Source: a virus (Duplodnaviria; Caudoviricetes). Taken from it: 64,000 nucleotides of DNA. The notes below the pieces were generated by a model that was not told the DNA's origin, ran no database searches, and was given only the letters and a program-made list of their open reading frames with translations. Of the stretch, positions 1 to 64,000 are shown piece by piece. Within the stretch, counting starts at the first letter, position 1. Every line of letters starts with the position of its first letter. The position numbers and the translations under genes were made by a program. The stretch spans positions 1-64,000 of the IMG/VR virus record IMGVR_UViG_3300034053_000029. The stretch is one strand, 5' to 3'.

Positions 1-63
1 ATTTGCAAAGAAAAATAACTTTGAATTCAAAATATTAACGGAACATCACATCGACGGAATTAA

Positions 64-681
64 ATGACACAACCAACACCATCAGCACCACCAATCAATG
101 CAAATATATCTCTATTTGATATATTAAGAACGAATCCTGTTTACAATAGGAAGAATTCTGTTGCTTGGTTCATGAACAACATTCGAAATATGGTTGGATC
201 GATTGGACCAATGGGTTTCCTTGGTCAAAACTTGAAACATCAAGTAAAGACCCCACAAATTGGTAAGATGTACGCATTTACATATGACCCAAAGACGAAG
301 AAGAAACTTCCATTTTTTGACACATTTCCTCTCGTAATGCCGTTCTCTATGGATGGTAAATATTTCACTGGTATAAACTTTCATTATTTGATGCCTAAGA
401 CGAGATTAGTTCTTTTGCATAAATTATACGAAGTTACATCAGATGATCGTATGGATTCGAAAACAATTGCTTTGGTCTCTTGGAATCTTCTGAAGAATGC
501 GTCTAGATATCCAGAAGTTGGCCCTGCAGTTAAAAAATATTTGGTAGGACAAGTTAAAAGTCGATTTGTTGAGATTCCTGCATCGGACTGGACTATAGCC
601 GTATTTTTGCCCACGGAAAGGTTTAAGAAAGCATCAATGGAAACTGTTTGGGCAGATTCTGCTAAGAAAATAGGTACATAA
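64..681 (+). CDS. gp2: DNA end protector protein (T4 gp2-like)
   Basis: GKMYAFTYDPKTKKKLPFFDTFPLV...GINFHYL signature. Confidence 0.85.
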   Translation: MTQPTPSAPPINANISLFDILRTNPVYNRKNSVAWFMNNIRNMVGSIGPMGFLGQNLKHQVKTPQIGKMYAFTYDPKTKKKLPFFDTFPLVMPFSMDGKYFTGINFHYLMPKTRLVLLHKLYEVTSDDRMDSKTIALVSWNLLKNASRYPEVGPAVKKYLVGQVKSRFVEIPASDWTIAVFLPTERFKKASMETVWADSAKKIGT

Positions 682-1536
682 ATGTCATTACAACAATTTA
701 TATCGAAGGTTGGACAAAACGGTGTCGCAAGGAATAACAAGTTCCTTGTCTATTTTCCAGTCACCATCGGAAAAGGCAATGTTCCATTATCAAATGTAGA
801 TTTACCTACATGGTATGCTGAATCAGTGGATATCCCAGGAACATTCATCAATACTGCTCCAGTAAGAATACAAGGAAAGCGTCACGAGATGCCAACCGAG
901 TTTGCATACTCAGGAACCTTGAATATGGTATTCCTAGTTGATATGAAGTTGCACATCAGGGACTACTTCACAAACTGGATGAACTTGGTTATTCCTAACT
1001 CAAATGCATATGGCTTTAACCCAGGACTTCCTGACAACTACAGAACAACCATCCAGATTGAGGTTCATGAGAATTTCATGGATGGTGCAGATACACTAGC
1101 ACAAACTTCACAAAAGGAAAACAAAAATCCTTTGTCGGTGTTTGAGGATGCACTATCAAAATCACTCAAAAGTACCAAATCATCACCAACGGCAGCAACC
1201 ACAACAGAAAAAGTAGTTGCACTATACGAATTTCAGAACATCTACCCAAAATCAATAAGTGGGCCACAACTTTCAAATGCAGGAAGAGATTTTCAAAGAT
1301 TGAACGTGTCTTTTGAGTTTGAATATATGGAAGTTGACTTTCCAGAAAAAGGCGAACAAGAGTTCGATAAACCAAGTCTTACTAAAGGGACTGGTACAGG
1401 TCTTCTTGGTAGTGTTAATGGTATTGCAGGAAGACTAGGATCAACCATCGGTGGTCTTGGAAATCAAATTGGTGGTGGAATTAATAGATTGACAAATATT
1501 CAAAATGGGTCGTTAAACGACATCTTAGGTTTATAG
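682..1536 (+). CDS. Baseplate tail-tube initiator / tube-fold protein (gp54-like)
   Basis: ARNNKF..F, AESVDIPG, YFTNWMNLV, V.FEFEY pattern of gp54/gp19 fold; context. Confidence 0.6.
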   Translation: MSLQQFISKVGQNGVARNNKFLVYFPVTIGKGNVPLSNVDLPTWYAESVDIPGTFINTAPVRIQGKRHEMPTEFAYSGTLNMVFLVDMKLHIRDYFTNWMNLVIPNSNAYGFNPGLPDNYRTTIQIEVHENFMDGADTLAQTSQKENKNPLSVFEDALSKSLKSTKSSPTAATTTEKVVALYEFQNIYPKSISGPQLSNAGRDFQRLNVSFEFEYMEVDFPEKGEQEFDKPSLTKGTGTGLLGSVNGIAGRLGSTIGGLGNQIGGGINRLTNIQNGSLNDILGL

Positions 1537-1550
1537 GAGAAAATTAGATT

Positions 1551-2246
1551 ATGTTACCTCAAGTGGCTTTACCAAAATATGAATGTGTTCTACCTTGTTC
1601 TAAGGTTAAACTTAACTATCGTCCTTTCATGGTCAAAGAAGAAAAACTTATTCTTCTAGCTATGCAAGAAAATGACAACAAGAAAATATCATCAGCAATT
1701 AAGGCAGTATTGGAATCATGTACTTTCGGAGTTAAGTTCGACAACATTCCACAAATTGATATCGAATATTTGTTTCTTCAGATTAGAAACAAATCCATGG
1801 GAGAAGGTGTCGACGTTGTGTCCACTTGCGTCCATTGTGATAAAGTAAACAATATGATGCTTGATTTGAGTAAGGTTGAGGTCGTATTTCCTTCCAAACA
1901 AATCCCTGATGTCATTCAAGTATCGGAAAATTTATGGGTTAAAATGCGTTTACCAAATATTGATGAAGCATATAAGTTAAATGATATAACGCCAGAACAA
2001 GTCACTGAAATTATGGCTAGTTGTATCGTCAGTATCATTGAAGGTGAGAAGGTCATTGATGCCAAAAACCATAAACAAACCGATTTGGTAAATTGGATTG
2101 AGTCTTTATCTGAAATTAATTTTAATAAGATAATTGAGTTTATGTCAAATGTTCCTATCATGAAATTTGAACAAGAGTATTTCTGTGTTCATTGCCGTGA
2201 AAAGAATTTGATCTTACTAGAAGGAATGGAAAGTTTTTTCGATTAA
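1551..2246 (+). CDS. gp26: Baseplate hub assembly protein (gp26-like)
   Basis: LPKYE..LP....YRPFMVKEEKLILLA; DIEYLFLQIR.KS.GE. Confidence 0.85.
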   Translation: MLPQVALPKYECVLPCSKVKLNYRPFMVKEEKLILLAMQENDNKKISSAIKAVLESCTFGVKFDNIPQIDIEYLFLQIRNKSMGEGVDVVSTCVHCDKVNNMMLDLSKVEVVFPSKQIPDVIQVSENLWVKMRLPNIDEAYKLNDITPEQVTEIMASCIVSIIEGEKVIDAKNHKQTDLVNWIESLSEINFNKIIEFMSNVPIMKFEQEYFCVHCREKNLILLEGMESFFD

Positions 2247-2434
2247 TGCTCACGCAAGAGTCTCTGTATGACTATTATCAGACGAACTTTAAACTCATGC
2301 ATGAGCATCATTATAGTCTAAGTGAATTAGAGAACATGCTTCCGTGGGAAAGAGAAATCTACATATCATTATTGAATAAGCATATCAAAGAAGAGAACGA
2401 AAAGAATAAACAAAATCAAGGATTTAGCTTATGA
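2246..2434 (+). CDS. gp51: Baseplate hub assembly catalyst (gp51-like)
   Basis: YYQTNFKLMHEHHYSLSELENMLPWEREIYISLL; follows gp26. Confidence 0.85.
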   Translation: MLTQESLYDYYQTNFKLMHEHHYSLSELENMLPWEREIYISLLNKHIKEENEKNKQNQGFSL

Positions 2435-4530
2435 GAGACAAAGACTTAGAGGAAAAATGGAAAGCGGCAGCAACAGATGCTGCTAAAAATCCATCTGATG
2501 CTGCGAAGCAAGAGGAAGCGGCTCGCCTTTGGAGAGAGGTCTCTGATAGCCGTAGAGTGGCGGCTGAACAAAAAGCGGAGAAAGATCGGCTAGAAAGACT
2601 AGCAAAGATGCCAAAGCAAAAAGTTGAAGTAATCAAGCAACAACCTGTAAACGAAGCAAAAGAATTGATTCGAGTTGATGCTGCCCGTAAAGGGTTGGTT
2701 GGAAGAAAAGTGACCGAAGAGTTTGCAACGGCAGCAAACCAAGTAATATCCAATTTTGATAAAAAGGTTGATACTTCCAAAAGTGGACAACAACTAACCA
2801 CATTGGAAATCGCATCAGATTTGAATCCAGATGCGGTTGTCATGGCTCAACTCAAATTACAAGAAAGAGCCAGAAAGAAAAAGGAAGCAGAAAAGAAAGC
2901 GAAAGAAGCTGAAAAAGCAGAAGCTCCAACCCCACCAAAAGAAAAGACGAAAAAAGAGGCGGCGCTCGACAAGCTAAAGGAATCTTCTGCTCCTAAAGTT
3001 ACGCCAACGGCATCAACTCCGGTTGCTCCTGTTGAGGCATCATCGCCAAAAACAGAGATTGCTGCTCCAGAAGTTCAATCAACATCACCTAAGCCAGAAG
3101 AACAAAAGTTTGGTGGCAAATGGTGGGATGAAAAGGCAGAAAGATGGAGAAGACCTGACGGTAAGTTTGTTAGGTCTCCAACCAAGGCAGAGAATGCAAA
3201 ATTAGCCGCAGTTGTTGATAGTTCAATAACAAAGGGAACCGTTATTGGTGCTATTGCTAGTTATTCATTGAAGAAGAAAGAATTAGCGGCAAGAGAAGAG
3301 TCTCAAGAAAATAGAGGAATGAAACCTGCTCCTACTCGTTTAGCATCTTCTGTTGCCGCAGAATCTAAAGAGAAATCTTCTGAACCATCTAAATCGGAAG
3401 AGGCAGATACAGAGTCTAAGATTGAAGAAAAAGAATATAATGAAGATGTACTTGAACTATTGAAAAAAATCGAAGAGAATACCGGAAAAAAGGGAAAGAA
3501 GGAAGAGAAGAAAGAGGAAGAAAAAGAAAAAGGTGGAATGTTCTCTAAACTGTTTGCCGGATTAGCAGGTGTTGCGGGGTTGCTTGGATCGTTTGCAAAG
3601 GGTATTGGCGGCGCACTAAAGGCTTTAGGAACATTAGGACTTGCCGTAGCTAAGTTTGCAGCAAGCATAGGCAAAGGTGCTATCGATCTAGCCAAGAAGG
3701 GTATAGACCTTCTACGCAATGGTAAGGCAGGGGTCGATAAAGGTGCAGGGAAAGTTCCTGATGTTGATGCTAGTGGTAAAAAAGTTGATCCAAAGAAACC
3801 ACCAATTGATCCAAAGAAAGGCACCCCACCAAAGAGTAAAATCCCTGCCGGTCAAATACTCAAAAAAGGTGCAGGTAGAGCAGCAGCATTACTTGGTCCT
3901 GCTGCCGCAGTTGCAGGTGCGGCATATGCAGGATATGAGGTTGGTTCTTTTTTAAACGAGAAGTTCGATATTAGTGGAAAAATTGCAGATGCATTAGTTG
4001 GTGAAGATAGAGAGTCTTTTGAAGAAAGAATGGAGAAAGCTCCTGCAGATGTAAAGAATCACATGGCATCAATAGTTAAAAAAGTAGAAGCAGGACAAAG
4101 TATAACAGAACAAGAGAAATCACTTCTCAAAAATTATAATTATGTCATGCCAAAAAATAGGACACCCTCATATACTGAAGCTGCGTCTAGCGTAGAGTCT
4201 TTTGGAGAATCGCCACAAGTTTCTTCAAGTGTTACACCAACTCCATACAAGGGAGAAATACGAGAGAATTCTATGGTGACTGCTGCAGCAACGTCAAGAA
4301 TTGCAGGAAAGATGAATGACGTTAATAATGAGAATGCCGCACTAAAGAAAACCGAAAAAGAGCAAGCTAAAACTGTTGTGGTTTCTACTGGAGGATCGGC
4401 AGCACCAAACAATACAACAAATGTGGTTGGTGGTGGGTCTGAAGGTGGAAGATCATCTTCAAGAAACTTTGCAAGAAATCCAGAGAGTACCTTGTCTAGT
4501 TGGATTCGTGCTAGATATTCTTTTACCTAA
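2431..4530 (+). CDS. Baseplate hub / tape-measure-like protein (gp29 position)
   Basis: 699 aa, charged helical N-half, Gly/Ala-rich amphipathic segments, directly after gp51. Confidence 0.45.
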   Translation: MRDKDLEEKWKAAATDAAKNPSDAAKQEEAARLWREVSDSRRVAAEQKAEKDRLERLAKMPKQKVEVIKQQPVNEAKELIRVDAARKGLVGRKVTEEFATAANQVISNFDKKVDTSKSGQQLTTLEIASDLNPDAVVMAQLKLQERARKKKEAEKKAKEAEKAEAPTPPKEKTKKEAALDKLKESSAPKVTPTASTPVAPVEASSPKTEIAAPEVQSTSPKPEEQKFGGKWWDEKAERWRRPDGKFVRSPTKAENAKLAAVVDSSITKGTVIGAIASYSLKKKELAAREESQENRGMKPAPTRLASSVAAESKEKSSEPSKSEEADTESKIEEKEYNEDVLELLKKIEENTGKKGKKEEKKEEEKEKGGMFSKLFAGLAGVAGLLGSFAKGIGGALKALGTLGLAVAKFAASIGKGAIDLAKKGIDLLRNGKAGVDKGAGKVPDVDASGKKVDPKKPPIDPKKGTPPKSKIPAGQILKKGAGRAAALLGPAAAVAGAAYAGYEVGSFLNEKFDISGKIADALVGEDRESFEERMEKAPADVKNHMASIVKKVEAGQSITEQEKSLLKNYNYVMPKNRTPSYTEAASSVESFGESPQVSSSVTPTPYKGEIRENSMVTAAATSRIAGKMNDVNNENAALKKTEKEQAKTVVVSTGGSAAPNNTTNVVGGGSEGGRSSSRNFARNPESTLSSWIRARYSFT

Positions 4531-4559
4531 ATATTACAATAAAATAAATTGGAATCGAT

Positions 4560-4922
4560 ATGAATCTTCATGAACAAATCTCATCTATGATTAACGAAGC
4601 AGTCGGTCGAAAGATGACCGGAGGTTACTTCCGTAGCGATATCAATGACAAAAAGGCAGCAGGGTATAAGAAAGCATCTGACGTTCTTACTGGAAAGTCT
4701 GATGATATCGAAAAAAGTCATGAAGAAATTCGAACAGCAAATGCCGAATTAGAGGCTAAGACCAAGGCTAAGGCAGTTAAATCAAAAAAGTTAAAGGTGT
4801 TCAAGCCAAAGAAATTTAAACAAAACGCAGCACTTCATGGAACGGTAATAGGTTGGATTCTCGATCTACTACATGACAAAAAACAAAAACAACTTGCTGC
4901 AGAGTTAGCAAAGCAAGAATGA
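4560..4922 (+). CDS. Hypothetical late protein, possibly head-internal
   Basis: 120 aa Lys-rich; CTAAATA upstream; N-term MNLHEQISSMINE resembles prohead-protease sites. Confidence 0.55.
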   Translation: MNLHEQISSMINEAVGRKMTGGYFRSDINDKKAAGYKKASDVLTGKSDDIEKSHEEIRTANAELEAKTKAKAVKSKKLKVFKPKKFKQNAALHGTVIGWILDLLHDKKQKQLAAELAKQE

Positions 4923-4950
4923 AAAAGGGGGCGAAAGCCCCCGTTCTTTT
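4922..4950. terminator. Bidirectional intrinsic terminator
   Basis: AAAAA GGGGGC-GAAA-GCCCCC GTTCTTTT between convergent genes. Confidence 0.9.
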
Positions 4951-5828
4951 TAGTCCTCGTCAGCAAGTGCTGCGAATGATGCCATCAAATCTTCATCATC
5001 GTCATCCTCAACTGTTGCTTTCTTCTTTGAGGTTTCGACAACTTTCTTTGCATAGTCATCGTCATCGTCTTCTACGACTTTAGCAGGTTTTGACACCTGC
5101 ATACGATCAAGGTTTCCTACTGCGTTATCATAACGCTTCTGCAAATCTTCTTCTGATTTGAATTTCGCAGGATCGACAAATTGAAACAGGTCAACAACAC
5201 CTTCCATGATCTTAGCAACTTCTTTGGGTGAACCTACTTCACTTGGGTCTTCAAACTCAGATTTATCGAAGTTTGCATAACCTTCAATCTTACGCATCTT
5301 CAACTTGAAGTTTGCTCCCTCATTCAAATCGAATGGATTCATCATCACATCATCATCGAATTGTGGGAAAAGTTTTTCTTCGATCTTGTTGAAGATTTTC
5401 GCACCATACTTAAACAAAAACACCTTACCTTCGTTCTCTGGATTTTTTGAATCAGAGACAACTAGGATGTTTGAGATATAAGAAATCTTGCGCTTACGCT
5501 CACGAACAATTTCTTTGTTTGATTCTTTACCAGAATCCCATAGGACTTTATTACCGGCACATGCAGGACAATGATCTTGTCCAATGGTAGTTGGGCAGTC
5601 CTCAAAGTACCACTTACCTGTTGGGCCTTTAAATCCGTGCTTGTAGATTTTGACGAATGGATCGTCATCTTCAGTCTTACCTGGAAGGAAGCGAATAATC
5701 GCACTTCCGTTCATTGCTTTGTCACCTTCTAGTTTCCAAAAGCCTTCCTCGAAGTCTTTCTTTACTGGTGTACCATTCTTGGCTTGAGCAACCTTTTGAC
5801 GCAATTTTTCAAGGGCATTTGATGCCAT
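4950..5828 (-). CDS. gp32: Single-stranded DNA-binding protein
   Basis: GSAIIRFLP, HGFKGPTGKWY.E.CPTTIG, CPAC, GANFKLK.RK.EGYANFDKSEF, acidic tail. Confidence 0.95.
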   Translation of the reverse strand: MASNALEKLRQKVAQAKNGTPVKKDFEEGFWKLEGDKAMNGSAIIRFLPGKTEDDDPFVKIYKHGFKGPTGKWYFEDCPTTIGQDHCPACAGNKVLWDSGKESNKEIVRERKRKISYISNILVVSDSKNPENEGKVFLFKYGAKIFNKIEEKLFPQFDDDVMMNPFDLNEGANFKLKMRKIEGYANFDKSEFEDPSEVGSPKEVAKIMEGVVDLFQFVDPAKFKSEEDLQKRYDNAVGNLDRMQVSKPAKVVEDDDDDYAKKVVETSKKKATVEDDDDEDLMASFAALADED

Positions 5829-5913
5829 ATTTGATTCTCCTTAGATATATTAGATACGAAAGATATGTTAGATGTATTTTATACAACCATAACACAGGTG
5901 CAACTCATATGGA

Positions 5914-5921
5914 TATTTATA
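5914..5921 (-). promoter_or_regulatory. T4-type late promoter TATAAATA upstream of gp32
   Basis: Exact consensus on minus strand. Confidence 0.7.
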
Positions 5922-5930
5922 GGGCATCCA

Positions 5931-6116
5931 TCACCCTCGTTTCAAGAAGTATTCTACCTCGGCATATAAGTCTTCGTCAAGCTCTTCCAGATCAAATTGT
6001 TCAACATTTACCGTATGTTTTTCATGACGATGTTGTTTGTTTCTCTGCTTCTGTTCCTCTTCATCAAAAATCATACGATTGTCTGGACGAAATGAACGTT
6101 GCTTAGTCTTTGCCAC
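5931..6116 (-). CDS. Hypothetical protein
   Basis: 61 aa ORF overlapping gp59 stop, fills gap before gp32. Confidence 0.6.
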   Translation of the reverse strand: MAKTKQRSFRPDNRMIFDEEEQKQRNKQHRHEKHTVNVEQFDLEELDEDLYAEVEYFLKRG

Positions 6117-6735
6117 TTTGAATATCTCCTAGAAAAATGCTGGTGTAAATTGGTAATAGCTTACCATGGTTAAGTTTAACGAAAGAATTGTACTTGGTGA
6201 GTTTAAACAGTCTGCTAGAAACGAGTGGATCATTGGAATATTCCTTTACCCAATTATTAAGAAAATTGCCGTCGTTACCATCAAGAAAGATGATAGTTTC
6301 AGGAAGGACTTTGTTCGTGAGGAAAAGTTGAAGAAGGGGAGCTTTGTTGCCGCTTTTCGTCTTCTGTAAAATGTCGACATAGGTAGTTAAATTATTAAAA
6401 ATGATTGATTGTATGAACTCTAAATCTTCTTTTATTTTTGAAGTAAGAGCATCTTTGGTTGCTTTCCAATCATTATATATTGAAATTACATTTTCATAGT
6501 CTAGTGAGTGGAACCAATCATCTTTTTTGTATTGATTGGATACGCATATGTGTAATGCATGAGTAACATTTTGGCATTTTCTTCCAAGTGCTTCATACAT
6601 GAGTCTATCATTTCTACTATCAAACTCAACTCTGGTTGCTCGTGTTTTCCCATGATATCTTATTGCATCGTAGGACGAAGTGAAGTGGAGTTTGATAGCG
6701 AGATAGGTGCGGTAGAATGTGAATCCATCAATCAT
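6103..6735 (-). CDS. gp59: Helicase loader
   Basis: F..YLAIKLHFT..YD..RY.GK.R...F..RND; gene 33-59-32 order. Confidence 0.85.
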   Translation of the reverse strand: MIDGFTFYRTYLAIKLHFTSSYDAIRYHGKTRATRVEFDSRNDRLMYEALGRKCQNVTHALHICVSNQYKKDDWFHSLDYENVISIYNDWKATKDALTSKIKEDLEFIQSIIFNNLTTYVDILQKTKSGNKAPLLQLFLTNKVLPETIIFLDGNDGNFLNNWVKEYSNDPLVSSRLFKLTKYNSFVKLNHGKLLPIYTSIFLGDIQSGKD

Positions 6736-7268
6736 GATCCGTGATTATCGTCAAATCCTAGTTCTTTACGTTTTTGTATTACAACTGCTTCTGCTTCTTC
6801 TACTGTACCATATGTACCAAGACATAATGCTTTACCTAATACCATAACAATGGTACGATATCGATTATTACGACAAATCACCCCTGTAGGCAAATTTCTG
6901 CCTTTTGTCCTTTTCCTGTTTTTTCCATTCTCTTGATTTGTCACATCTCTCAACCCTTTTATTGAGTCATCCAAAGTATTATGGAATTTATGATCAATTA
7001 CGCCACTTGGAACTTTTCCGGTGTGTTTCCACCAAATAACATTTGATCTTTTTAGGGTAACTGTTCTACCATTATATATAAATTGTATTAAATGATATTC
7101 TCTCCCATTATTCATGGATACGAATCCTGCTTCTTTTCCTGCCCAAGCACTATTGAATTGTGATTTTCCTTCACGCTCCTTCCAAACAACACTACCACGA
7201 TCAACATCAATTATAACAAGCTCGTCTAATGCCTTATAAACTTCCTCACCATGAATGCGCTTACACAT
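6732..7268 (-). CDS. HNH homing endonuclease with AP2-like C-terminal domain
   Basis: VIDHKFHNTLDDSI..LRDVT.QEN..N; LGTYGTVEEA. Confidence 0.85.
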   Translation of the reverse strand: MCKRIHGEEVYKALDELVIIDVDRGSVVWKEREGKSQFNSAWAGKEAGFVSMNNGREYHLIQFIYNGRTVTLKRSNVIWWKHTGKVPSGVIDHKFHNTLDDSIKGLRDVTNQENGKNRKRTKGRNLPTGVICRNNRYRTIVMVLGKALCLGTYGTVEEAEAVVIQKRKELGFDDNHGS

Positions 7269-7426
7269 TATTTCAACTCCATCTTAATCTGTTCGCATAG
7301 CATCTTGATCTGCTGCATCTTAGCAGGGACGATAGGATAGTTTGGATTCAACGCCTCGACCTCTTTGATCAAAGCACGAATATTAACAAACATCATAGCA
7401 GTTTTGTTGTCTTGTTTTTGTTTCAT
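7268..7426 (-). CDS. Hypothetical 52 aa protein (not in ORF track)
   Basis: MKQKQDNKTAMMFVNIRALIKEVE...MELK, abuts both neighbours. Confidence 0.6.
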   Translation of the reverse strand: MKQKQDNKTAMMFVNIRALIKEVEALNPNYPIVPAKMQQIKMLCEQIKMELK

Positions 7427-7659
7427 CATAGTCCCTCAAATGGAAGCACACTTTCCTTCTTCATTAGTCCATCATTCATTGCACATACTTTGATCTTGTC
7501 TTTGAGATTGGTGGTGAGCAATTTCTTAACCTGCTCATATTCCATATCATGCTCATCGCAAAATTCCAAGATTGCTTCGATATAGCTGATATCTTTCATT
7601 TCCACGATTTCTTCAATTTTAAGTTGAAAATTTGTACTTGTCAAGAAGATATCATCCAT
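7426..7659 (-). CDS. gp33: Late transcription co-activator
   Basis: F..KIEEIV....SYIEAILEFC.E...E.E.V.KL....LKDKI...A....L.K....LP. Confidence 0.85.
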   Translation of the reverse strand: MDDIFLTSTNFQLKIEEIVEMKDISYIEAILEFCDEHDMEYEQVKKLLTTNLKDKIKVCAMNDGLMKKESVLPFEGL

Positions 7660-7942
7660 TTTGGATACCCTTTAGGAAAAAAGATAAGACCGCATATTTA
7701 TCTGCAGTAGTCTTATAGTACGACCATCCAGAATCGTCACTGTCGTTCATCGGAAACGCTTTTCGGTACTCTTTCTTTTCCAAGAACTCAGTAAGCTCAT
7801 CAATGGTACTTTTACGAATCGGGTCATACTTGACAAAAAACTTATTTAGAATATCGAAATCTTTACATTCTTGATATTCTGCATGGACTTTTTTATAAAA
7901 GTCAAGACCGTCTTTTGTTTGAACGTGAATTGGTGTTTTCAT
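7652..7942 (-). CDS. Hypothetical protein
   Basis: 96 aa, overlaps neighbours. Confidence 0.6.
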   Translation of the reverse strand: MKTPIHVQTKDGLDFYKKVHAEYQECKDFDILNKFFVKYDPIRKSTIDELTEFLEKKEYRKAFPMNDSDDSGWSYYKTTADKYAVLSFFLKGIQNG

Positions 7943-8409
7943 TTGCGAATCTTGTATCCCTTTGAGTGTTTCATGTATTCAATAGACGGAGCATGACCGT
8001 CCATCACCTTTCCTGCAAAAATCATATTACCAATAGCCTCGAAAATCATGCTGAAAATTCCCATTTTCTTTTCCTTGACAGAGTGAAAACCAACAATTGA
8101 ATTTAAGTAAGCGTTAGCACCTATTGTATCATAGATGCCAGTCAAAAGAAACCATTCTGTCCCTGCTCCATTTAATTTATTTGACCTCATACCTCGTGAA
8201 GACAGAATCGAATGAACCTCTCTATCGTCCTCGTATGGTACGTTAAACCATTCTCCAACGACTATTGGTGCGGTTGCGTCAGAAGTGCCTTGCTGCTCGT
8301 CTATGCGTGTTTCTGGTGATCTGATTGAACATCCAACCTTAACCATCAAGCCCCCGTAATGTAGTGCCAGATCAAGAAATTCTTGCTTTGTGTAAGCGTA
8401 CAGATTCAC
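7939..8409 (-). CDS. GIY-YIG-like (T5orf172/MUG113 family) nuclease domain protein
   Basis: LYAY...VKVG.S.R..ETRI.E...VH..L....GTEWF; GTG start overlapping upstream TGA. Confidence 0.55.
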   Translation of the reverse strand: MNLYAYTKQEFLDLALHYGGLMVKVGCSIRSPETRIDEQQGTSDATAPIVVGEWFNVPYEDDREVHSILSSRGMRSNKLNGAGTEWFLLTGIYDTIGANAYLNSIVGFHSVKEKKMGIFSMIFEAIGNMIFAGKVMDGHAPSIEYMKHSKGYKIRK

Positions 8410-8984
8410 GGTGCAACTGCTCCTTTGGGCCAAGTATAAGAGTTCCACTTTGCCGGAGTCTTCGCCATGGTGACTTCATATTCTTTATTTTTAAGTTCCT
8501 TATATGCACTCTTCCATTCTTTGATCGGATACTTGTCGATGCTGTCACTCTTATTTTTCATTTTACCCAAGATCATTTTCTTTTCTGCATCAGTCGCAAA
8601 GCGCCATTCATCACAAACAAGAGGTCGATTTGGAACACTACACTCCATCCGTTGAAGAGGATCGAATATTGATCCTGCCGTGATCCAATACATCCATATC
8701 ATGAACACAGAGAATAAAATAAGTTTTGAGGAAGGCCAACCTAACGACCTAGCTTTACTTGCAGCAGCAACACTTAGGAACGATGCCTCACCATCTAAGA
8801 CCTTCCTTGAGAATCGAGCATATGATATTAGGTATGCCGGAAGCAGAATGACATTCAACACGATCAAAGTGATGAAAAGGTTGTAATGCCATTGAGAATG
8901 AGAGACTGCAGCAAGTGCCATAACAACACCAAAAACGTTAACTATGAACAGTAAAAAGGCAAACATGTTGTATTTATCCCACAA
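8406..8984 (-). CDS. Hypothetical membrane protein
   Basis: Three hydrophobic segments. Confidence 0.6.
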   Translation of the reverse strand: MWDKYNMFAFLLFIVNVFGVVMALAAVSHSQWHYNLFITLIVLNVILLPAYLISYARFSRKVLDGEASFLSVAAASKARSLGWPSSKLILFSVFMIWMYWITAGSIFDPLQRMECSVPNRPLVCDEWRFATDAEKKMILGKMKNKSDSIDKYPIKEWKSAYKELKNKEYEVTMAKTPAKWNSYTWPKGAVAP

Positions 8985-9021
8985 TCATAAAATAAATTGC
9001 GTATTTCATCAAAAAAGCCAC

Positions 9022-9051
9022 TTGACAAGGTTTTGAAAAATCGGTTACTAT
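9022..9051 (+). promoter_or_regulatory. sigma70-like promoter, antisense to surrounding genes
   Basis: TTGACA-18-TACTAT with A-tract upstream. Confidence 0.5.
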
Positions 9052-9193
9052 ATTATCTCTTAGGTATCTCTTATATTATTTCAAGTGAGTCCCTTAATGA
9101 ATAAACAAAAGAGGAATCTCTTGAATAACAACAAATGTATGATTTCTTGAATATCTCAAATGTCGCCTAGAGGTATGTTTCTAAAGAAACCAA

Positions 9194-9508
9194 CTATTCA
9201 GGTCCAACTGTATAAGAAATTTCGTGTATTCCATGTTCTCTTATTGCAAGCTCACATATAGGACATGGTTTAGCCAAAAGAGGTTCCCCTTTCCGGTTAT
9301 ACCGTTCAATCCTCATGCTATATCCTTGTGACTTACATTTGACCAGAGCAGAAATTTCGGCATGAAGAAATATCTTATCCTCGTATCCACATTTGTTTGC
9401 ATATTTAGCTTGCATTGGATGGGACTTTATATAGGAATTTTGTCCTTCGGCCAAAATTTTGCCCTTGCGGTCAAAAATTGTAGCTTTAATATGGAATTTT
9501 GATTTCAT
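9194..9508 (-). CDS. Zn-dependent cytidine/dCMP deaminase-fold protein
   Basis: HAE...PC..C motifs (LHAEISAL, KPCPICE). Confidence 0.85.
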   Translation of the reverse strand: MKSKFHIKATIFDRKGKILAEGQNSYIKSHPMQAKYANKCGYEDKIFLHAEISALVKCKSQGYSMRIERYNRKGEPLLAKPCPICELAIREHGIHEISYTVGPE

Positions 9509-9509
9509 A

Positions 9510-9776
9510 TTACATTCCACTCGACTTGATGATCATTTCCTTCACCTTATCGATTACAGCATAGGTTCCATCAGTCGCTTTACCTGTTACATTAAACCGC
9601 AACGACGGGCCTTTACGGGACACGAACATGAATCGATCATTCGTACCACGAACTGCATTCACCCCATAAAGTTTAATAGTGTCGCCTTGATATACATCCC
9701 ATTTGGTGCAGCGAGAATCGATCTTGGTGAAACCCATTGCAACCAAACCTGCTGTGTATTTATCACGAAGTGCCAT
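9510..9776 (-). CDS. Hypothetical protein
   Basis: AGGAG RBS; first gene after promoter. Confidence 0.65.
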   Translation of the reverse strand: MALRDKYTAGLVAMGFTKIDSRCTKWDVYQGDTIKLYGVNAVRGTNDRFMFVSRKGPSLRFNVTGKATDGTYAVIDKVKEMIIKSSGM

Positions 9777-9815
9777 TTTATTTCTCCTAAAGGGTTGATT
9801 GATACAACAGAACCA

Positions 9816-9865
9816 ATTATACTCTCATTAAGAGAAAAAGGTGAGAAATCTTTAAGTGATTGATT
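9816..9865 (-). promoter_or_regulatory. Early promoter with IHF-consensus box (weak -35)
   Basis: TATAAT at 9816-21; AATCAATCACTTA at 9853-65. Confidence 0.55.
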
Positions 9866-10073
9866 TCATTGAAGAAATCTCTCTGAGAGTTCTCCTGATA
9901 TCACCTTCAACGTGCTTTAAAAAGAACGGACACGATGCCGTCTTGCTGATCGTTATCATACGACCAGACGCAGTATGTTTAAATTTAAAATGCTTCGAAC
10001 CATCTTCAATCGACCACCCATTATTTAAATAAGGTGTGAGAAGTTTCCGTAGGGATTTGTCTTTGATGGTCAT
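9852..10073 (-). CDS. HicA-like mRNA interferase domain protein
   Basis: L..LL...GW.IEDGSKHFKFKH...G..ITI; no HicB neighbour. Confidence 0.6.
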   Translation of the reverse strand: MTIKDKSLRKLLTPYLNNGWSIEDGSKHFKFKHTASGRMITISKTASCPFFLKHVEGDIRRTLREISSMKSIT

Positions 10074-10074
10074 T

Positions 10075-10539
10075 TTAAAAATACCATGAAGGGGTAACGG
10101 TCTTCCAAGAGGCAATATGTCTCTTGTGCGTCATGTAGTATTTACGATACGAGTCGATTGTGGATTCGACCTTACAATCATCAGGCATACATTTTGGTGG
10201 TTCTTCCCAAGGAAGTTCTGGAAGAGTATTGATGTGAGATTTAAACAAATCAAGTTTTTCACCACACTTATGAAATTTTGAATACCTTAATGTGTATTCA
10301 TGTAACAAACATTCAAATAACTGTAATAGGTAAGAAAAGTGTAGTGATGATTTATTTGTCCATATTACTGCCGGATGATTTTTATGAGTCAACCTGTATA
10401 GGTTACAGTCATCTATGCCTCGCAACCTCAATACCGTAGATAATATTTGTGCACTTTCTTTTGTTTGCGATACTACATGCTTATTACAATGATACGAAGC
10501 ACATGTTTTTATGTCATTATCTAATACAAAAATGTTCAT
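10075..10539 (-). CDS. Pyrimidine dimer DNA glycosylase/endonuclease V family protein
   Basis: MNIFVLD......HCNKHVV....E.AQILST...Y+.TH.NHP...W. Confidence 0.75.
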   Translation of the reverse strand: MNIFVLDNDIKTCASYHCNKHVVSQTKESAQILSTVLRLRGIDDCNLYRLTHKNHPAVIWTNKSSLHFSYLLQLFECLLHEYTLRYSKFHKCGEKLDLFKSHINTLPELPWEEPPKCMPDDCKVESTIDSYRKYYMTHKRHIASWKTVTPSWYF

Positions 10540-11453
10540 ATATATTTAAATGTCTCGTCTAAGTTTAGAAGCTCTTCTTCAGTCAGAAGAATTAATTGGT
10601 GCTTAGTCATACCTGCATTTAGTTTTAGATTGTTGTCGTTAACATCTAACATTCCAATCGGTTTTATTTCTACTATTATATCATAGTCTGGTAAGTAGAA
10701 ATCTGGATAATAAAATTTATTTTTACCGTTTGATGCAACGTATCTAACTCGAAACTCTTTATTTTCGGCACTTGTTACTATAATGTTGTTTTTATCACAA
10801 TATTCAAGAAACACTAGTTCATATGAACTTCTGTAATATATATTTTTATAATATCCAGACACATGCCTACCATTACTACTCTTGGCACAAGTTACTGGAG
10901 CATCGTCTGAATCGAAAATTTCTTGAAGTCTTTTTTTGATTTTGTTTTTAGCTGAGTCTGTATGTCTATTAGTTCCGTTAGCAATTTTTGCTTTTGTGAT
11001 ATTATCTGAGTGCTGTTTAGTTCGTGGTTTACGTTTAATTCCTCTTCTAGAATCTGATGATTTTTGTTTAACTTCATCTATCTGTGCAACATTTGATACT
11101 CCATACTTTTCCATGTTACTTGTTTCTAGATTTTGTTGTTTTTTAATTTGGTCGGTGTTTGATATTCTTTTGTCGACCATTTCTTTTGGTTGAGTTTTAC
11201 CTTTCCAATATTTTGGATGAGTGTCAGTTAATGTTTTATGGTTCGCCGCACATTTTTGTGAGCAGTATTTTTGATAACACCAACCCCTAAAAGAAACTTT
11301 ACCATCACAAAATATACAAGTTTTTCTTATATCTGGAAAATGTTTTAGAATATATTGTTCTTTGGTTATTTTATGTGCTTGATTGATGTGAGCCGAAAAT
11401 GATTTTCTTGACTGAAAAATTTTACCACACTCTTTACATTTAAAGTCGTCCAT
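10536..11453 (-). CDS. Putative homing endonuclease, PD-(D/E)xK (TnsA-like) with Zn fingers
   Basis: C2H2 finger, YRSSYEL.F, YYPDFYL...IVEIKP; GATAAATA upstream. Confidence 0.75.
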   Translation of the reverse strand: MDDFKCKECGKIFQSRKSFSAHINQAHKITKEQYILKHFPDIRKTCIFCDGKVSFRGWCYQKYCSQKCAANHKTLTDTHPKYWKGKTQPKEMVDKRISNTDQIKKQQNLETSNMEKYGVSNVAQIDEVKQKSSDSRRGIKRKPRTKQHSDNITKAKIANGTNRHTDSAKNKIKKRLQEIFDSDDAPVTCAKSSNGRHVSGYYKNIYYRSSYELVFLEYCDKNNIIVTSAENKEFRVRYVASNGKNKFYYPDFYLPDYDIIVEIKPIGMLDVNDNNLKLNAGMTKHQLILLTEEELLNLDETFKYI

Positions 11454-11514
11454 AATATTTTGTCCTAGATAAATAAGAATATTTATCGTTTTGACACATT
11501 GTCTATCATAGAAG

Positions 11515-11655
11515 TTAATCTTCCTCAATGTCCTCTTCGTATTCACAAATTATTGTATATACGATTTCAAGAGGAATGTCTAAGAGTGATGAAATAGATG
11601 CAGGAGTTTCACCATTCTCATACATATCCAATACGTCATCAATCGTCCTCGACAT
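11515..11655 (-). CDS. Small acidic HTH-like protein (46 aa, not in ORF track)
   Basis: MSRTIDDVLDMYENGETPASISSLLDIPLEIVYTII. Confidence 0.55.
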   Translation of the reverse strand: MSRTIDDVLDMYENGETPASISSLLDIPLEIVYTIICEYEEDIEED

Positions 11656-11891
11656 TATAAATCACCTAAAGTTAAATTTGTGCCGTTGAGTTTCTTTTGG
11701 AAGATAATCTTCTCTGCCAAATCCATACACTCAGTGCCTGTGTAGGCACCGGTAATCTGAGAGACTTCATCTAGCCACTCGACAAAATCATCTGGTGGCT
11801 CGACACCAAACTGGACTAATCCCCAACAAATAAGTTGAAGGGAAAGCATTTCTTCCTTGTCGCTTGAGATTTTAAGAAATGGAAAGTACAT
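11655..11891 (-). CDS. Hypothetical protein
   Basis: Tightly packed ORF. Confidence 0.55.
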   Translation of the reverse strand: MYFPFLKISSDKEEMLSLQLICWGLVQFGVEPPDDFVEWLDEVSQITGAYTGTECMDLAEKIIFQKKLNGTNLTLGDL

Positions 11892-11893
11892 GA

Positions 11894-12244
11894 TTAGTAG
11901 TCGAAGTCGTAGTCAGGTTCTGGAAAATCTGCTTCTGGTGACATGGTATTATACTTGTCCCACAAGTCATCTTCAATAACATCGAGAGACTGGTCTTCAA
12001 GGGCAGCAATGATCTGCTCTTCAGTGAAGCGTTGATCGAACTCACCAACGATTTCCACACCTGTAATTTCTAGGTCGCTATCGTCTGGATAGCAATCCTC
12101 ATACCGTCCTGAATAGTTGCCTGGGAAAAAGTTCATGTTAGCTTCGATGCGAAACTTCACATCGATTTCGTCATCCTCTTGCAAGGTTCCCATATTGACC
12201 GTGTAGGTTTTTGTGATTACGACTTCCATTTTATTTCCTTTCAA
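11894..12244 (-). CDS. Hypothetical acidic protein
   Basis: Tightly packed ORF. Confidence 0.6.
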   Translation of the reverse strand: MKGNKMEVVITKTYTVNMGTLQEDDEIDVKFRIEANMNFFPGNYSGRYEDCYPDDSDLEITGVEIVGEFDQRFTEEQIIAALEDQSLDVIEDDLWDKYNTMSPEADFPEPDYDFDY

Positions 12245-12393
12245 AAAGGTACGTCTTCGTTAATAAAGAGGTCTTCAGTTTGAATGTTGCTCATTTCCTC
12301 ATCCAACCACTTTTCTTCATTTTGCATCACCTGAGAGTCATCGAAGAATTCCTCGTCAGGTATCGTGTCCTTCGCATAGAACATGCAGACCAT
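12241..12393 (-). CDS. Hypothetical acidic protein
   Basis: Refined start MVCMFYAKD; ends EDVPF. Confidence 0.5.
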   Translation of the reverse strand: MVCMFYAKDTIPDEEFFDDSQVMQNEEKWLDEEMSNIQTEDLFINEDVPF

Positions 12394-12394
12394 T

Positions 12395-12562
12395 TTAAAT
12401 ATTCCCCAAGGCAAGTTGAGCTTCCTCATTCGACAAGAAAATGTCGTTACGCACATCGTAGTAAGCGTGTTCGCCGGTTTGAGTGTTCCACATATAATGC
12501 AGTACACGACCAGTCCGAGTTGTGAAGGGAGTTTCTGTACCACCGCAAGCAGCAACCCACAT
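12395..12562 (-). CDS. Hypothetical 55 aa early protein (not in ORF track)
   Basis: AGGAGA RBS; MWVAACGGTETPFTTRTG...; directly after promoter. Confidence 0.65.
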   Translation of the reverse strand: MWVAACGGTETPFTTRTGRVLHYMWNTQTGEHAYYDVRNDIFLSNEEAQLALGNI

Positions 12563-12595
12563 GATGTTTCTCCTGAAATTGAATCAACAGAACGG

Positions 12596-12645
12596 ATTAT
12601 ACGCCTACTGAAAACAAAAGCAACAACTTTCGTAAGTGATTGATT
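12596..12645 (-). promoter_or_regulatory. Early promoter with IHF box
   Basis: TTGCTT-16-TATAAT; AATCAATCACTTA 9 nt upstream of -35. Confidence 0.75.
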
Positions 12646-12648
12646 TAC

Positions 12649-12682
12649 AAAAGAAAAAGGGACGATTGCTCGTCCCTTCTTT
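12649..12682. terminator. Intrinsic terminator (likely bidirectional)
   Basis: AAGGGACGA-TTGC-TCGTCCCTT flanked by A and T runs. Confidence 0.8.
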
Positions 12683-12879
12683 TAGTCCATGAACTCGACT
12701 TCGTTCCTATGAACGGCAAGCGGTCTTTCGTGAGAATCGAAGACTACCCATACCCATGTCTTACCGACACCATGTGACCAAACCGTACCTTCATCACCAA
12801 TACTCAAATTGGGTAATGCTTCATCTGGTTTGCCAACGAATCGGACACGCTGATCTTTAACGAACTTTCTCAGAGTCAT
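12682..12879 (-). CDS. Hypothetical SH3/KOW-like small protein
   Basis: 65 aa beta-rich pattern. Confidence 0.55.
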   Translation of the reverse strand: MTLRKFVKDQRVRFVGKPDEALPNLSIGDEGTVWSHGVGKTWVWVVFDSHERPLAVHRNEVEFMD

Positions 12880-12898
12880 TTTATTAAATCCTCACTTT

Positions 12899-12957
12899 GA
12901 TAAATAATAGAGACAAAAAAATGCTAGTCACGGAATTGGAGTTCCCACTAGCCTTAG
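12899..12957 (+). ncRNA. Late promoter + conserved endonuclease leader hairpin, copy 1
   Basis: GATAAATA; GCTAGT-CAC-GGAA[TTGGAG]TTCC-C-ACTAGC-CTTAG. Confidence 0.6.
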
Positions 12958-12985
12958 TCATTTCAACGACAATCAGGAGATCATC

Positions 12986-13582
12986 ATGACCAACACCAAT
13001 ATTTATTACGTCTATGCTTACATTAGACATAAAGATTCCAAAACTGCTAAGGCAGGAACCCCATACTACATTGGAAAAGGTTCCGGTAAAAGAGCATTCG
13101 AAACACACAAAAAAGGTGGATATTGTATTAGACCAAAAGACTATAAGAACATCATTATTATGGAATCAAACTTAACCGAATTGGGTGCATTTGCTTTAGA
13201 AAGACGTATGATTAGGTGGTACGGAAGAAAAGATGCAAACACTGGAATACTGTGTAATAGAACTGATGGTGGTGAAGGTTATACTGGAATAAAACCAAAT
13301 CTAGTAGGAGATAAAAACCCAGCTAAGAGGCAGGAAGTTAAAGATAAGATATCAAAAGCAAACACAGGAATGAAATTGACCGAAGAACAGAGGTTAAAAA
13401 ATTCATTGGCTCACCGTGGGCTAATAAAATCTAAAGAAACCAGAGAAAAACTTAGGAACGCACAATTAGGGAAACCTAAGATAAAATGTTCGTGTATTTA
13501 TTGTAGAAAAGTGACACAATACACGAACATTTTAAGATGGCATTCTAACTGCGAACAACAAACACATTCCCATTCATTTTAA
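12986..13582 (+). CDS. GIY-YIG homing endonuclease with NUMOD3-like repeats
   Basis: YYVYAY...PYYIGKG.G.R; E...I..YGR......L.N.TDGGEG. Confidence 0.9.
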
Positions 13583-13844
13583 TCTCTAGTAGAGATTCTA
13601 AGTTTATCATTCTGTACGCCTTATCGGGATTCTCGGTGTTAGCTTCCCACACACCAACCAAGTTCTTAGCCTTGGGATCGAACTTCAGTTCGCCACCCTT
13701 AACAAACTTAGAGACACCCTTACGGCACACCATGTCACGAACCGAACCATCAGTACGCTTCACGAACTTAACCGAAAAGAACGTCGAACCATTGTACTCA
13801 CGAACCATCTGAGCAGCAACTTCACGGGAAATAACTTGTGTCAT
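13545..13844 (-). CDS. Conserved phage early protein (SH3/WYL-like)
   Basis: [15 protein letters not shown]...YRMINLE; AGGAG RBS. Confidence 0.7.
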
Positions 13845-13887
13845 AATTTTCTCCTTTAGAAAGACACGTTGAACAACCGATGAGTGA

Positions 13888-13928
13888 ATTATAAACGAAC
13901 CAATCTAGAAGTCAACAAATTTCGTAAG
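13888..13928 (-). promoter_or_regulatory. Early promoter
   Basis: TTGACT-16-TATAAT; partial upstream box CACTTACGAAA. Confidence 0.8.
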
Positions 13929-13946
13929 TGTCTGTTTCTAAAGATA

Positions 13947-14861
13947 TTAATTGTATCCACGTTCCCAACCAAGACCATCATTGATGTATCCGTCGTTCAA
14001 GTCCTCGGAGATAGAAAGTGTGGTGATAGGGTATGATGGAATACGCAAGTCACTGATAGGACGAATTTTTCCTTCGGCTTCAAGTTGCTCAATGGTCTTG
14101 TTTTCAAGATCAAGATCATCCATTACAGCATCTAGTTCATCTTTCTTTTCCATCTTTTCTTCCTCTGATCCATAAAACGATAGTTCCCAAAACACACCAC
14201 CCAATACATCACTAAGTGACATACCACGCTTTGCATCAATCAGTTTTGGGATATCTTTGTATTTCATTTCACACGCACGAATCTTCTCGACGTACTTTTC
14301 CCAATCATCATAAATCTGAAATGCATCGTTGATGCGAATTGGAAGACTTAGTAAATCATCAAGTCCACAGAAATCAATCCCCCAATTAATGCGTGATCCT
14401 TTATCATAAACACCACCATGCCCATCATCGTAATCTTCTTTCAACGCAAACCCGATACCGTGGCAACATACGTTATCTGCACCGTTAAGTTCGCCTTCAA
14501 AGATTTCTGGTGCCCAATACAATTCAAGGTACTCGATTTCCCTTGGATCATACACGACTGGTTTCTGAACGAAGCCGATCTTCTGCCATTGTTTCACATA
14601 CTCTGACACAAAGCAATTTGGAAAAGCAATGTCGCAGAGTTCTGGTTGTCCAGACATGATGATGAACAAATCATTCAGAACAACGTCAGGATGAATCCAA
14701 ACGTGACGGTCTCGTTTGTGCATCCAATCCATGAATGAGGAACAATCACGCTCCACATATTCACCCTTACCTGCCTCATGATCGTACACCCAATCGTTAT
14801 AGATGATCTTTCCCTTTGGGTGAATTTCAAGAGACAGAAATTGTTTATTATCTTTATGCAT
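13947..14861 (-). CDS. Hypothetical protein
   Basis: 304 aa ORF. Confidence 0.75.
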   Translation of the reverse strand: MHKDNKQFLSLEIHPKGKIIYNDWVYDHEAGKGEYVERDCSSFMDWMHKRDRHVWIHPDVVLNDLFIIMSGQPELCDIAFPNCFVSEYVKQWQKIGFVQKPVVYDPREIEYLELYWAPEIFEGELNGADNVCCHGIGFALKEDYDDGHGGVYDKGSRINWGIDFCGLDDLLSLPIRINDAFQIYDDWEKYVEKIRACEMKYKDIPKLIDAKRGMSLSDVLGGVFWELSFYGSEEEKMEKKDELDAVMDDLDLENKTIEQLEAEGKIRPISDLRIPSYPITTLSISEDLNDGYINDGLGWERGYN

Positions 14862-15262
14862 TATTTGAAATCTCTCATTTCGTTAAATTTATGTGCATCA
14901 ACTTTCTTCAAGAACAATTTTTCACGTTCTGAAATCGCACCCTGCACCTGATCGGTTTCGATCATTGCGTAGTAAGCATCTAGAAACCCACCCTTGATGT
15001 CTGCCAATTTACGGAATGGATCAAGAGGAAGAATACGCTCAACTCCAGAGTTGATTGCGGTTTCAAGTCCTAGTGCCTTATTGAAATTCTCTTTCTCACT
15101 ACAAATTGAGAATCGAACAGCAACTGTACGATCTTCGTAATCCATATCAAAAACTAGAGTGACACCACCAAGATTAGATGGTTCATAATTTTGTGTTAGG
15201 TTTCGCAGGTAACGAATCACACGAACATGTTTGACAACATCTGTTTTCTTTTCTTTCGTCAT
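14861..15262 (-). CDS. Hypothetical protein
   Basis: Refined start MTKEKK; FSICSEKENFNK.LG. Confidence 0.65.
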   Translation of the reverse strand: MTKEKKTDVVKHVRVIRYLRNLTQNYEPSNLGGVTLVFDMDYEDRTVAVRFSICSEKENFNKALGLETAINSGVERILPLDPFRKLADIKGGFLDAYYAMIETDQVQGAISEREKLFLKKVDAHKFNEMRDFK

Positions 15263-15272
15263 AATATATTCC

Positions 15273-15851
15273 TCACTTAAAAGGGAAGCGAACCTTCCCA
15301 TCGATTACTGGTAATTTGTGCCCATTCAAATAATAAGTCTTACTGTCTTTCATTGCCATCCAACCTGATTCCATACGACCAAATTGCAATGCGGTCTGAA
15401 TACACTCCAAACATACATGATCGTGGTTCCAACTTGTAGTGCAAAAATGCAATCTTTCTCCCCATGAATCGGAAGTAAACTTGAATATCTTAAATGCAGG
15501 TTTAGTTTCCTTACATACCGCACATTCCTTTGCCACGTTGTAATCATATGGTCGACCACGTTGAATCTTAGCGTAGTTTGGTAGAGCAGCAGTTGCATTC
15601 ACCTTCTTCAATAAGCAAGATGGACAAATACATTCCTTATGAAACTTGTCAGCATGAAACTTGATACCCAATCGGTATTTGAGTGGATATTTAGCATCAC
15701 ACATAATATCGAAACTAGAGAATGGCATCTTCACCTTACATTCAACGCACCGATACGGTTTGAGTTGATATGCAAGATAGTTCTTGACATTCTGCCAACG
15801 ATACCGATACAACCAATCCGGTACGTTAATCCTCAGATTTATCTTTGCCAT
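15273..15851 (-). CDS. Hypothetical Cys-rich (Zn-binding) protein
   Basis: Several CxxC pairs. Confidence 0.65.
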   Translation of the reverse strand: MAKINLRINVPDWLYRYRWQNVKNYLAYQLKPYRCVECKVKMPFSSFDIMCDAKYPLKYRLGIKFHADKFHKECICPSCLLKKVNATAALPNYAKIQRGRPYDYNVAKECAVCKETKPAFKIFKFTSDSWGERLHFCTTSWNHDHVCLECIQTALQFGRMESGWMAMKDSKTYYLNGHKLPVIDGKVRFPFK

Positions 15852-15952
15852 CTTTTTTATCTTTCAAAATAATGAATACCAAGAACCATGCGTACCATGC
15901 CGCCATTGTAATAACGACACCAACTATAAACCCCATCGGAAAATCCCACATT

Positions 15953-16231
15953 TCAAACCCTCTCGTTGATTCTTGCTTTCCACCACCACATTCGCTTGTT
16001 CCATCTGATCTTCGCTTGCTTCCATCGTGGTCTGGTTTTCACCGGAGCATGATCGACCAGGTAGTGAATGTGAGCAAATATACGTTGAAGAGGATCATCT
16101 ATGTGGCGACGAATACAGAATGCCATTCCTCTAGCATATCTCCAATACTTGTCTCTAGCGTCCCTAACTGGTCTAAATTTCATTTCTTCCAATTCACATC
16201 CCAAAACACTTCGTTTGGATGAGTTCTCCAA
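15953..16231 (-). CDS. Hypothetical basic protein
   Basis: ORF track; start uncertain. Confidence 0.45.
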   Translation of the reverse strand: MENSSKRSVLGCELEEMKFRPVRDARDKYWRYARGMAFCIRRHIDDPLQRIFAHIHYLVDHAPVKTRPRWKQAKIRWNKRMWWWKARINERV

Positions 16232-16413
16232 TAAAGTTGATATAATTTGTTGCCCTTACCAACGTACTTCTCAAATATAATATCCGATCTTGGGTGATTA
16301 TGACCTTGACAACCAGGACAAGGATACGATGCCTTCCATCTTTGCTTTTCCATCAGAGATTGTGGTCGACTCATCACGAAGTCCCAAAATCTGGTGCTAT
16401 AACAAATACTCAC
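16180..16413 (-). CDS. Hypothetical protein
   Basis: ORF track. Confidence 0.5.
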   Translation of the reverse strand: MSICYSTRFWDFVMSRPQSLMEKQRWKASYPCPGCQGHNHPRSDIIFEKYVGKGNKLYQLYWRTHPNEVFWDVNWKK

Positions 16414-16988
16414 TGATTCACCTTTTGAAGTGCACCGATTAATGGTTGGAGATTTTTTAAGGAAAACGAAACCGCCTCAAATTGAGTATCGATTCCAAGA
16501 ATCATTGCATTCCCATCTTCTGTTTCATATTCACCATAGCTTACTTCGATAGCCTGTCCATCATCATCAACAAAAGATTCTTTTTTAATTTCCTTCATTG
16601 GTTTCTCAAAGAAATAATCTTTTGTTGAAATCGTCAATGGTGAACCATTATGAGGAATAACCACAGCAATAAAATCTGAATGATTTGACGCACCTAGAAC
16701 TAGCCCCCAACCATTAAATAATCCACCATCACGAGTGCGATAATCTCTTACCCATACAGGAGTTCCAACTTCTGGTTTTGGTGCTGTTGCTTCTACTGCC
16801 TCTTTCTTTTGGTTATACACTTTCATTCTTTCCTCAATCTCTTTCTCTTGTGCCGGAGTCAAAATCAAAGTTGCATTATCCATCGTTGGAATTGGGCCGT
16901 ATGTCACTGGAGCAATACCGCCATGCCACGGATGAGTAAAAGGGCCAAATTGAATATTTCCTACATTGCTCATATCATTACCTTTCAT
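16410..16988 (-). CDS. Hypothetical protein
   Basis: 192 aa. Confidence 0.6.
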   Translation of the reverse strand: MKGNDMSNVGNIQFGPFTHPWHGGIAPVTYGPIPTMDNATLILTPAQEKEIEERMKVYNQKKEAVEATAPKPEVGTPVWVRDYRTRDGGLFNGWGLVLGASNHSDFIAVVIPHNGSPLTISTKDYFFEKPMKEIKKESFVDDDGQAIEVSYGEYETEDGNAMILGIDTQFEAVSFSLKNLQPLIGALQKVNQ

Positions 16989-17247
16989 ATAATTTATACC
17001 AATCGGAGTGGTAAATAACTCTCTTGCCCCAGGGAATACTAAAATTATCTTCTAATCCCTTGAACTTCATCAAAACGAATACCATCTGTTCTTCAGTGAT
17101 ATGAATTACATGATAGCACATTCCGGTCATATCTGTAAAGTGTTTTTTGATGGTATCTGACATAAGGTATAGTGAGTACCGGTCTTTATTTTTGTACCAA
17201 TAGTACTCAGGTAACTCACTATAATCATCCACCAAAATCAACTCCAA
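16978..17247 (-). CDS. Possible divergent LKW-family protein with C-terminal extension
   Basis: ITEEQMVFVLMKF motif. Confidence 0.5.
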   Translation of the reverse strand: MELILVDDYSELPEYYWYKNKDRYSLYLMSDTIKKHFTDMTGMCYHVIHITEEQMVFVLMKFKGLEDNFSIPWGKRVIYHSDWYKLYER

Positions 17248-17807
17248 CCTTTCATAATAGTGATGATTCGTCGCATATCATACTGACCAAGACCACGATC
17301 TTCATCCACCAAAATCAATTTGTCATCATACTTATCTTTGTCTGTAATAAGCGCACGATACATGCTATAACCGGAACTCTGATCATCGAGCGCAATCCAG
17401 TTTTTGACTTCTGGATGACGGGACAACCACGACTCGACTTGATGTAATCGACTACATGGATATCCAACACCATCCGAAATCTTTACCCAATCGTCATACT
17501 CAACTGCTTCACCACCTGTTTTCCAATCGGGATGTAGTAGAATAGGAACTTCATTTGTTTCAAACAAATCGATTGTGTTCTCCGGAGTCTTTAGGTGGTT
17601 TCTCCATGTCGAGGAAACGACCGTCTTGAAGTCATAGACTTTGTGCAAGTGTGTCCAGAAGTACTTGAATCGGTCGCACATTCTCCAGTAGTCGCATATC
17701 TCAATCAAGTCAGGATCGCCGGGATATACACGACGATTATCTGGATGGAATGAGATATCTACGTTAGTAAACACTGGTCCGTCGAAATCTAAGAAAACTA
17801 TATTCAT
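17238..17807 (-). CDS. HAD domain protein of Swiss-Army-knife RNA repair type
   Basis: IVFLDFDGP, VVSSTWR, WL..HPEV.NWIALDD. Confidence 0.8.
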   Translation of the reverse strand: MNIVFLDFDGPVFTNVDISFHPDNRRVYPGDPDLIEICDYWRMCDRFKYFWTHLHKVYDFKTVVSSTWRNHLKTPENTIDLFETNEVPILLHPDWKTGGEAVEYDDWVKISDGVGYPCSRLHQVESWLSRHPEVKNWIALDDQSSGYSMYRALITDKDKYDDKLILVDEDRGLGQYDMRRIITIMKGWS

Positions 17808-18694
17808 TTGAATTTATCCACCAATCGTTGTAATTCTGAAACAAGAGCATCCGTACCTTGATCTTTCACGAAAGCGTTACTAATACTCCCATAATGCATT
17901 TCGATACATTCCATCAGTAAATTCTTAATCACTTTTTCATCAGGTGTATTTTGTAAAGACGAATTTATATAAACCCCTTCGAGTTGTAATTGTTTTTGCT
18001 GATGCCATTCTTGCAATTGATCCAACGACCATTCTCCACGACGGATTGACATGAGGATTTTTGAATTACGCTCAAGGTCTAGATCATATTCTACCATGAT
18101 CTGTTCTGCCTCAAGTAACAACCTCACAACATGATAAGCGAATTTTACATCATACCCGAAATCTTCAATTGTCTTAGCACGTTTCGGATTAGATGAATTG
18201 ACTTTGTTTGCAATCTTGCTCATCTGACTGTGAGCATAACCAGAAAACTTATGCTTGCTACCTTTATGCAAAAACAATTTCCGATTATCACGAATATGCT
18301 CGTAAATATGGGTAGAATGAAGAACACAACGTCGAGGTAAGAATAAACTATCGACCATGTTTGGATTGTTTTCCATCGTCAATTGAAAGAATTTCACGAT
18401 AGAAAATATCGTAAGATCAAATTCCTTATTCCATTCTGGAACTTTAATATGGTGTTGTTGAAATTGCTCAAATCTTTCTTGTGGTGTTCCAAACCCAATA
18501 ATTTCTCCACGAAGATGAGGGAATAACACATCTTTTGGTGGCATACAGAATCCAACAATATCCATATCGCTTGTGTCGTTAGAACATCCATACGCAACCG
18601 ATCCAGTTAGTCCTTCAAAAAGAACATTGTTGGATAACCATTTTGGAGCATGAATTAGTGATTTTTCAACTAACTGATTTACATAACTTGACAT
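17804..18694 (-). CDS. DNA Pol-beta superfamily nucleotidyltransferase (RlaP / T4 NrdC.11-like)
   Basis: GSVAYG.S...SD.DI.G; NPN..D.L; YDVKFAYH..RLL. Confidence 0.85.
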   Translation of the reverse strand: MSSYVNQLVEKSLIHAPKWLSNNVLFEGLTGSVAYGCSNDTSDMDIVGFCMPPKDVLFPHLRGEIIGFGTPQERFEQFQQHHIKVPEWNKEFDLTIFSIVKFFQLTMENNPNMVDSLFLPRRCVLHSTHIYEHIRDNRKLFLHKGSKHKFSGYAHSQMSKIANKVNSSNPKRAKTIEDFGYDVKFAYHVVRLLLEAEQIMVEYDLDLERNSKILMSIRRGEWSLDQLQEWHQQKQLQLEGVYINSSLQNTPDEKVIKNLLMECIEMHYGSISNAFVKDQGTDALVSELQRLVDKFK

Positions 18695-18697
18695 TAT

Positions 18698-18901
18698 TTA
18701 TTCTTCTGAAAATAGTTTTTCTGTAGCCCACCCGATGGCAAGTGACTCGCTATCGTGCGTGGTTGTCTCATACCGCATAAACGGGTCAACAACCAGGAAC
18801 TTGCCTTCACTTGGCATAACGTAGAGCATCCTTCCTTTTTGGTTTGTGAGAACTTTCTTCTCAATGCCGTTCTTTGTGTCTTGTGTAATTTCAAGTTTCA
18901 T
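18698..18901 (-). CDS. Hypothetical protein
   Basis: Tightly packed ORF. Confidence 0.5.
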   Translation of the reverse strand: MKLEITQDTKNGIEKKVLTNQKGRMLYVMPSEGKFLVVDPFMRYETTTHDSESLAIGWATEKLFSEE

Positions 18902-19119
18902 TATTTTATTCCAAAATGTTGTTTAATATCCGCATCAACTAGCCCATTGTCAATTTGTGACTGCCGGCCGGCATACATGCATTCCTTGATAATCAACTCT
19001 GCAAAATCTTCAAACTGTTCAGTGCTACCAAGAATTTGAAATGGCTTAGGTGGATTAATCATAAAGCATTCAATCTTCAATCCTGCCTGTCTAGCAAGTT
19101 CTTTGATTCGCTCGTTCAT
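18901..19119 (-). CDS. MNERI-family small protein
   Basis: MNERIKELA...FAELIIKEC...HFGIK. Confidence 0.75.
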   Translation of the reverse strand: MNERIKELARQAGLKIECFMINPPKPFQILGSTEQFEDFAELIIKECMYAGRQSQIDNGLVDADIKQHFGIK

Positions 19120-19352
19120 TATTTTACTCCGAAATGCTTTTCTATATTATTCACTGCCGCAGTTGTTCCAAAATCAACGTAATCAGCACGAATTACATTA
19201 ACACATTCCTTCACAATCAACTCTGCGAATTTTTCCCGACTGAATTCTTTTCCAGTACGCTCAAACATATAACCGCTTGGTGGATCACGCTCCATTCGAG
19301 TATATTCCACATACGCTTCAAGTTCAAGTTCTTTAATTCGCTCGTTCATCAT
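19119..19352 (-). CDS. MNERI-family small protein
   Basis: MNERIKELE...FAELIVKEC...HFGVK. Confidence 0.75.
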   Translation of the reverse strand: MMNERIKELELEAYVEYTRMERDPPSGYMFERTGKEFSREKFAELIVKECVNVIRADYVDFGTTAAVNNIEKHFGVK

Positions 19353-19573
19353 TTTACTCCGAAATATTCTTCGATCATTGTAGCACCAAGTTCGGCACCA
19401 GTGTTCGCCTTATCGTGTTCTGATTTTAGATCGAAAGAGAAATCTGTCTCACGAAGTATCGTAGCACATTCCTTGACGATCAACTCTGCGAACTTAGCCT
19501 TGTCAAAGAAACGGAATCCATCGTGTTCTTCGACGGTGCATTGCTCAATAAGTTCTTTGATTCGCTCGTTCAT
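19349..19573 (-). CDS. MNERI-family small protein
   Basis: Refined start; FAELIVKEC...YFGVK. Confidence 0.75.
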   Translation of the reverse strand: MNERIKELIEQCTVEEHDGFRFFDKAKFAELIVKECATILRETDFSFDLKSEHDKANTGAELGATMIEEYFGVK

Positions 19574-19577
19574 TATC

Positions 19578-19960
19578 TTATTCCTTTGTGTCCGGAAGTG
19601 GTGCATCCTTATCCACTTCTGTCCATCGTCCTTCTTCATTCTTCACTTCAACTTTGATCTTACGCATTTCACGCTTTACTTCTTCTTCGATAATCTGAGC
19701 TTGACCAGTTCGACGCATTGTTTCCATGTGGTGCCACTTTTTGAACTCTGCGCTGGATGCCATTTTCTGAAACGCATCTCTCTTGTTATCGAGTTGGCTA
19801 CGACTTGCCTCTGAATAACCGTGAGCGCCAGATGGTCGGTGTATGCAATGAACTGCACTAGAAGTTTTGTTTTTTTTTGACCCCCGCATCCTGTGCCTTT
19901 TGTATATTTCCATTCACAATCATTTGCCGTGACTGAAAATAATAATTCCTTCTTTGTCAT
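19578..19960 (-). pseudogene. GGQ peptide-chain release factor (RF-1 domain, PrfH/ArfB-like) split by a frameshift at an A9 run
   Basis: Frame 1 ends GTGCGGQK; other frame continues NKTSSAVHCIHRPSG...SRSQLDNK..AF; one extra A would join them. Confidence 0.8.
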
Positions 19961-19984
19961 GTTTTATTCCTTTTCTGTGCTAAA

Positions 19985-19992
19985 TATTTATA
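19985..19992 (-). promoter_or_regulatory. Late promoter TATAAATA for the release-factor gene (overlaps divergent CTAAATA)
   Basis: Exact consensus. Confidence 0.65.
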
Positions 19993-20019
19993 GATACATT
20001 ATATATCAAAGGAGATTGA

Positions 20020-20910
20020 ATGTCAACCCAAACCAAATATCACAAATTTTATGATGCAATTATTGCTTCTGCCAAGAGCAAAAATCGTCGTAAGTCAGAA
20101 TCCGAATACTTTGAGTCGCACCACATTATTCCTAAAAGTTTAGGTGGATCAAATGAAAAATCAAATTTGGTGCTGCTAACTGCGAGAGAACATTACATAG
20201 TGCATATGCTCTTAGTAAGAATGATCCCGAAACCAAACAAACATAAAATGCTTGCTGCTCTTGCACGATTTTGTAAGGTTGCCAAATCTAGTAAACAATA
20301 TGAGTTATACAAAAGAACAATGTCAAAATATTCTAAAGGGGAGTTGAATGCCTCTTTTGGAAAGATATGGATTTATCATACTGATACCAAAGAAATTCTT
20401 TATGTTCACAAATCACAATTTGGTGTTGAGTATCCATTAAGTGAATTCACTAAAGGTCTTCCATACCAGCGTGGAGGAATACCAGAAGGTCGCATATGGG
20501 TTCATAAAGATAATCGTGGTGCTATTATAGATCAATCAGAACGTGAAGAGTATCTGAGTAATGGTTGGTCTTTAGGAAAACATTTTGCATTGAGTGAGGA
20601 TGCATATAAAAACGCAGTAAAGGCAAGACATACACCAGACAAAGATAAAAAGCACAGTGAATCATTGACTGGTAGAGTTGCGGTTAGATTGCCAGATTCA
20701 GACAAGTTTATTAGAATTCAAGAAAACAAAGTAGAAGAATTTTTATCAAAAGGATATATTTTACATAAAGGTTCAAATATGAAAGCTACTACTAGTGCAG
20801 GGAAACCAATTACAATCGATGGAATATCATATAAAAATATGTCAGAGGCATCAAGAAAGACTGGAATTCCATATCATAAAATTGTGAAGATGGGATTGTT
20901 CTCATTTTAG
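20020..20910 (+). CDS. HNH homing endonuclease
   Basis: ESHHIIPKSLGGSNEKSNLVLLTAREHYIVH; AAGGAG RBS. Confidence 0.9.
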   Translation: MSTQTKYHKFYDAIIASAKSKNRRKSESEYFESHHIIPKSLGGSNEKSNLVLLTAREHYIVHMLLVRMIPKPNKHKMLAALARFCKVAKSSKQYELYKRTMSKYSKGELNASFGKIWIYHTDTKEILYVHKSQFGVEYPLSEFTKGLPYQRGGIPEGRIWVHKDNRGAIIDQSEREEYLSNGWSLGKHFALSEDAYKNAVKARHTPDKDKKHSESLTGRVAVRLPDSDKFIRIQENKVEEFLSKGYILHKGSNMKATTSAGKPITIDGISYKNMSEASRKTGIPYHKIVKMGLFSF

Positions 20911-21221
20911 AATCCTAACGCTTCTCGTTCTGCCTTAGTTAGTTTCGCCAATGCACTTGCTTTCAGTGCTTCGGTTTCCATTTTACCAAATTCGTCTAAA
21001 CTATCCAAAATAGTAATGGTGGCTTCACGGATGTTATTTACATCACTTGTAGACTGATATCCCATCACGCACCAACTTGCATATGATTTGGACTTGACAT
21101 ACTTAACTGCGTCATCTTTGAAAGAGAAACGAGCAACAACCTTCATTGGACCACGCCCCTCGGTTGTGTCAGTGTGACCCATAACTTCAAAACATTTAAT
21201 GGTTTGCATTTTATTCCTCAC
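20907..21221 (-). CDS. Hypothetical protein
   Basis: DTTEGRGPM; C-term ALAKLTKAEREALG. Confidence 0.65.
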   Translation of the reverse strand: MRNKMQTIKCFEVMGHTDTTEGRGPMKVVARFSFKDDAVKYVKSKSYASWCVMGYQSTSDVNNIREATITILDSLDEFGKMETEALKASALAKLTKAEREALGF

Positions 21222-21429
21222 TCACTGCAAAAATGTACTCAGAAATTGTGAATGCTTTTTGCAAGTCTGCACTATTCCAGTATTCTTCTGCTGCCTTGGC
21301 ACAACGGTCTTCTATCAATACCTTAAAGTTCTCTAAGGCAGTTTCGTGACAAGTACCAACTTGTGTGTTAGACAAGTCTGAACCTGAGAATCCAGACTGC
21401 CGTGCTAATGTTTCTAATAAGGTGTTCAT
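21211..21429 (-). CDS. Divergent MNERI-family small protein
   Basis: MNTLLETLARQSG...LENFKVLIEDRC. Confidence 0.55.
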   Translation of the reverse strand: MNTLLETLARQSGFSGSDLSNTQVGTCHETALENFKVLIEDRCAKAAEEYWNSADLQKAFTISEYIFAVSEE

Positions 21430-21460
21430 TCTACTGCTCCAAACTCACATCATGTATCCA

Positions 21461-21510
21461 ATTATAATCGAATCCAAAACTTTGTCAATCTCTTTCGTAA
21501 CTCATTGATC
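21461..21510 (-). promoter_or_regulatory. Early promoter with near-IHF box
   Basis: TTGACA-16-TATAAT; GATCAATGAGTTA. Confidence 0.7.
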
Positions 21511-21792
21511 CATAGGGTATTTTCCAGAATGTGTCAGGACAAACAACATAGCATCTTGATCAAATTTGAATCGGTAGATCAGATGCAATATGGCACCACG
21601 ATGTATTGTTGTAGTCTTGTAACTCGGTATCTCTGGTTTGTGATACCGATCCCAAAATCTACCACGGATACTGATTCGATCTTCACACCATTGATCGAGT
21701 ATAGGAGTTACGGTTGGCATCCATCCACCTATTTGATTATTAGCGTCTATGTGCGTCCAGTTATCAAAATAATCGCTTATATTTTTAGTCAA
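21502..21792 (-). CDS. LKW-family small protein
   Basis: FKFDQDAMLFVLTHS. Confidence 0.65.
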   Translation of the reverse strand: MTKNISDYFDNWTHIDANNQIGGWMPTVTPILDQWCEDRISIRGRFWDRYHKPEIPSYKTTTIHRGAILHLIYRFKFDQDAMLFVLTHSGKYPMDQ

Positions 21793-22067
21793 AATTTTAA
21801 TGCAACCATCAAATACACTTCCTGAGAAACAAACATTCGCATTCTACCCAATCCCCATGCCCAATCTTCGTGTTCTGTGAAGGTCTCTTGTATGTAATCG
21901 AAGACACGATCTGATGCTTCCAGAACTACTAATTTCCTACCGAATAATTCAGTTTCATGAATTGATTGATATGGTTTCGGTGGGTCTGGATCAACACCAC
22001 GCAATAGTGCATCGACTTCCTCTTGTGATAGTGTCATTAAATCTTCCATCCAATCTTCTTCTTTCAT
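21789..22067 (-). CDS. LKW-family small protein
   Basis: VSQEVYLMVALKF. Confidence 0.65.
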   Translation of the reverse strand: MKEEDWMEDLMTLSQEEVDALLRGVDPDPPKPYQSIHETELFGRKLVVLEASDRVFDYIQETFTEHEDWAWGLGRMRMFVSQEVYLMVALKF

Positions 22068-22288
22068 TCAACTTGAACCGAGTTGCCAAACTTGAGTCGC
22101 ATTAGCATTGCAATATCATCCGGAACATCACTAAATTTACCTGATGGATGTCTTTCAGGATATTGTGGATCATAAACTGCAGTATAAAACATATGTTCAA
22201 ACCTGAACAATACATTATGAGAAGTCAAAAACTCTTTCATTTGGGCAATTTCTTCGTATGCTTTGGGATATATTTTGATATCTTTCAT
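22064..22288 (-). CDS. LKW-family small protein
   Basis: VPDDIAMLMRLKFG. Confidence 0.65.
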   Translation of the reverse strand: MKDIKIYPKAYEEIAQMKEFLTSHNVLFRFEHMFYTAVYDPQYPERHPSGKFSDVPDDIAMLMRLKFGNSVQVE

Positions 22289-22500
22289 TACATATACTTC
22301 ATCATAAGATACGCAGCAGATTCTGGATTTTCGACGTATGCAAACCGATTATCACCGAATAAAAATACACGATCTGGATTGTAAAATCTCCCTAGTAAAT
22401 CTTCTTGCAAGAAGTCAACGTGCGAAATCCTGCATTTACCATTGACATATGTAGGAACTTTTGTCCACTTCAATCCAAACTTTTTATTAACGTGTTTCAT
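22288..22500 (-). CDS. LKW-family small protein
   Basis: ENPESAAYLMMKYM. Confidence 0.65.
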   Translation of the reverse strand: MKHVNKKFGLKWTKVPTYVNGKCRISHVDFLQEDLLGRFYNPDRVFLFGDNRFAYVENPESAAYLMMKYM

Positions 22501-22501
22501 T

Positions 22502-22681
22502 TTAACTCCATTTCATAGAGAACATCACCGCATCTTGTTCACTAGCAAATATGTATTTACGCATAGCACCTGATTCATACAAGACAGTAAAGGATGTTAT
22601 GTCATAAGGAATTTCGTTTTCCTTCAACCATTGTAACTGTCCATCACGAAGTTTTACTGTTACGACATATTCCATCTTCAT
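22502..22681 (-). CDS. LKW-family small protein
   Basis: FASEQDAVMFSMKWS. Confidence 0.75.
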   Translation of the reverse strand: MKMEYVVTVKLRDGQLQWLKENEIPYDITSFTVLYESGAMRKYIFASEQDAVMFSMKWS

Positions 22682-22929
22682 CCCCACTTCAATGCAAACA
22701 AAACAGCATCTTCTTCACGCTTGAAGTAAAAAGTACAGTATTCATAAATCCAATTGTTGCCGAACTGTTCTTCACACCAATCTCGAACTTCGGTTGCAGA
22801 TGCTAACCGAAACTCACATTTAACAGGATTCATTCGTACTTTATCGAAACTACGAAAACCATGATCCGCATCTTCGCCTGACATAGCGAAATATTTGTCT
22901 TTCATCGAACTGTATTCAAATTTTTTCAT
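22678..22929 (-). CDS. LKW-family small protein
   Basis: WCEEQFG...FKREEDAVLFALKWG. Confidence 0.8.
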   Translation of the reverse strand: MKKFEYSSMKDKYFAMSGEDADHGFRSFDKVRMNPVKCEFRLASATEVRDWCEEQFGNNWIYEYCTFYFKREEDAVLFALKWG

Positions 22930-23165
22930 GACCACTTCAATAGGAACATCACAACTTGTTCTTCCGTCTTCACTTGTATCTCACCCCAATTTAGATTTTT
23001 CAAGTTTCTTGTGTCTGGTGTGGATGTTTCCTTGAACCAATTATATATGGCAGAAGTGTCTTCACTATTCAAAGCAGGAAATGCGATAGTGTACCATAAC
23101 TGCTCTTGCCATGTATCCGACCGCCAACAAATTTCCTCATACCAATGTATATTTTTAATCTTCAT
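22926..23165 (-). CDS. LKW-family small protein
   Basis: VKTEEQVVMFLLKWS. Confidence 0.75.
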   Translation of the reverse strand: MKIKNIHWYEEICWRSDTWQEQLWYTIAFPALNSEDTSAIYNWFKETSTPDTRNLKNLNWGEIQVKTEEQVVMFLLKWS

Positions 23166-23410
23166 GAGTATCTCATTATAAACATAACTTCGTCTTCTGG
23201 ATTGTCGAACACAACCTCATCAAGTACGGTTGGTTGATCCTCTGGTTCTAATACTTGATTGTCAAAATATCGATACACCACCTTACATTTGAATCTCTCT
23301 TCAAATTTCCACCTGATGCGTTCCTCTGACCAACATTCCTTTTTTGCTTTTGGTATCTCTTTCGCTAAGGCATTCCTAACGATATAATTATTGGATGATG
23401 TTATCTTCAT
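23162..23410 (-). CDS. LKW-family small protein
   Basis: FDNPEDEVMFIMRYS. Confidence 0.75.
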   Translation of the reverse strand: MKITSSNNYIVRNALAKEIPKAKKECWSEERIRWKFEERFKCKVVYRYFDNQVLEPEDQPTVLDEVVFDNPEDEVMFIMRYS

Positions 23411-23622
23411 GACCACTTCAATATGAATAATAGTTCATCTTCTTTTGTATGAAACTCAATCATTGTTGCTATGTTCAATTCATCGTGTAGTTTTATTTTA
23501 CAATTATACGCAGTTTCAAATCGTTCTACAATAACAGATTCTGGTGTGGTCTCACCAAGAGCAGTTGCTGCTTTCCTGATCATGTGCCTTGTGGATTCGT
23601 TGATAGGGAACATTTTTATCAT
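23407..23622 (-). CDS. LKW-family small protein
   Basis: FHTKEDELLFILKWS. Confidence 0.75.
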   Translation of the reverse strand: MIKMFPINESTRHMIRKAATALGETTPESVIVERFETAYNCKIKLHDELNIATMIEFHTKEDELLFILKWS

Positions 23623-23876
23623 CGGAATTTCAACTCAATGAGCATCCTCTGCTCTTCAGTAATCATTGCGTCACAAACATAATCGTCACCAAACTCGTTG
23701 CCTTCGTGTGGGTCAGTGCAATACAACATATCATCGGTTGGGTATGTTTCTCTTAGAAATTTTACAATGTCTTTTGGTTCAATAAAACCCCATCGTGCAC
23801 TATGATGACCCCAAGTATGGAGAGCATACCTGCCATGATATATTTTACTCTTATGAACTGACCAACCCATTCTCAA
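23619..23876 (-). CDS. LKW-family small protein
   Basis: ITEEQRMLIELKFR. Confidence 0.65.
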   Translation of the reverse strand: MRMGWSVHKSKIYHGRYALHTWGHHSARWGFIEPKDIVKFLRETYPTDDMLYCTDPHEGNEFGDDYVCDAMITEEQRMLIELKFR

Positions 23877-24195
23877 TATCCTTTAACCGTTGTTTCAGTA
23901 ACTGTTCACCAAGATGTGCAGCAGGATAATACGACGAAGACTCTTTTTTGTCAAGACCATGCTTCATTAGCATATACAGTTTGAGTTGTTCGAGCATATC
24001 AAATAATGCTTCATCTTTTGTTGCATAATTGAGCATTCTCTCGAAGTCCATCATACTCAACTCAACAATGTTGTCTCGTCTTGTATGACTCATAGCCATC
24101 GTTCCATTATGATTCAAACAATGACGATTTGTTGAGATCGAATATCCTCTGTCTATCCAATACTGCACATCAAGTTTTTCTTGTGGTATTGGCAT
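23851..24195 (-). CDS. Small protein with C-terminal LEQ.KL.Y helix family motif
   Basis: ATKDEALFDMLEQLKLYMLMK. Confidence 0.6.
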   Translation of the reverse strand: MPIPQEKLDVQYWIDRGYSISTNRHCLNHNGTMAMSHTRRDNIVELSMMDFERMLNYATKDEALFDMLEQLKLYMLMKHGLDKKESSSYYPAAHLGEQLLKQRLKDIENGLVSS

Positions 24196-24395
24196 TATCC
24201 GTATTGCACCTCTTCAACAGCATTATAAAATTGAGTAGTCTTTTCTAAAGTAAATGTCGTTCCGTTGTATGTTATTTCATTAGGCCATTCGTCTATAACA
24301 ACTTTATTCCCATCGATGACAGATACAATCGTGTTATCGTCTTGCCTCCGACCAACTAATGTAAATCCTGCTAAAAATTCTTTGAAGTGCTCCAC
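24195..24395 (-). CDS. Hypothetical protein
   Basis: Tightly packed ORF. Confidence 0.55.
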   Translation of the reverse strand: MEHFKEFLAGFTLVGRRQDDNTIVSVIDGNKVVIDEWPNEITYNGTTFTLEKTTQFYNAVEEVQYG

Positions 24396-24400
24396 GATGT

Positions 24401-25642
24401 TTATCCTGTGTATCTCACTGTGTTATTCCCAAATCGAATATGGATTTCGTAAATTCCCATCGCCGAGTTTATTTCTTTGTTTGTGTATTCGGTCGTTTGC
24501 CTATTGAAATACCCACTACGACCAGAATCCTTCATTGTATATTTGAAATGGATTTTTGACTTATCTACTGTTGCCTCTAATCCCATATGCGGGGCACCGT
24601 CTCTCACACTTCGTTCTTTGGTGTAGTATGTCACTCCATCAACATCCTTGCACATATATGGTAGGTAACTATATCCATTCTGATGCTTCTCAATTTGGTT
24701 TACTTTGACTAACTTGATGTTGATTTCGTCCGCTGATTTGAGTTTAGTCGCAGATATACCATATAGACTATATTCTCCGGTAATACCGTCACCTTCTGAC
24801 AACCACTGATTTGCAGTGACAGCAATCTCTTCTTTTGTTAGCGGAACATCAATTCGTTTCTCGATGTTGATAACCTTAGGTGACGAAGAAATTGTAAAAT
24901 AACCATCGGTATTCTTAAACAAATACATCTCTTTTTGCACACCAAAACTCAAACCAGTTGCTGCATAATTACCCATTCCGTCCATATACATAAAGAACAT
25001 TTTACCCAAATATTGTGCAGTGAGCATTTTACCGCCTGTCATAACATCAACAGTGTCGCCAAGTTTCACATCTTTAAGACTAATCTTGTTCTTCAACTTT
25101 GTAGTGACAACGACTGCGGATTGATATGGTTCACTATCTTCGGCAAGCAAAACATTATTTGATCCGTCCCTCGCCCACGCACATTTGCCTTGAATAACAC
25201 CATTGATTAGTGTTCCACTCGCAACAAGTTTAGCGAAATTCTCTGATCGAATTTCAAGATCAAATCCACGAGGATCGGTAATACGCCAAGTCACATTGCC
25301 GCTACCACTCCATCCACTACGACGAACCGACTTAGCAATTTGGAATCCATCTATTGGTTCATTTTTGAGAATGCGAGGATAACAATTTGTCATAAAGATG
25401 GTGGCAGCATCCAATGATTTACTATATGAATTGCTGCTACCAGATGCGGTTACATTATCGTCTTCATCGATGTGAATCTTTATGCCACGACCATACGCCC
25501 AACTGTCTTGGGTTTCTTTACGCTTCTCAAATGCTGCGTCCTTAGTGTATGGAGACATGAATCCAAGTAGTCCATCTTCGTTTGATGAATCGTCACGGTA
25601 TTGTAGAGTTACATAGATTTTATCAGGTACTGTAGTTGCCAT
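24401..25642 (-). CDS. Conserved hypothetical phage protein
   Basis: 413 aa; WRITDPRGFDLEI.SEN. Confidence 0.75.
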   Translation of the reverse strand: MATTVPDKIYVTLQYRDDSSNEDGLLGFMSPYTKDAAFEKRKETQDSWAYGRGIKIHIDEDDNVTASGSSNSYSKSLDAATIFMTNCYPRILKNEPIDGFQIAKSVRRSGWSGSGNVTWRITDPRGFDLEIRSENFAKLVASGTLINGVIQGKCAWARDGSNNVLLAEDSEPYQSAVVVTTKLKNKISLKDVKLGDTVDVMTGGKMLTAQYLGKMFFMYMDGMGNYAATGLSFGVQKEMYLFKNTDGYFTISSSPKVINIEKRIDVPLTKEEIAVTANQWLSEGDGITGEYSLYGISATKLKSADEINIKLVKVNQIEKHQNGYSYLPYMCKDVDGVTYYTKERSVRDGAPHMGLEATVDKSKIHFKYTMKDSGRSGYFNRQTTEYTNKEINSAMGIYEIHIRFGNNTVRYTG

Positions 25643-26037
25643 TATTTGATCCCTGCCATAATGTTAAGTAATTGTTGTTCATCTGCCCATTGCTTCTCTG
25701 CGTCAATTCGATTTTTGAGATAATATCGAATTGTGTTCTTATCATTCCAAATAAAATCTTCATACTTCCTTAACTTCTCTTTACATCCCTTGCAGTCATC
25801 AACGAAAACTTGACCGTTGAGTTCTCCGTAAGTGACACTTTGCCAGTTATGAAGTTTGACTTTATCTGATTCGTCTGGTATGTCTTCATTTTCATCATAA
25901 TAACAATCATCTGATAATGTCGCATAATGATCGATCCCGCACTGACACTCAATAAACTTGCCGCCGCCTCGACAATCCAAAGATCGAAACATAAGGTCTG
26001 ACGCTTCTTTATCGTTGTATGGTAATCTTTCACTCAT
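25642..26037 (-). CDS. Hypothetical protein
   Basis: CQCG..H, C..C. Confidence 0.6.
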   Translation of the reverse strand: MSERLPYNDKEASDLMFRSLDCRGGGKFIECQCGIDHYATLSDDCYYDENEDIPDESDKVKLHNWQSVTYGELNGQVFVDDCKGCKEKLRKYEDFIWNDKNTIRYYLKNRIDAEKQWADEQQLLNIMAGIK

Positions 26038-26038
26038 C

Positions 26039-26329
26039 TTATGAGTTCTTCAATATTTGAATTAGCATTTTTTGATCTATCCATTCGTCAATTGGTTTTG
26101 TTGGGTGATATTTTACTTCTAGTATTTCCCACGACTGATCAAGGATACCACATTTTGCACATTTCATCAAGTGAGATTTAAGTGTTTTCTCGGTGCACCA
26201 TTCCTTACCATTTTTGTCCCAAGTTACTTTGTAGGTTTTAGTATTGTTTATGCTGTCCCAATCACTAGTCACCGCACCCTTACTAAAATCTCCACATGGA
26301 CGCCGAATCTTAAACTTAGTTTCTGACAT
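26039..26329 (-). CDS. Hypothetical protein
   Basis: Tightly packed ORF. Confidence 0.6.
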   Translation of the reverse strand: MSETKFKIRRPCGDFSKGAVTSDWDSINNTKTYKVTWDKNGKEWCTEKTLKSHLMKCAKCGILDQSWEILEVKYHPTKPIDEWIDQKMLIQILKNS

Positions 26330-26333
26330 TAGG

Positions 26334-26546
26334 TCATCCCCACTTCAATTGAATATATGTTGCAGTATCTTCGTGAACCCAAAAATTGAATGTGCCGAAT
26401 CTTGGGTTAGATGGTTGGAATCGATCAATCTTGTTCTCGTTCATCCACCTATGAATTTCAACATACAAATCTGGAACAGATTTATCAACCACGACTTCGA
26501 TTGGATATTCAAAACACTTATTATGTCTAACGATTAACTTTGTCAT
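26334..26546 (-). CDS. LKW-family small protein
   Basis: VHEDTATYIQLKWG. Confidence 0.7.
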   Translation of the reverse strand: MTKLIVRHNKCFEYPIEVVVDKSVPDLYVEIHRWMNENKIDRFQPSNPRFGTFNFWVHEDTATYIQLKWG

Positions 26547-26758
26547 TTCCATCTCAACAAGAAAAACGCCACCCATTCTTCTCTAATATACAATCCACTC
26601 CCTGCTATTGTAACAGGAATATTGTTTTCATGCAACCAGTCTTTGATGTTCTCTCTAACAACAAGGTCAGTTGGTAGTTCGATTCGGTGCGTATATGGAT
26701 ACCGTTGAGATGATGTTGCGTATAAATGAGTTACACCAAGCGGAAGACGGTTTAACAT
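26543..26758 (-). CDS. LKW-family small protein
   Basis: IREEWVAFFLLRWK. Confidence 0.7.
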   Translation of the reverse strand: MLNRLPLGVTHLYATSSQRYPYTHRIELPTDLVVRENIKDWLHENNIPVTIAGSGLYIREEWVAFFLLRWK

Positions 26759-26976
26759 TATGCCCACCTCAACAAAAACATAAGCTCGCTCTCTTCGTCG
26801 GTGAATTCGATTCGCACTTTGTCTATGTCCGAAACACCAATGCCAATGGGTACATTGACGCCTTGATCCATCAACCATTTTGTGTAGCGTCGGTGATCAT
26901 AAGTGCTAAGTCTACCTGTTTCACTATAATAACCAGCCACAGCATTTTGCAAATATGGGAGTCTTGGTAAACTCAT
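26758..26976 (-). CDS. LKW-family small protein
   Basis: FTDEESELMFLLRWA. Confidence 0.75.
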   Translation of the reverse strand: MSLPRLPYLQNAVAGYYSETGRLSTYDHRRYTKWLMDQGVNVPIGIGVSDIDKVRIEFTDEESELMFLLRWA

Positions 26977-27227
26977 TATGCCCACCTCAACATAAACAAT
27001 GTTAAATCTTCTTCGGACTGAAAGTAAATATCGTTCCAACAAGGATACCACTTAGAGTTTTTGTGTTCGCCTGTTAGTGCAGGTTCGCCGTATGTTTCAG
27101 TGCACCAGGCGAATAATTCTGGCGCCTGCTCATCTAATCTAAATAACCCAAGAGTTTTCAGTCTGACACGGTGGGACCAAACAGTGTTGGTTTGATCAGT
27201 CTCATCAAAATATTTTACTTCGACCAT
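26976..27227 (-). CDS. LKW-family small protein
   Basis: WCTETYG...FQSEEDLTLFMLRWA. Confidence 0.8.
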   Translation of the reverse strand: MVEVKYFDETDQTNTVWSHRVRLKTLGLFRLDEQAPELFAWCTETYGEPALTGEHKNSKWYPCWNDIYFQSEEDLTLFMLRWA

Positions 27228-27415
27228 TATACCCACCTCAACGCAAACAAAACAGCGTCAGACTCTTTATCAAACTCGATCATACGATTTGCTTCGCCAG
27301 TTTTCCAACTGGTCCAATCGTGACCACCATAATGATTGCCTTCGCAGTTTTCATTACACCAATGAAACAGTGTATGATAATCTTTGTCATCGGAATATCG
27401 AACTTTGAAGAACAT
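27227..27415 (-). CDS. LKW-family small protein
   Basis: FDKESDAVLFALRWV. Confidence 0.8.
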   Translation of the reverse strand: MFFKVRYSDDKDYHTLFHWCNENCEGNHYGGHDWTSWKTGEANRMIEFDKESDAVLFALRWV

Positions 27416-27424
27416 TGTATATCC

Positions 27425-27727
27425 TCATTTCCATTTTAGCATCAACAAACTCGCCATTTCTTCTGGCACCAAAAACACAGACTCAAACCACAAATACCAC
27501 TCATACGTTTCTTTTGGGAATGACTCGTTCATCCATTTTAATTCTGTACCAAAAACATCAACTGGGTAATGAGTTGGATAATTTTTATGACATTCACTAT
27601 GCCCATTGATCATTCTAAAATGCCCTTTTCCTTTGTCACCATATCCTATCAACCAATTGTAGTGCTTCTCTAATTCTTCTTGCGATTCTTCAAGGTTAGA
27701 AGCAGACCTAAAATTGATAACTGTCAT
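27425..27727 (-). CDS. LKW-family small protein
   Basis: VPEEMASLLMLKWK. Confidence 0.7.
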   Translation of the reverse strand: MTVINFRSASNLEESQEELEKHYNWLIGYGDKGKGHFRMINGHSECHKNYPTHYPVDVFGTELKWMNESFPKETYEWYLWFESVFLVPEEMASLLMLKWK

Positions 27728-27966
27728 TATTTCCATCTCAACGCAAACATCATCGCATCTTCTTCTCTGGCGAATGAATACAACGGATGACCGTCTCTAC
27801 CACGACCAAAATTATTTACCATGTATCTAGCATGTCCGTCTTGAATACAATTACCAATATTGGCCTTCAACCATTTTTGGACTTCACCATATTCTCCATC
27901 TTTTCCATATGATTCAATGGACAACGACACATTATATCGCTTGCTTCTCGGTTTTCTCTGTTTCAT
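27727..27966 (-). CDS. LKW-family small protein
   Basis: FAREEDAMMFALRWK. Confidence 0.8.
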   Translation of the reverse strand: MKQRKPRSKRYNVSLSIESYGKDGEYGEVQKWLKANIGNCIQDGHARYMVNNFGRGRDGHPLYSFAREEDAMMFALRWK

Positions 27967-28214
27967 ACCATCAACCTCGCTAAAATCATGTCCTCTTCTC
28001 GTTTGAAATATATCCTGACTGTTGATTCGTATGGTTTGAAGTTCACCACTACCCACATTTCATACGGTGATGACTCATAACATATTGGTGGTTCTTTGTG
28101 TCCTTTCGGTGACTTGAACCGTTCTTTGAGTTTCTTTATTTTTATAAATGGATTTAGTGACGAATCGAACAACCTCGGTTCGTTATGCCCTAATTCAAAC
28201 CAGTATGGAGTCAT
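27963..28214 (-). CDS. LKW-family small protein
   Basis: FKREEDMILARLMV. Confidence 0.65.
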   Translation of the reverse strand: MTPYWFELGHNEPRLFDSSLNPFIKIKKLKERFKSPKGHKEPPICYESSPYEMWVVVNFKPYESTVRIYFKREEDMILARLMV

Positions 28215-28812
28215 TAAACTGATCCTTTAACCATTTTAGTTGTACCCTATCTTCCCATTCACAATGATGGATCAATGACGCATAATCTGTTCCACGCAGT
28301 TTTTCCCACATGAGCATTTCTTCTACTTGAGGAAAGTCCTCAGTGAAGAATCGGAAGTCCCAAGAATACGAATGCCATATCGAATCGAATCGTTTTCGAT
28401 TTTTACCTTTGTTCAATAGTTTGTTCGTAAGTTTCTCCCAAACCGGATGGTTGTAACAACCAAACCCACCAGTTCCTGTATGGAAGCATGTCTTGTTGAA
28501 TACGTCAGATGAGTAAAACGACACTGGTGAATTTTCATAACGAATCCACACTCGACCTTCAAACCCAGGAAATCCATTTGGGTAATCCTTGTCTCGGTAT
28601 CCCCAATTTGTCTTTTTCCCTTTTGGAGCATCGTGGGTGTTACTCACGCACTTACTATACTTCACTTGCCATGAGAATCCTACAACTCGGTTGTCGGTGT
28701 CTATACCACGATGCTTGCACTCTCGCACATACATAGGGTCTTTGAAATTGGCATTCACTCTGGCAATGCAGAGGTCGGCAAGCTCACTCATTGTTTCATT
28801 GAACATTGTCAC
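28195..28812 (-). CDS. Conserved hypothetical phage protein
   Basis: VSNTHDAP..K.TNWG...GFPGFEGRVWIRY. Confidence 0.7.
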   Translation of the reverse strand: MTMFNETMSELADLCIARVNANFKDPMYVRECKHRGIDTDNRVVGFSWQVKYSKCVSNTHDAPKGKKTNWGYRDKDYPNGFPGFEGRVWIRYENSPVSFYSSDVFNKTCFHTGTGGFGCYNHPVWEKLTNKLLNKGKNRKRFDSIWHSYSWDFRFFTEDFPQVEEMLMWEKLRGTDYASLIHHCEWEDRVQLKWLKDQFNDSILV

Positions 28813-29033
28813 ACCTTGTATTTTTTAAACAATCGAGTGACGTAATCAACTTTACCAGTACTGATAGGTGGATAACCACCAGATTCATTCTTGGTCGATT
28901 TTCCATTCTGCATGGTCTTTAGGATTACACCCCACGCACTCTTTGTTCCGCTACCATAGACACGCAATTCAAACGTGTCACCATTATTAGTTTTAACGGA
29001 ATCAACGACAACAAACTTACCAAAACTAGACAT
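28809..29033 (-). CDS. Hypothetical early protein
   Basis: AAGGAG RBS after promoter. Confidence 0.65.
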   Translation of the reverse strand: MSSFGKFVVVDSVKTNNGDTFELRVYGSGTKSAWGVILKTMQNGKSTKNESGGYPPISTGKVDYVTRLFKKYKV

Positions 29034-29058
29034 AACAAACTCCTTTAACGATGGACGA

Positions 29059-29110
29059 ATTATACTCTAGTAGTTATGGGAGTGTCAACCAATTTTGTAA
29101 GTTGTTGATT
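29059..29110 (-). promoter_or_regulatory. Early promoter with IHF box
   Basis: TTGACA-18-TATAAT; AATCAACAACTTA. Confidence 0.75.
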
Positions 29111-29500
29111 CTATGAAAATTTTAGCGTGATCATGAAGGCATCTTCTTCGGAATCTGTACCAACAAAGACACAATCGCAGTCTCCAAGACCGTTTATATG
29201 AAATTCACCATTTAACCAGACACCACGCTCAAAAAGATATATTCCTTTACCTAACCCCATATAGGGCAACGCCTCGTCGCTTAGTTCCCATGCCCTCGTA
29301 TTTGCAGTATTGAACCATTTTTTATAATCTACGCAGATGACATATTTGAACTTTAAGCAATCTGTTATTTTGATTCCACTTGGTTTGTACTTTGTGATTC
29401 GCCATCTTTCATAACGAATTTGTTCAATAGAATTTCCTGTTGCCTTTGAAAGCAACCAATCCTTGAAGTGTCGACTTACACTAGCCCACTTTTCTTTCAT
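29111..29500 (-). CDS. LKW-family protein
   Basis: DSEEDAFMITLKFS. Confidence 0.7.
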   Translation of the reverse strand: MKEKWASVSRHFKDWLLSKATGNSIEQIRYERWRITKYKPSGIKITDCLKFKYVICVDYKKWFNTANTRAWELSDEALPYMGLGKGIYLFERGVWLNGEFHINGLGDCDCVFVGTDSEEDAFMITLKFS

Positions 29501-29808
29501 GTCCATTTTAGTAGCAACATCAGTAAGTTTTCTTCTTGGAATCCGAGTATTTCTGCTCTATGATTTACCGTTCTCACATAGCAACCTTGCTCGAATAACC
29601 AAGAGTCGAATTGTAGTCGTTTGTGTCCTTTAGATGGAACGTCGACCAAGTGAGTTTCCCACACTCGTCGCCCATTGTCAGTTTGAATATGATCATTACA
29701 CCATCTATTCCAAATGCGATCTGCAACAGTTAGTTCTCTTCTCACTTTCATCTTCTCCAATGCTGATCTTGATCTAAACGATCCTATGTTTATCTTTTTC
29801 TTGGTCAT
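29497..29808 (-). CDS. LKW-family small protein
   Basis: FQEENLLMLLLKWT. Confidence 0.7.
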   Translation of the reverse strand: MTKKKINIGSFRSRSALEKMKVRRELTVADRIWNRWCNDHIQTDNGRRVWETHLVDVPSKGHKRLQFDSWLFEQGCYVRTVNHRAEILGFQEENLLMLLLKWT

Positions 29809-30086
29809 GCGAATTTCAATACAAACATCATAATAGTTTCCTCCGGAACATCATCACTAAATTCTATGTGTGCTGAATAATCATCATATGCAGTTTTGTT
29901 GATTGCCCACTTATCATTTATTGATCTTCGATACTCACCATCTAACGTAGGTGCTGCTTCCTCTATATTATCTTCCAACCATGCAATAATCCTGTAGTTT
30001 CGCCACCGATCCTTTTTTGCCGTGAATCGTAGTGGTTCAACATCTTCAAGGGCGACATTACCCCAACACCATTCTACCGTTCTCAT
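29805..30086 (-). CDS. LKW-family small protein
   Basis: VPEETIMMFVLKFA. Confidence 0.7.
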   Translation of the reverse strand: MRTVEWCWGNVALEDVEPLRFTAKKDRWRNYRIIAWLEDNIEEAAPTLDGEYRRSINDKWAINKTAYDDYSAHIEFSDDVPEETIMMFVLKFA

Positions 30087-30268
30087 GACCACTTCAAAGC
30101 GAACAGAATCGCTTCTTCCTCTTTGTGAAACTGGTATAGCACTCTAGGATTGTTTGTGTCCATAACTTGAGTGTATGGTATATAACCGAAAGATTCTAAT
30201 GCCCAACCCATTCGAGACATTCTTTCACTCATGTTTTCTTTGAAAGGAACATAAACGTCATAACTCAT
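30083..30268 (-). CDS. LKW-family small protein
   Basis: FHKEEEAILFALKWS. Confidence 0.8.
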   Translation of the reverse strand: MSYDVYVPFKENMSERMSRMGWALESFGYIPYTQVMDTNNPRVLYQFHKEEEAILFALKWS

Positions 30269-30477
30269 AACCATTTCAATGAGAACATCATTGCCTTCTG
30301 ATCGTCATATATGAATATAGTCGAGAGAGTGAATCCCGAAGAATATTTACCTTCCCATACAGGAATCGTACCGTTCATTTGATCACCGAGATGTTCCACA
30401 CACCAAATAAGAACATCCTTATTTTCAACGTGCTGCTTTTGACATATTTCCCACACTGAAAATTGGTTAATTCCCAT
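30265..30477 (-). CDS. LKW-family small protein
   Basis: WCVEHLG...YDDQKAMMFSLKWL. Confidence 0.75.
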   Translation of the reverse strand: MGINQFSVWEICQKQHVENKDVLIWCVEHLGDQMNGTIPVWEGKYSSGFTLSTIFIYDDQKAMMFSLKWL

Positions 30478-30682
30478 TTACCCACCCCAATACAAACATC
30501 ATTTCCTCTTGAGTATCATCCTCATCGAAAATGACTTCTAATACTTCGTCGTTATTGAGTGAGAAATCAGATACGTCTGTTAGGTAACAAGCGACTTTGT
30601 TTTTGGTACACCAATCGATTGCACCCTTCAAGTCACTATTTCCGTCGCCTAAGTAATATTTCTTTTTGCTCATCCTCATCAT
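30467..30682 (-). CDS. LKW-family small protein
   Basis: DTQEEMMFVLGWV. Confidence 0.65.
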   Translation of the reverse strand: MMRMSKKKYYLGDGNSDLKGAIDWCTKNKVACYLTDVSDFSLNNDEVLEVIFDEDDTQEEMMFVLGWVNGN

Positions 30683-30906
30683 CCCCACTTCAAAACGAAT
30701 AGCATGAACTGCTGTTCATCGTTGAAATCAATATTTACTTCAGTTGCCCACTTATTCCAAATTATCGTTGCGTCATATTCTTTGAGTAGTTTTCTGACCG
30801 TCTGCCAGAATTCACTCTCGACACTTCGACTGTACTTGTATACTATATTCTTCCACCATTGCGGCGAAGTGCTGAGTGTAGTAATTGTAAAGTGTATCAC
30901 ATCCAT
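30679..30906 (-). CDS. LKW-family small protein
   Basis: FNDEQQFMLFVLKWG. Confidence 0.75.
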   Translation of the reverse strand: MDVIHFTITTLSTSPQWWKNIVYKYSRSVESEFWQTVRKLLKEYDATIIWNKWATEVNIDFNDEQQFMLFVLKWG

Positions 30907-31112
30907 CTCATTATAAACAATACCTTCGTTTCTTCGTCAGGGAACGTGATAGTCGCTCCTTCGACGATAACATTGTGGCTATCCAACCATTCGGAGAGTC
31001 CACCTTTCTCGTAACAATCTAACCACTTTCTGACTCCACCCTGTGTTACAAACCCAATTAATGTTGAGTGCCAAGGAACAACACCGTTTTCTGTAAAAGG
31101 AAATGTTATCAT
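30897..31112 (-). CDS. LKW-family small protein
   Basis: FPDEETKVLFIMRWM. Confidence 0.75.
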   Translation of the reverse strand: MITFPFTENGVVPWHSTLIGFVTQGGVRKWLDCYEKGGLSEWLDSHNVIVEGATITFPDEETKVLFIMRWM

Positions 31113-31279
31113 GTGAATTTCATCAAAATGAATACGCCAATTTCTTCACTGACCATCAACTTGTATCCTTCTCTCCAATACCAAGTTCCCATAGACGGTT
31201 CTGGATAGTTATCATTCAGAAATTCGATGATATTCTCAAACACATAATTGGGGAGTTCTTCGTAGTCGATCTCGTACAT
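31109..31279 (-). CDS. LKW-family small protein (56 aa, not in ORF track)
   Basis: MYEIDYEELP...VSEEIGVFILMKFT. Confidence 0.7.
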   Translation of the reverse strand: MYEIDYEELPNYVFENIIEFLNDNYPEPSMGTWYWREGYKLMVSEEIGVFILMKFT

Positions 31280-31280
31280 T

Positions 31281-31562
31281 TTATGCCCACTTCAATAAGA
31301 ACATCAGCATGTTTTCTTCAGAAGAAAAAACTATATATTTGTAGTTATTCATACCTAAAGTATCTACAACTGCTCTAAGAATCTTGCTATTATCTTCATC
31401 AATGATTTTCCCACCAAACCGATCCAACTCATCATCGAACGCTCTTCTCATTGATGCGAAAACAAATAAGTTCAAATTTTTGTTTATGAAGTTTGCTCTG
31501 ATAGCATCGTATGTTGATGAACACCAATGGATCGTGTTAGTCGATGAATTCATTTCCCTCAC
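31281..31562 (-). CDS. LKW-family small protein
   Basis: FSSEENMLMFLLKWA. Confidence 0.75.
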   Translation of the reverse strand: MREMNSSTNTIHWCSSTYDAIRANFINKNLNLFVFASMRRAFDDELDRFGGKIIDEDNSKILRAVVDTLGMNNYKYIVFSSEENMLMFLLKWA

Positions 31563-31746
31563 CTCCCCACTTCATCAGAAACATCACATACTCTTCTTTG
31601 GTCATTTTGAATGAATACTTCTCTGCTTCTTTTCCTACTTCACACTCAATACACCACGTTCTCATCTCATCCAGAAACACGCAGACGATGTATATTGTCT
31701 GGTTCGTATCGGGGTCGATGAATCTCATTTTTGTGTATAACATCAT
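31537..31746 (-). CDS. LKW-family small protein
   Basis: MTKEEYVMFLMKWGG. Confidence 0.7.
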   Translation of the reverse strand: MMLYTKMRFIDPDTNQTIYIVCVFLDEMRTWCIECEVGKEAEKYSFKMTKEEYVMFLMKWGGEGNEFID

Positions 31747-32057
31747 GCCCACTTCATTGTAAATAGAATAGCATCTTCCTTTGTGTTGAAACCCCACCAC
31801 TCTTCTTTTTTCGCAGAGTTGCTCATATAGCACAGAGGAAGTTTACTCAAATTGTTTTGACACCATTGCCAAAATGTGGGCGATGTGCTATTCAATCTAA
31901 CACCACGAATGAACACTTTGGTTAGGTAGAATGTTGGAACCCAACCGTCCCGTTTCTCAGGAATCCAAAGTGGGCAGTCATCTGCCGTTATATCCATTTT
32001 CCATCCACCATCATTGATGACGGTGTTAGCGTACTCGATAAATTCTTGTCGGTTCAT
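31743..32057 (-). CDS. LKW-family small protein
   Basis: FNTKEDAILFTMKWA. Confidence 0.8.
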   Translation of the reverse strand: MNRQEFIEYANTVINDGGWKMDITADDCPLWIPEKRDGWVPTFYLTKVFIRGVRLNSTSPTFWQWCQNNLSKLPLCYMSNSAKKEEWWGFNTKEDAILFTMKWA

Positions 32058-32302
32058 GAGTGTTTTAGTAAGTAAAATGCTAGTTTATCTGGATCGTCTG
32101 AGGCAATGAATATATCCCAACAACCATCTTCCTCTTCTATTATACAATAGTTACTGCCAAGAGGCAACGGAAAAAGTTCCCATAGTAGTTGGTACATAAA
32201 ATTATTTGTTTCATCATCATAAACGTATGAACCAATTGCCTCTCTCATATACCACACAATTTTTCTTGGGCATTTAAGTTCTGTAATCATACCTTTTTCC
32301 AA
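32054..32302 (-). CDS. LKW-family small protein
   Basis: DDPDKLAFYLLKHS. Confidence 0.6.
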   Translation of the reverse strand: MEKGMITELKCPRKIVWYMREAIGSYVYDDETNNFMYQLLWELFPLPLGSNYCIIEEEDGCWDIFIASDDPDKLAFYLLKHS

Positions 32303-32573
32303 ATTTTAATAAGAACAACATAGCGTGTTCATCTGGCAATTCAAACGAAATGATTGATCTGATTTCCCATGATGTATGATCTTGAAAATAGTCGAATGTT
32401 GGTTGGCACTCTTGCGGCATTTCTTGCTCGTTCATCCAATCGAACATTGGTTTAAGAATGTCCTTATGCCATTTCATTATTGTTTTGTGTTTACCATATT
32501 TGTCAGCAGAATCCCACTCTGGTTGCGACAAGTAAAAATCGTCCATAGGTGGGAGTGCGTACCTGACTTTCAC
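32274..32573 (-). CDS. LKW-family small protein
   Basis: LPDEHAMLFLLKFG. Confidence 0.7.
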   Translation of the reverse strand: MKVRYALPPMDDFYLSQPEWDSADKYGKHKTIMKWHKDILKPMFDWMNEQEMPQECQPTFDYFQDHTSWEIRSIISFELPDEHAMLFLLKFGKRYDYRT

Positions 32574-32947
32574 TTTGCCTCTGACATATATTTTAACAAA
32601 TACAATTGCTCTAGAGTGTCGTAGAAACTTTGATCAAGATCGGGAAACGACATAGCAACGACTTGATTAAGTTCTGAACTCAATACTCTTCGACATAATT
32701 CTTCTAGTTCTAGACCATCACGCAAGAGACCGGTCACTCGATAAGAACTACCACCAACACCTAAGAATGTGACTTCATCTGCCCCATTGGATATGGTTTG
32801 TTTTAATATCCAAAATAGCAGTCGGAATTGGTTGTTTGAATATTTGTCTACGACCCGTGGATCAAATCTGTGCAATGGAACTATCATAATGTTTTGACAT
32901 CTTATAAAGGAGATAGAAATTATTGAACGCTTCCATAGTTGCTGCAT
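32570..32947 (-). CDS. Small protein with LEQ..L.Y C-terminal helix
   Basis: FYDTLEQLYLLKYMS; start uncertain. Confidence 0.5.
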   Translation of the reverse strand: MQQLWKRSIISISFIRCQNIMIVPLHRFDPRVVDKYSNNQFRLLFWILKQTISNGADEVTFLGVGGSSYRVTGLLRDGLELEELCRRVLSSELNQVVAMSFPDLDQSFYDTLEQLYLLKYMSEAK

Positions 32948-33191
32948 TCATTTTATCACGATCTAACATATCACACAACTCTACAATTTCTTCTAATCGA
33001 ACTTTCGGTAATCTCAATTCAACCATAGTTACATATTGATCTTTTAGTACGACATCTGCATAATTGCCACCAAATTGACCATTCAAATGAATTTGCTCAT
33101 ATTGGCGTTGATCCTTCATACGAATATCAGTCACCGAATAATTTTGTATGAATCGGTCAAATGCGCTTCTATTCACGGAGCATAGCCTCAA
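32862..33191 (-). CDS. Small protein with C-terminal helix family motif
   Basis: NAATMEAFNNFYLLYKMSK. Confidence 0.55.
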   Translation of the reverse strand: MRLCSVNRSAFDRFIQNYSVTDIRMKDQRQYEQIHLNGQFGGNYADVVLKDQYVTMVELRLPKVRLEEIVELCDMLDRDKMNAATMEAFNNFYLLYKMSKHYDSSIAQI

Positions 33192-33570
33192 TTAATTTAA
33201 AATTTTCGTAAGCGATCTTCAACGCTTCCCACTTCTCAAGTTTAGCAGGATCGGGAACCAGAATCAATAGTCGTTCATTAATCCCCTCGAATGTCTTTTT
33301 GAGTGATTGACCATCCATGATAATGTCACCTTTTACTTCCAATGCGCTAGGAGTAATGTCTGCTGATGATATCGATAGTGTATGGTTAGTCAATGATCCG
33401 TTTGTGGTGTATATGAACGGCGTTGGTCCATTAGGTGGAGTGATGGTGTAAGTGCCAGTCGTAGTGGCATTCACCGACCCCGATACATTACTATGTGGGC
33501 TACCAAGACCGCCGCCTCCGGCACCTAGTATTGTGGTTGTCATGAAAACAATGCCCAATGGAGAAACCAT
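33169..33570 (-). CDS. Conserved phage protein with C-terminal helix family motif
   Basis: LEVKGDI..DG.SL...INERL.IL.PDP.KLEKWEALK.AYENFKL. Confidence 0.65.
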   Translation of the reverse strand: MVSPLGIVFMTTTILGAGGGGLGSPHSNVSGSVNATTTGTYTITPPNGPTPFIYTTNGSLTNHTLSISSADITPSALEVKGDIIMDGQSLKKTFEGINERLLILVPDPAKLEKWEALKIAYENFKLIEAMLRE

Positions 33571-33657
33571 ACCACCAATCCAACGATTGAAGAATATATC
33601 GCCATTAAAATTGCAACTTCATTAGGGGTCATTGGGTCATCCCAATGCTTTTCGTCA

Positions 33658-33840
33658 TCACTCATTTTTTAAATTCCTCAATCTATCCAGTTCTTCATGT
33701 AATTTATTTAATTCCTCTGCAGCCTCTTCTAACAGGTCTGCAATACGATCTGGCATACCTTCTTGTACGGACTTCCTCGTTGGAATCTGCCTACGGATTC
33801 TGGCACGTTCCTTGAGACGAAAGATCAGATCGTCTTTCAT
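33658..33840 (-). CDS. Conserved hypothetical phage protein
   Basis: RL.ERA.IRRQIPTRKSVQEG.PDRIADLLEEAA. Confidence 0.7.
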   Translation of the reverse strand: MKDDLIFRLKERARIRRQIPTRKSVQEGMPDRIADLLEEAAEELNKLHEELDRLRNLKNE

Positions 33841-34009
33841 TGTATGATATCTTCTCTTACAACACTAGCACGTTGTAATTGAATAGCATAAAGTGCTTTT
33901 AGTTGAGCAATGCTGTCCGAAGTATATCCAACAGGCCCAACTCGCAAATGTGCTAAAATTGATTCAATCGCAATTTGTAGTTCTTTGTTAGTCATTGTAT
34001 AGGTCATTA

Positions 34010-34216
34010 CTATTCCTCTTCGTGGTAAGCTCGACTCATGTCCTTCGCAGCAATAGCAGACTGCTCTAAGATTTTAGCGTAGGCAAGTGCCAATTCTGGT
34101 GACAACCACGTTGTTATTGCGCCACCTTCATTGGTTTCCAATTTGATAGTAACCATAGCATAATTGTCATTATGATTTACGTCAATTCCGATTAGCATTA
34201 TTTTATGTCCTCCCAA
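34010..34216 (-). CDS. Hypothetical protein
   Basis: ORF track. Confidence 0.5.
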   Translation of the reverse strand: MGGHKIMLIGIDVNHNDNYAMVTIKLETNEGGAITTWLSPELALAYAKILEQSAIAAKDMSRAYHEEE

Positions 34217-34392
34217 GTGAACCCAAGTATCAATCGCATCATAGTTCTATGAAACCAATTTGGTTTATAAAACACACTAAATTTAGTTGCATACGCTGGG
34301 TGCGATCCAGGAAACACCCAATATCCTTTTGGTTTAGGATAATCATTGAGTCCAATTGGTTTATTGTTATCCATCATTTGATGTTCCCACAT
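34198..34392 (-). CDS. Hypothetical protein
   Basis: KPNWFHR.MMRLILG.TW. Confidence 0.55.
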   Translation of the reverse strand: MWEHQMMDNNKPIGLNDYPKPKGYWVFPGSHPAYATKFSVFYKPNWFHRTMMRLILGFTWEDIK

Positions 34393-34530
34393 TCCTTAAT
34401 GTTTGGATTATGCTTCATAGCATCGTAGCAAGCAATTTGAACTTGCGCCTGTGTGTATTTCGTAAAAGATAATGCAGCAAACCCACCTATACCTATAATG
34501 AGAATACTCACAACGATAAGAACAAAATCA

Positions 34531-35652
34531 TTATTCATAATACTTCTCCAATAATTTCACACGTTGGCTCATGTCCATTGATTCAAATGCCTCGTAAACA
34601 CCAACCCCGTCCTTTCGTGCCTTAAACATAATCGGTGCAACCTTTCGATCCTTTACTAATAATGCAAAATCCTTTTGGGATTCGATTTTCTTATTCGCAC
34701 AATATACTTCAACTGCCTCATCTAGCAATTGACGCAGAGCATCTTCAATAGGATCAACGTATTCTTTGAACATCGGAAAATAAGTAAGCAGTTCGTCTTG
34801 TTCATTCATCAGCACCACTTCCATCATGCGTGATACTGACGGAACTCCATTACCACGAAGATGATGAACTGCCGCATACGTCTTGCTCTTGATCTTCACA
34901 CGCTCACCAGTATTATGATCGAATACGACGAAACCCTCTTGCAGGTTCGGCAATGAATCCGCCAACTTCACAAGATCGTCACCAGATGCCGCTTCATATC
35001 GCTGCGGCATACGGACATTCATCCACTCTGCAAAGAACGGAAAAGAACAGTCCGGAGATTCTTCCTTGCCAGTTTTGTTGTCGATTACGCCAAGAAAAAC
35101 CATGTGGAGTGATTCATATCGAGTAACGATTTGGTTCTCCGGACCTACGAACTCCATCAGGAAAGTTATACCATGATCAACGTCCGACATATTGCGTTGG
35201 AATTCATCGAATGAAACACCCATCGCTTTCAGAATCCAGTCCTTAAATTGACCACCAGAAGCAGTCATCGAGAATACGAAGTTGCCTTCCGCATACGCCA
35301 TCCCACGAGTGCCTATCTCCCAACGATTGTCCTCCGGCGACCAATAGATCATCACAAGAGTACCGTCTGCCTTTTCCCATACGGTGCAGTTAGAGAAGTC
35401 GAAGTCCTGCGTCCAACCCTGACCAAAATTATAGAATCGCTTGAACGGACGGCAGATCACCTTGGAACGATTTTGATCGTCTACCCAAAGCACAACGCCA
35501 CGACATTCATCGGAAATCGGATGGAAATTCGGTGAATCGATTTGTGAATAATTCAACTTCACATATCCATTCGGATAACGCTTGACTTCAACGCCAAGAT
35601 GCTCAGTTAGAGCATCTAAGCCATTATCAAATATGAATTCTTGAACTTTCAT
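34531..35652 (-). CDS. rnlA: RNA ligase 1 (T4 Rnl1-like)
   Basis: Motif I EKADGTL, TRG, MEFVGPEN.IV, EGFVV, VKIKS. Confidence 0.9.
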   Translation of the reverse strand: MKVQEFIFDNGLDALTEHLGVEVKRYPNGYVKLNYSQIDSPNFHPISDECRGVVLWVDDQNRSKVICRPFKRFYNFGQGWTQDFDFSNCTVWEKADGTLVMIYWSPEDNRWEIGTRGMAYAEGNFVFSMTASGGQFKDWILKAMGVSFDEFQRNMSDVDHGITFLMEFVGPENQIVTRYESLHMVFLGVIDNKTGKEESPDCSFPFFAEWMNVRMPQRYEAASGDDLVKLADSLPNLQEGFVVFDHNTGERVKIKSKTYAAVHHLRGNGVPSVSRMMEVVLMNEQDELLTYFPMFKEYVDPIEDALRQLLDEAVEVYCANKKIESQKDFALLVKDRKVAPIMFKARKDGVGVYEAFESMDMSQRVKLLEKYYE

Positions 35653-35952
35653 TTAATCCTCGTCTACTATGTGAGCAGCAAGACCGGCAACAAGTTTAGC
35701 AAACGTCTTAGCATCAACCCAAGAAGCAACATCGTCGTACTCCATTTCACATAATCCGAAAATCTGCATCCACACTTGCTTAGTGACGAAGTTGCCATCT
35801 TTGTCGATGATGGCAACTTCGACGTTGTGGCTCACACCATTTTCGCAAGTATTGGTGCATTGAATTGCAACACCATTGGAAAAGCTCAAAGTCAAATCAC
35901 CAAAATCGATGGTACAGTTATTAACAAACTCGTTTGTGCGAATCTTAAACAT
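35653..35952 (-). CDS. Conserved hypothetical phage protein
   Basis: F.NGVAI......VEVAI...DG.F.T...DDV..W. Confidence 0.6.
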   Translation of the reverse strand: MFKIRTNEFVNNCTIDFGDLTLSFSNGVAIQCTNTCENGVSHNVEVAIIDKDGNFVTKQVWMQIFGLCEMEYDDVASWVDAKTFAKLVAGLAAHIVDED

Positions 35953-36148
35953 TTTTGGTTTCTCCTACGAACACTACAGGACGATGCGGTAAGAAGTTAA
36001 TCGGATCAACACAGAGATTGCCATACATATCGGAACTGATATACATCTGAGTGTCGATGAACATATTGGCATTCATCCAACCATTACCAACGTGTGGTAC
36101 GTTCATCGTAATACGAGTAGCAACTGTAGGAGCGATTTTCATGATCAT
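35945..36148 (-). CDS. Hypothetical protein
   Basis: ORF track. Confidence 0.45.
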   Translation of the reverse strand: MIMKIAPTVATRITMNVPHVGNGWMNANMFIDTQMYISSDMYGNLCVDPINFLPHRPVVFVGETKNV

Positions 36149-36303
36149 TGTCCGTAACCGTTAAGAAAGTTAAGCATATCGTGATCTAGCGTATCAAAAT
36201 CTGTAACCCCACACATTTCTAGAATGTGCATACTCCATGCATTATCTAGCAAGCTATATCTGGATGTATATTTGTTAAACATTTTGAACACTCATGTATC
36301 AGT

Positions 36304-36344
36304 CGATGAGTGAATTATAAACGAACCAATCTAGAAGTCAACAA
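36304..36344 (-). promoter_or_regulatory. Early promoter, 41 nt identical to 13878-13918
   Basis: TTGACT-16-TATAAT exact duplicate. Confidence 0.8.
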
Positions 36345-36346
36345 CT

Positions 36347-36703
36347 TTAGTAACTCTTTGATTTCTTTACGATATTTCGTTGCTTTTCCCATACCCACCC
36401 AGTTGCTCGTTGGGTGTTATTGTATGAGGTTTGATCTTCGCTCCAAGTTTTCTTGCAATCTAGACACTTGAATTCGTACCAATACGAATCTGTGTGGGGA
36501 TCATAGTTGCCAGTGTTAGCACAAGCGGTTTGCTCTACGTTCATATGGGTACAATACCTCTCCTGGGTCGGTGTTGCTATCGGCGTTGGGTGATCCTTTT
36601 CGTACCTTATTAAGAGAGAATACAACCAGTGAGTATCAACTCCAGAGGTTGGGTAGTTCATATTGAACCAATCTTCAAAATTATCGTAGTCCATTTTATT
36701 CAT
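36347..36703 (-). CDS. Hypothetical protein
   Basis: C.H...CLDC.K.W. Confidence 0.6.
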   Translation of the reverse strand: MNKMDYDNFEDWFNMNYPTSGVDTHWLYSLLIRYEKDHPTPIATPTQERYCTHMNVEQTACANTGNYDPHTDSYWYEFKCLDCKKTWSEDQTSYNNTQRATGWVWEKQRNIVKKSKSY

Positions 36704-36933
36704 CCAAATTTTAACTTAAACATAATAGCGTCTTGTTCAAACTCAAACCAAAACGATCTTCCGTATTTGTGATATCTGCCGGTTATGATGTTTTCTAATA
36801 GCTCGGCCTCGCTACGACTGAACATCGGAAATGACTTGAAAGGATGACCGAATCTTACCATCGTCCAATCTCGGTCGTGGTTGATGCCAAGAAGGACAAT
36901 GTCCTCTAATGAAACGTGTTTAGTCATTTCCAC
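36700..36933 (-). CDS. LKW-family small protein (dispersed)
   Basis: FEFEQDAIMFKLKFG. Confidence 0.7.
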   Translation of the reverse strand: MEMTKHVSLEDIVLLGINHDRDWTMVRFGHPFKSFPMFSRSEAELLENIITGRYHKYGRSFWFEFEQDAIMFKLKFG

Positions 36934-37090
36934 TTCAACAAGTCAAATAAATTGTCAAAATACACTTTCACAATGTAATGTTTTTCTTGGTCGTCGTATC
37001 GTTCGTATACTGTTTTAGTTTCCTCGGCCCACCACATAAACTCTAATGCTTTGTATTTTGAGGTCAGGTCAACATCGGCAACTAATTTGG

Positions 37091-37282
37091 TCATTTCTTC
37101 TCAACAGGAACACCAACAACTTTACAATGTTGATCCCTTGGCAACGATTTCTCGCATTCAGCAATAGCAGTTTTATATCTACTCACACTTGAATCGGCAA
37201 ATCCAAGTAGTAACATTAGCAAAATGACACCAGTAAACATACCAATGATGAATGCATAGCCATTGCTATTCAACATACCCAA
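37091..37282 (-). CDS. Small membrane protein
   Basis: One TM; AIAECEKSLPRDQHC. Confidence 0.65.
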   Translation of the reverse strand: MGMLNSNGYAFIIGMFTGVILLMLLLGFADSSVSRYKTAIAECEKSLPRDQHCKVVGVPVEKK

Positions 37283-37679
37283 TCCTTTCCATAATTTCTT
37301 CCAGTGTCATCTTGCGTAGGTCATCTACATTGATGAATTGGTTATTCTTTACTTCTTCGTAAGCGAGTTTCTTACCTACTTCGAAACCAGTATTCCATCC
37401 GTCTTGTTTTGATTTACGATCCTCAGACGCTTCTGACCTAAGAAAGCGATGCGAACTAATCAAATTCTGAATGGTCATCTCCACCACGCCAAGTTCCTTG
37501 CGATATTCATCAAGTGCTTCCAACACTGGTCGAGAGTCCATTGCGTCGTAGTAGTAATCCTTATTCACCATTACTACATCGGCATTGCTGAATATTGCCG
37601 TAGGCGATATACCCTGATCGATATCCTTGAATGTTTGTAGGATCATTGTTTCGCTGTGTGGAATGTTCTTATTCGTCAT
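37266..37679 (-). CDS. Hypothetical protein
   Basis: ORF track. Confidence 0.6.
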   Translation of the reverse strand: MTNKNIPHSETMILQTFKDIDQGISPTAIFSNADVVMVNKDYYYDAMDSRPVLEALDEYRKELGVVEMTIQNLISSHRFLRSEASEDRKSKQDGWNTGFEVGKKLAYEEVKNNQFINVDDLRKMTLEEIMERIGYVE

Positions 37680-37926
37680 CTTTATTGTCCTCGTATTTCC
37701 TTAGAAATCCTTCTTCATACAATCGTTCTTGCAACCAATCGGAATCTTCGCCTTCGTTAATCTCATTGGCACACGCATACCATCCTTCTGCAAAAATGTC
37801 TTTGATCTCTTGTAGAGTAACACCTCTGAGTATCATAAAGCCAGCCCTTTGACCACCAACAAGTGAGGCAGTAAAAGCGTCAAAACTTTCGTCAAGAGTT
37901 CGATGCGATTTCACGGGCAACTCCAT
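37669..37926 (-). CDS. Hypothetical protein
   Basis: ORF track. Confidence 0.55.
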   Translation of the reverse strand: MELPVKSHRTLDESFDAFTASLVGGQRAGFMILRGVTLQEIKDIFAEGWYACANEINEGEDSDWLQERLYEEGFLRKYEDNKDDE

Positions 37927-38254
37927 TGCGGATTGATTGTAGAATTAGTGCTTCGGTATCAACTTTACTTTCATTGTTACAGTCATATTCGTTATACCAC
38001 CTGACTTCTTTTTCAGTGATCCACTCAGTCTTTTTCTTCTTGACTGAATCATACGAAGTGAATAAGCCAAAGAAACTTTTTCGCTTTTCTACTGTCCATC
38101 CTTTGAACTCTACTTCAAACTCGATATAACCGTTGTCCCACATTCGCCACTTGCCGGTTGGTTTGCATTCAGAATCGTCGACCCACTTACCCAACGGATA
38201 ATTGATCGTCCAATTTGGCATGCCAACATTTACATAAAATTCTGTGGTCATCAT
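37892..38254 (-). CDS. Hypothetical protein
   Basis: ORF track. Confidence 0.55.
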   Translation of the reverse strand: MMTTEFYVNVGMPNWTINYPLGKWVDDSECKPTGKWRMWDNGYIEFEVEFKGWTVEKRKSFFGLFTSYDSVKKKKTEWITEKEVRWYNEYDCNNESKVDTEALILQSIRNGVAREIASNS

Positions 38255-38745
38255 TTTACTCCTACTTTGTAATTTTGACCATTGAATTTAGCGGATAATC
38301 GTTCATATTCTGCACGTTCTCGTTGCAAGTTATCTTCAGCGACCTTACGTTCTTTCTCTACCTTTTCTTGCTCAAGTTTAGATGCCTTTTCATCGGCAAT
38401 CTTCTTAAGTCTTGCAATTTCATTATCACGGAGCACTTTGATTTCTTCAAACAATGCTTCATGGCTTTCAATAATATCATCAAATCCATCATCAGAACCA
38501 TAAGTATAGTTGTATGCATACTCCACGGGAGCACCGTTTATGAGAATGTCAAAGTCATAATCTGGTTCACGTCGATCATGCTCGTGTATATTTTTCCATT
38601 GAATTTGACCCCATCGTTTGGCAATGCTTTCTTTATTAAGATATGTCTCAAGAATAAAGTCTGCGCCCCATGAATCCATAACACCTCCTCGACATGTATC
38701 GACACCATCACGTTTGTATGCAATCAATGTAAATATTGTGGTCAT
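38251..38745 (-). CDS. Hypothetical protein with coiled-coil tail
   Basis: ERAEYERLSAKF. Confidence 0.65.
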   Translation of the reverse strand: MTTIFTLIAYKRDGVDTCRGGVMDSWGADFILETYLNKESIAKRWGQIQWKNIHEHDRREPDYDFDILINGAPVEYAYNYTYGSDDGFDDIIESHEALFEEIKVLRDNEIARLKKIADEKASKLEQEKVEKERKVAEDNLQRERAEYERLSAKFNGQNYKVGVK

Positions 38746-39029
38746 AATTTCACTCCGAAGTGTTCTTTTATCTTACATTCCATTACGCTATAAGGCATCA
38801 TTTTTAGTTGACAATATTCTGCCTGCTCAATTGCTATTGGTATACATTCCTTCACCGCACACTCAAATCCTTCTTGGAATGTTTGCCAATGATCCTCGAC
38901 GGTTGGATTACTATACTCTCCGTTTGGTAAGCGTGGGTAAATCTCTTTGCTGCCATCAAACGAAAGCACTGACAACCCAAAACTAGGTGCCGTGACTTTC
39001 TCAAACAGTTCTCTGATTTTATCGTTCAT
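38742..39029 (-). CDS. MNERI-family small protein with insert
   Basis: MNDKIRELF...AVKEC...IKEHFGVK. Confidence 0.7.
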   Translation of the reverse strand: MNDKIRELFEKVTAPSFGLSVLSFDGSKEIYPRLPNGEYSNPTVEDHWQTFQEGFECAVKECIPIAIEQAEYCQLKMMPYSVMECKIKEHFGVKL

Positions 39030-39394
39030 TTCATTTCCTTCCCAAGTTTGGCAGCAAGTTCAACGATAACACGCCGAGCCGCAGCAAGAGGATCAGTCAC
39101 GCCATCTTGTCTTGCGGAACGATAGTTTGGATCATAACCAACATTGTTCTCAGCACACACCATTCTTGCCTTCACATTATCAAACGCACAATCAACATAT
39201 AGATTCAAGTTCAACTTCACCATTAGTCGGAAAGCATCGCCATCGTCGGTAAGTGGGTCCCATATTCCATTGATAAGGGCATCGAATTCCTCATCAACGC
39301 TGAGTTCGCTATCAGGGTCTGGTAAGTATTCCTTGTAAGTAATGCCCGCTGCTTTTGCTGCCAACTCAAGAAGTTCCCTATCGTTTTCGTTCAT
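39026..39394 (-). CDS. Conserved phage protein (WxPLxDDGDAxRL family)
   Basis: DRELLELAAKAAG...WDPLTDDGDAFRL...AARRVIVELAA. Confidence 0.7.
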   Translation of the reverse strand: MNENDRELLELAAKAAGITYKEYLPDPDSELSVDEEFDALINGIWDPLTDDGDAFRLMVKLNLNLYVDCAFDNVKARMVCAENNVGYDPNYRSARQDGVTDPLAAARRVIVELAAKLGKEMK

Positions 39395-39672
39395 AGTGTT
39401 GACTCCAATTTTGGCACCGCCAAACATCGCATTAGAGCCGCTTCTGCCTCTTGTATTTCTTCGTGGGTGCTTGCACGATCCCATTTAACTATTGCACTTC
39501 GACACTGTTGAGCATACGCATTACATCTGATGAGAGTATTACGAAGATTGTCTGTAAATAGTGCAATGTCTTCTTCCCACTTTCCAGAGTCTGACTTACA
39601 ATCCATTCCGATTGCCTTACAGTGTGAATAAAGCCAGATCAACTCTGGCGGCGGAAGTTTCTTATCGTTCAT
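39391..39672 (-). CDS. Hypothetical protein
   Basis: ELIWLYSHCKAIGMDCKSDSGKWE. Confidence 0.6.
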   Translation of the reverse strand: MNDKKLPPPELIWLYSHCKAIGMDCKSDSGKWEEDIALFTDNLRNTLIRCNAYAQQCRSAIVKWDRASTHEEIQEAEAALMRCLAVPKLESTL

Positions 39673-39673
39673 A

Positions 39674-39919
39674 CTACACTCTCCTGTTCCACTTGTCAAT
39701 CGCTTCTTGCTTAGAATTACCAACCATTTCTACACCACACCCACCTGTAGTTTCGGGGCAATTCATACTGTAGCACCACTGTTCTTTTGGCACATCACGG
39801 AAACTGACAAAATGCCTAAGACCACTTCGCTCACTATATGCCCAACCAACACCACTTGGATATAGTGTATCGGGTTCTTCCATATCAACTTCTTTACCGC
39901 AGAACGGACAAGGTTTCAT
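39674..39919 (-). CDS. Lar-family restriction-alleviation-like Zn-ribbon protein
   Basis: MKPCPFCG...C....GCG...EAIDKWNRR. Confidence 0.75.
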   Translation of the reverse strand: MKPCPFCGKEVDMEEPDTLYPSGVGWAYSERSGLRHFVSFRDVPKEQWCYSMNCPETTGGCGVEMVGNSKQEAIDKWNRRV

Positions 39920-39928
39920 TTATTATCC

Positions 39929-40168
39929 TCAACGATATTTCAATAAAAGCAAAGTGTATTGCTCGTCTGTGAATTCCATTGTTGTCAATGGGCTGTATCT
40001 ATTATACGCAACCGAACCAGCAAATACTGGTACTACATTCCCGCCAAATTCTTCAACTAACGCATCAACGACAGAATTTTTCTTTTCTTGTTTCACTTGT
40101 TCTATCCAATAATCTGCTGCATTCTCTCTAACACGCTGTGGCAAATCATTCCAACTAACACGGATCAT
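39929..40168 (-). CDS. LKW-family small protein (dispersed)
   Basis: FTDEQYTLLLLKYR. Confidence 0.65.
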   Translation of the reverse strand: MIRVSWNDLPQRVRENAADYWIEQVKQEKKNSVVDALVEEFGGNVVPVFAGSVAYNRYSPLTTMEFTDEQYTLLLLKYR

Positions 40169-40365
40169 TATCCAAACCTCAATACAAGCATAGTGGCAGT
40201 TTCTTCGGTTGTGTAGATGACATTATTTCCGCCATCGAGACGACGGATATATCCGATATCTTCCAACCATTCCCAAATCTCGTCCAACTCACGAAGAAAA
40301 GCATTATGAACTTCTACTCTAACGACACTTCCGGTTGGAGGTACTTTGGAAATGTTGAAGTTCAT
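40168..40365 (-). CDS. LKW-family small protein (dispersed)
   Basis: TTEETATMLVLRFG. Confidence 0.65.
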   Translation of the reverse strand: MNFNISKVPPTGSVVRVEVHNAFLRELDEIWEWLEDIGYIRRLDGGNNVIYTTEETATMLVLRFG

Positions 40366-40544
40366 TTTATCAACCCAAAATGATATTTGATTGAACTAAT
40401 AGCATCGTCAATCGCATCTTCCTTTGCTGCCATTCGCTCGTAGTAATCTCGTGACTCGTAGCCGCCAACATCAGCATACGACGCTTTCATATCCTCTAAA
40501 ATCTCCAACACCGTTTCCAAATCTGATTTAACTTTGGTCATCAT
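40362..40544 (-). CDS. Hypothetical protein
   Basis: Ends IKYHFGLIK like MNERI family. Confidence 0.55.
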   Translation of the reverse strand: MMTKVKSDLETVLEILEDMKASYADVGGYESRDYYERMAAKEDAIDDAISSIKYHFGLIK

Positions 40545-40774
40545 TCTACTCCGAAATAGTCCATAATATAGAATGGAAGTTTCTCTGGTTCTTTCTCGAA
40601 AACACCAATCAACCTTGCCGAATTTACAAAACTAGCACACTCTTTGACGATCAACTCTGCGAAATTTTCGGCAAATGTTTTTAGTTCGGTATTATATGAT
40701 ATCTGTTTATTGATATCTTCTTCAGCCATTATCTTTGCCTGAACAGCAAGTGCATTGATTCGCTCGTTCATCAT
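40541..40774 (-). CDS. MNERI-family small protein
   Basis: MNERINALA...FAELIVKEC...YFGVE. Confidence 0.75.
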   Translation of the reverse strand: MMNERINALAVQAKIMAEEDINKQISYNTELKTFAENFAELIVKECASFVNSARLIGVFEKEPEKLPFYIMDYFGVE

Positions 40775-40956
40775 TCTACTATTCCAAAATGTTCATTGAT
40801 GAAGTGTCCTGCCAATGGCTGAAACTTTTTATATGCAACATCAGTACATTCTTTGATAATCAACTCTGCGAATTTCTCCATTCCTGGCTTGCACATATCA
40901 TACACATCAGGATGATATCCAGCCTGTGCCGCAAGTTCTTTGATTCGTTCATTCAT
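40771..40956 (-). CDS. MNERI-family small protein
   Basis: MNERIKELAAQAG...FAELIIKEC...HFGIVE. Confidence 0.75.
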   Translation of the reverse strand: MNERIKELAAQAGYHPDVYDMCKPGMEKFAELIIKECTDVAYKKFQPLAGHFINEHFGIVE

Positions 40957-41121
40957 CTTCGCTTACTCCCGCAATCATTTCATCCATTTCTTCAGCCAAT
41001 TCCGCTAACTCTAATCTCGCAGCAATCCGAGAAGGAATTGAGAAAAAAACATGAGAATCCTCACTGTTTAGTGCTTCCCGCAACCGCAAGTATTCTTCTA
41101 ACACTTCGGAAAATTTACGCA

Positions 41122-41367
41122 TCATTCTACTCCAAAGTGTTCTTCGATTTTACATTTCAAATCCCAGGTAGATATAGTCCGATCTTCTAGCAACTTACAA
41201 TTCTCTTCCTGGACATAACCCACCGCCACTTGAGCGCATTCCTTGACGATCAACTCTGCGAACTTTTTATACATCACCATTGGTTGTGCTACAGTATCTG
41301 TTGGTTCTTCTTCTACTGCTTCTCTTGCTGCCTGTAATAAAAATTCTGCAAGTCGCTCGTTCATCAT
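41122..41367 (-). CDS. MNERI-family small protein
   Basis: MNERLAEF...FAELIVKEC...HFGVE. Confidence 0.75.
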   Translation of the reverse strand: MMNERLAEFLLQAAREAVEEEPTDTVAQPMVMYKKFAELIVKECAQVAVGYVQEENCKLLEDRTISTWDLKCKIEEHFGVE

Positions 41368-41368
41368 T

Positions 41369-41608
41369 CTAACTCCAAGTATATGCGTGATCAATCAGTG
41401 CGTCAATATAATCGAATGCGTAGGACTGGTAGTACCAATCTTTTCCGGCACACGATACCTCATACAAAGAATAAAGGTTGCCATTGCGAACTACTTTTGC
41501 ACCAGACTCGCTAAACCAATTGATATAACATTCTTCACCATCTGCGAGTGCGAGGACTTTTTCTTTGTCTTGTTGCTTATTTGGCATTTCGTTGCTCCGT
41601 TTCGTCAT
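41369..41608 (-). CDS. Hypothetical early protein
   Basis: After promoter; GGAG RBS favours MPNKQ start. Confidence 0.6.
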   Translation of the reverse strand: MTKRSNEMPNKQQDKEKVLALADGEECYINWFSESGAKVVRNGNLYSLYEVSCAGKDWYYQSYAFDYIDALIDHAYTWS

Positions 41609-41619
41609 TCGATGAACAA

Positions 41620-41669
41620 ATTATAGCATACCCAAACCAAAAATCAACAACTTTGGTAAGTCGTTGATT
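41620..41669 (-). promoter_or_regulatory. Early promoter with IHF box and extended -10
   Basis: TTGATT-16-TATAAT (TG at -15/-14); AATCAACGACTTA. Confidence 0.75.
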
Positions 41670-41857
41670 CATAACCACTTTAAAGTGAAAAGTGTCGCAT
41701 CCTCTTCATTTTGAAACACTATCTCATCGTAGGAATCAATGTACCAGTTAGTATGATGCGGTTGCCCAAAATGCTCGATACACCACGCCCAAAATCTAGG
41801 CAAGTTTCCCACATAATCAAACCGAGTAGCAGCAGGAACTTTGACTTTTACAACCAT
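41669..41857 (-). CDS. LKW-family small protein (dispersed)
   Basis: WCIEHFG...FQNEEDATLFTLKWL. Confidence 0.8.
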   Translation of the reverse strand: MVVKVKVPAATRFDYVGNLPRFWAWCIEHFGQPHHTNWYIDSYDEIVFQNEEDATLFTLKWL

Positions 41858-42036
41858 TTCATTGCAAACAGAATAGCGTCTGCTTCCTTGTCGAAAAAAT
41901 AATCGATCATAGTTTTATCGTAAGTGTAATATCCGTCTTGATGTAAGTCATTAGTGATATAGCTCTTACAGTTCTTTCTCGCCCAAGTCAATGCCTCCCA
42001 AGTCGGATCGTAAGGTAGAGTAACATGAATACTCAC
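41848..42036 (-). CDS. LKW-family small protein (dispersed)
   Basis: FDKEADAILFAMKWL. Confidence 0.8.
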   Translation of the reverse strand: MSIHVTLPYDPTWEALTWARKNCKSYITNDLHQDGYYTYDKTMIDYFFDKEADAILFAMKWL

Positions 42037-42320
42037 TCTTTGAATTCCTCTGCCATCATAACCGCAAGTAGAATATCATGCTTGGATGGACGTTTACCTT
42101 TCTTTACATCTTTCTCCCAACGCTTCTTATCTACATTATATAACCAATCTGCATACATTCGTGCGCCACGAGGAAGATGTTCTCTGAACTTGACATACCC
42201 TTTCACCACTTCACAATTAGCACTATATCGACTATAGTTCCATGCTTGAGGACGAAGTGGAGAATCGTCAGGGAAATATCCAATGATCATTTGTATGGTT
42301 TCGCTTTCAAGAGTGCCCAA
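42033..42320 (-). CDS. Small protein, triplet family member 1
   Basis: TIQMIIGY...YADWLY...P..HDILLA. Confidence 0.6.
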   Translation of the reverse strand: MGTLESETIQMIIGYFPDDSPLRPQAWNYSRYSANCEVVKGYVKFREHLPRGARMYADWLYNVDKKRWEKDVKKGKRPSKHDILLAVMMAEEFKE

Positions 42321-42577
42321 GTAAGTTCTTCATTTGTTGGACCACCAACAATTTTATTTTTCAAAAATGCACCTGTTGTAGTATCGTATAACCAAGTTGC
42401 ATGGTACATAGCATATGACGGCAATGCTTGATTTGGTAAAAGACTACATGAGTCAAAAGATGTATATTCGTGAAGTTCTCTTCTACCTCCAATTGTTATT
42501 ACACCCAGTTTACGGTCAAATTCTTCATAATAACCGATTATCATTTGTATGGTATCGCTTGTAACATCATCCAACAA
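42287..42577 (-). CDS. Small protein, triplet family member 2
   Basis: TIQMIIGY...ATWLYD...PTNEELTWALLKAKPYK. Confidence 0.6.
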   Translation of the reverse strand: MLDDVTSDTIQMIIGYYEEFDRKLGVITIGGRRELHEYTSFDSCSLLPNQALPSYAMYHATWLYDTTTGAFLKNKIVGGPTNEELTWALLKAKPYK

Positions 42578-42774
42578 AGTTCTTCTTCGGTGGGTGTAGT
42601 ATTATCCAATGTTCGACTTTTAATCACTTGCTTTGTGTCACAGTCATAAATCCATTGTGCCATTTGGATGAAATTTAAACTATACCTGCCGTGGTAAGAG
42701 TATATCTTTTCCTTTTTAAAAACAATGACGTTGGCAGAACTATTGGGGTCGTGTAAAAATTTACCTATCATCAT
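42541..42774 (-). CDS. Small protein, triplet family member 3
   Basis: AQWIYD...PTEEELCWMMLQAIPYK. Confidence 0.6.
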   Translation of the reverse strand: MMIGKFLHDPNSSANVIVFKKEKIYSYHGRYSLNFIQMAQWIYDCDTKQVIKSRTLDNTTPTEEELCWMMLQAIPYK

Positions 42775-43259
42775 TTTGATTTGTCTTTCGAGAGAGTTGC
42801 CAACATGATGTAGTTATCGTGTGCTTGTTTCGTTGCTTCGTTGGTATTTACTTCTTTCGCTTTTTCAGCAATCCGATCCATGATTTTTCTTGTTATGTCA
42901 AACTTATTTGGATATCGAATACAAAATCTACCACCAAATGCTTCCTCACATTTATGCCATGCATCTAATTGCTCTTGTGTAAATGGTTTAGATGCATCTG
43001 GTTCTGCCAATGATGCAGTTAATATAACATCGATCAATTCGTTTTCCATAATCAATGCCGCCGCCTCGATGGACGCAAAGTCGGGATCAACATTGTATCG
43101 AGTGATTGCACTGTTCTTAGATACAACTGTTATATGATTACCAAATTGATATGCTCGACCAGATTCATAATATTGGGTTTCATACTCACCAACAGGTTCA
43201 TAACGTGGTCTGCCACCAGTTTGAACTTTCTTGTAGTAAAATTGTCGTTCTGGTTTCAT
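42771..43259 (-). CDS. Hypothetical protein with C-terminal helix family motif
   Basis: NEATKQAHDNYIMLATLSK. Confidence 0.65.
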   Translation of the reverse strand: MKPERQFYYKKVQTGGRPRYEPVGEYETQYYESGRAYQFGNHITVVSKNSAITRYNVDPDFASIEAAALIMENELIDVILTASLAEPDASKPFTQEQLDAWHKCEEAFGGRFCIRYPNKFDITRKIMDRIAEKAKEVNTNEATKQAHDNYIMLATLSKDKSK

Positions 43260-43663
43260 GATACTCTTAATCCAGCTTTACGAAGAGAATCAATTGCAGT
43301 ATGACGATTCACCCCATCATCCAATTTCAATGTTTTAGATACGCCAGAATCAAGTTCATCTGCAATATCTTTTGCCTCTCTCAAACCAAGACCACTAGCG
43401 AAACGAATCTGTTTAATAATAGAAACAAAGTTGTAGTCTTGTCGACAGTTTTTACCGTACAACGTAATTGTGCTAGTGGTTTTTCCAGATAGCATATCCA
43501 TAAACACGGCATGTTTGAACTCGGTGCCAACTACCTCAGACAATCTATCCCAAGTAGCATGACCATCTTCTACGCCATACGCATCGGTAATTGCGGCAAG
43601 AAGTTCTAAACCACAATCGATTATCCGATCTTTTTGTTCGTTAGTAATGGCGTTAAAGTTCAT
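43256..43663 (-). CDS. Protein with ribosomal bL12 (L7/L12) C-terminal-like domain
   Basis: VSIIKQIRFASGLGLREAKDIAD. Confidence 0.7.
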   Translation of the reverse strand: MNFNAITNEQKDRIIDCGLELLAAITDAYGVEDGHATWDRLSEVVGTEFKHAVFMDMLSGKTTSTITLYGKNCRQDYNFVSIIKQIRFASGLGLREAKDIADELDSGVSKTLKLDDGVNRHTAIDSLRKAGLRVS

Positions 43664-43998
43664 TTCGCTTTCTCTTGTTTCATTATTTGAATGAGTCGAT
43701 TCTGTCGACAATTCTCTTCAAATTTCTCAATCCTCTTTGCATCTGCTGCACCTATTACTCTAACATATTCAAGCGCCGCCTGCCAACCAACCAAAAACGA
43801 CATAGCACCTGCAACCGTACCATAATAACCAAACTGAGTATCAGGAGCGTAGCAAGGTAGGCAATCGTGAGTATCATCACGTTTAGGAATGAGAGCAATA
43901 TCGGCAAATTGGTATTTAGAAGAAACAACAGAGAAACCGAGTTTCTCTGCTATAGTCTCCATATCTTTGATGTCTTTGTAGTCTCTGTAGTTCATCAC
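43660..43998 (-). CDS. Hypothetical protein
   Basis: ORF track. Confidence 0.6.
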   Translation of the reverse strand: MMNYRDYKDIKDMETIAEKLGFSVVSSKYQFADIALIPKRDDTHDCLPCYAPDTQFGYYGTVAGAMSFLVGWQAALEYVRVIGAADAKRIEKFEENCRQNRLIQIMKQEKAK

Positions 43999-44022
43999 AG
44001 TCCTCTTCTAAAATCTTCGTTT

Positions 44023-44077
44023 TGATAAATAATATTATAACCAAAGGAGAATCAATATGTCCAGCACTTATTCATAA
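44023..44077 (+). pseudogene. Scar of a deleted endonuclease cassette: late promoter, RBS and 6-codon stub
   Basis: GATAAATA...AAGGAGAATCAATATGTCCAGCACT matches 50872-50895 start region. Confidence 0.6.
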
Positions 44078-45348
44078 TGAAGAGTTTCTCCGTGCGGTGC
44101 TTTAGCAGATTGGTTTTTATACATTAACCAAATTGTCGAAAACTTATCTGCATATTCCTCGCCCCAAGACGAAACATAGCCATCAGTAAAAATAATCGCT
44201 TGTTTTGGATTGTGATCATTTTCTTCGCACCACTTCCAGATACACGTTGGGTCAGTTCCACCACCACCTTTATATGTGGCATTTACAATAGCATCTATAC
44301 CATCGTCTTCTGTGAATTCGCCAGTATAATAAAAGTCAGTATCCCAAGTTCCAATTGTAATCTTATATCCAGAATATTGACCACAAATCCCAACGATTTC
44401 AGACATAAAATCACGCATTTCTGTTTGACCAATTGATCCACTAAGATCGAGAAACACACTCAATTCAATCGTCGGTTCCTTTTTCATCGAAGGAAGGATT
44501 GCATCGCAACCCCAACCACGACGAGAAGGTTTCATGAACGTGAAGTCATTCTTGATCTGAGAATCGATCTGTTGCTGAAGATACGATCTCCAATCCATTT
44601 TGCATTCTGTCAGGCCATCGATGTAACGACGGATTCCTGCAGGAATTTGGCCAGGTTGAACCGATTGTGCAGCAGCAAGCATTGCCTCTTTCAATTCATC
44701 TGCAATGGCTTGCTTTTCTTCTGCTGACAATTTTGGTCGACCTTTTCCTTCACCTTCTTCGTCGCCATCTCCTTCACCATCACCATCTTGATCACCATCA
44801 AGGTGTTCATCAAGCAATTGCTTTGCAAGTTGCTGCATATCGATCTTCTCGGCATTCTCATAAAGAGAATCATAAATTTCTTCTGATGCCATACCCTTGT
44901 ACTTTGGATCAAACAAAGTAGGAACCGTAGTAATGCGTTCTCCAATACGTTGATCGATCAGGTCACGGTTAATCGCATAGTCTGCGGCAATGTTCCATAG
45001 TTGAGGAATGCGATGACCACAACGACCACTCAGACCAACGTGATCGTATATGCAATGTAGAAGTTCATGCCCAACCAAGAATGTAACTTCCTTGTCCTTG
45101 AGCTTATTCACAAACTCAGAATTGTAATAAAGGTTACGACCATCTGTAGCGGCAGTCGGACACCAATCGTCAGCATTAACCAGTTGCAACCGAGTTGCGA
45201 TATTACCAAAGAATGGTTGTGAGAAAAGCAACGAAATGCGAGAGACAATGATCTTCTCTTTCGCCGCCTTATCCGTAGCAGGATTGGTTACGGTTCCAGT
45301 CTTTTCTTTCTTCGCTGAGACAACTTCTTTTGTCATTTTGAACCCCAA
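44068..45348 (-). CDS. Metallopeptidase-like (HExxH) + VWA domain protein
   Basis: TAATDG..LYYN, HELLH, WNIAADY.IN, DLSGSI, GGGT. Confidence 0.9.
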   Translation of the reverse strand: MGFKMTKEVVSAKKEKTGTVTNPATDKAAKEKIIVSRISLLFSQPFFGNIATRLQLVNADDWCPTAATDGRNLYYNSEFVNKLKDKEVTFLVGHELLHCIYDHVGLSGRCGHRIPQLWNIAADYAINRDLIDQRIGERITTVPTLFDPKYKGMASEEIYDSLYENAEKIDMQQLAKQLLDEHLDGDQDGDGEGDGDEEGEGKGRPKLSAEEKQAIADELKEAMLAAAQSVQPGQIPAGIRRYIDGLTECKMDWRSYLQQQIDSQIKNDFTFMKPSRRGWGCDAILPSMKKEPTIELSVFLDLSGSIGQTEMRDFMSEIVGICGQYSGYKITIGTWDTDFYYTGEFTEDDGIDAIVNATYKGGGGTDPTCIWKWCEENDHNPKQAIIFTDGYVSSWGEEYADKFSTIWLMYKNQSAKAPHGETLHYE

Positions 45349-45518
45349 GGTTGATCGTATTTCATTATGTAGTACAACTTCACTTGTTCCATCATTTCTT
45401 TTAGCACAGGATCATTTGCTGCTGCCATCCTGATGCTATGCCACAATTGAGTTTCCTGCAGCGCAGAATTTAATAATCGCTGAGAACTCGGACCTACCAT
45501 GTGCATCATATTTTGCAT
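45333..45518 (-). CDS. Small protein with LEQ.KL.Y helix motif
   Basis: AANDPVLKEMMEQVKLYYIMK. Confidence 0.6.
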   Translation of the reverse strand: MQNMMHMVGPSSQRLLNSALQETQLWHSIRMAAANDPVLKEMMEQVKLYYIMKYDQPWGSK

Positions 45519-45570
45519 ATCTTGAATGGGACAACATGATTATATTTCACATTGTCCCAAGTGTCAAGAA

Positions 45571-46680
45571 TTATTGTTGAGAAGACTTCAGAATGAGCTT
45601 TCCGTACTTGCTGTAAAACTCACCGAAATTGGTCATCTTCGCAGGGTTCAACGGCAGGTTGTACTGTTGCAGCATTGCACGAACCGACATCACCGTGATT
45701 TCAACCGAGAAGTTATCCATCATGAACTTGACGCAGTTATCCACCATTTCATGCCACTTGGATTCGTTCTTCTTATCCTTGCTATATTGGTTCTTCCAAC
45801 TATCGTCAAGCTCATAAGCACAAGACGTAGCAAGAGAATACATGGCCGAGATTTCCTTCGTCTTCAACTCCGTCACTTTCTTGGTGAAGATTTCCATTGG
45901 AAGTGGCAACTTTGAACTTACCTTGCGGTGAGCAAAGAACTTGAGTGCAAGACCTTCACCAACGGTTCCAGACACAAGATCAGTCGTTGTGGTTTCGTCT
46001 TGATCGTCCTCAGAAATCAACTGAGAAACGAATTCCCAAGAACGAGGGGTTGCGAATGCCTTGCTGTTTGACTTAGGATCAAAGTCGTACAGACTGTTCT
46101 TGCTGAAGTTCAAGAATCCAACCACATCAGAGTGAATCTTGTTCTCAAGTGCCCACTCATGCCAAGAGTCAAAATCGACACGAAGTTCAAGGTGGACGAA
46201 ACGATTTGCCAATGGTGTTGGCATACGATAAGTTACCCCACGATCACCATCACGATTACCTGCAGCAAACACCACCACGTTATCAGGCAACGTGTAGGTT
46301 CCGACCTTGCGATTCAGAATCAATTGGTATGCTGCTGCTTGGGTTGCAGGTGCGGCAGAATTCAATTCGTCCATGAACAGGAACACGATAGGATACTTCG
46401 ATGCAGTTTCCAGATCAGGAAGATCGATAGGTGGTGCCCATTCCATCTTGCCAGTATCCTTGTTGTAATAAGGCATACCACGCAGATCGGTTTGCTCGAC
46501 AGTGCTTAGACGCATGTCATACAAACGACCACCCATTTCACGACAGAGACCGGCAACGATGTCACTCTTACCAACTCCTGGTGGCCCCCAAATCATTGCA
46601 GGACGCTTTGCCTTGATGCAACGCTTCAGGGAACGACGGAGACCTTGGGAGGTAACGGTGCGACTTTCGGTAACTTGCAT
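45571..46680 (-). CDS. MoxR-like AAA+ ATPase
   Basis: GPPGVGKS, LFMDELN, AAGN, PLANRF, TPRSWE. Confidence 0.9.
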   Translation of the reverse strand: MQVTESRTVTSQGLRRSLKRCIKAKRPAMIWGPPGVGKSDIVAGLCREMGGRLYDMRLSTVEQTDLRGMPYYNKDTGKMEWAPPIDLPDLETASKYPIVFLFMDELNSAAPATQAAAYQLILNRKVGTYTLPDNVVVFAAGNRDGDRGVTYRMPTPLANRFVHLELRVDFDSWHEWALENKIHSDVVGFLNFSKNSLYDFDPKSNSKAFATPRSWEFVSQLISEDDQDETTTTDLVSGTVGEGLALKFFAHRKVSSKLPLPMEIFTKKVTELKTKEISAMYSLATSCAYELDDSWKNQYSKDKKNESKWHEMVDNCVKFMMDNFSVEITVMSVRAMLQQYNLPLNPAKMTNFGEFYSKYGKLILKSSQQ

Positions 46681-46709
46681 TTCTATTTCCTTTTAGATAT
46701 GGAGGTTAG

Positions 46710-46738
46710 ATTATATTACGATTGTTTCTGAGTGTCAA
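46710..46738 (-). promoter_or_regulatory. Early promoter
   Basis: TTGACA-17-TATAAT. Confidence 0.8.
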
Positions 46739-46901
46739 TACGTTCGACTTGTTTATCGAGCAACCAACCACGTTTTGTTTGACGGGTCTTTTCGACTGCC
46801 TCGATCCATTTTTGCTGCATACGTTCATTGTCTTTAAACAATAGTGTAGCACGTTCTTGAAGAGTTAGTTTATTGATAATCATGCGTTGTATCCTTGCCA
46901 A
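46716..46901 (-). CDS. Hypothetical protein
   Basis: Q.KWIEAV....RGWLLDK.V. Confidence 0.55.
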   Translation of the reverse strand: MARIQRMIINKLTLQERATLLFKDNERMQQKWIEAVEKTRQTKRGWLLDKQVERIDTQKQS

Positions 46902-47023
46902 CCGAAACAGTTTCCACGAGCAGACTTGATCCCCATTGCAGACATTTTACCGAAACGGTTAATAGACTGCAGAACGTAACGAACCGACTTTGCATCAATT
47001 TTGACTACCACTTTACTCTCCTA

Positions 47024-47230
47024 TTAAACTAAGGTTATACGAAGTGCCTTACACGCAGCTTTGATTGCAGCATCAGCAGATTTGTGCTTGACACGAGAAT
47101 GTCGATAATGGACTGAACTATACCACTCCCAACCATTATAAGTTTCCCGCACGACACACACCTTGATGCTATCGCCATCTTCAAATGTGGCAACAAGATC
47201 GTTGCCATTTCTTGAATATTTTGTGGTCAT
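47024..47230 (-). CDS. Hypothetical protein
   Basis: ORF track. Confidence 0.55.
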   Translation of the reverse strand: MTTKYSRNGNDLVATFEDGDSIKVCVVRETYNGWEWYSSVHYRHSRVKHKSADAAIKAACKALRITLV

Positions 47231-47233
47231 GAT

Positions 47234-47449
47234 TCAGTCCTTACAATTGTATTCGGATTTGATACGATCAACATACCGCTGCGCTGCTGCTGCAGTTTTA
47301 AACAAACAACACAATTTGTTAATAGTTGTCCAATATGTCTCTTGACGAATCGTGTCAAATTTAAGTTGCCGAACAAGAACAAAGTTTGGGGAAATTATTG
47401 ATACGGTTGTTGGTAATGTTTTATCCATTTCATTTCTCCGTTTTGTCAT
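47234..47449 (-). CDS. Hypothetical early protein
   Basis: After promoter; GGAG RBS favours MDKTL start. Confidence 0.55.
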   Translation of the reverse strand: MTKRRNEMDKTLPTTVSIISPNFVLVRQLKFDTIRQETYWTTINKLCCLFKTAAAAQRYVDRIKSEYNCKD

Positions 47450-47460
47450 TCGATGAACGG

Positions 47461-47510
47461 ATTATAAACGAACTAGGAACTAAGTCAACAACTTTCGTAA
47501 GTGATTGATT
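47461..47510 (-). promoter_or_regulatory. Early promoter with IHF box
   Basis: TTGACT-16-TATAAT; AATCAATCACTTA. Confidence 0.8.
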
Positions 47511-47958
47511 TGTCTACGAAAAACCAGAAAACTTTAGATGGGTCGGCAAACCAGTCTGGACAAAACACATCAACCCCAACATTGTGAATCTTCTCACCCA
47601 TTGTCCTAGAAAGATAATTAACGAGGTTTCCATCATGCTGATAATCGGAAAGATCAAAGTCGAACTTACATCCAATTCTTTTTGCTTTCATGACAGCATC
47701 ATACTGCAATTCCCACAACGAATCCTTCATCGCATTCGATGGTTGGATTTTATTAAATATGGACGATGCCACAACAAATGCAACTTGCTTATGCATAAAG
47801 ATGCCACACCAAAAACACATATCATCGTTGAAGATCACCGGCTTGAACGACATAACCGATAGCATTCTGAACTGATCCACTTCAGAAGGCATTTTCATAA
47901 TCACAATCTCCACCGTTATACACATCACTAAACAAAAACTTGGTATCACCAGATTCAA
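47485..47958 (-). CDS. Hypothetical protein (start uncertain)
   Basis: ORF track. Confidence 0.5.
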   Translation of the reverse strand: MNLVIPSFCLVMCITVEIVIMKMPSEVDQFRMLSVMSFKPVIFNDDMCFWCGIFMHKQVAFVVASSIFNKIQPSNAMKDSLWELQYDAVMKAKRIGCKFDFDLSDYQHDGNLVNYLSRTMGEKIHNVGVDVFCPDWFADPSKVFWFFVDKSITYESC

Positions 47959-48469
47959 TTTTAGAAATTGATTCTGGACTTAATGAATATCCATATGACA
48001 TATACTTCAATGTACGCTTAATTGCATTCTCAGGATTGAACCTAGTGAAGTTGATCTGTTTTGACTTGTCATCTTCTATTGCTTCTTTTGTTGCAAGGCA
48101 CGTTTTTCCGTCAGTTAAGAACTGACACACTCTGATATCGAAATGTCCTAATAATTCCTCGGCAGATGCGAAAAATTTCTTTATCAGTTGAATCCTAATT
48201 CCGGTTCCTCTGAATGAAACTGCATTCGCAGACTCATAGAACTGGTCATAGATCGGAGATAAGATATTATACAAACGATCAAACTGCGCTTTGTTAGCCA
48301 CGAAAATGTCCATGTCAGCACGACCAACATTGACACCATGATGCCATCGAAGAGGCGCACCACCTGCGATCCAAGGTCCATGTTCGATATTGAAATCCAC
48401 CTGAGAAAAGATTTTATTATCTTGTCTAGGGATGTTCATTCTTGTTTTGACTAAATCTATGGTTTGCAT
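47882..48469 (-). CDS. Nucleotidyltransferase (tRNA-NT/poly(A) polymerase head-like)
   Basis: WIAGGA.....G....DMDIF, IQLI, L..FDI..CQ. Confidence 0.7.
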   Translation of the reverse strand: MQTIDLVKTRMNIPRQDNKIFSQVDFNIEHGPWIAGGAPLRWHHGVNVGRADMDIFVANKAQFDRLYNILSPIYDQFYESANAVSFRGTGIRIQLIKKFFASAEELLGHFDIRVCQFLTDGKTCLATKEAIEDDKSKQINFTRFNPENAIKRTLKYMSYGYSLSPESISKIESGDTKFLFSDVYNGGDCDYENAF

Positions 48470-48771
48470 AATGCCCTCATAAGTTCAAACGCTTCCTTTG
48501 CGTCTTTTAGTCCTGGATGCTTTTTACATAGGTCTTCAATGTTCTTTTCTTCCATCATCTTATTATATGCCCAATCAAGTGCGTGTTGATAATGAGGTTG
48601 AAGATCGACTGACGGAGTGTCTGGATAAAACTCATGTTTATTGCCATATTCATCAATTACGAAAAATTTATGGTTATGGTTGTCCCAAAATAATGGACCA
48701 CTTCCGTTAGGGACGCTGTGTGCATATACAGGTTGAAATTGTGAACCTACTTTAATATCACGAACTATCAT
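48457..48771 (-). CDS. Small protein with C-terminal helix family motif
   Basis: KHPGLKDAKEAFELMRALC. Confidence 0.6.
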   Translation of the reverse strand: MIVRDIKVGSQFQPVYAHSVPNGSGPLFWDNHNHKFFVIDEYGNKHEFYPDTPSVDLQPHYQHALDWAYNKMMEEKNIEDLCKKHPGLKDAKEAFELMRALCKP

Positions 48772-49061
48772 AGACGCATAATTTCCATCGCAACGTGTTG
48801 ACCGATAACTTGGGCATAGTCATCGTTTTCTGGAATGACTAGCAGTTTCTTGAATGAACGATCCTTCTGATGATCCCAATGATATTGCTGAAGTACAACA
48901 CCCCCTTGAGCAAAATGAATGGTAAACTTTAGCTGTTTCTCACTTAAATCTTCATCACAAGCAACCAGAGTTTGATTTGGTTGTGCTGCGTTATATTTGT
49001 GGTTGTCTTCATCAACTGCTTGACTAACCATTCTTCGTAGCCAATGTCTAAACCATTTCAT
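48768..49061 (-). CDS. Hypothetical protein
   Basis: ORF track. Confidence 0.6.
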   Translation of the reverse strand: MKWFRHWLRRMVSQAVDEDNHKYNAAQPNQTLVACDEDLSEKQLKFTIHFAQGGVVLQQYHWDHQKDRSFKKLLVIPENDDYAQVIGQHVAMEIMRL

Positions 49062-49082
49062 TTGATGCCTTTCATTTATAAA

Positions 49083-49158
49083 TGGTGCCCCTGGTCTGAT
49101 TTGAACAGACGATCAACAAATTATGAGTTTGCTGCTTTCACCACTAAGCTACAGGGGC
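49083..49158 (-). tRNA. tRNA with CAU anticodon, probably tRNA-Ile2 (lysidine-modified)
   Basis: GCCCCTG/CAGGGGC acceptor, encoded CCA, CT-CAT-AA loop, GTTCAAATC T arm; C4:G69 and C5:G68; G1:C72 paired. Confidence 0.9.
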
Positions 49159-49165
49159 GTATTCC

Positions 49166-49438
49166 TCACCGTTGAAGAACTCTCAAGAACAGATTCTGCT
49201 CAAGTTCCTCAATGTACTGATTAAGATTTTCAACTTCGGCTTTATAGGTGGAAGTCTTTTTTGCACCGACACCCAATTTGGATATTTTGGAAACCCACTT
49301 GCGAAGATTGACTACCAATTTATAAGCCTCTGCATCCATTAGTTTGCCGCCTTGCGGATCATCATACCAACAGAATTGATCGAGCAATTCCTTCTCGATC
49401 TGCCACCAATCGTTTGCTTCCACAAGTTTAGTCACCAT
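49166..49438 (-). CDS. Hypothetical protein
   Basis: ORF track. Confidence 0.6.
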   Translation of the reverse strand: MVTKLVEANDWWQIEKELLDQFCWYDDPQGGKLMDAEAYKLVVNLRKWVSKISKLGVGAKKTSTYKAEVENLNQYIEELEQNLFLRVLQR

Positions 49439-49445
49439 AGACCCC

Positions 49446-49661
49446 TCAGAGGATGTTGCGTTCTTTTACTCCGGCTTCAAACATATCCCACAGACGATTA
49501 AATTTAATTTCGTATATGGTCTTCATACCCAAGATTATATTAGCAGTCTGGTCTTGTGTCAAGTCACGTTCAAGCACTTCCTCAAGAATCATGTCAAGAT
49601 CGTCTGTGACATTCCAGCACTTCAAAAGTTCCTGCTCAAAGTCAAATCGATTAAATTTCAT
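49446..49661 (-). CDS. Conserved hypothetical phage protein
   Basis: RFDFEQ....CWNVTDDL...LG...Y..KF..LW..FE. Confidence 0.7.
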   Translation of the reverse strand: MKFNRFDFEQELLKCWNVTDDLDMILEEVLERDLTQDQTANIILGMKTIYEIKFNRLWDMFEAGVKERNIL

Positions 49662-49952
49662 TTCAAATTTTCTCCTAAAGGTTCAACTCGCTCAACTACA
49701 ACATTATCGGCAATTACGTTTGCCCTTGCAATCGCTTGTGTCGGTGTTTCTGCGACAATCATGATAGCCTCTCGCAAATTAGTTTGTCGCACGACACCTT
49801 GTAAAACATACAATTTATTTTTCATAAGTTTCCTATGCTGTTAGCCATTTAGTGACAAATACTACGGTTGCGACAAAATATGCAATCATAATAATGATCA
49901 AGATTATGTTGTACCAGTTTATTCTACCATAATCGTCTTTAAGATTCCACAT

Positions 49953-50729
49953 CTAAATCTCCACTACCATATCCGTGTAAGGTTTCCCCATATTGTTACG
50001 TTCACGATAATATCCATAAGGGTTACGAACTACTCGCATTCCATTGGTGGGCCAAATCATATCAAGTGGGTCATGCGAATGTCCCTGGCACCAAAGAGTG
50101 ATTCCTTCCATGTCCATAATGTCATCGCACTGAGCAGTAAAATACCAATTAAGAGTATCTGTCCCAGGATTCTGTTTCCACTTAGGATCAACCGTTTCGT
50201 AGCTCGACATGAAGTGAGTTACCACGACGATCTTCTTATCTTCAGCACGAAGTTTCTCGACCATCATTTTCAAGTAAGCACGATCAGCAAGATGTTTATC
50301 ATAAGCCATTTGTGGAGTGAATCTGGTTCCACCATTGTTTGCGGTAATAACCCGAAAGTCATTAATACAATCTTTTGCCGCATGCATAACGAAGAAGTCT
50401 TGATTCTTGAAGTCAGTCCATAGAGTTACACCAATGAATACGGTATTGTAATATTGCCAAACACCACGATCAAGAAGATGAACATTCTTGCTTAAAAGGC
50501 GTTGATCTGGTCGCCAGTCAATGTCTTTTCTGTAGAAAGAATGGTTGCCTAGAACACAGATTACATGTTTGAATTTTGTCGAAATCTCGTTGATAGATAA
50601 TTCAAACTTCCTAGAGTCGATATCACCTGCGACAACCGCAATATCTGCCTTTGGAGTAATCATCGACCAGATCGTTGCCGGATCATGGAATTGTTCACAG
50701 TGAACATCTGAAAAAATTTGCAAGCGCAT
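49953..50729 (-). CDS. Calcineurin-like metallophosphoesterase
   Basis: SDVH, VAGDI, LGNH, VVTH, GHSH. Confidence 0.9.
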   Translation of the reverse strand: MRLQIFSDVHCEQFHDPATIWSMITPKADIAVVAGDIDSRKFELSINEISTKFKHVICVLGNHSFYRKDIDWRPDQRLLSKNVHLLDRGVWQYYNTVFIGVTLWTDFKNQDFFVMHAAKDCINDFRVITANNGGTRFTPQMAYDKHLADRAYLKMMVEKLRAEDKKIVVVTHFMSSYETVDPKWKQNPGTDTLNWYFTAQCDDIMDMEGITLWCQGHSHDPLDMIWPTNGMRVVRNPYGYYRERNNMGKPYTDMVVEI

Positions 50730-50756
50730 AATATCTTTCCTAAAAAGTATGTAATT

Positions 50757-50785
50757 ATTTTACGATTTTTCACTGAAAATGTCAA
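50757..50785 (-). promoter_or_regulatory. Early promoter
   Basis: TTGACA-17-TAAAAT. Confidence 0.7.
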
Positions 50786-50792
50786 GCAGCAT

Positions 50793-50854
50793 GATAAATA
50801 TCATGTAGCAACAAAAAATGCTAGTCACGAAGCGTCAACTTCTACTAGCCCTAG
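50793..50854 (+). ncRNA. Late promoter + conserved endonuclease leader hairpin, copy 2
   Basis: GATAAATA; GCTAGT-CAC-GAAG[CGTCAA]CTTC-T-ACTAGC-CCTAG. Confidence 0.6.
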
Positions 50855-50883
50855 ACATTCTAACATTTATCAAGGAGACAAAT

Positions 50884-51573
50884 ATGTCCAGCACTAGTAT
50901 TTATCAATTCAAACCTACATTTCTATACATCAAACAACATACCGTAACTGGTAAATTATACTTTGGTAAGACTACCAAGAATCCAGAAACATATCTTGGT
51001 AGTGGAAAATATTGGAGAAACCACATCAAGAAGCACGGAATAAAATATGTAATAAATTTGTGGTATTGTTTATTTTTAGACGAAAGCGATTGTAAGAATT
51101 TTGCATTATCTTTTTCTGAACAAAATGATATTGTTGAGTCGAGTATATGGGCAAATCTGATTAATGAGAATGTGTCTGGTGGTGGAAATATTGGAAAATT
51201 AAACGGAATGCACAAATCCAATAGAGATTACGATACCGATAAAGAAAAGAAGAGAATTAACAACATGAGAGCATCGAGAGCATTAGCATCAAAAGACCAA
51301 AATGTAAAATCATATTCTAGAGTCAAATCTGAAGAAGAACGTAAGAAGATTAGCGATAAAGCTAAACATCGATCTTTAGTAATATGTCCACATTGTGGCA
51401 AAGAATGTAATCAAATAAACGCAATTAGACATCATTTAGATAGATGCAAATCAAACCCAAATATATCAGAAGAAGATATGTTTATCAATAAGGTGACTAG
51501 AATACACGACAGAAAGTTAATGCAAATTGGTGGTTTTGCTGCTTGGATAAAGTGTAGCAAACATCTTCCTTAA
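50884..51573 (+). CDS. GIY-YIG (Seg-like) homing endonuclease
   Basis: FLYIKQH..TGKLYFGKT...Y.GSG.YW; AAGGAG RBS before MSSTS. Confidence 0.85.
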   Translation: MSSTSIYQFKPTFLYIKQHTVTGKLYFGKTTKNPETYLGSGKYWRNHIKKHGIKYVINLWYCLFLDESDCKNFALSFSEQNDIVESSIWANLINENVSGGGNIGKLNGMHKSNRDYDTDKEKKRINNMRASRALASKDQNVKSYSRVKSEEERKKISDKAKHRSLVICPHCGKECNQINAIRHHLDRCKSNPNISEEDMFINKVTRIHDRKLMQIGGFAAWIKCSKHLP

Positions 51574-51737
51574 TCTTCATTCTTGCCTCACTACTATGTC
51601 AGATGGATATCCATCACGATTAATCAAAGTGTCTCGCACATATTTTTCGGTGCAACTGACATTATAGAATACTATGTCGTATTCAGTCAAATACCCTGAT
51701 TCCTCGGAGTAGCGATAAACGATAAATCTACGCATGA

Positions 51738-51935
51738 TTAGTTACAATTGTCCCAACAGATGCTGTAATATTCATATTTGTTTGGAAACTCAGTTTCCAA
51801 TTTGTCAATCATTTTGTATTCCTCACCGACTTGATACTCTCCATCAAAACAAGACCATTTGTCTCGACTTCCGTCTGACTTGATCCCATAGACGGTAGAA
51901 ATGTCACTTCGACGTTCTTCATAAATTTTAGCCAT
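51738..51935 (-). CDS. Hypothetical protein
   Basis: ORF track. Confidence 0.5.
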   Translation of the reverse strand: MAKIYEERRSDISTVYGIKSDGSRDKWSCFDGEYQVGEEYKMIDKLETEFPNKYEYYSICWDNCN

Positions 51936-52158
51936 GCCAGTACCTAACTATTCCAATAATATTAATAATACCAAACATCACATTAACTTCAACCAAAGAA
52001 CGTGACGCATTCGATTTGTATGCCAACCAACCACCAAGGATACTGGACATAAGGAACAACCAGTATCCTGTGACATTTTGACCGACATTGAGTGCAATCA
52101 ATACCGCACCAATAAGACTACTGGCACGGTAGAGATTTTCACACCAATTCATAAGCAC
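51928..52158 (-). CDS. Small membrane protein
   Basis: Three hydrophobic helices. Confidence 0.6.
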   Translation of the reverse strand: MLMNWCENLYRASSLIGAVLIALNVGQNVTGYWLFLMSSILGGWLAYKSNASRSLVEVNVMFGIINIIGIVRYWHG

Positions 52159-52534
52159 GGTCCCAACGACCGATCTTCACTTCGACGTAGTGCTTAACGT
52201 GATGGTAATCGGACATGATATCGGACTTGTCGAACCAACCCTCACCACGAAGTGCTTCAACAGCGGCAACTGCAAAATCCTTAGCCTTGCCAGTGAATTG
52301 TTCCTTCACCCAATACGGATTCACATTGATGCTATCCTTCGCCGGATTAAAACGAGGATCATTCTTGTGAGTTTCGTTGAAGTTCTTGATGAAGTCGATC
52401 TTACCGGACTTTACCGTGAGAACCAACGTCGAATGATTATCAACCGACAACGAACCAGAAAGACCGTATTGCTTCAGAAGTGCCTTGATCTTCGGGGCAA
52501 TCGCTTTTTTCTCAGATTGGGAAATGTAAGCCAT
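52139..52534 (-). CDS. Conserved early phage protein
   Basis: MAYISQ..KKAIAP.IK..LK.YG..GSLSV..HSTL...VNPYW. Confidence 0.75.
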   Translation of the reverse strand: MAYISQSEKKAIAPKIKALLKQYGLSGSLSVDNHSTLVLTVKSGKIDFIKNFNETHKNDPRFNPAKDSINVNPYWVKEQFTGKAKDFAVAAVEALRGEGWFDKSDIMSDYHHVKHYVEVKIGRWDRAYELV

Positions 52535-52566
52535 TTGTTTCTCCTAGTGCGTTGTCGATGTGATGA

Positions 52567-52610
52567 ATTATAAACGAACGATTCTGGAAGTCAACAACTT
52601 TCGTAAGTGG
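52567..52610 (-). promoter_or_regulatory. Early promoter
   Basis: TTGACT-16-TATAAT; CACTTACGAAAGTTG upstream. Confidence 0.8.
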
Positions 52611-52616
52611 CTGAAA

Positions 52617-53183
52617 CTAAAGGGTTTTTACATACTCCACTACATCATCGAAAAACGAATTGCCCTGATGGTCGGCAGAATCATAGAATCTTTTGTATGG
52701 GTGATATTCGGGAACATCATACGGATCAACCACTTGGTCGTTCTTTGCAATAAAGAAATGACGATTCACCAGACTGCCTTTTGATGAGTACTTATTGAAT
52801 GACTCAACAATTTCACAAGTCATTGATTTGCTTGTGTTTGTTTGGTAATCAACATAGCCGGAATCTAGATATTTCTTGAGCGAAATTTCTGGTGACATTG
52901 CAGGATTAACAAGCACTTGCGTTGCATCCCACTTCTCACCCATTCTTGCCGCCCAAAACCCACCTAGACTAGTTCCAACAAACACGACCTTAGTGAAACT
53001 TCCATCGTAGTAATGTTTTGTTATTACCCGATCAAGAAAGTCATCTAATGTCGCTTCTGCTTTGACTGGATCAACTGGGATACTAGGTGCCTCAACCAGA
53101 AACCCTGCGTCTCGTAAGTCTTTGACTTTACTAGAGTTTGGTGAACCACCAAGTCCGTGAAAATAAACAACTAAGGTTTTCAT
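52617..53183 (-). CDS. YqiA/YcfP-like alpha/beta hydrolase (esterase)
   Basis: YFHGLGGSP.S.K, GTSLGGFWA, VNPA, D.V..., H. Confidence 0.85.
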   Translation of the reverse strand: MKTLVVYFHGLGGSPNSSKVKDLRDAGFLVEAPSIPVDPVKAEATLDDFLDRVITKHYYDGSFTKVVFVGTSLGGFWAARMGEKWDATQVLVNPAMSPEISLKKYLDSGYVDYQTNTSKSMTCEIVESFNKYSSKGSLVNRHFFIAKNDQVVDPYDVPEYHPYKRFYDSADHQGNSFFDDVVEYVKTL

Positions 53184-53214
53184 GATAAATTAAAAATCTC
53201 ATTTAGGAGATACC

Positions 53215-53243
53215 ATTATATTCGATATCTAACACTCAGTCAA
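53215..53243 (-). promoter_or_regulatory. Early promoter
   Basis: TTGACT-17-TATAAT. Confidence 0.7.
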
Positions 53244-53703
53244 GATATACTAAGTGTTTGTTTTCAAAGCGTTCTAGAACTGCTTCAATGAGTTTATCTA
53301 GCAGCACCTTTTTACCGGCAACCTGACCTTTATATTTTGGTCTTTCAAAATCATCAACTGGTTTGGTATGGTCTAAGTAAGTTTCGTGTTCGATCTTACC
53401 ACCACGAACATAAGTGACGATTTTATGACCGGTGGCTTTATGTATAAAACAAAACTTCCCATCCGTCAGCTTTCCACTTGCTCCGACATTATTTTTCTCA
53501 AGCCAGTTATGTGCTTTCTTAATATGCACTTTGACTGACGATAATGGAAGAGGAAGATTCTGCTGATTGACTCGTCTTGAATTGACTCTGGATATGAAAT
53601 GGGACGAATACCTGACATTACGACCATTATCTATTTCGGTTGCATCACCATCAAAATTTGTTTGGTGTGAATCAGATTGTCTAAATTTATCTATGTTAGT
53701 CAT
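53236..53703 (-). CDS. Late-cluster protein, possible BECR-fold RNase-like
   Basis: YSSHFISRVNSR helix then beta strands; coupled to upstream stop. Confidence 0.5.
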   Translation of the reverse strand: MTNIDKFRQSDSHQTNFDGDATEIDNGRNVRYSSHFISRVNSRRVNQQNLPLPLSSVKVHIKKAHNWLEKNNVGASGKLTDGKFCFIHKATGHKIVTYVRGGKIEHETYLDHTKPVDDFERPKYKGQVAGKKVLLDKLIEAVLERFENKHLVYLD

Positions 53704-54262
53704 CTGTATCCTTTGGCTTTCCGTACATTGCTTTCTTATGAATATGCCCACCGATTAATCTTGTGTAATGATGACCGTCATCATCTTTTGAAATTATTTC
53801 TTTGCCTGTGAGACGTTCTGCTTCTGAATTTGGAACTTTATTTGCTCCCATCTTCTCAGCAACTTTAGCAGCAGGACCAGACTTTTCTGCCCATGCATTT
53901 CGTTTATGCTGACCACGATCTAGATCATCTTCTCGTGCGATTTCACGATAACCTTTTTTACCTTCAACAGAACCATCTGTGCTTGACACGACGGCCTTTC
54001 TACCAAATTGTTTCTTGTAACCAGACCACGCAACCACCTTACCATTTCGCTTTACACCTTTAATGGTATGAATGCTATCTGCTAGTTCTTCCGCAGAAGC
54101 GGCACCTGCGTACCCACCCATAGGTTCATATGACTTCTGTAATTCATCCCAATGGGATTTTACGAAGTCATGCTTGGCAGCAACATAATCGTCATGCTTA
54201 TCGAACTTGTCAGGATGAATTGTTATCATCCTTTCTGTGATGAAAGTCTTGAATGTGATCAT
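53696..54262 (-). CDS. Putative capsid-internal protein
   Basis: N-term MITFKTFITE; CATAAATA late promoter at 54289-96. Confidence 0.7.
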   Translation of the reverse strand: MITFKTFITERMITIHPDKFDKHDDYVAAKHDFVKSHWDELQKSYEPMGGYAGAASAEELADSIHTIKGVKRNGKVVAWSGYKKQFGRKAVVSSTDGSVEGKKGYREIAREDDLDRGQHKRNAWAEKSGPAAKVAEKMGANKVPNSEAERLTGKEIISKDDDGHHYTRLIGGHIHKKAMYGKPKDTDD

Positions 54263-54301
54263 ACCTATCCACAATAGTTATTTGTGAATATTTATGCATA
54301 C

Positions 54302-54421
54302 TCAATAACCAGTGATGGTGATGGTCAGGGTATCAAAGGAAGCACGGAATGCGATATTCCGAGTGGTCATAGCAGCACAACCGTCAAAGAACTCTTCAGC
54401 AGTATTGAAAGTGATGATCAT
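54302..54421 (-). CDS. Small early protein (39 aa, not in ORF track)
   Basis: AAGGAG RBS; MIITFNTAEEFFDGCAAMTTRNIAFRASFDTLTITITGY. Confidence 0.6.
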   Translation of the reverse strand: MIITFNTAEEFFDGCAAMTTRNIAFRASFDTLTITITGY

Positions 54422-54446
54422 GATAGTCTCCTTGTTGATGTAACGA

Positions 54447-54496
54447 ATTATAGAGACTTTCTGAAACTTGTCAATGAGTTTATTAAGTCATTGATT
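54447..54496 (-). promoter_or_regulatory. Early promoter with IHF box
   Basis: TTGACA-16-TATAAT; AATCAATGACTTA. Confidence 0.8.
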
Positions 54497-54499
54497 TAC

Positions 54500-54538
54500 A
54501 AAAGAAAAAAGGCAACACCCTTTCGGAATGTTGCCTTT
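54500..54538 (-). terminator. Intrinsic terminator
   Basis: AAAGGCAACA...TGTTGCCTTT followed by T-run on minus strand. Confidence 0.75.
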
Positions 54539-54554
54539 GTGGTGCGACTTGTGA

Positions 54555-56288
54555 TTATTTTTTCTTTTTCTTTTTCAATCCGCTAATATCAACTGCTTGA
54601 GCAGGTGCGTATGTCTTACCTTTCGCAGACTCTTGATCGTGTGGATGGTCGATATCCCAAATACCACCGTTATGCTTTGCCTTCTCAGCAGCACCCCTTG
54701 CATCATGGGTGAATTCGCTACTAGCAGTTTTTTCTAGATTAGTTGATAGGGTTGGTGATGTAGCAACGATAGCACCATGAACACCTTTTTTGGATTTGTA
54801 TCTGTCTTTTGGCAAATACTCATCATCTTTAAATCGAGCATCAGATGGGGTTGCATGCCCATTGACCATCACAGTTCTATGCAATCCGTGAAGAACATGC
54901 TGATTATGATAACGGTATAACGTACCATTAACTTTCAGATGACCTGAATGTGCCTTATCTGGAGTGGTTGGCTTACCGTCACCATCGTAGTGTGCTTCTG
55001 ATGGAAGATTCTTTTCTTCTTCAGTTTGATCCTTATGAGCAACACCACTCGACCAATACCTAGCAGTCTTTACATGAGTTGCAAATTCTTTTTCGTCTTC
55101 AGAACCTCTGCGTAAATTGTGAACAACATATGAATGTTTTGCAGGAACTTCATGTCCCTCATCGTTCTTTACCTTGTCTCCATTAGAATCTGTCGATGTA
55201 ATTGTTTGTCTTACTCTGGTTGCGTCTCTTCCAACGTTTTCATCAATGGTGCCACCATTCTTTACTTTTGGGCCAGTGTTTGAATAAGTTACATGGTGAT
55301 CGTTCTCTGGATCATTCAATGCATTTGTCTTGCTATATTGATATGAAATAATCGAAGACTTTCCTTCAGACTTGCGCTGTTTGTTTAAATGCTTTAGAAC
55401 GTGTCTAGTCGATCTATCATTTTCTGCCAATGTGTTTGGACGAACAACGTGTCTCTCACCATTCTTATCTGATCTTTCAGCATCATTTCTAACGCTATGA
55501 GTATGAGCTAAGATGTAATCATGTGTCATTGCAGGATCATGCATTGCTTGAGTATTTGCAGCACGACCTACCGCAGCATGAGCATATTGTGTTTCTGCAT
55601 TGTGAGCAAAACACGCACCTTTTCTAACATCGGCACCACCAGATGAATCAATGCCACCACCACACCCTTTTGTTTGACCAGGGCAGGTATTGATGATGTG
55701 ATGTTTTTCTGATTCTCCAGTGCCGGAAGTGTATACAGAATGTCCTGCAACGTGCTTACAAGCAGAAGCGGCAAATGGTCTACCCTTCTCATCATGTTCA
55801 AATTTAATTGAATCAGTCTTTTCACTGTCTGAAGTTGTTCTGCCAGATGTGGATAAGTGCTTTGCCTTTTTTAATCTTTCAACTGCAGCTTTTTCACGTT
55901 TAATCTGCTCGTCTTTTGGAAGTTTAAAATGTTCATCTAATGCTGCTTTATGTCCTCTCTCAACTTCACCAATACTAAGTGGTGGTCTGTCTTCATGACC
56001 ATAAACTTCTGCTCTAGCTTTATTTCTTTCTTGCATACCAATGTGGTTTTTACCATTTTCCCACATATGTTTTGGCACATTAACAGATGATGCGGCCTTA
56101 CCCTTAACTCCGGCATCTGCTTTAACAATTATGCGACCCGCATGATCTGGATCGTTCTCTACAGACTCATGTAACTCTTCATTATGAATAGTTTCAAACT
56201 CATCAAAATGTTGTTGTTGAACTTCATTTTCTCTTGGCGTACTATTCGCTTTAAACGCTTTAAATCTAATCATTATTCTCTCCATCAA
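54555..56288 (-). CDS. His/Lys-rich late protein with GP88-like domain
   Basis: NTCPG.T.GC...GACF...VRPN...YQYSK...HVTYS; CATAAATA at 56309-16. Confidence 0.55.
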   Translation of the reverse strand: MMERIMIRFKAFKANSTPRENEVQQQHFDEFETIHNEELHESVENDPDHAGRIIVKADAGVKGKAASSVNVPKHMWENGKNHIGMQERNKARAEVYGHEDRPPLSIGEVERGHKAALDEHFKLPKDEQIKREKAAVERLKKAKHLSTSGRTTSDSEKTDSIKFEHDEKGRPFAASACKHVAGHSVYTSGTGESEKHHIINTCPGQTKGCGGGIDSSGGADVRKGACFAHNAETQYAHAAVGRAANTQAMHDPAMTHDYILAHTHSVRNDAERSDKNGERHVVRPNTLAENDRSTRHVLKHLNKQRKSEGKSSIISYQYSKTNALNDPENDHHVTYSNTGPKVKNGGTIDENVGRDATRVRQTITSTDSNGDKVKNDEGHEVPAKHSYVVHNLRRGSEDEKEFATHVKTARYWSSGVAHKDQTEEEKNLPSEAHYDGDGKPTTPDKAHSGHLKVNGTLYRYHNQHVLHGLHRTVMVNGHATPSDARFKDDEYLPKDRYKSKKGVHGAIVATSPTLSTNLEKTASSEFTHDARGAAEKAKHNGGIWDIDHPHDQESAKGKTYAPAQAVDISGLKKKKKK

Positions 56289-56311
56289 TAAAGGGTAATT
56301 TGTTATTATAT

Positions 56312-56791
56312 TTATGGTTTCATTCCATTACGGTGTAACCAATCATGCCAATAAGTTTTGCTTCCAATCCTTGAAGATTCGGCTTTATTGACACCCATCT
56401 TGTCTTTCCATTCCTTTGATCGTTTCTTGCTTTCCTCAACATCAAATCCTGTGTAGTCATCTTTTACCCATTGATGTTTATGGTGCCATACTTTAGGTGG
56501 ATTCGATTGTTTTGTGAGTTTGGACTTTCCATTTGCATGAACCTTGATTGAATCTCCAACCGTAGGTTCATGGGCAGTATCGAAATCTGGAGAATGAATG
56601 AACGAGAAAGAACCCTCTTTCTTGTTATGCTTTATTGCGGTATATTCAAAGTCCTTTGGGAGTTGTCCCTTGGCTTTATTTAATTCATCTTGAGGAAGGA
56701 CATGATCATATGATTTATGAATATAATGATCATGTCCCATCACCTTACCGACTTCGACCTTCTCTTCCAGATATTGCTTGAAGGATATCAT
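56312..56791 (-). CDS. Putative capsid-internal protein resembling C-terminal domain of Dnd-associated putative methyltransferase
   Basis: MISFKQYLEE; FSFIHSPDFD..HEP.VG.S...NPPKVWHHK..WV..DY. Confidence 0.6.
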   Translation of the reverse strand: MISFKQYLEEKVEVGKVMGHDHYIHKSYDHVLPQDELNKAKGQLPKDFEYTAIKHNKKEGSFSFIHSPDFDTAHEPTVGDSIKVHANGKSKLTKQSNPPKVWHHKHQWVKDDYTGFDVEESKKRSKEWKDKMGVNKAESSRIGSKTYWHDWLHRNGMKP

Positions 56792-57378
56792 TTTTTGGTT
56801 ACAGTATGAACACCATTTTTTATACTATGATCATATTCACTTTCTGGAAATACATTATGCATAGCTTCTTGATAATGTGGATCATTAAGTTTTTTGTGGT
56901 GTTGCCAAGATTGGTCCTTTTGAGTCATTCTACCATTACCACTAGAGTCTCCGGTGTAAACGGAAAAATGAAATTTGCTGCCGGATGCAGGTTTCATAAA
57001 ACTCTTACATTGTTTTAGATGAGAAACTAGATGTTTCTTTTCTTTGATGACATTTCCGACATTATTTGAAAAAACGTGATCGGACTTACCACTATTTTGT
57101 TTCTCTACTTTGTCGTTGTGTTCTTGTGACCTGTTGAATGGGTCGAACACAGATGCATTTGCACCAGTAGTATCTTTGATGTGGGCAACACCTTTGTCAT
57201 ATTTTCCACCACCAACATCAGTTACCACATGATCTGGCTTAATGATACCTTTGGATGATACTTGTTTAATTGCAGATGCAACCTGATTTAGTGATGTTCC
57301 TGCTGACTTTTCCTTTTGGTCATCAAAATCACCAATACGTTCCAAAATCATTTCTAATATAATGGCGTTTAGTGACAT
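56788..57378 (-). CDS. Class I SAM-dependent methyltransferase-like late protein
   Basis: VTDVGGGKYD, VFDPF, HVFSNNVGNVI, SGNG..TQK..SWQ. Confidence 0.65.
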   Translation of the reverse strand: MSLNAIILEMILERIGDFDDQKEKSAGTSLNQVASAIKQVSSKGIIKPDHVVTDVGGGKYDKGVAHIKDTTGANASVFDPFNRSQEHNDKVEKQNSGKSDHVFSNNVGNVIKEKKHLVSHLKQCKSFMKPASGSKFHFSVYTGDSSGNGRMTQKDQSWQHHKKLNDPHYQEAMHNVFPESEYDHSIKNGVHTVTKK

Positions 57379-57379
57379 A

Positions 57380-57760
57380 TTACTTCCCCGATAGTTTTAC
57401 ATTATGACGATCTTCCAACTCTGCAGTAGTAGGTTTCGTGTTATGCACTTTTGTTGTTGCATTCACGCTGACCGGAACTGGATTCTCCAATTCATGGTAT
57501 TCATCGCCAGATTTTTTATCAGGATCAGAATTTGAACTTTGAGTAAGCCTCGAATCCCATGTCTGTGTATATCTTGCACCTGCAGGTGGAGTTTGACCTT
57601 TACGAACCCTAATATGAGTGTGCTTATTACCTGCTTTATCTGATGCATCTTGGGCATCTTTAACTTCATCATAGTTTGAGTCGGATTTGCTACCAAATCC
57701 CTCTAAAATCTTTTTGATCGACTCGTTGTATTTTTTATTATCAAACCCATTCTCATTCAT
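57380..57760 (-). CDS. Hypothetical late protein
   Basis: TATAAATA at 57794-801; KKILE site near N-term. Confidence 0.6.
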   Translation of the reverse strand: MNENGFDNKKYNESIKKILEGFGSKSDSNYDEVKDAQDASDKAGNKHTHIRVRKGQTPPAGARYTQTWDSRLTQSSNSDPDKKSGDEYHELENPVPVSVNATTKVHNTKPTTAELEDRHNVKLSGK

Positions 57761-57782
57761 GTAATTATCCTTTATGATTGAT

Positions 57783-57983
57783 TCATATGAATATATTTAT
57801 AGAATGTCCTTTTGGAGAATTTTCCATAATAATTCCATCACTTCTATATATCGGATAATATGTCAATGTGGTTGATGCCTCAATGACTTCCGAATTACCC
57901 AACGTCACTACATTGTATTGTGTCGAAAGAACACCACACGGAGAGACGTATGGGTAATATGTCGGGTAGTTACAGATCACCAT
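57783..57983 (-). CDS. Hypothetical protein
   Basis: ORF track. Confidence 0.4.
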   Translation of the reverse strand: MVICNYPTYYPYVSPCGVLSTQYNVVTLGNSEVIEASTTLTYYPIYRSDGIIMENSPKGHSINIFI

Positions 57984-58521
57984 GATGGTCGAATGTCACT
58001 GGAATTTTTTGCATTTCGGCAATGAGGTCTTCCATATTGTAAAATTTAAAATTGTTGGTGTCAATCCCAACGTCTTTAATGCGACCTTGGAGACCAGTAG
58101 GACTAGAATGACAGTGGCCATGAAAATGTATTGCTCCATGCCCCATACCATTCCATCGAGCCATAGGGAAATGGCACATAACAATCTTCTGTTTGTTGAT
58201 CGTGATTTCCTTTAGCTTTTCGACCCAAACAAAATATCGATGAAGCTCGACTTCCTTACGGATTCGATAATCGTGGTTTCCAAGAACGAGCTTGATTTGT
58301 CCTGTGAGCTTTGGCAGAAGATCATACAGACGTTCCTTGCGACCCATAGCAAGATCGCCAAGCACATAAATTTCATCGTGTGGCTTGACCGTTGAAGTCC
58401 AGTAATCAAGTAACGCCTCACTCATGGCATCACTTGTGTCAAATGCGCCACGAGATTCTTGGCAGTATTTTACGATATTCTCATGGTAAAAATGGGTATC
58501 CGCTGTAATCCAAATTGTCAT
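57970..58521 (-). CDS. Calcineurin-like phosphoesterase (phage type)
   Basis: ADTHF.H.NI, YVLGD, GNHD, CHFP, HGHCH. Confidence 0.9.
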   Translation of the reverse strand: MTIWITADTHFYHENIVKYCQESRGAFDTSDAMSEALLDYWTSTVKPHDEIYVLGDLAMGRKERLYDLLPKLTGQIKLVLGNHDYRIRKEVELHRYFVWVEKLKEITINKQKIVMCHFPMARWNGMGHGAIHFHGHCHSSPTGLQGRIKDVGIDTNNFKFYNMEDLIAEMQKIPVTFDHHGDL

Positions 58522-58530
58522 AATTTACTC

Positions 58531-58740
58531 CTAATCAGGTAATGCCTTGTAATGTGCAAGATGTTCAAAAAGTTTGATGATGTAACCGGCAGATGATCCA
58601 GAATGGTCTCGACCATCCAATATGGATAACATCTTAATTACATCGGTGCACAATATCTCTTGCATACCGTCTTTCCAAACTCCGTCAGTAACCCAACCTT
58701 TCCTGACAAACTCACTCATAGCAAATTCTGCGCTGTTCAT
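58531..58740 (-). CDS. Conserved hypothetical protein
   Basis: MQE....D....L......HSG.SA.Y....F..LA....L. Confidence 0.6.
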   Translation of the reverse strand: MNSAEFAMSEFVRKGWVTDGVWKDGMQEILCTDVIKMLSILDGRDHSGSSAGYIIKLFEHLAHYKALPD

Positions 58741-59129
58741 ACTTTAATCTCCCATTGAAAACGTGCCTTCATGCGTTCAATAGCTGCCTCTGGCACGTTA
58801 TGAATTGATCCAAACTCACCTTGAACGGTAATAATTTGCAACTTAATTCCCTTCTCTTTCGCCAGATCGATATACGGTTGACATTCCTTTTGAGTAGTGA
58901 AGGTGTTCGATACAATTACACTCATATTGTGACCGAGATATTCATCGGTCTGCCGGAAGCACCACTGATGAGCAGAATGCAATTTCGATTGGTCAAAAAC
59001 GTATTGACCATTTTTCATGAAATACATATCTGCTTCAAAATTAATGGAGTTATTATCTGCACCTAGTGCCTTAGCCAAAGTGGATTTACCTGACCCAGGA
59101 AGACCACGGATGAGTGTTAGTGTTTGCAT
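58737..59129 (-). CDS. P-loop kinase (polynucleotide kinase-like, AAA_33)
   Basis: LIRGLPGSGKSTLA, EADMYF, VSNTFT, HNVP. Confidence 0.9.
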   Translation of the reverse strand: MQTLTLIRGLPGSGKSTLAKALGADNNSINFEADMYFMKNGQYVFDQSKLHSAHQWCFRQTDEYLGHNMSVIVSNTFTTQKECQPYIDLAKEKGIKLQIITVQGEFGSIHNVPEAAIERMKARFQWEIKV

Positions 59130-59572
59130 TATAATCCCTTAATTGTGTCCTTCAACTCCAAATACATTTCATTGTATTTGCGAAGTCGAGCAGTATCTTT
59201 TTCCGTTATCCCTTTAAGCCTACGAATGTCGCTGTTATGACGAAGATCAGCAAGTTTTACAAGAATGGCATCTTTATTGGTCTTAATCCCATCAACATAT
59301 TCACGGTGAGTTTGTCCACGGTATTTGGTCAATAGTCGAAGTGCATCAACTACCCTCTTGGTGAATCCCATTTCAGATAGATCATTAAACGTAACGTCAG
59401 TGTCTTCAACAACATCGTGCATCACCGCAATCATCATAACTTCAAGATCATCAGTTTTGGTGTAATGCATAACTTTCAATGGATGCAAGATATAAGGCAT
59501 ACCACCTTTATCGAATTGCCCCATATGTTTTTCAGAGGCAAGTGCAATTGCTTTAGCTAGAAGAGTTTTCAT
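59129..59572 (-). CDS. HD-domain (p)ppGpp hydrolase-like (Mesh1/SAH type)
   Basis: H.GQ.DKGG.PYILHP, MHDVVEDT, VKLADL.HN. Confidence 0.85.
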   Translation of the reverse strand: MKTLLAKAIALASEKHMGQFDKGGMPYILHPLKVMHYTKTDDLEVMMIAVMHDVVEDTDVTFNDLSEMGFTKRVVDALRLLTKYRGQTHREYVDGIKTNKDAILVKLADLRHNSDIRRLKGITEKDTARLRKYNEMYLELKDTIKGL

Positions 59573-59700
59573 AATACGTCATCCTTAATTTCTTTTTTAT
59601 GAGCAGCACGTTCCGATTTCCAAAACACTCGCTTGCACCAACGAAGGTGTTTCCACCATTGCGGAGACCGAGTTCGTGTTCCTTTTTTAACTGATGCCAT
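59569..59700 (-). CDS. Small basic early protein (43 aa, not in ORF track)
   Basis: AGGAGG RBS; MASVKKGTRTRSPQWWKHLRWCKRVFWKSER. Confidence 0.65.
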   Translation of the reverse strand: MASVKKGTRTRSPQWWKHLRWCKRVFWKSERAAHKKEIKDDVL

Positions 59701-59721
59701 GATGCCTCCTGTGAAGATTGA

Positions 59722-59770
59722 ATTATACGCCTTATTTAGAACAAGTCAAGAAAAATATAAGTTATTGATT
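59722..59770 (-). promoter_or_regulatory. Early promoter with IHF box
   Basis: TTGACT-16-TATAAT; AATCAATAACTTA. Confidence 0.8.
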
Positions 59771-59782
59771 TACAAATGGAAA

Positions 59783-59812
59783 AGGGACAAACCCCTTACG
59801 AGATTTGTCCCT
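59783..59812 (-). terminator. Probable intrinsic terminator
   Basis: AGGGACAAA...TTTGTCCCT stem. Confidence 0.6.
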
Positions 59813-59825
59813 CAATTCGACATTG

Positions 59826-59872
59826 TATAAATAATATGTGGATCACGATGCGCTAACATCTATCCACCCTAG
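59826..59872 (+). ncRNA. Late promoter + conserved endonuclease leader hairpin, copy 3
   Basis: TATAAATA; GTGGAT-CAC-GATG[CGCTAA]CATC-T-ATCCAC-CCTAG. Confidence 0.6.
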
Positions 59873-59900
59873 AACTTAAACTAAACATGGGAGTCCCAGC

Positions 59901-60542
59901 ATGAATATTTATGCCGAAATGATATCAACAATTGCAATTAAAAACAAATATACCAAATGGTATCTGTCGATTATTTCAAACTCAAAATATAAAGAAGGGT
60001 ATTGTGAAAAACATCATATTCTTCCAAAGTGTTTCAAACTTGGTGGAGAAAAAGACCCATCAAATATCGTCAAATTGACTGCTAAAGAGCATTTTGTTTG
60101 TCATTTGTTATTGACTAAAATGTTCTTAGACAAAAAGAAATTTCAAATGATATACGCTTGCAATCGGATGTGTTTCAAACAAACACCAAATCACAAACGA
60201 GAATATGCAGTTTCATCTTCAGTATATGCTATAGTTAAATCAGAACAATCAAAGTATATGAAAATTAACAATCACAATAAAGATGGCAGTCAATCTAAAG
60301 CAGCATGGGATGTTGCATCCGAAGAAAGACATATAAATCAATCAGCAGTTGCAACTAAAAGGAATATAGAATATTGGGCAACAAGAAAGAAACCAATATT
60401 AGATTTTATATGTGAAGTGTGTGGAATTGAGTTTACATCAAAAAAGGAAAATCGTCGTTGTTGCGGCAAATCTTGTGCAGCAAGACTCAGAAATAAAATG
60501 CGGTGGCTTGGGAAACAAGGTATGCCACCAACCCCGGTTTGA
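59901..60542 (+). CDS. HNH homing endonuclease with C-terminal Zn finger
   Basis: EKHHILPKC..LGG..DPSNIVKLTAKEHFVCH; CEVCG...CCGKSC. Confidence 0.9.
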   Translation: MNIYAEMISTIAIKNKYTKWYLSIISNSKYKEGYCEKHHILPKCFKLGGEKDPSNIVKLTAKEHFVCHLLLTKMFLDKKKFQMIYACNRMCFKQTPNHKREYAVSSSVYAIVKSEQSKYMKINNHNKDGSQSKAAWDVASEERHINQSAVATKRNIEYWATRKKPILDFICEVCGIEFTSKKENRRCCGKSCAARLRNKMRWLGKQGMPPTPV

Positions 60543-60785
60543 GTACTCCTTATGCTGCTAAGGCCCAAACAGCGTCATTAGATGCGCCATTTACATAGTT
60601 TATCATCTTCGACCGAGTTGCCCCAATCCTAACGGCTTCTGATTATTGCCGATTCTCCAGATCATATCTATGCCCAATCGAAAGGATTATACAGGCCCAT
60701 GGATAAGCACACATCTCTATGTGCTTATTGGTGGACCTGACGGACACCACGCCGTGTCTTGAACATTTCAACTTTCCTTCAACGA
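60495..60785 (-). ncRNA. ssrA: Two-piece (circularly permuted) tmRNA: acceptor piece ~60729-60785, intervening hairpin 60699-60728, coding piece ~60495-60698
   Basis: ...CAGGTCC-A-CCA precedes GGGCCTG (G3:U70); TTCGA then TTGGGCAT pairing ATGTTCAA; pk1 at 60625-60654; tag GGC GCA TCT AAT GAC GCT GTT TGG GCC TTA GCA GCA TAA. Confidence 0.88.
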
Positions 60786-60789
60786 ATTC

Positions 60790-60903
60790 TTAAAATCCTT
60801 CTCTATTCACAAATAATGCACCGTCATAAACCATCCATGATCCACAAAATGTTAACCAGTCACACTTAGATTCTTTCCATACATCAAAGAACTCTTTTTT
60901 CAT
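60790..60903 (-). CDS. Small hypothetical protein (37 aa, not in ORF track)
   Basis: MKKEFFDVWKESKCDWLTFCGSWMVYDGALFVNREGF. Confidence 0.45.
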   Translation of the reverse strand: MKKEFFDVWKESKCDWLTFCGSWMVYDGALFVNREGF

Positions 60904-60905
60904 GT

Positions 60906-61760
60906 TCATGATTTAACCCAACTCGAATTAACCTTAATGAATCCACTAAATGACTTTGGCTCACGTTTCAAAAATCCATAGTCAAGTTTCATGAATCCTT
61001 TTGTCGTTGCGGTTTCTCCGGTATTCCTATCAGTATCTTTAGACACACTCATGTATGACGAATCATCATGGTCGGAATCACGGAACAATACTTGTCCATG
61101 TTTCTTGTCAATACCAAATAACATTAATGCATGATACATATGATTATCATCAGAGACAGATTTCTTTCTGAGCTTCAACGTACCATCAGATAAAAACTTA
61201 CTATTCATAATGGTTCCTGCAGTCTTTGCCATAGCAATAACAGGAACACCGGTCTTGACAACTTCCAATGCAGAATCCAAATCATCAACTTTCTCAGCAT
61301 CGATGGACAACTTCTTACCATTGATCACGACGTTCTTAGACAACCCATCGATAACCTGTTCTAGCGTCAAACCCTTCGTAGGAATTTTAGGATACCATTG
61401 ATCTGAAATAACGGATGGAGAGATACCAAGTTGCATAGCAACCGAATGGACTACCTGCAGGTACAAACAGGCATCACCCTTCGCCTTGATTTTTTTAAAT
61501 TCTTGGTGATGGAGTGCGTTCTTCAAGAACATTAGATTTTCATCGTCATGAATATGTGATGTAGTTGACTCCGAGTTTTTCTTGATCGGAATCAACTCAC
61601 CGTGCGCCTGACGATAAACTGCTTTTCCATCCTTGCCCCAACGAGCAACGTGCATATAGGTTAATCCCATATCTTTTGCACGTTCACTCGTTTCAGACTC
61701 AAGAATCTGATTCACCATTTGTTTTACTTCAGATAACGGTTTCATAGGATAATTCCACAA
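60906..61760 (-). CDS. Papain-like cysteine peptidase domain protein, possibly head-internal
   Basis: KGDACLY (Cys), YHALMLFGID (His), LFRDS, GFMKLDY; N-term MGL.Y....WGKDGK motif. Confidence 0.6.
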   Translation of the reverse strand: MWNYPMKPLSEVKQMVNQILESETSERAKDMGLTYMHVARWGKDGKAVYRQAHGELIPIKKNSESTTSHIHDDENLMFLKNALHHQEFKKIKAKGDACLYLQVVHSVAMQLGISPSVISDQWYPKIPTKGLTLEQVIDGLSKNVVINGKKLSIDAEKVDDLDSALEVVKTGVPVIAMAKTAGTIMNSKFLSDGTLKLRKKSVSDDNHMYHALMLFGIDKKHGQVLFRDSDHDDSSYMSVSKDTDRNTGETATTKGFMKLDYGFLKREPKSFSGFIKVNSSWVKS

Positions 61761-62344
61761 TGTTGTTCCAAATATTTAGGTACTCTTGAATGTTTGGGTA
61801 TGAACCCTGCTACATATTCTGCTTGATCTGCTAGGATATTACGGTTAGCGAGAATCAATGCTTCATATCTATTTGGTATATAAGGAACCCAAAGTAGTTC
61901 CATGCCGACATCTTCTAAAAACATATTTCCTTTTTTACCATTACATTTTTTGCACGACGAAATGCAGTTCATCCACGAGTCCTTACCACCTTTAGAAACA
62001 GGTATGATATGGTCTCTAGTCAAATGCGACTCTGAAAAATGATGACCACAATATCCACATATTAAGAGATCACGCTTAAATAAAGATGAATTACTCAGTA
62101 CTGGAGTTTTTGCTGCTTGATGTTTGAACTTACCCTTGATACCGATTATCGTACCAATGGTCATAGACGTTCTTTCTCCGGTCATGCGAGAAGTTCCTCC
62201 CATGATCATGTCTGGATCACCTAGTTCAAACGAAATAAGATTTTTTGCTTTTGCTGTCACTGCTGTTTCCCAATGTAACCATTGGTGCGGAAGTCCATCA
62301 CTTGTTAAACCTAAAACTAAATTATGTCTCATCTCAATATCCAT
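61742..62344 (-). CDS. HNH endonuclease (McrA-like)
   Basis: LFKRD...CGYCG, TRDHIIP.SKGG..W.N....C..CN..KG. Confidence 0.9.
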   Translation of the reverse strand: MDIEMRHNLVLGLTSDGLPHQWLHWETAVTAKAKNLISFELGDPDMIMGGTSRMTGERTSMTIGTIIGIKGKFKHQAAKTPVLSNSSLFKRDLLICGYCGHHFSESHLTRDHIIPVSKGGKDSWMNCISSCKKCNGKKGNMFLEDVGMELLWVPYIPNRYEALILANRNILADQAEYVAGFIPKHSRVPKYLEQHCGIIL

Positions 62345-62348
62345 TTCA

Positions 62349-62424
62349 TATAAATATATAGGTTAGCTAATATCGTCACATATCAGCAACTCGCTCGGAG
62401 ACGAGCTGTCCCTATGACAATATT
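62349..62424 (+). promoter_or_regulatory. Late promoter + second type of structured leader
   Basis: TATAAATA; nested AATAT/ATATT, GTCA/TGAC, CAGC/GCTG, TCG/CGA. Confidence 0.5.
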
Positions 62425-62440
62425 TATTCTCGGAGATTAT

Positions 62441-63310
62441 ATGTATAACAACCCAAGATGCTCATGTGTTCTTTGTCACTTAGAGGTGTCATCTACTGTA
62501 TTATCAAAACATATTGGCGGAAAACTGTGTCAGGAAACAGTGAAATTCCCAAACAAAAAAGTTGGATTTTGTAAATACTGTAATATTGATATATCAAATC
62601 TAAATAAAAGTGAAAAACAAAATCATGTTCAATGGTGTAGTCACAACCCAAATAAAACCACAAAAAGAAAACAAGTTTCAGAGCAATTGAATGCGTCTTG
62701 GAAAACAAATAAAGACGATAGAATCTCTAAAGTTAAATACACTAAATCAATTAGGTATGGTGATGAAAACTATAATAACCCATCAAAGAATAAGGAAACA
62801 AATATTATCAATAATGGTGGTTATTCAAACAATAGAGAACAAGCAAAAGAGACTTGCATAAACAAATATGGTGTTGATAACCCAAATAAACTAAAATGTG
62901 TCAGAGATAAAATAGAAAACACAAATTTAGAAAAATATGGTGTTAGACATTTGATGCAAGATCATAATGTTTTTGAAGAGAGGCAATCCTACAGAAAAAC
63001 AAACAAACAATTCACTTTTCCTTCTGGAAAAGTTGTGAATGTTCAAGGGTATGAGCCTTTAGTCATACAACAACTTTTAGATTCAGGGTATTCTGAAGAT
63101 CAAATTCAAGTTACAGGAAGAAAAGGATTTAAATATGTGTTTGAAGGAAAAGAACGAATTTATCATCCTGATATTATCATACCACACGAAAATCGTGTAA
63201 TCGAGGTCAAATCAAAATATTGGTATGAAAGAGAACTAAGTAAAAACCTTGCCAAACAACAAGGAACAATATCTGCAGGATTTACCCACGAATTTGTTAT
63301 CGTAAAATAG
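62441..63310 (+). CDS. Putative homing endonuclease, PD-(D/E)xK family
   Basis: KYGV.N repeats; QGYEP; YHPDIII...VIEVKS; GGAG RBS. Confidence 0.8.
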   Translation: MYNNPRCSCVLCHLEVSSTVLSKHIGGKLCQETVKFPNKKVGFCKYCNIDISNLNKSEKQNHVQWCSHNPNKTTKRKQVSEQLNASWKTNKDDRISKVKYTKSIRYGDENYNNPSKNKETNIINNGGYSNNREQAKETCINKYGVDNPNKLKCVRDKIENTNLEKYGVRHLMQDHNVFEERQSYRKTNKQFTFPSGKVVNVQGYEPLVIQQLLDSGYSEDQIQVTGRKGFKYVFEGKERIYHPDIIIPHENRVIEVKSKYWYERELSKNLAKQQGTISAGFTHEFVIVK

Positions 63311-63333
63311 AACCATAATCAATCCTTTCTATT

Positions 63334-63354
63334 TACGGTAAAATCCTTACCGTA
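63334..63354. terminator. Hairpin between convergent genes
   Basis: TACGGTAA-AATCC-TTACCGTA. Confidence 0.55.
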
Positions 63355-63361
63355 GTAAGGA

Positions 63362-63760
63362 TCATGTTTGTTTGTATCTCTTTTTGTAGTCGGCGTATTG
63401 AAGATCGTACCATTCAATGTGGTTCTGAAACTCTTTTATTATTTCTTCGGCAACATATTTAGCCGAGTCTTTATGCTTAACAACTGTGGCTAGTCTTCGT
63501 TTAAGAAATGAAATTAGAATTCCATGCGATTCTTTATGCGCTTCGAGATATGGATATTCAAAACTTGCCATAAACTCTTCTTCAGTTTTACAATGAATTT
63601 CAAGAACCGTTTGTAATTGAGAAATAAGAGACAATAGGATAACGTCATCCACTTCAGTATATTTCCATTTCATATTTTCTAAAATGGCAAATATTTGTAG
63701 ATGTTCTTCATCGACTTTCTCGACTCCGACTTGATAGTACTTGTAGCGTTCTTTATCCAT
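63362..63760 (-). CDS. Bacteriohemerythrin
   Basis: VG...VD.EH; H...EE..M....YP..E.H...H; HI...D..Y iron ligands; CATAAATA at 63765-72. Confidence 0.85.
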   Translation of the reverse strand: MDKERYKYYQVGVEKVDEEHLQIFAILENMKWKYTEVDDVILLSLISQLQTVLEIHCKTEEEFMASFEYPYLEAHKESHGILISFLKRRLATVVKHKDSAKYVAEEIIKEFQNHIEWYDLQYADYKKRYKQT

Positions 63761-63763
63761 CTA

Positions 63764-63910
63764 TTATTTATGATAATCGTCACAACTGACATCAAACATA
63801 ATAAATTCTTTGGACACTACATGACATTTACCAAAATCGTCCTTGAATACCTTAGTTACAGGTATCGTGATACAACCAGATAAAATAAGGACTACTATCA
63901 CAGTTTTCAT
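63764..63910 (-). CDS. Small lipoprotein-like protein (48 aa, not in ORF track)
   Basis: MKTVIVVLILSGC lipobox-like signal. Confidence 0.5.
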   Translation of the reverse strand: MKTVIVVLILSGCITIPVTKVFKDDFGKCHVVSKEFIMFDVSCDDYHK

Positions 63911-63923
63911 AATTAAATCCAGT

Positions 63924-63970
63924 TGCGGAAGGATGGTAGAATCGAACTCTATGTTACATAACCTTCCGTA
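63924..63970 (-). other. tRNA-like remnant (acceptor stem + T-arm only)
   Basis: TACGGAAGG...TAGA-GTTCGAT-TCTA...CCTTCCGCA. Confidence 0.4.
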
Positions 63971-64000
63971 TGTTAATCAATTTTATTAATTGCTACCACA

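Follow-up and report, generated by a model that had tools for sequence, protein, structure and literature searches.

A probable antisense RNA gene at the start of homing nuclease genes in T4-like phages

Three nuclease cassettes in the window

The window analysed here, a 64-kb stretch of the 210-kb genome of a T4-like lake phage, holds three sites at which a compact element precedes a nuclease or nuclease-like gene (hairpins starting at 12923, 50820 and 59838; Table 1). All three show what the original prediction had described: a 6-bp stem, CAC, a 4-bp stem with a 6-nt loop, a single nucleotide and C(C/T)TAG, preceded by an (N)ATAAATA late-promoter box, and an ATG 65-66 nt before the nuclease start. 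Within the 42-nt core this hairpin is the minimum-energy fold at each site (z -2.4 to -2.8). The copy 3 protein is 35% identical to T4 mobE. The copy 2 protein matches no entry in any profile library, including none that would support its earlier label as a Seg-like GIY-YIG protein; its C-terminal part is similar to the nuclease at genome position 121806. A canonical minus-strand terminator follows copy 3 (59782-59813).

Table 1. Coordinates, in the window, of the elements and of the genes that they precede
Feature	Position	Strand	Remarks
Copy 1 candidate sense late-promoter box	12900..12906	+	(G)ATAAATA; hairpin begins 16 nt downstream
Copy 1 predicted antisense RNA	12914..12994	-	~81 nt, 5' GUUGG, U7 run at end; from the fold
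Copy 1 helix P2	12923..12952	-	11-bp hairpin, two bulged G, 6-nt loop
Copy 1 helix P1	12954..12993	-	12954-12961 with 12986-12993, around anti-Shine-Dalgarno loop
Copy 1 candidate antisense late-promoter box	13000..13006	-	ATAAATA; codons 5-7 (N-I-Y)
Copy 1 nuclease gene	12986..13582	+	198 aa; homing endonuclease, weak NUMOD3 match, GIY-YIG-like N-terminus
Copy 2 candidate sense late-promoter box	50794..50800	+	(G)ATAAATA
Copy 2 predicted antisense RNA	50812..50892	-	~81 nt, 5' GCUGG, U6 run at end
Copy 2 helix P2	50820..50849	-	
Copy 2 helix P1	50851..50891	-	50851-50858 with 50884-50891 (ATG and next five bases)
Copy 2 candidate antisense late-promoter box	50898..50904	-	codons 5-7 (S-I-Y)
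Copy 2 nuclease-like gene	50884..51573	+	229 aa
Copy 3 candidate sense late-promoter box	59826..59833	+	TATAAATA
Copy 3 predicted antisense RNA	59826..59900	-	~75 nt, 5' GCUGG
Copy 3 helix P2	59838..59867	-	
Copy 3 helix P1	59869..59899	-	59869-59876 with 59892-59899 (Shine-Dalgarno-to-ATG stretch)
Copy 3 candidate antisense late-promoter box	59906..59912	-	codons 2-4 (N-I-Y)
Copy 3 nuclease gene	59901..60542	+	213 aa; MobE-like HNH homing endonuclease, phrog_655 E 8.7e-33

Spread, fold and strand of the element

A covariance model built from the collected copies and run on the 210-kb genome finds exactly 7 copies there; other contigs carry 8 copies, and 113 distinct copies were gathered, most of them from uncultured phages. 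In IMG/VR, a pattern in which every stem position was set to N hits at least 118 loci, and 116 of the 124 pattern matches form 9-10 of the 10 Watson-Crick stem pairs; 596 Gb of bacterial genomes yielded about 10 chance matches, each with at most 5+2 pairs. Stem pairing is thus far beyond chance. The module sits before nucleases of at least four folds (GIY-YIG, HNH, TnpB/RuvC and DUF559/Vsr-like), which bears out the earlier view that the element is conserved while the nuclease is swapped. Two copies, at 50818 and 69847, have the same structured parts, with the loop as almost the sole difference, and precede unrelated proteins; the cassette, including the first 4-7 codons, has clearly been shuffled among nuclease genes. 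Two deposited, host-linked phages carry it, Variovorax phage V45v66 and Pseudoalteromonas phage vB_Psh_XG4; in these cultured phages the fold is kept and no canonical box stands at the canonical distance. The Rfam search proposed earlier as a check places the element outside that database: at gathering scores nothing in the whole window matches Rfam 15, around two copies a limit of E up to 10 brought in noise alone, and no homology to a described antisense RNA family emerged. No published account of the module was found in the literature, and as a control of homing nuclease genes it is apparently undescribed.

Covariation of the stems, first suspected from the three sites, holds across the family. 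In the hairpin, termed P2 below, compensatory changes occur at 9 of 11 pairs among 101 sequences, the covariation score is 0.918 against 0.261 after shuffling, and slid registers pair in 29-48% of cells. The supposed CAC bulge and 1-nt bulge in fact form a covarying base pair flanked by two bulged G: the middle base and the single nucleotide are combined as CGC/C in 53 copies, CAC/T in 31, CAC/C in 29 and CGC/T in 0. CACG, thought to be invariant, takes the form C-R-C-G in the family as a whole, and the invariant core of P2 consists of a U-A pair, a bulged G, an R-Y pair, a second bulged G and a G-C pair. A kink-turn (3-nt bulge with tandem G.A) was rejected; of the supposed bulge, the middle base is paired to the single base across from it, and the base that follows is part of an invariant G-C pair.

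A second helix, of 8 bp (P1), joins the invariant tail that follows the hairpin to the predicted RNA 5' end (GCUGG) in the start-codon region. Pairs 4-8 of P1 are paired in 89% of cases, against 57.5% with shuffled partners and 36-41% in slid registers, while pair 1 shows compensatory flips, from C-G to U-A in copy 1, hence its odd CTTAG tail, and to G-C in phage XG4. The statement that the element does not cover the ribosome-binding site is half true: P1, formed by the tail and the start-codon region, encloses the Shine-Dalgarno sequence. The upstream ATG with its short reading frame does not carry over to the family, in which that position is ATG in 43 of 113 copies (38%), GTG in 33, TTG in 15 and a non-start codon in 22.

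Comparison of the copies shows the hairpin fold to be selected on the strand opposite the nuclease gene. Across the 113 copies, pairing at P2 positions reaches 99.7% when they are read on the antisense strand and 95.8% when read on the sense strand, with 21 + 29 antisense-only G.U pairs and 2 sense-only ones; in P1, 151 antisense G.U pairs stand against 8 sense ones, and pair 3 is G.U in 99 of 101 copies, which on the sense strand would read A.C. The antisense fold is the stabler in 108 of 110 copies, by a mean of 5.9 kcal/mol. The original idea of a leader hairpin acting in cis in the nuclease mRNA is contradicted by these wobble counts (about 50 against 2 in the hairpin); of the broader proposal, an uncharacterised cis RNA for expression control, the RNA nature is most likely and the control plausible, but the fold belongs to the other strand.

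Predicted facing promoters and readings of the RNA

T4-type late promoters depend on gp55, have the consensus TATAAATA and start transcription about 6 nt downstream. A gp55 homologue is present in the genome (E 5.7e-21) and ATAAATA boxes are concentrated 20-40 nt upstream of gene starts over its 210 kb, which makes it plausible that the predicted boxes are late promoters. Between the sense box and the hairpin that follows it there are 2-20 nt (5 nt in 61 of 113 copies), and both arms of P1 likewise lie downstream of the box. Another ATAAATA box is found on the antisense strand, in codons 3-7 of the nuclease gene, in 7 of 7 copies of this genome and in 3 of 3 relatives (codons 2-4 in copy 3). 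The pattern behind most IMG/VR copies demanded both boxes, so that box frequency is circular there and the 30 model-found copies are the unbiased ones; among copies found by the model alone (n = 20), the box is exact in 16 and reads TAAATA in 4, and GCTG follows 4-6 nt past it in 20 of 20. The conserved predicted 5' end of the RNA lies 5-6 nt past the antisense box, the predicted +1 of copy 1 being 6 nt past it. The distance from the 5' strand of P1 to this box is near-fixed, at one position in 71 of 101 copies, and is held whether the nuclease ATG is 5 or 14 nt from the box; relative to the ATG, the predicted +1 falls 0-9 nt inside, or at it.

At the other end, the antisense hairpin is followed by an A and then by a U-rich tract, with a run of U5-7 in 10 of the 14 copies whose sense box is at least 9 nt away; in copy 3 the sense box itself, read on the opposite strand, forms the U-rich tail of the predicted RNA. 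P2 is bulged, the complementary strand folds at about -10 to -12 kcal/mol, and a simple terminator scan does not call it. Given the bulges, the moderate stability and the A before the U-tract, termination may be inefficient.

Each nuclease gene, we propose, probably starts with a gene for an antisense RNA of about 75 bases that lies over its ribosome-binding site. The cassette would have two late promoters of the T4 type that face each other over about 90 bp: the outer one would give the nuclease mRNA, with a 5' end at or a few bases from the hairpin in most copies, and the inner one, facing backwards within codons 3-7, an opposite-strand RNA of 65-89 nt. This RNA would begin G-CUGG, fold into P1 (8 bp, its apical loop carrying an anti-Shine-Dalgarno sequence) and P2 (an 11-bp hairpin with two bulged G), and end in the U-rich tract that overlaps the outer promoter; an anti-Shine-Dalgarno sequence is present in a hairpin loop in 90 of 106 predicted RNAs. 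It would be fully complementary to the entire 5' UTR and the first 0-3 codons of the mRNA, and pairing, probably begun by a loop-loop contact, could stop ribosome binding and/or provoke decay and so keep the nuclease low, to which transcription over the outer promoter may add interference. As far as the two facing promoters, the nuclease mRNA and the terminated antisense RNA with its loop are concerned, we judge this arrangement to be the true one with somewhat more confidence than doubt. Since the two promoters would both be late ones, no timing switch suggests itself, and any repression would need to be quantitative. Plain antisense pairing leaves the invariant core of P2 unexplained, which is a hint of a tertiary role or of a partner protein.

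The antisense structure could alternatively be mainly a terminator or insulator against backward transcription, coming from neighbour read-through or from the inner promoter, with the short RNA as a non-regulatory by-product. A hairpin and U-run on the antisense strand are what such a device would look like, a second, canonical minus-strand terminator lies past copy 3, and with 268 of 305 genes on the minus strand and 6 of 7 cassette nucleases on the plus strand, the bulk of transcription runs antisense to these nucleases. We nevertheless find this improbable: a terminator has no need of P1, of a conserved 5' end or of a promoter 75 nt upstream of itself, and a phage would pay dearly for a polar terminator placed between its genes. 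Moreover, the upstream neighbour is on the opposite strand at 63 and on the same strand at 38 of 101 loci (by a crude ORF call), so that the element does not appear tied to the direction of the flanking gene.

Little credence is also due to a role in trans, in which a phage or host protein, perhaps one of the nucleases themselves, would use the RNA as a cofactor, decoy or recognition handle, and the overlap of the RNA with the nuclease start would be a packaging convenience. The conservation of the P2 core, the P1 G.U and the GCUGG 5' end amid variable surroundings is typical of a protein-binding or tertiary motif, and the same RNA lies beside at least four nuclease folds, TnpB included; the nucleases, however, are unrelated, so that any shared protein partner would need to be something else, and the analysis turned up no gene for one. 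The geometry moreover obliges the RNA to be complementary to the ribosome-binding site, and the anti-Shine-Dalgarno sequence is shown in a loop.

A cis element of the nuclease mRNA itself, whether a 5' stabiliser, a translational operator or a uORF-linked switch, is very unlikely. The sense strand folds as well, its hairpin would form the very 5' end of the late mRNA in most copies, given the 5-nt spacer, sense P1 would take up in a helix the AUG, or else the stretch from the Shine-Dalgarno sequence to the AUG, and mRNA hairpins are known for T-even homing endonucleases (PMC2988022). Against it stand the sense A.C mismatches, which are G.U on the other strand in both helices and obligatory at P1 pair 3, the weaker sense fold and the scarcity of the upstream ATG; the fixed-distance antisense box and the U-run would be left unexplained. 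That the element works as DNA, as a single-strand hairpin or cruciform for recombination, replication priming or cassette mobility, is the remotest of the readings, since the fixed-distance box, the U-run, the anti-Shine-Dalgarno loop and the two separate helices all suit RNA, the nuclease genes have no second hairpin or inverted repeat at their far end and no HUH or other hairpin-binding enzyme is implied, even if G.T is also the best-tolerated mismatch of DNA hairpins, so that strand bias alone does not decide, and the cassette with its first codons does move between genes.

Known systems and what the module would mean

Several known systems resemble the proposed antisense control. In IS10/Tn10 the promoters pIN and pOUT face each other and the 69 nt RNA-OUT, a stable imperfect stem-loop whose loop pairs with the 5' end of RNA-IN, blocks ribosome binding (PMC5006887). 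Here too the target would be the DNA-cutting enzyme of a selfish element, a putative facing promoter lies in the 5' end of the gene, and the predicted RNA, again a stable but imperfect stem-loop, is complementary to the region of translation initiation, with its Shine-Dalgarno sequence and start. Unlike IS10, whose target is a transposase, the module would act on phage homing nucleases from two phage late promoters, its RNA has two helices with an anti-Shine-Dalgarno sequence in a loop, and its terminator U-tract overlaps the target promoter; the two share no sequence or Rfam relationship, and repression is putative here. The sar RNA of phage P22 is a 68-69-nt antisense RNA whose promoter faces the ant promoter and which pairs with the ribosome-binding region of ant. 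It is listed among phage antisense RNAs (PMC12197685, PMC5415839). A short antisense RNA, a facing promoter and pairing at the ribosome-binding region of the target are predicted for the present module as well, but sar is a single temperate-phage locus controlling an antirepressor, whereas the module is portable and found before many unrelated genes.

Closer in phage kind and gene class are the translational masks of T-even phages (I-TevI, I-TevII, I-TevIII, segB and Aeh1 mobE), in which an mRNA-strand hairpin hides the ribosome-binding site in early and middle read-through transcripts and a late promoter inside the hairpin lets late transcripts escape (PMC2988022). The masks and the module have in common a late promoter immediately before the gene (a candidate one in the module), a structured RNA at the ribosome-binding site and, as proposed here, the purpose of limiting nuclease synthesis, but the module has a second, inward-facing candidate promoter. 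We rejected an mRNA-strand mask, the fold being selected on the opposite strand with an obligatory A.C at sense P1 pair 3, and also a nested late promoter, as the sense box precedes the hairpin and both P1 arms. According to what PMC12197685 relates of Millard et al. (2010), cyanophage S-PM2 has an antisense RNA, CfrI, of about 225 nt between psbA and F-CphI, with psbA and its intron as the proposed target. Going by that summary, CfrI is likewise an antisense RNA of a T4-like aquatic phage physically linked to a homing endonuclease gene; it is one locus, whereas the module places a conserved cassette of two helices at the start codon of the nuclease.

Homing endonuclease genes shape phage genomes, and to our knowledge their control is known from a few T-even examples alone, through mRNA hairpins and autorepression. 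A putative structured small RNA gene in the first 90 bp of well over 100 nuclease genes from several unrelated families, carried by uncultured aquatic T4-like phages, would add to homing endonucleases a principle of post-transcriptional control of the kind known from IS10, IS200 and P22, and would define a new RNA family with unusually clean covariation, directly testable with V45v66 and vB_Psh_XG4, which are deposited and host-linked. It may also be the reason why many unrelated phage nucleases start M-S/T-S-x-x-I-Y or M-x-I-Y, these codons encoding an RNA helix and an opposite-strand promoter. More tentatively, and in our view doubtfully, the cassette could govern selfish nucleases of at least four unrelated folds as a universal, portable device, with helices and an anti-Shine-Dalgarno loop that diversify under selection so that each copy in a genome obeys its own RNA alone, and an invariant bulged-G core that docks a phage or host protein; if so, it would represent a natural library of orthogonal riboregulators and a new layer in the conflict between phages and homing elements.

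Strand and structure of the leader hairpin

At each of the three sites in the window the leader hairpin reads as originally predicted: an (N)ATAAATA box comes first, followed by 6 bp, CAC, 4 bp, a 6-nt loop, 4 bp, 1 nt and 6 bp, with stems that vary in sequence from site to site while keeping their complementarity. The minimum-energy fold of each 42-nt core is this hairpin. C(C/T)TAG lies on its 3' side; a further ~24 nt separate this from a Shine-Dalgarno sequence, behind which a nuclease-like gene begins. As for the nuclease types proposed for these genes, HNH was borne out for copy 3 and NUMOD3 is a weak match for copy 1, while the supposed Seg-like GIY-YIG protein of copy 2 has no profile match (Table; copies numbered by position).

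The central result is that, on sequence grounds, the fold fits the strand opposite the nuclease gene. Stem positions that do not pair on the nuclease-gene strand are nearly all A.C, which is G.U on the opposite strand, and G.U is found at 21 stem positions on the opposite strand versus 2 on the gene strand. The "CAC bulge" and the "1-nt bulge", both taken to be unpaired, occur together as CGC/C in 53 copies, CAC/T in 31 and CAC/C in 29, and never as CGC/T; this covariation means that the middle base and the single base form a pair, which in 29 copies is G.U on the opposite strand only. Read on that strand, the hairpin is an 11-bp helix (P2) that is closed by a 6-nt loop and interrupted by two single bulged G. 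Aligned without gaps, 101 copies have 99.6% of the P2 cells paired and compensatory change in 9 of the 11 pairs, with a covariation score of 0.918 against 0.261 for shuffles and pairing of just 29-48% in slid registers. Across all 113 copies, P2 pairing reaches 99.7% antisense and 95.8% sense, and fold stability over the same interval favours the antisense strand in 108 of 110 (by a mean of 5.9 kcal/mol). A kink-turn is ruled out because the positions concerned pair as Watson-Crick. An ATG overlapping the first stem base, once regarded as a conserved feature and a possible upstream ORF start, is present in just 38% of copies, which rules out this reading as well.

Helix P1 and the ends of the predicted RNA

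When the opposite strand is folded over the interval between the predicted start of transcription and the U-rich end, nearly all copies form a further helix (P1), in which the 5' end of the predicted RNA, G-CUGGNNNN, pairs with NNNNYUAG directly 5' of P2; this pairing accounts for the invariant YCTAR tail noticed in the original prediction. At pair 3, 99 of 101 copies have G.U. Pairs 4-8, left free of constraint in every search pattern, alternate between AT, TA, CG and GC; 89% of their cells are paired, whereas shuffling the partners gives 57.5% (at most 63.6% over 1000 shuffles) and sliding the register 36-41%. In copy 1 the unusual CTTAG tail is matched by a GUUGG 5' end, and pair 1 is flipped to G-C in Pseudoalteromonas phage XG4. 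A stop-codon role for the conserved UAG/UAA beside the hairpin was considered and rejected: it has no consistent frame and is the 3' arm of P1.

TATTTAT lies within nuclease codons 3-7 in all seven of the phage's own copies and in all three copies of its relatives, reading ATAAATA on the opposite strand, and the codons that carry it are always ATT TAT. The nuclease ATG stands 5 or 14 nt from this antisense box, whereas the GCUGG 5' end follows the box at a constant 5-6 nt, and 71 of 101 copies have the P1 anchor at one and the same position. Since the 5'-end spacing is constant while the ATG shifts, the conserved sequence is tied to the predicted promoter and not to the reading frame, which also explains the recurrent N-termini M-S/T-S-x-x-I-Y and M-x-I-Y. 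Among 20 copies found by the model only, on five large contigs, the box is exact in 16 and TAAATA in 4, and GCTG follows 4-6 nt after it in all 20.

On its 3' side the antisense hairpin continues into an A and a U-rich tract, which in most copies is complementary to the sense promoter box; among the 14 copies whose sense box is at least 9 nt off, 10 have a run of U5-7 directly adjoining the hairpin. A simple terminator scan did not call the bulged hairpin. The predicted RNAs are 65-89 nt long (mean 75), and 90 of 106 copies carry the anti-Shine-Dalgarno in a hairpin loop. Separately, the minus strand has a canonical GC-rich terminator of 14 bp with a T-run (window 59782-59813) only 13 nt past the copy 3 sense box, so that another terminator stands right behind the predicted antisense RNA. 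The element could alternatively serve as a terminator for flanking genes; by a crude ORF call over 101 loci, the upstream neighbour is on the opposite strand at 63 and shares the strand at 38, a mixed orientation that argues against such a role and for an element independent of flanking-gene direction.

Distribution of the cassette in the phage and beyond

The source record, of which the window is the opening 64 kb, is a complete virus of 210,171 bp with terminal repeats; pelagimyophages and T4-like cyanophages have portal proteins 49% identical to its own. Its genes include a homologue of gp55, the late sigma factor of T4, and its ATAAATA boxes are concentrated 20-40 nt 5' of gene starts, which makes T4-type late promoters plausible in this phage. 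A crude gene call places 268 of 305 genes of the whole genome on the minus strand. The hairpin covariance model finds exactly seven copies (Table), each with a small nuclease gene directly behind it, and among these seven the nuclease proteins have diverged far more than the leaders. Copies 50818 and 69847 have the same structured parts and first seven codons in front of proteins without detectable similarity: between window 50818-50905 and genome 69847-69935 (locus L011), P2, the tail and the first 7 codons are identical, and the Shine-Dalgarno/anti-Shine-Dalgarno loop differs. This pattern looks like a recombination junction right after the cassette, or like loop-specific diversification.

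Features of the phage (hairpins in genome coordinates, other features in window coordinates)
Feature	Position	Strand	Basis
Plus-strand hairpin copies	12921, 50818, 59836, 69847, 85992, 121736	+	covariance model
Minus-strand hairpin copy	140010	-	covariance model
Homing endonuclease, weak NUMOD3 match	12986-13582		profile search
Protein without profile match	50884-51573		profile search
MobE-like HNH endonuclease	59901-60542		profile search; phrog_655, E 8.7e-33; 35% identity to T4 mobE
tRNA gene	49086-49158	-	sole Rfam match at gathering score within the window

The gp55 homologue (genome 122611-122952, minus strand; L193) immediately adjoins the cassette nuclease at 121806-122468. The sole cassette nuclease co-directional with the phage genes (139149-139985, minus strand) is directly downstream of the large terminase subunit gene (140059-141696, minus strand). 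Five tRNA genes (Gly, Phe, Leu, Ser, Asp; genome 68376-69361, L008:30-1015, minus strand) lie just upstream of cassette 69847, whose nuclease is inserted beside this tRNA cluster. Large HNH endonuclease genes at window 44068-45348 and genome 127387-128862 (both minus strand; phrog_1314, phrog_3339) have no cassette; the cassette accompanies small free-standing nucleases only.

Among deposited phages, neither megablast nor blastn found a match to the region or the cassette, tblastn found none to the nuclease at genome 69913, and a strict IMG/VR pattern requiring ATG, CAC and CCYTAG returned only a chance match (L009). Two related IMG/VR contigs, with an ATPase ~60% identical to that of the phage, contain three more copies with new stems. 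A pattern fixing the two boxes and the unpaired bases, with all stem positions free, found at least 118 loci in IMG/VR; among the matches listed, 116 of 124 have 9-10 Watson-Crick pairs out of 10 and 2 are obvious chance matches. In 596 Gb of bacterial genomes the same pattern gave ~10 chance matches, with at most 5+2 pairs. Nine further matches are real copies; eight lie on short contigs from metagenome bins, probably phage fragments assigned to the wrong bin. A well-formed copy (L160; 5+4 pairs) is on a 22.6-kb contig (NZ_JAIMIA010000077.1) in the isolate assembly of Tateyamaria pelophila DSM 17270, a marine member of the Rhodobacteraceae; it may represent a phage sequenced together with its host, and hence a possible host lead. 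In total, 113 distinct copies were collected, in which the outer stem occurs in 45 versions and the inner stem in 23.

Among cultured phages, the covariance model had no match in eight aquatic T4-like phages (S-SRM01, Mosig, Melnitz, S-CREM1, C48C1, S-N03, RN05-S/Sf-CH5 and ACG-2014f). Variovorax phage V45v66 (PV558790.1, near 85993-86120) and Pseudoalteromonas phage vB_Psh_XG4 (PP712099.1, near 56132-56230) have one copy each, directly 5' of a homologous nuclease gene; both helices are present, and the canonical ATAAATA box is absent at the usual distance.

A putative antisense module and the nucleases behind it

The most likely mechanism is that, of two facing late promoters, one drives the mRNA of the nuclease and the other a short RNA with a terminated 3' end, which would be a perfect complement of the entire 5' UTR and start region of the mRNA. 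The small RNA would pair with the nuclease mRNA and block ribosome binding, perhaps also triggering decay, and transcription running into the outer promoter could contribute interference. By analogy, the predicted cassette would work like IS10 RNA-IN/RNA-OUT (PMC5006887) or P22 sar/ant, with no sequence relationship to either. Antisense pairing alone leaves the invariant P2 core and the invariant P1 wobble unexplained; these may be the mark of protein contact.

Rfam 15 holds no match to the element, and the literature on homing endonucleases with antisense, late promoter or structured RNA yielded only the mRNA hairpins and I-TevI autorepression of T-even homing endonucleases (PMC2988022) and the antisense RNA CfrI of cyanophage S-PM2. 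The T-even mask folds on the mRNA strand and has the late promoter nested in the hairpin; in contrast, the cassette folds on the opposite strand and shows no such nesting.

The genes behind the cassette also include a DUF559/Vsr-like endonuclease of 217 aa (L127:6889-7539, minus strand), with a second similar gene ~1.2 kb away that has its own copy. Pfam matches behind the cassette cover SegE-type and classical GIY-YIG, HNH, TnpB (OrfB_IS605 and TNB domain) and DUF559/Vsr-like proteins, meaning that the module is common to at least four nuclease folds. The TnpB protein (405 aa; L109:1071-2285, plus strand) has OrfB_IS605, Cas12f-like TNB and HTH domains and a cassette complete with the M-T-S...I-Y start, so that here an RNA-guided nuclease gene uses the putative control module of homing endonucleases.

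Follow-up and report, generated by a model that had tools for sequence, protein, structure and literature searches.

Three tandem arrays of divergent mini-proteins form one domain family in a T4-like phage genome

Introduction

In large phages, small early genes without an assigned role number in the hundreds. The window analysed here, 64,000 nt of the virus record IMGVR_UViG_3300034053_000029 from the complete 210-kb genome of an uncultured T4-like phage, contains long runs of such genes, and an earlier note on the sequence had pointed out that many of their products end in F-x-L-(K/R)-W. Do these genes make up one family, how are the copies maintained and exchanged, and what could they do for the phage?

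Results and discussion

Arrays and dispersed members

Approximately 39 genes, all on the minus strand, were assigned to the family, consisting of arrays of 10, 8 and 14 genes plus 7 dispersed genes, two of which are weak members. Their common unit is one domain of ~60 residues with the end F-x-L-K/R-W. The ORF list agreed with the earlier note on the positions, gene numbers and strand of the three arrays. The coding sequences add up to 3094 residues or ~9.3 kb, as expected from the claim that more than 9 kb is occupied, and take up ~4.4% of the genome. The earlier estimate of about 38 copies was of the right order; the count is now 39, with 36924–37094 as a weak extra candidate.

Array 1 (21502–23876, minus strand), delimited by ORFs and HMM searches, contains 10 tandem genes (21502, 21789, 22064, 22288, 22502, 22678, 22926, 23162, 23407, and 23619). 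Orthologues of 23619, 23407, 23162, and 22926 were found in the relatives L039 and L040 at 82–96% identity. Array 2 (26334–28214, minus strand), for which protein mapping to relatives was also used, contains 8 tandem genes (26334, 26543, 26758, 26976, 27227, 27425, 27727, and 27963). The maximal ORFs of 26543, 26758, 26976, and 27727 are too long, and internal SD-supported starts give products of 71, 72, 83, and 79 aa, respectively. Array 3 (29111–32573, minus strand; ORFs and HMM searches) contains 14 tandem genes (29111, 29497, 29805, 30083, 30265, 30467, 30679, 30897, 31109, 31281, 31537, 31743, 32054, and 32274). Four in-array members were weak by profile: 21502, 23619, 32054, and 27963, the last of which yet has an 87% orthologue.

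The dispersed copies proposed earlier at 36700, 39929, 40168, 41669, and 41848 were borne out as members, all on the minus strand. The gene at 36700–36933 was detected by a profile built from other phages (E = 1.9e-7) and in a six-frame search. Two neighbouring members (39929–40168 and 40168–40365), found by HMM searches, lie directly upstream of a Lar-like gene, and two others (41669–41857 and 41848–42036) matched the other-phage profile with E values of 2e-17 and 1e-11 and have orthologues in L038 at 71% and 77%, respectively. The gene at 16978–17247 (minus strand), previously listed as a possible copy, was accepted with moderate confidence after HMM iteration; it has a 27-residue C-terminal extension past the motif (…VFVLMKFKG…) and was missed by the profile built only from other phages. 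The weak candidate 36924–37094 (minus strand; end …LFDLLKWK) was recognised by motif only, with a best BLAST match to a member of E = 0.03.

Homology and fold

When the tail pattern was required, in strict form, to lie no more than 3 residues from the stop, 28 minus-strand ORFs and 0 plus-strand ORFs matched. With a profile built only from other-phage homologues, each <60% identical to any window protein, 25 members were recovered at E < 1e-3, a number that rose to 30 with the limit relaxed to E < 0.5, indicating that the members belong to one homologous family, as had been proposed; among non-family ORFs of the whole 210-kb genome, none scored below E = 0.26. A six-frame search of the genome gave 27 matches, all within 22288–41860. 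Searching 1.84 billion proteins yielded 518 representative clusters of the family, nearly all 55–110 aa long with the match reaching the C-terminus.

An alignment of 133 family sequences has the consensus WCxExxG with a nearly invariant Trp, in agreement with the W(C/L)xExxG helix noticed earlier. Conserved positions in it are limited to W19, F48, F57, L59, and W61, which correspond to the Trp of WCxExxG, the Phe in strand 3, and the F/L/W of the terminal helix. Elsewhere, in loops, on the surface and in N-terminal extensions, the sequences vary freely; the hypervariability described in the earlier note was recovered in the alignments, with a few aromatic or hydrophobic core positions conserved. 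No catalytic-looking residue is conserved in the family alignment. Most members (30 of 39) are acidic, the median pI being 5.4.

An AlphaFold model made with 133 sequences displayed a compact two-layer beta-alpha-beta-beta-alpha sandwich (pLDDT 96.2), and an AF2 model of 41669, the copy nearest the consensus, made with 20 sequences (pLDDT 78.8), had the same strand-helix order. The common fold suggested earlier thus holds for the two members modelled, which are alike, and for the most divergent copies it follows from profile homology. The suggested docking helix was not supported: the tail motif forms helix 2 of the fold with pLDDT above 90 and is not a free peptide. A class of unrelated proteins sharing an exposed, unstructured C-terminal docking tail was likewise rejected, as the homology spans the whole domain and the tail is helical. 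That one residue follows the Trp is largely explained by the overlapping stop/start junctions, present in 29 of the 39 genes.

The earlier note had named a match to a characterised or housekeeping domain as one finding that would speak against it. None was found. In Pfam-A scans of 10 window members and the 133 family sequences no family hit more than one member and all E values were >1e-3; PHROGs v4 gave no match for the same set, PADLOC gave none, the best hit among PDB sequences had E = 0.28, and PDB structures contained no specific match to the modelled fold. The domain is a previously uncurated, phage-restricted mini-domain of ~60 residues.

The nearest structural neighbours were KH, RRM, and ACT domains, with Z of 5.0–5.9 and rmsd of 2.1–3.3 over 52–61 residues, Z values under the noise level stated for the tool (typical best Z of 7–8 for unmatched models). 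These neighbours raise the possibility that members are nucleic-acid-binding regulators of KH/RRM/ACT-like type, acting on RNA or ssDNA, for example to control the translation or stability of mRNAs from host or phage, with the many paralogues covering many targets. The first model indeed has the KH-like order beta-alpha-alpha-beta-beta-alpha, and the zinc ribbons of phage G, proposed as transcription factors or DNA binders (PMC7824862), offer a precedent. The higher-confidence second model, however, has one continuous first helix; neither the GXXG loop of type I KH domains nor a conserved basic patch was found in the 133 sequences, in which the sole conserved Gly sits in WCxExxG, after the helix; and the members are mostly acidic. 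We consider regulators of this kind improbable. Type I KH, ACT, RRM, and secretin N-domains resemble the family in size and may share its strand-helix order, with alignments at Z 5–6, but the family differs from KH-type sandwiches in having no GXXG, no sequence similarity and a mostly acidic character, and these Z values fall in the noise range.

Promoters and operon structure

Promoter scans predicted an early promoter at 29059–29110 (minus strand), in which the box AATCAACAACTTACAAAATTGG is followed by TTGACA-18-TATAAT (12/12; quoted position 29088). It begins immediately beyond the stop codon of the gene that ends array 3, and the unit it drives includes array 2. Directly upstream of array 1 is a sigma-70-type promoter, TTGACA-17-TATTAT (11/12), at 23926–23954 (minus strand; quoted position 23954). 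Promoter and box scans placed a third site with the upstream box, TTGACT-16-TATAAT, at 36314–36363 (minus strand; quoted position 36341); of the strong promoters upstream of the RNA ligase gene and array 3 this one is closest, and transcription probably reads through from it into array 3. A fourth predicted early promoter with the box, TTGATT-16-TATAAT, at 41620–41669 (minus strand; quoted position 41647) begins at the stop codon of member 41669. The common upstream box occurs in 7 copies in the window, compared to 0.1 expected. Sigma-70-like sites matching at least 11/12 of the consensus numbered 29, all on the minus strand, while shuffling expects ~9 on both strands. The late-promoter motif TATAAATA heads no family gene; its sole minus-strand occurrence near family genes, at 19985–19992, lies downstream of array 1. 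Taken together, the sigma-70 promoters and the missing late promoter suggest early expression of the family.

Stop and start codons overlap at 29 of the 39 family junctions, versus 24% ATGA overlaps in long genes. The family genes are translationally coupled by means of these overlaps and grouped in polycistronic minus-strand operons, at whose heads stand sigma-70 consensus promoters with an upstream box specific to the phage.

Occurrence in other phages

The family is patchily spread among large phages. Every metagenomic contig fetched contains a tandem array, including L002, L010 (next to rIIB), L012, and L013, and a 353-kb IMG/VR phage carries at least 9 copies. Among cultured phages, the 469-kb Sinorhizobium phage Phosso has ~38 copies and Atu_ph07 has 4; a further nine cultured phages were searched, among them T4, KVP40, and the five closest relatives, and none has a member. 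Since it is missing from the closest cultured relatives, the family is dispensable for a T4-like life cycle, which fits an accessory role but also neutral cargo.

Some homologues in other phages begin with a Gp23-like N-terminal peptide matching the first 30–50 positions of the Gp23 capsid profile (P0048, E = 3.6e-6; P0081, E = 4e-4; also the L012 gene 1349–1741), and in the atlas cluster whose Pfam label is nearest, 13% of members carry Gp23. Such peptides would fit a virion-associated or assembly role, in which members contact the capsid protein or its chaperones, or are packaged and injected. We regard this as highly unlikely for the arrays described here: window members all lack the peptide, and VQPM occurs nowhere in the genome except in gp23 itself; the arrays are preceded by sigma-70-type early promoters with no late promoter; and the structural module is distant, with gp23 at ~129 kb, far from the family genes.

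Divergence, selection and cassette turnover

No two window paralogues were more than 40% identical over at least 40 aa; BLAST found significant similarity in just 47 of the 741 pairs, and the best paralogue match was the adjacent gene in 6 of the 39 cases. Window paralogues are no closer among themselves than to copies of other phages. With identities this low and best matches rarely adjacent, the copies are ancient and do not result from recent amplification. Recent adaptive amplification, with near-identical tandem copies, was accordingly rejected on the maximum identity of 40%.

In L001, six consecutive array 3 orthologues are in the same order, with dN/dS of 0.10–0.22 (pooled 0.16). Judged by these six syntenic orthologues, each copy is kept by purifying selection (dN/dS ~0.16); the gene-wide value, from two sequences compared, carries no arms-race signature.

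Gene content does differ between close relatives. L039, ~85% identical in nucleotides, lacks five window members and has two others, and several single cassettes also differ between the window and L039/L040. Blastn and protein mapping identified the missing block as the five genes 26543, 26758, 26976, 27227, and 27425 (26546–27728, minus strand). Base-level alignment placed an identical 14-nt stop/start junction, GTTGAGATGGAAAT, at both edges of the block (27729–27742 and 26545–26558), and exact junction strings of 13–19 nt are common to paralogues. Between close relatives, array content thus turns over as whole-gene cassettes, via recombination at the conserved 3′ gene junctions. Of the gene accordion envisaged in the earlier note, the shift in copy number between close relatives at a conserved gene junction therefore stands, and the recent amplification does not.

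The same observations would suit selfish or near-neutral cassettes, for which the junction (stop/start overlap plus SD-like K/R-W codons) would allow insertion and expression in any array with no benefit to the phage. Gain and loss at this junction, the shared junction strings, the patchy spread with the closest cultured relatives lacking the family, and the window paralogues being no nearer to each other than to copies elsewhere are in its favour. Against it are the purifying selection on the protein, the preservation of the protein-level motif as far as Phosso despite a different junction arrangement, the cost of ~4.4% of a packaging-limited genome, which is high for neutral DNA, and the lack of any nuclease or recombinase associated with the cassettes. 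On balance this explanation, too, seems improbable.

Neighbouring genes

A Lar-like restriction-alleviation gene (39674–39919, minus strand; match to PF14354 at 32.8 bits, E = 8.4e-8, where the cut-off is 28.6 bits; phrog_599) lies downstream of member 39929 at a distance of 10 nt. The family region also contains an RNA ligase gene and RNA-repair genes of the RlaP/HAD_SAK_2 type. No conserved non-family neighbour was found across the arrays.

The genome is rich in homing endonucleases, with an HNH gene at 20020–20910, and the arrays resemble the immunity-gene arrays of polymorphic toxin systems. Phage-phage competition can therefore be considered, with members acting as superinfection-exclusion or immunity-type inhibitors of nucleases or toxins of co-infecting phages or homing elements, not of host defences. 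This is very unlikely, as no toxin or nuclease gene paired with members was found, and no sequence or fold links them to known immunity families.

Proposed function

We tentatively propose, at a little less than an even chance, that the arrays encode a library of small binders with which the phage takes over the host or counters its defences. The binders would be produced early in infection and act without enzymatic activity; the variable surface of each copy would bind a different host target or target variant and inhibit or redirect it; and array composition would be shuffled to fit the hosts met, providing a host-takeover or counter-defence repertoire. Early promoters, the adjacent Lar gene, the RNA-repair genes and the acidic members were counted toward the binder library. 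Counted against it were the capsid-like N-terminal peptide on some homologues, which hints at another role, the gene-wide dN/dS of ~0.16 without an arms-race signature, and the lack of a conserved neighbour as a clue to a partner gene. For the single shared partner or decoy role suggested earlier, and for a link to defence, the hints are limited to the early promoters and the Lar and RNA-repair genes nearby.

A narrower version, which we consider rather unlikely, is a single-scaffold inhibitor library, in which a rigid mini-domain would offer dozens of specificities, each against another host defence effector or toxin, and be swapped among unrelated large phages as plug-in cassettes. The junction would then supply homology for recombination as well as coupling of translation, and in some copies the ribosome-binding site too. 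If true, the arrays would be the counter-defence equivalent of the defence islands or immunity-gene arrays found in bacteria.

With 39 genes reduced to one confidently modelled domain, an anonymous ORFan block becomes a defined family with a testable hypothesis. Phosso on S. meliloti (~38 copies) provides a cultured, genetically accessible system; Atu_ph07 infects Agrobacterium and has 4 copies. If the members turn out to bind host proteins in diversified ways, the family would add a new class of factors for host takeover or anti-defence, and a small binding scaffold of natural origin. The base-level alignments showing exchange of cassettes at a conserved stop/start junction moreover supply a concrete mechanism by which the plastic regions of T4-like genomes are remodelled.

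Comparison with known systems

T4-like phages have plastic (hyperplastic) regions of small early genes. Like the arrays, these consist of small non-core genes with early promoters, located between core modules and variable among relatives. They hold mostly unrelated ORFans, whereas one homologous domain fills the three arrays here, and T4 and KVP40 have no member. Poxviruses reportedly amplify K3L, a gene of the host-interaction class, in a gene accordion. As in the turnover seen here, unequal recombination within a viral genome alters the number of tandem copies; accordions are transient with near-identical copies, whereas identity among the copies here is no higher than 40%, and each is conserved on its own and syntenic between relatives. 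Bacterial polymorphic-toxin loci contain tandem arrays of small immunity proteins. Like the family, these are non-enzymatic alpha+beta proteins, small and divergent, in which a conserved core is combined with variable surfaces and which come and go as cassettes; the family differs in that neither cognate toxin genes nor a match to them in sequence or fold was found, and in being phage-encoded and preceded by early promoters.

Iyer et al. (2021, PMC7824862) described a ~35-copy expansion of zinc ribbons in Bacillus phage G, for which they proposed a role in transcription control or DNA binding. In both, dozens of copies of a very small domain are present in one large phage, and diversified binding was proposed there. 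The phage G domain is a lineage-specific zinc ribbon, unrelated in fold to the metal-free alpha/beta sandwich described here. The present family, by contrast, is expanded in at least 2 unrelated large phages and arrayed in many metagenomic phages, with paralogues that cross phage boundaries.

Members of the family in the genome

The phage genome, of which the window forms the initial 64 kb, is a single contig of 210,171 bp with direct terminal repeats and is rated complete. ORF listing between 15 and 43.5 kb displayed a long series of small genes on the minus strand, their products ending in hydrophobic-x-L-K/R-W/F, mostly plus one residue; the strict form of this C-terminal ending occurred in 28 minus-strand and no plus-strand ORFs of the window. 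Iterated HMM searching of all 1,585 ORFs of the genome recovered 33 genuine significant members, spanning 16978-42036, and a few weaker ORFs within the arrays; a plus-strand ORF (5571-5732) was recruited spuriously. A non-circular profile was also built from 120 homologues of other phages, each sharing <60% identity with every protein the genome encodes. With this profile, 25 members were detected at E<1e-3 and, with the limit relaxed to E<0.5, 30; the top-scoring ORF outside the arrays in the whole genome had E=0.26.

The ORF listing and HMM searches confirmed the array limits and counts of the earlier note, with 10, 8, and 14 genes in arrays 1 (21502-23876), 2 (26334-28214), and 3 (29111-32573), respectively, five dispersed copies, and the copy at 16978. 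A weak candidate at 36924-37094 (minus strand) was added, and the resulting 39 members are named by their lower coordinates. Maximal ORFs of 26543, 26758, 26976, and 27727 are too long; internal ATGs with GAGGT at -7 give products of 71-83 aa. With corrected starts, the 39 proteins range from 56 to 131 aa, with a median of 79, and together comprise 3,094 residues, or about 9.3 kb. Three ORFs (28195-28812, 32570-32947, and 32862-33191) with LKW/LKY-like endings but recruited by no profile were left out of the count. Outside the window, a 77-aa minus-strand ORF ending …EENAFILLLLKYS (G000:C1:75656-75889 in whole-genome coordinates; E about 1-7 with the profiles) is a possible outlier member. The idea of DNA mimicry was set aside, since acidity is only moderate (median pI 5.4, range 4.05-9.9) and five members are basic.

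Predicted fold and database comparisons

Alignment of 20 compact members showed that conservation reaches beyond the tail, in the order of an N-terminal strand, a helix W-C/L-x-E-x-x-G whose Trp is almost invariant, an aromatic second strand, a strand with terminal Phe, and the helix E-E-D-A-x-L-F-x-L-K/R-W. An AlphaFold2 model of 41669-41857 from this alignment had a pLDDT of 78.8, and a model of 27227-27415 from 133 sequences, including external homologues, had a pLDDT of 96.2 and a pTM of 0.80. The latter consists of strand (3-6), helix (13-23), strand (28-32), strand (44-48), and helix (51-61). Because the C-terminal motif lies within the modelled helix (51-61), it is predicted to be helix 2 of a compact two-layer sandwich. 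The common fold with variable surfaces proposed in the earlier note was supported, and the docking helix proposed there as an alternative was not. Residues W19, F48, F57, L59, and W61, nearly invariant across the 133 sequences, are all aromatic or hydrophobic, a residue type that would fit a role in the structural core; no conserved residue of catalytic type was found among these sequences.

Pfam and PHROGs scans, with ten window members and with all 133 sequences, matched no curated family. Searches of PADLOC and of PDB sequences with the family also gave no match. Structure searches with both models returned only generic small alpha/beta sandwiches (KH, RRM, ACT, and EF-G domains and secretin N-domains), with Foldseek E >0.26 and VIA Z <=5.9, under the typical noise level stated for the tool. 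Nucleic-acid-binding domains are among these matches, and the GXXG loop that defines KH domains is absent from the 133-sequence alignment; the members are unlikely to be nucleic-acid-binding regulators. The top viral and ESM-Atlas structural neighbours were uncharacterised uncultured-Caudovirales proteins of 20-30% identity, most likely members of the same family. Homodimer prediction with two copies and the 133-sequence alignment scored 0.00, which is evidence neither way on self-association. Papers on small-protein families that have expanded in T4-like and jumbo phages yielded nothing on this one, and we found no description of it in Pfam, PHROGs, PADLOC, PDB, or the literature searched.

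Occurrence in other phages

A profile search covering all 1.84 billion cluster representatives gave 518 clusters at E<=1e-3, nearly all of 55-110 aa and with the match reaching the protein C-terminus. Their consensus, WCxENxG…F-x-x-E-E-D-A-x-L-F-x-L-K/R-W, is that of the window members. Two long hits, P0004 (a eukaryotic AIG1 GTPase repeat protein) and P0013 (a fungal CBM protein), were spurious. Two tandem domains were present in a few representatives (P0017, P0021, P0067, P0073, P0087, and P0127), and a dedicated homologue search for longer, fused forms found none. In all genomic contexts fetched, the family occurred in tandem arrays, including contigs L002 (at least 7 copies), L010 (at least 11, adjoining rIIB and ribonucleotide reductase genes), L012 (at least 8 within 3.8 kb), and L013 (at least 6 within 1.4 kb), and a 353-kb IMG/VR phage (at least 9, seven of them clustered).

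The genome is T4-like (Gp23 match, E 2.5e-135), with a capsid protein closest to those of Pelagibacter phage HTVC008M (62%), Methylophilales phage Melnitz, and cyanomyoviruses. Family profiles that detected 27 copies in the home genome found no member in the five closest cultured relatives (HTVC008M, Melnitz, Mosig, S-SKS1, and S-SRM01) or in T4, KVP40, phiRSL1, and phiM12. In the cultured 469-kb Sinorhizobium phage Phosso (PV764938.1; loci L030-L037), 39 six-frame matches were detected and about 38 ORFs verified, clustered at 3-14, 95-100, 113-117, 175-177, 348-349, and 369-370 kb. All are annotated as hypothetical and end in …D-A-M-L-F-K-L-R-W-x, in which Lys at the x of F-x-L (…AMLFKLRW…) is a lineage-specific signature. 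Agrobacterium phage Atu_ph07 has four members. As far as seen, the family is restricted to phages, patchy, and repeatedly expanded in large genomes.

Searches other than by profile recovered little. Searching INPHARED for DNA nearly identical to the arrays gave no match, nor did an IMG/VR pattern scan with one single member, and tblastn of two members against cultured phages produced one marginal Phosso match (E 0.07) for one member and none for the other; the Phosso match became solid only with the profile search. A word-indexed homologue search returned only 5 hits, one with the misleading source name 'metal-binding transcription factor'. No sequencing run holding the array was listed, RNA runs included.

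Some homologues from other phages (P0048, P0081, and L012:1349-1741) begin with an extra peptide of ~30 residues that aligns with the N-terminal part of the Gp23 major-capsid profile (…IIRKVMPQVIAE…QPM…) and may serve as a mimic of the capsid arm or as a targeting signal. Its likeness to the Gp23 N-arm would favour a role of the members in the virion or its assembly; none of the window members has the peptide, and such a role is judged very improbable.

Array turnover, age, and selection

Contig L039, from a close relative with ~85% nucleotide identity to the window, has the gene order 28195'-27963'-27727'-26334'-25642'-(extra member)-24401'-23851'-(extra member)-23619'-23407'-23162'. It lacks five window members (27425, 27227, 26976, 26758, and 26543) and two non-family window genes (26039 and 24195). 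Its two extra members are absent from the window, and one of them is also present in a second close relative, L040. Base-level alignment showed that L039 tracks gene 27727 to its final codons and then runs into gene 26334. The two breakpoints, at the 27727 and 26543 gene ends, have an identical 14-mer, GTTGAGATGGAAAT, which encodes L-R-W-K and takes in the first stop-codon base; exact junction strings of 13-19 nt are common to different members. The identical 14-mer and the shared strings are direct evidence that array content changes by unequal recombination at the conserved 3′ junction.

Among window members, pairwise identity over at least 40 aligned residues reaches at most 40%, only 47 of 741 pairs are BLAST-significant, and just 6 of the 39 have a neighbouring gene as their best match. 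When members of the window, Phosso, and four metagenomic arrays were pooled, 14 of the 39 window members had their best match in their own genome, equal to the chance expectation (0.37); the corresponding number for Phosso was 20 of 35 against 0.33 expected, a moderate lineage-specific enrichment. By these measures of low identity, few adjacent best matches, and own-genome matches at chance, the arrays did not arise by recent amplification of a single gene, and their diversity is either ancient or the result of exchange between phages. The gene accordion suggested earlier is borne out in its mechanism, unequal recombination, and not in its age.

Six consecutive array 3 genes match orthologues of 54-90% identity on contig L001, where the gene order is unchanged. 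Their dN/dS was 0.10-0.22 where dS was unsaturated (pooled 0.16), values from six array 3 pairs that show purifying selection, which would maintain each copy. Turnover by whole genes is what near-neutral, self-propagating cassettes might display; with dN/dS this low, that reading is held to be improbable.

Gene junctions and promoters

Twenty-two of the 39 members end in NNA-TGA, where the next ATG is made from the final sense codon together with the stop, and 7 more have TAATG/TGATG overlaps. Stop/start overlaps thus occur in 74% of members, compared with 24% ATGA overlaps in the long genes of the genome, and largely account for the single residue after the Trp. In a subset ending …TTG-AGG-TGG-GNA-TAATG, the R-W codons supply a GAGGTG Shine-Dalgarno sequence, spaced 6-7 nt from the start that follows. 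The motif arginines of the family use AGR codons in 9 of 9 cases versus 54% genome-wide. At ATGA-type junctions the spacing is too short for the motif codons to serve in this way, so dual coding would hold for part of the family only.

Sigma-70 sites with at least 11/12 consensus numbered 29 genome-wide, and every one is on the minus strand; the expectation for the two strands combined was ~9. In many strong sigma-70-type promoters, a 22-nt box, AATCAAnnACTTACGAAAgTTG, lies directly upstream of the -35 hexamer; it occurs 7 times in the window (12624, 13916, 29089, 36342, 41648, 47489, and 52595, minus strand) against 0.1 expected. Box and promoter together look like an extended early-promoter class, with the box as a putative UP-like element or factor-binding site. 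The stop of the final array 3 gene is immediately followed by a promoter that leads the unit with array 2. Another (23954) sits a short distance upstream of array 1, and the start of a third coincides with the 41669 stop codon. Array 3 itself lacks a consensus promoter, and the one at 36341 presumably drives it. No late-promoter motif heads the arrays in the window, and by analogy with T4 the array operons would be early transcription units.

Neighbouring genes

A Lar-like restriction-alleviation gene (39674-39919, minus strand; 32.8 bits with PF14354, for which the cut-off is 28.6) directly follows two family members, 10 nt downstream of 39929. In the same early region, an RNA-repair set on the minus strand (17238-18694 and 34531-35652) comprises an RlaP-family nucleotidyltransferase, which has a phosphatase-like HAD_SAK_2 (Swiss-Army-Knife HAD) domain, and an RNA ligase of the Rnl1 type with 36% identity to the enzyme of Pseudomonas phage phiPMW. 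Such functions are generally viewed as counter-measures to host anticodon nucleases (PMC7824862). No non-family gene was common to the arrays of different phages, and the idea of a conserved neighbour was dropped, as the 300-400-aa genes interrupting the arrays are non-homologous between phages.

Other small families were also observed on the minus strand. At least 7 small paralogous proteins (18901-19639, 38742-39029, 40541-40956, and 41122-41394), starting MNERIKELA… and ending …(E)HFG(V/I)(K/E), are interleaved with the dispersed main-family copies; three copies tested had no Pfam/PHROG match. Three adjacent paralogues of 95, 96, and 77 aa (42033-42774) have …TIQMIIGY… near the start and end in …(K/I)PYK, and the two tested likewise had no match. 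Between arrays 1 and 2, a 413-aa gene (24401-25642) matches the unknown-function families phrog_30990 and 6266 (E about 1e-29); its 50-52% homologues (L006, L007, and L008), in IMG/VR contigs of 104 and 353 kb, had no main-family flank within 10 kb. The adjoining 131-aa Cys-rich protein (25642-26037; C-x-C…C-x-x-C, zinc binding possible) is 84% conserved in L039 and matched no family.

Interpretation

Taken together, the sequence comparisons show one new, apparently phage-restricted mini-domain, present in ~39 copies in putatively early, translationally coupled operons. The copies are ancient paralogues under purifying selection, with cassette-level turnover at a conserved junction, and expansion of the domain is recurrent in other large phages. 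For function, we tentatively favour, at a little below an even chance, non-enzymatic binders with a rigid core and variable surfaces. The binders would be produced early in infection and may target the host, for takeover or counter-defence. Action of the members in phage-phage competition or immunity is considered quite improbable.

Neither the large expansion of a small domain nor a plastic early region is a new phenomenon. The family has practical value because the cultured phages Phosso and Atu_ph07 have members. The nearest precedent found for the window family is the zinc-ribbon expansion of Bacillus phage G, with ~35 copies (PMC7824862).

Follow-up and report, generated by a model that had tools for sequence, protein, structure and literature searches.

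A conserved C-terminal protein motif that may double as the ribosome-binding site of the next gene in early arrays of an uncultured T4-like phage

Many small, consecutive genes in the early region of a large phage end in almost the same codons, those for leucine, a basic residue and a tryptophan, and the locus raises the question whether these codons serve the protein, the translation of the following gene, or both. The phage is an uncultured, T4-like virus with a genome of 210 kb, of which the window analysed here is a stretch of 64,000 nt, and the interval in question (26543-31746) lies in the early hyperplastic region. The first-pass annotation suggested that the tail codons double as the Shine-Dalgarno (SD) sequence of the next gene at every such junction, and that the genes are exchangeable cassettes.

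The window contains a chain of 80 genes on the minus strand, in which most junctions have overlaps of the -4 or -1 type. The small family genes sit in this chain as early arrays driven by sigma-70 promoters and transcribed, as it appears, in long polycistronic runs (Table 1). The early promoter listed in Table 1 lies inside a 77-nt gap ending the upstream family run, and a second match to the sigma-70 consensus (12/12) is found at 21488-21461. A conserved sigma-70 promoter cassette of approximately 60 nt recurs in the gaps of the window, that 77-nt gap included; no stem-loop terminator was found beside the cassettes in these gaps. Two non-family genes also fall within the interval, and the first of them (74 aa) has an SD of its own, AAAGGAG.

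Approximately 36 paralogues of a single unannotated small domain of 60-130 residues are chained in the window. The domain has the order strand-helix-strand-strand-helix, carries a W-C-x-E-N-x-G helix and closes with the helix E-E-D-A-x-x-F-x-L-[K/R]-W, after which the protein has one more residue. Positions W19, F48, F57, L59 and W61 are nearly invariant (alignments A1 and A2), and an AlphaFold2 model (mean pLDDT 90.7) gives the same E-H-E-E-H order. A profile search returned 671 representative clusters at E <= 0.001, almost all of them ending at the motif, and in 333 of 397 homologues the tryptophan is the last residue but one. The family is thus a real domain, even at 15-30% identity between its proteins. 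No family was matched when members and alignment A2 were searched against Pfam, PHROGs and PDB sequences, and neither megablast of the interval nor tblastn of a 62-aa member found a match among deposited phages. At the level of structure, Foldseek gave nothing below E = 0.4 in the PDB, BFVD yielded uncharacterised phage proteins only, the ESM Atlas viral hypothetical clusters only, and the best hit of a wide fold search with VIA-align (Z 6.3) was below the noise level of the tool. The KH, RRM and ACT-like matches are generic two-layer sandwiches at noise, and no function was drawn from them. As to relatives of individual genes, only one was found for gene 30083 (37% identical), the 205-aa neighbour gene had no match among viral contigs and a best protein match of 41% identity, and a metagenome scan recovered nothing closer than a 32% relative. 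Homologues of approximately 65-90% identity (P0030, P0040, P0050) are present on contigs of 1.2-4 kb.

Table 1. Features of the window discussed in the text. Energies refer to pairing with an anti-SD tail that may not be that of the host.
Feature	Coordinates	Strand	Basis or value
Largest run, 15 chained family genes, tails F-x-L-[K/R/G]-[W/F/H]	29111..32573	-	ORF chain, tails, alignment A1
Second run, 8 clear family genes at 26334-27966	26334..28172	-	ORF chain, tails
Third run, about 10 family genes, K-W, K-F and R-Y tails	21502..23876	-	ORF chain, tails
Two more members, LKWK and LKFG	36700..37094	-	tails
Two more members, LRFG (AGG, strong SD) and LKYR	39929..40365	-	tails, SD energy
Two more members, MKWL and LKWL	41669..42036	-	ORF chain, tails
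Early promoter, perfect sigma-70 consensus	29059..29088	-	12/12 hexamer matches
Two non-family genes, 74 aa and 205 aa	28195..29033	-	inside the interval 26543-31746
Junction TTG AGG TGG GCA TAA TG	26758..26774	-	-8.3 kcal/mol, recoding P = 0.024
Junction TTG AGG TGG GCA TAA TG, strong SD	26976..26992	-	-8.3 kcal/mol, recoding P = 0.024
Junction TTG AGG TGG GTA TAA TG, strong SD	27227..27243	-	-8.8 kcal/mol, recoding P = 0.009
Representative Lys junction TTG AAG TGG TCA TGA, ATGA overlap	30083..30097	-	-1.8 (short anti-SD) / -3.7 (long anti-SD) kcal/mol
Variant junction, extended K-W tail	31537..31571	-	-12.7 kcal/mol

The tails are not uniform among the runs. All six R-W tails of the window belong to the second run, which also includes a divergent gene (27963-28172) with a degenerate tail; in the largest run gene 30467 has glycine in place of the basic residue and gene 32054 ends in LKHS. 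The LKWL member of the last pair in Table 1 uses TTA AAG codons and is followed by a 60-nt promoter gap.

The eight junctions quoted in the first-pass annotation were all recovered on the minus strand where it had placed them, each with the described overlap between the stop codon and the next ATG, either ATGA (4 nt) or TAATG (1 nt). The word TTGARGTGGNNNTRA occurs 11 times (22678, 22926, 23407, 26334, 26758, 26976, 27227, 30083, 30679, 31281 and 36924), always on the minus strand, against 0.09 matches expected from dinucleotide-preserving shuffles. Identical junction words of 15-19 nt are common to otherwise dissimilar genes. The proposed spacing, with GAGGTG about 6 nt before the ATG, holds in the three TAATG junctions only. 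In the ATGA junctions 2 nt separate the end of AAGTGG from the ATG, AAGTGGGG abuts the ATG, and the GAAG core alone stands at an SD-like spacing of 5 nt. The extended tail of the variant junction deserves separate mention: it is lengthened by G-G-E-G-N-E-F-I-D, whereby GGAGGTGA is encoded before the next ATG (31553) and the two genes overlap by 17 nt.

Anti-SD pairing was compared with that of synonymous recodings of the tail, all energies being computed with an anti-SD tail that may differ from the host's. Among the Arg junctions, strong pairing (-6.3 to -8.8 kcal/mol) was obtained only at 26758, 26976 and 27227, where GAGGTGG precedes the overlapping ATG, and at the LRFG junction at 40168; recoding P values of the AGG junctions were 0.009-0.03. 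The Lys form represented by 30083 recurs at 22926 and 23407, and a GGA form is found at 22678, 26334 and 30679. Overall the AAG/AAA-TGG junctions, the dominant class, pair only weakly, at about -1 to -4 kcal/mol. The pairing of AAG-TGG is near the recoding expectation, that of AAA-TGG and AAA-TTY is practically zero, and most Lys-type and F-type junctions fall between +1.8 and -2.5 kcal/mol with the short anti-SD. After family genes the mean SD in the window is -3.2, compared with a stronger -4.7 at the other junctions of the same array. Four of the eight Arg tails in the window have TTG-AGG, and most tails have lysine. The claim that the tail codons form the SD of the next gene is thus supported for TTG-AGG-TGG but not for the Lys forms, and the effect in the window is weaker than first proposed.

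Codon choice points in the same direction. The leucine codon of the window tails is TTG in 19 of 29 cases against a background of 0.285 (p = 4e-5; this and the following p-values are optimistic, because paralogues and related contigs do not count as independent observations), and more so at coupled ends (18/23) than at uncoupled ones (1/5; p = 0.026). Lysine before tryptophan is AAG in 11 of 16 tails compared with 0.38-0.42 (p = 0.01-0.03), and in 2 of 12 before F, Y or H. A family-wide set of 430 non-redundant members from 119 viral loci, all from other phages, displays the bias far more clearly: arginine is AGG in 197 of 280 cases (70%; 8.7% elsewhere in the same genes) and leucine is TTG in 212 of 374 (57%; background 0.201). 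Only positions -2, -1 and +1 carry this bias, which is also tied to the presence of a following gene, AGG being used at 173 of 222 coupled ends but at 1 of 7 where no gene follows (p = 9e-4), and the amino acid itself shifts, with Arg:Lys of 222:70 at coupled and 7:10 at uncoupled ends (p = 0.003), although only 17 uncoupled genes, 7 of them with Arg, enter the comparison. For lysine, AAG makes up 43% versus 33% (p = 0.03), with no difference between coupled and uncoupled ends. The predicted enrichment of SD-like codons was therefore borne out for AGG and TTG and is marginal for AAG. A stop codon in the +1 frame (TGA or TAA across the Leu and Lys/Arg codons) was rejected as the source of the leucine bias, G-ending codons being far more frequent than A-ending ones with AGG.

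Since the Arg and Leu codon bias depends on a coupled gene, selection for an SD appears to be superimposed on a motif that is held at the protein level. The annotation had itself allowed for protein-level selection from F-ending variants lacking the SD; these variants (AAA TTY) are indeed present, with no anti-SD complementarity, and both they and the Lys tails persist without an SD, as do, in other phages, Lys-only arrays with ATGA overlaps that keep the motif (L116, 15:0; L033, 8:0). One might then regard the tail as kept for folding or function alone and its SD likeness as incidental or ancestral, given that the motif residues are hydrophobic core positions and that most window junctions are devoid of meaningful anti-SD pairing. 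Such a by-product is nevertheless very unlikely and, family-wide, already disfavoured: an eightfold excess of AGG and a threefold excess of TTG fall precisely on the codons that form the SD, the remaining synonymous sites of the tails stay near background in proteins of this divergence, and the bias is missing at uncoupled ends. An even more improbable possibility is that the [K/R]-W codons provide not the SD of the next gene but its start, TGG after AAR or AGR always yielding an ATG or GTG in frame, 10 nt back from the end of the stop codon. Every K/R-W junction has such an RTG in the frame of the downstream gene, because of which the start codons are ambiguous, and the public call for gene 30083 (P0174, 63 aa) begins there. 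However, the RTG follows automatically from the codons, the T-rich region upstream of it has no SD, the GTG of AGG junctions lies within the SD itself, and most junctions (147/173 of the AGG junctions) independently retain an ATG at -4 or -1; that the -10 RTG is a real start is unlikely in the extreme.

At the other end stands the complete proposal of the first-pass annotation, in which all L-R/K-W tails, those with lysine too, function as SDs and recombination takes place at the 15-19-nt junction, making the genes integrase-free cassettes swapped by short homology. In its favour, GAAGTGG differs from an equally spaced GAGGTGA by a single mismatch, and because the window has a modest AAG excess beside the strong TTG excess, some SD-like selection on Lys-type junctions is conceivable. 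Dissimilar genes with identical junction words also fit, as do related contigs elsewhere, where 32% of homology breakpoints, versus 3.3% of random positions, are no more than 5 nt away from a family stop and where whole genes are inserted or deleted exactly at junctions (L037/L110 and L034/L112). Yet breakpoints at gene ends would be expected in any case, because selection for intact genes yields the same pattern, and the longer, repeated promoter cassettes offer alternative substrates for recombination. The weak pairing of AAG, its marginal family-wide bias, equal at coupled and uncoupled ends, and the retention of the motif in Lys-only arrays also speak against it. The remaining tail codons of the window are not homogenised beyond TTG; gene conversion of whole tails was likewise rejected, the other tail positions having the expected codon identity. 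In its full form we consider this proposal doubtful.

We therefore favour, with reasonable confidence, a reading in which about 36 paralogues form early arrays coupled by overlaps, selection for a TTG-AGG SD is laid over the protein motif, and the Lys junctions mostly operate through the overlap only. Coupling and SD use are both deduced from the sequence. Consensus sigma-70 promoters would drive long polycistronic runs of small early genes, and a ribosome ending one gene would most likely begin the next by termination-reinitiation, as the overlaps suggest. With a single codon always separating the helix from the stop, the codons for leucine and the basic residue come to lie at the SD position. 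Leucine and tryptophan, hydrophobic and nearly invariant, are presumably held by protein-level selection, the basic residue being free to be either Lys or Arg; with Arg, and only if a coupled gene follows, nucleotide-level selection would favour TTG-AGG and hence GAGGTGG. Three to four junctions of the window seem to be in this state. Most are of the Lys type (GAAGTGG or weaker), one mismatch from an SD, and probably depend on the overlap alone. As judged from codons and predicted pairing, the window is a weaker instance of a dual coding that is strong in related uncultured phages. A bolder extension, which we put forward only tentatively, is that the last helix acts as a portable adaptor for translational coupling, the ribosome-binding site required by the following gene dictating both the TTG-AGG codons and Arg over Lys; the 15-19-nt junction would then allow whole early genes to be gained, lost or swapped and still be expressed, the window representing a relaxed, mostly Lys state.

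The locus offers a natural case in which one short sequence may be under two selections, for a protein motif and for a neighbour's ribosome-binding site, with internal controls in its Arg versus Lys tails and its coupled versus terminal genes. It also draws attention to early proteins of big freshwater phages that form a large family without annotation, and the expansion to approximately 36 copies, together with their early position, hints that these proteins act in host takeover or counter-defence, which is only a guess. For annotation, it is a warning that, where phage genes are tightly packed, residues conserved at the C-terminus may partly reflect translation signals.

Large tandem expansions of one small gene family have been described in the jumbo phages G and 121Q, with arrays of more than 30 similar genes attributed to tandem duplication (Hua et al., 2017, PMC5646251); the arrays there comprise very similar genes, whereas the members here are highly divergent. 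The modular shuffling of T4-type hyperplastic regions by PeSL regulatory cassettes (Arbiol et al., 2010, PMC2839356; Comeau et al., 2014, PMC4122927) is another parallel: both cases concern T4-like phages with arrays of small non-essential early genes, short repeats at gene boundaries, including here the repeated promoter cassette in the gaps, and a gain and loss of genes that would need no dedicated integrase. Unlike a PeSL, which combines a promoter with a terminator stem-loop, the junction proposed here is a coding and translation-signal element, and no stem-loop partner was seen in the window. That an SD may reside within the upstream gene at ATGA overlaps is an established principle. Intragenic SDs at ATGA and TGATG overlaps contribute to reinitiation to a variable extent, from essential to not at all (Huber et al., 2019, PMC6728339), which agrees with the mixture of strong and absent SDs in the window; co-directional genes and overlaps of 4 or 1 nt are common to both, and at the few strongly pairing junctions of the window so is an SD embedded in the final codons of the preceding gene. 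In contrast to those systems, the SD codons here belong to a protein motif conserved in hundreds of paralogues and homologues, and therefore the same putatively dual-coded element recurs at every junction, where the need for an SD appears to bias even the amino acid, Arg over Lys.

The window corresponds to the initial 64 kb of one 210,171-bp contig and has a G+C content of approximately 39%. No near-identical relative was found among deposited phages, and the MoxR/DUF2201 gene pair of this phage displays only 39% identity to its counterparts in PA5oct-like jumbo phages. Approximately 80 tightly packed small genes occupy the minus strand between about 43.5 and 20.9 kb. This array has few intergenic gaps, which harbor perfect sigma-70 consensus promoters and have in common a conserved promoter cassette about 60 nt long (Table). 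The cassette consists of an A-rich upstream segment, TTGAC(A/T), TATAAT and a CATCGA-like word downstream, and in sequence it resembles a T4-type early promoter. Such gene packing, together with promoters in the gaps, is how the early, hyperplastic regions of T4-type phages are arranged.

Approximately 36 genes of the window end in F-x-L-[K/R]-[W/F/Y], with E-E-D-A before the tail. These genes are true homologues over the whole length rather than unrelated bodies with a common tail: in their alignment a central W-[CL]-x-E-N helix is conserved as well. The profile built from 34 window members matched 671 representative clusters at E <= 0.001, nearly all of them 55-110 residues long and ending at the motif, and W19, F48, F57, L59 and W61 are nearly invariant in a 99-sequence alignment. 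The AlphaFold2 model of the domain is confident (pLDDT 90.7), with the order strand-helix-strand-strand-helix, and the tail motif is predicted to form the last helix. No Pfam, PHROG or PDB-sequence match and no significant fold match was obtained for the family, and an Atlas search returned viral hypothetical proteins only. Some database homologues (among P0027, P0053, P0061, P0028 and P0045) contain more than one copy of the domain: there are two-domain fusions of 105-161 aa, and the profile matches 8 times in a long protein of 1518 aa and 5 times in another of 1239 aa; P0045 repeats with a period of about 246 residues. Such proteins may have arisen by read-through of a junction, or they may be genuine polyproteins. 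A possible outlying member in the window (16978-17277, minus strand) has an internal motif (E-E-Q-M-V-F-V-L-M-K-F) followed by 27 more residues, and its profile match is weak (E = 0.16).

Features of the small-gene array, with promoter matches and anti-Shine-Dalgarno (anti-SD) pairing energies
Feature	Position	Strand	Observation
Sigma-70 consensus promoter	29088-29059	minus	12/12 matches
Sigma-70 consensus promoter	21488-21461	minus	12/12 matches
Sigma-70 consensus promoter	36341-36314	minus	11/12 matches
Gaps with ~60-nt promoter cassette	41600-41680, 36285-36355, 29026-29118, 21422-21510	minus	
Family genes	21.5-23.9, 26.3-28.2, 29.1-32.6, 36.7-37.1, 39.9-40.4, 41.7-42.0 kb	minus	tail motif
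TTG-AGG-TGG junctions	26758, 26976, 27227		short anti-SD -8.3 to -8.8 kcal/mol; strong
LRFG junction	40168		short anti-SD -6.3 kcal/mol; strong
TTG-AAG-TGG with ATGA overlap			short anti-SD -1.8 kcal/mol; longer anti-SD -3.7
AAA-TGG with ATGA overlap			short anti-SD -0.9 kcal/mol; no SD
K-[F/Y/H] tails			short anti-SD +1.8 to -2.5 kcal/mol; no SD

The family stop codon overlaps the next ATG as ATGA or TAATG. All junctions quoted in the first-pass annotation are present in the window, and TTGARGTGGNNNTRA occurs 11 times, always on the minus strand, vs 0.09 in shuffles. It had been proposed that the L-R/K-W codons double as the SD of the next gene, with GAGGTG lying about 6 nt before the ATG. 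This spacing is found only at the three TAATG junctions, but not at the ATGA junctions, where AAGTGG ends 2 nt before the ATG. Duplex energies were computed for the anti-SD tail against the stretch from -20 to -3 relative to each start (Table). In the window the dual use appears genuine at three or four Arg (AGG) junctions, but would be at best marginal at the Lys junctions, which form the majority. The F-ending tails indeed lack an SD, as had been suggested (K-[F/Y/H] tails in the Table). The mean energy after family genes was -3.2; elsewhere in the array, overlapping junctions averaged -4.7 and typically have a GGAG or GAGG. When all synonymous recodings of the upstream codons were enumerated and weighted by the phage's own codon usage, the AGG junctions alone stood out individually (P = 0.009-0.03), and the AAG junctions were near expectation (P = 0.13-0.45). 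Both family and non-family junctions displayed an overall shift towards SD-like codons (Wilcoxon p = 0.001-0.008), which is the ordinary consequence of an SD packed into the upstream gene. Two family genes on the minus strand have tails extended past Trp, KWGGEGNEFID (31537-31571) and GWVNGN (30467-30490), inside which the next gene starts; a strong SD (GGAGGTGA, -12.7 kcal/mol) is part of the extension's own coding sequence. A similar W-G-G-x ending is seen in many homologues from the databases.

In the window, Lys before Trp is AAG in 11/16 cases vs a background of 0.38-0.42 (p = 0.01-0.03), and before Phe, Tyr or His in 2/12 (Fisher p = 0.009). The motif Arg is always AGR (AGG 4, AGA 4). 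Leu is TTG in 19/29 cases vs 0.285 (p = 4e-5), namely in 18/23 where a gene directly follows vs 1/5 where the gap is >= 9 nt (p = 0.026). A nucleotide-level signal is therefore present, strong only for TTG and a few AGG tails.

For a family-wide test, 119 viral loci were fetched by a pattern leaving the Arg, Lys and Leu codon choice unconstrained, and family genes located by profile gave, after removal of duplicates, 430 members, 397 of them with Trp (penultimate in 333/397). The motif Arg was AGG in 197/280 vs 8.7% in the gene bodies of these members, Leu was TTG in 212/374 vs 20%, and Lys was AAG in 50/117 vs 33% (p = 0.03). Position by position, codon bias was confined to Leu(-2), Arg(-1) and the codon before the stop, where a final A completes ATGA; tail codons for the conserved residues Glu, Asp, Ala and Phe were near background. 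AGG accounted for 173/222 Arg codons in coupled genes (next start within -4 to +6) vs 1/7 in uncoupled ones (no start within 20 nt; p = 9e-4), and Arg:Lys changed from 222:70 to 7:10 (p = 0.003). The codon-choice test thus favors the Arg form of the proposal but lends the Lys form no support of similar strength. These counts are good evidence of SD selection on the Arg form, including a preference for Arg over Lys. The suggestion of additional protein-level selection also held: since some phages have Lys-only arrays chained by ATGA without any SD (Lys:Arg 15:0 in locus L116 and 8:0 in L033), the motif is maintained without any SD role.

The junctions had also been viewed as boundaries of integrase-free gene cassettes. 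Among pairs of loci 75-99% identical, all from viruses other than that of the window, 32% of the homology breakpoints were within 5 nt of a family stop codon vs 3.3% at random positions, and 49% vs 9% within 15 nt. Whole-gene differences in the locus pairs L037/L110 and L034/L112 have end points coinciding with junctions. The pattern in these loci fits gene-sized modular change; breakpoints near stops would also be expected if purifying selection had removed broken genes. Extra codon identity among the window tails was not found, except for TTG, and they share junction words of at most 19 nt. The promoter cassettes of the gaps, which are longer repeats, could be an alternative recombination substrate in the window; gene shuffling by cassettes of this kind has been demonstrated in T4-type phages (PMC2839356; PMC4122927). 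For the window's genome, the junction cassette mechanism seems plausible.

Other small paralogous families are found in the array. Five genes on the minus strand (38742-41367; ending at 41122, 40771, 40541, 40362 and 38742) have the tail H-F-G-[V/I/L]-x, which in three members reads TTY GGA GTA GAA TGA. Here the codons for Gly-Val form a GGAG that lies four nt from the overlapping ATG (-5.9 to -6.1 kcal/mol), and this looks like another tail doubling as an SD, although in few genes. Three adjacent paralogues of 77-85 aa (42033-42774, minus strand), including two with a P-Y-K ending, are linked through ATGA overlaps and lack any SD-like sequence (-0.9 to -1.8 kcal/mol).

Neither the family nor its dual coding was found described in the libraries and literature searched. 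Large tandem expansions of one gene have been reported in jumbo phages (PMC5646251). An SD inside the upstream gene at ATGA/TGATG overlaps is established, its contribution to termination-reinitiation being variable (PMC6728339). Unlike in the known intragenic SDs, the SD-bearing codons described here also encode a protein motif that is conserved and recurs throughout a very large family.
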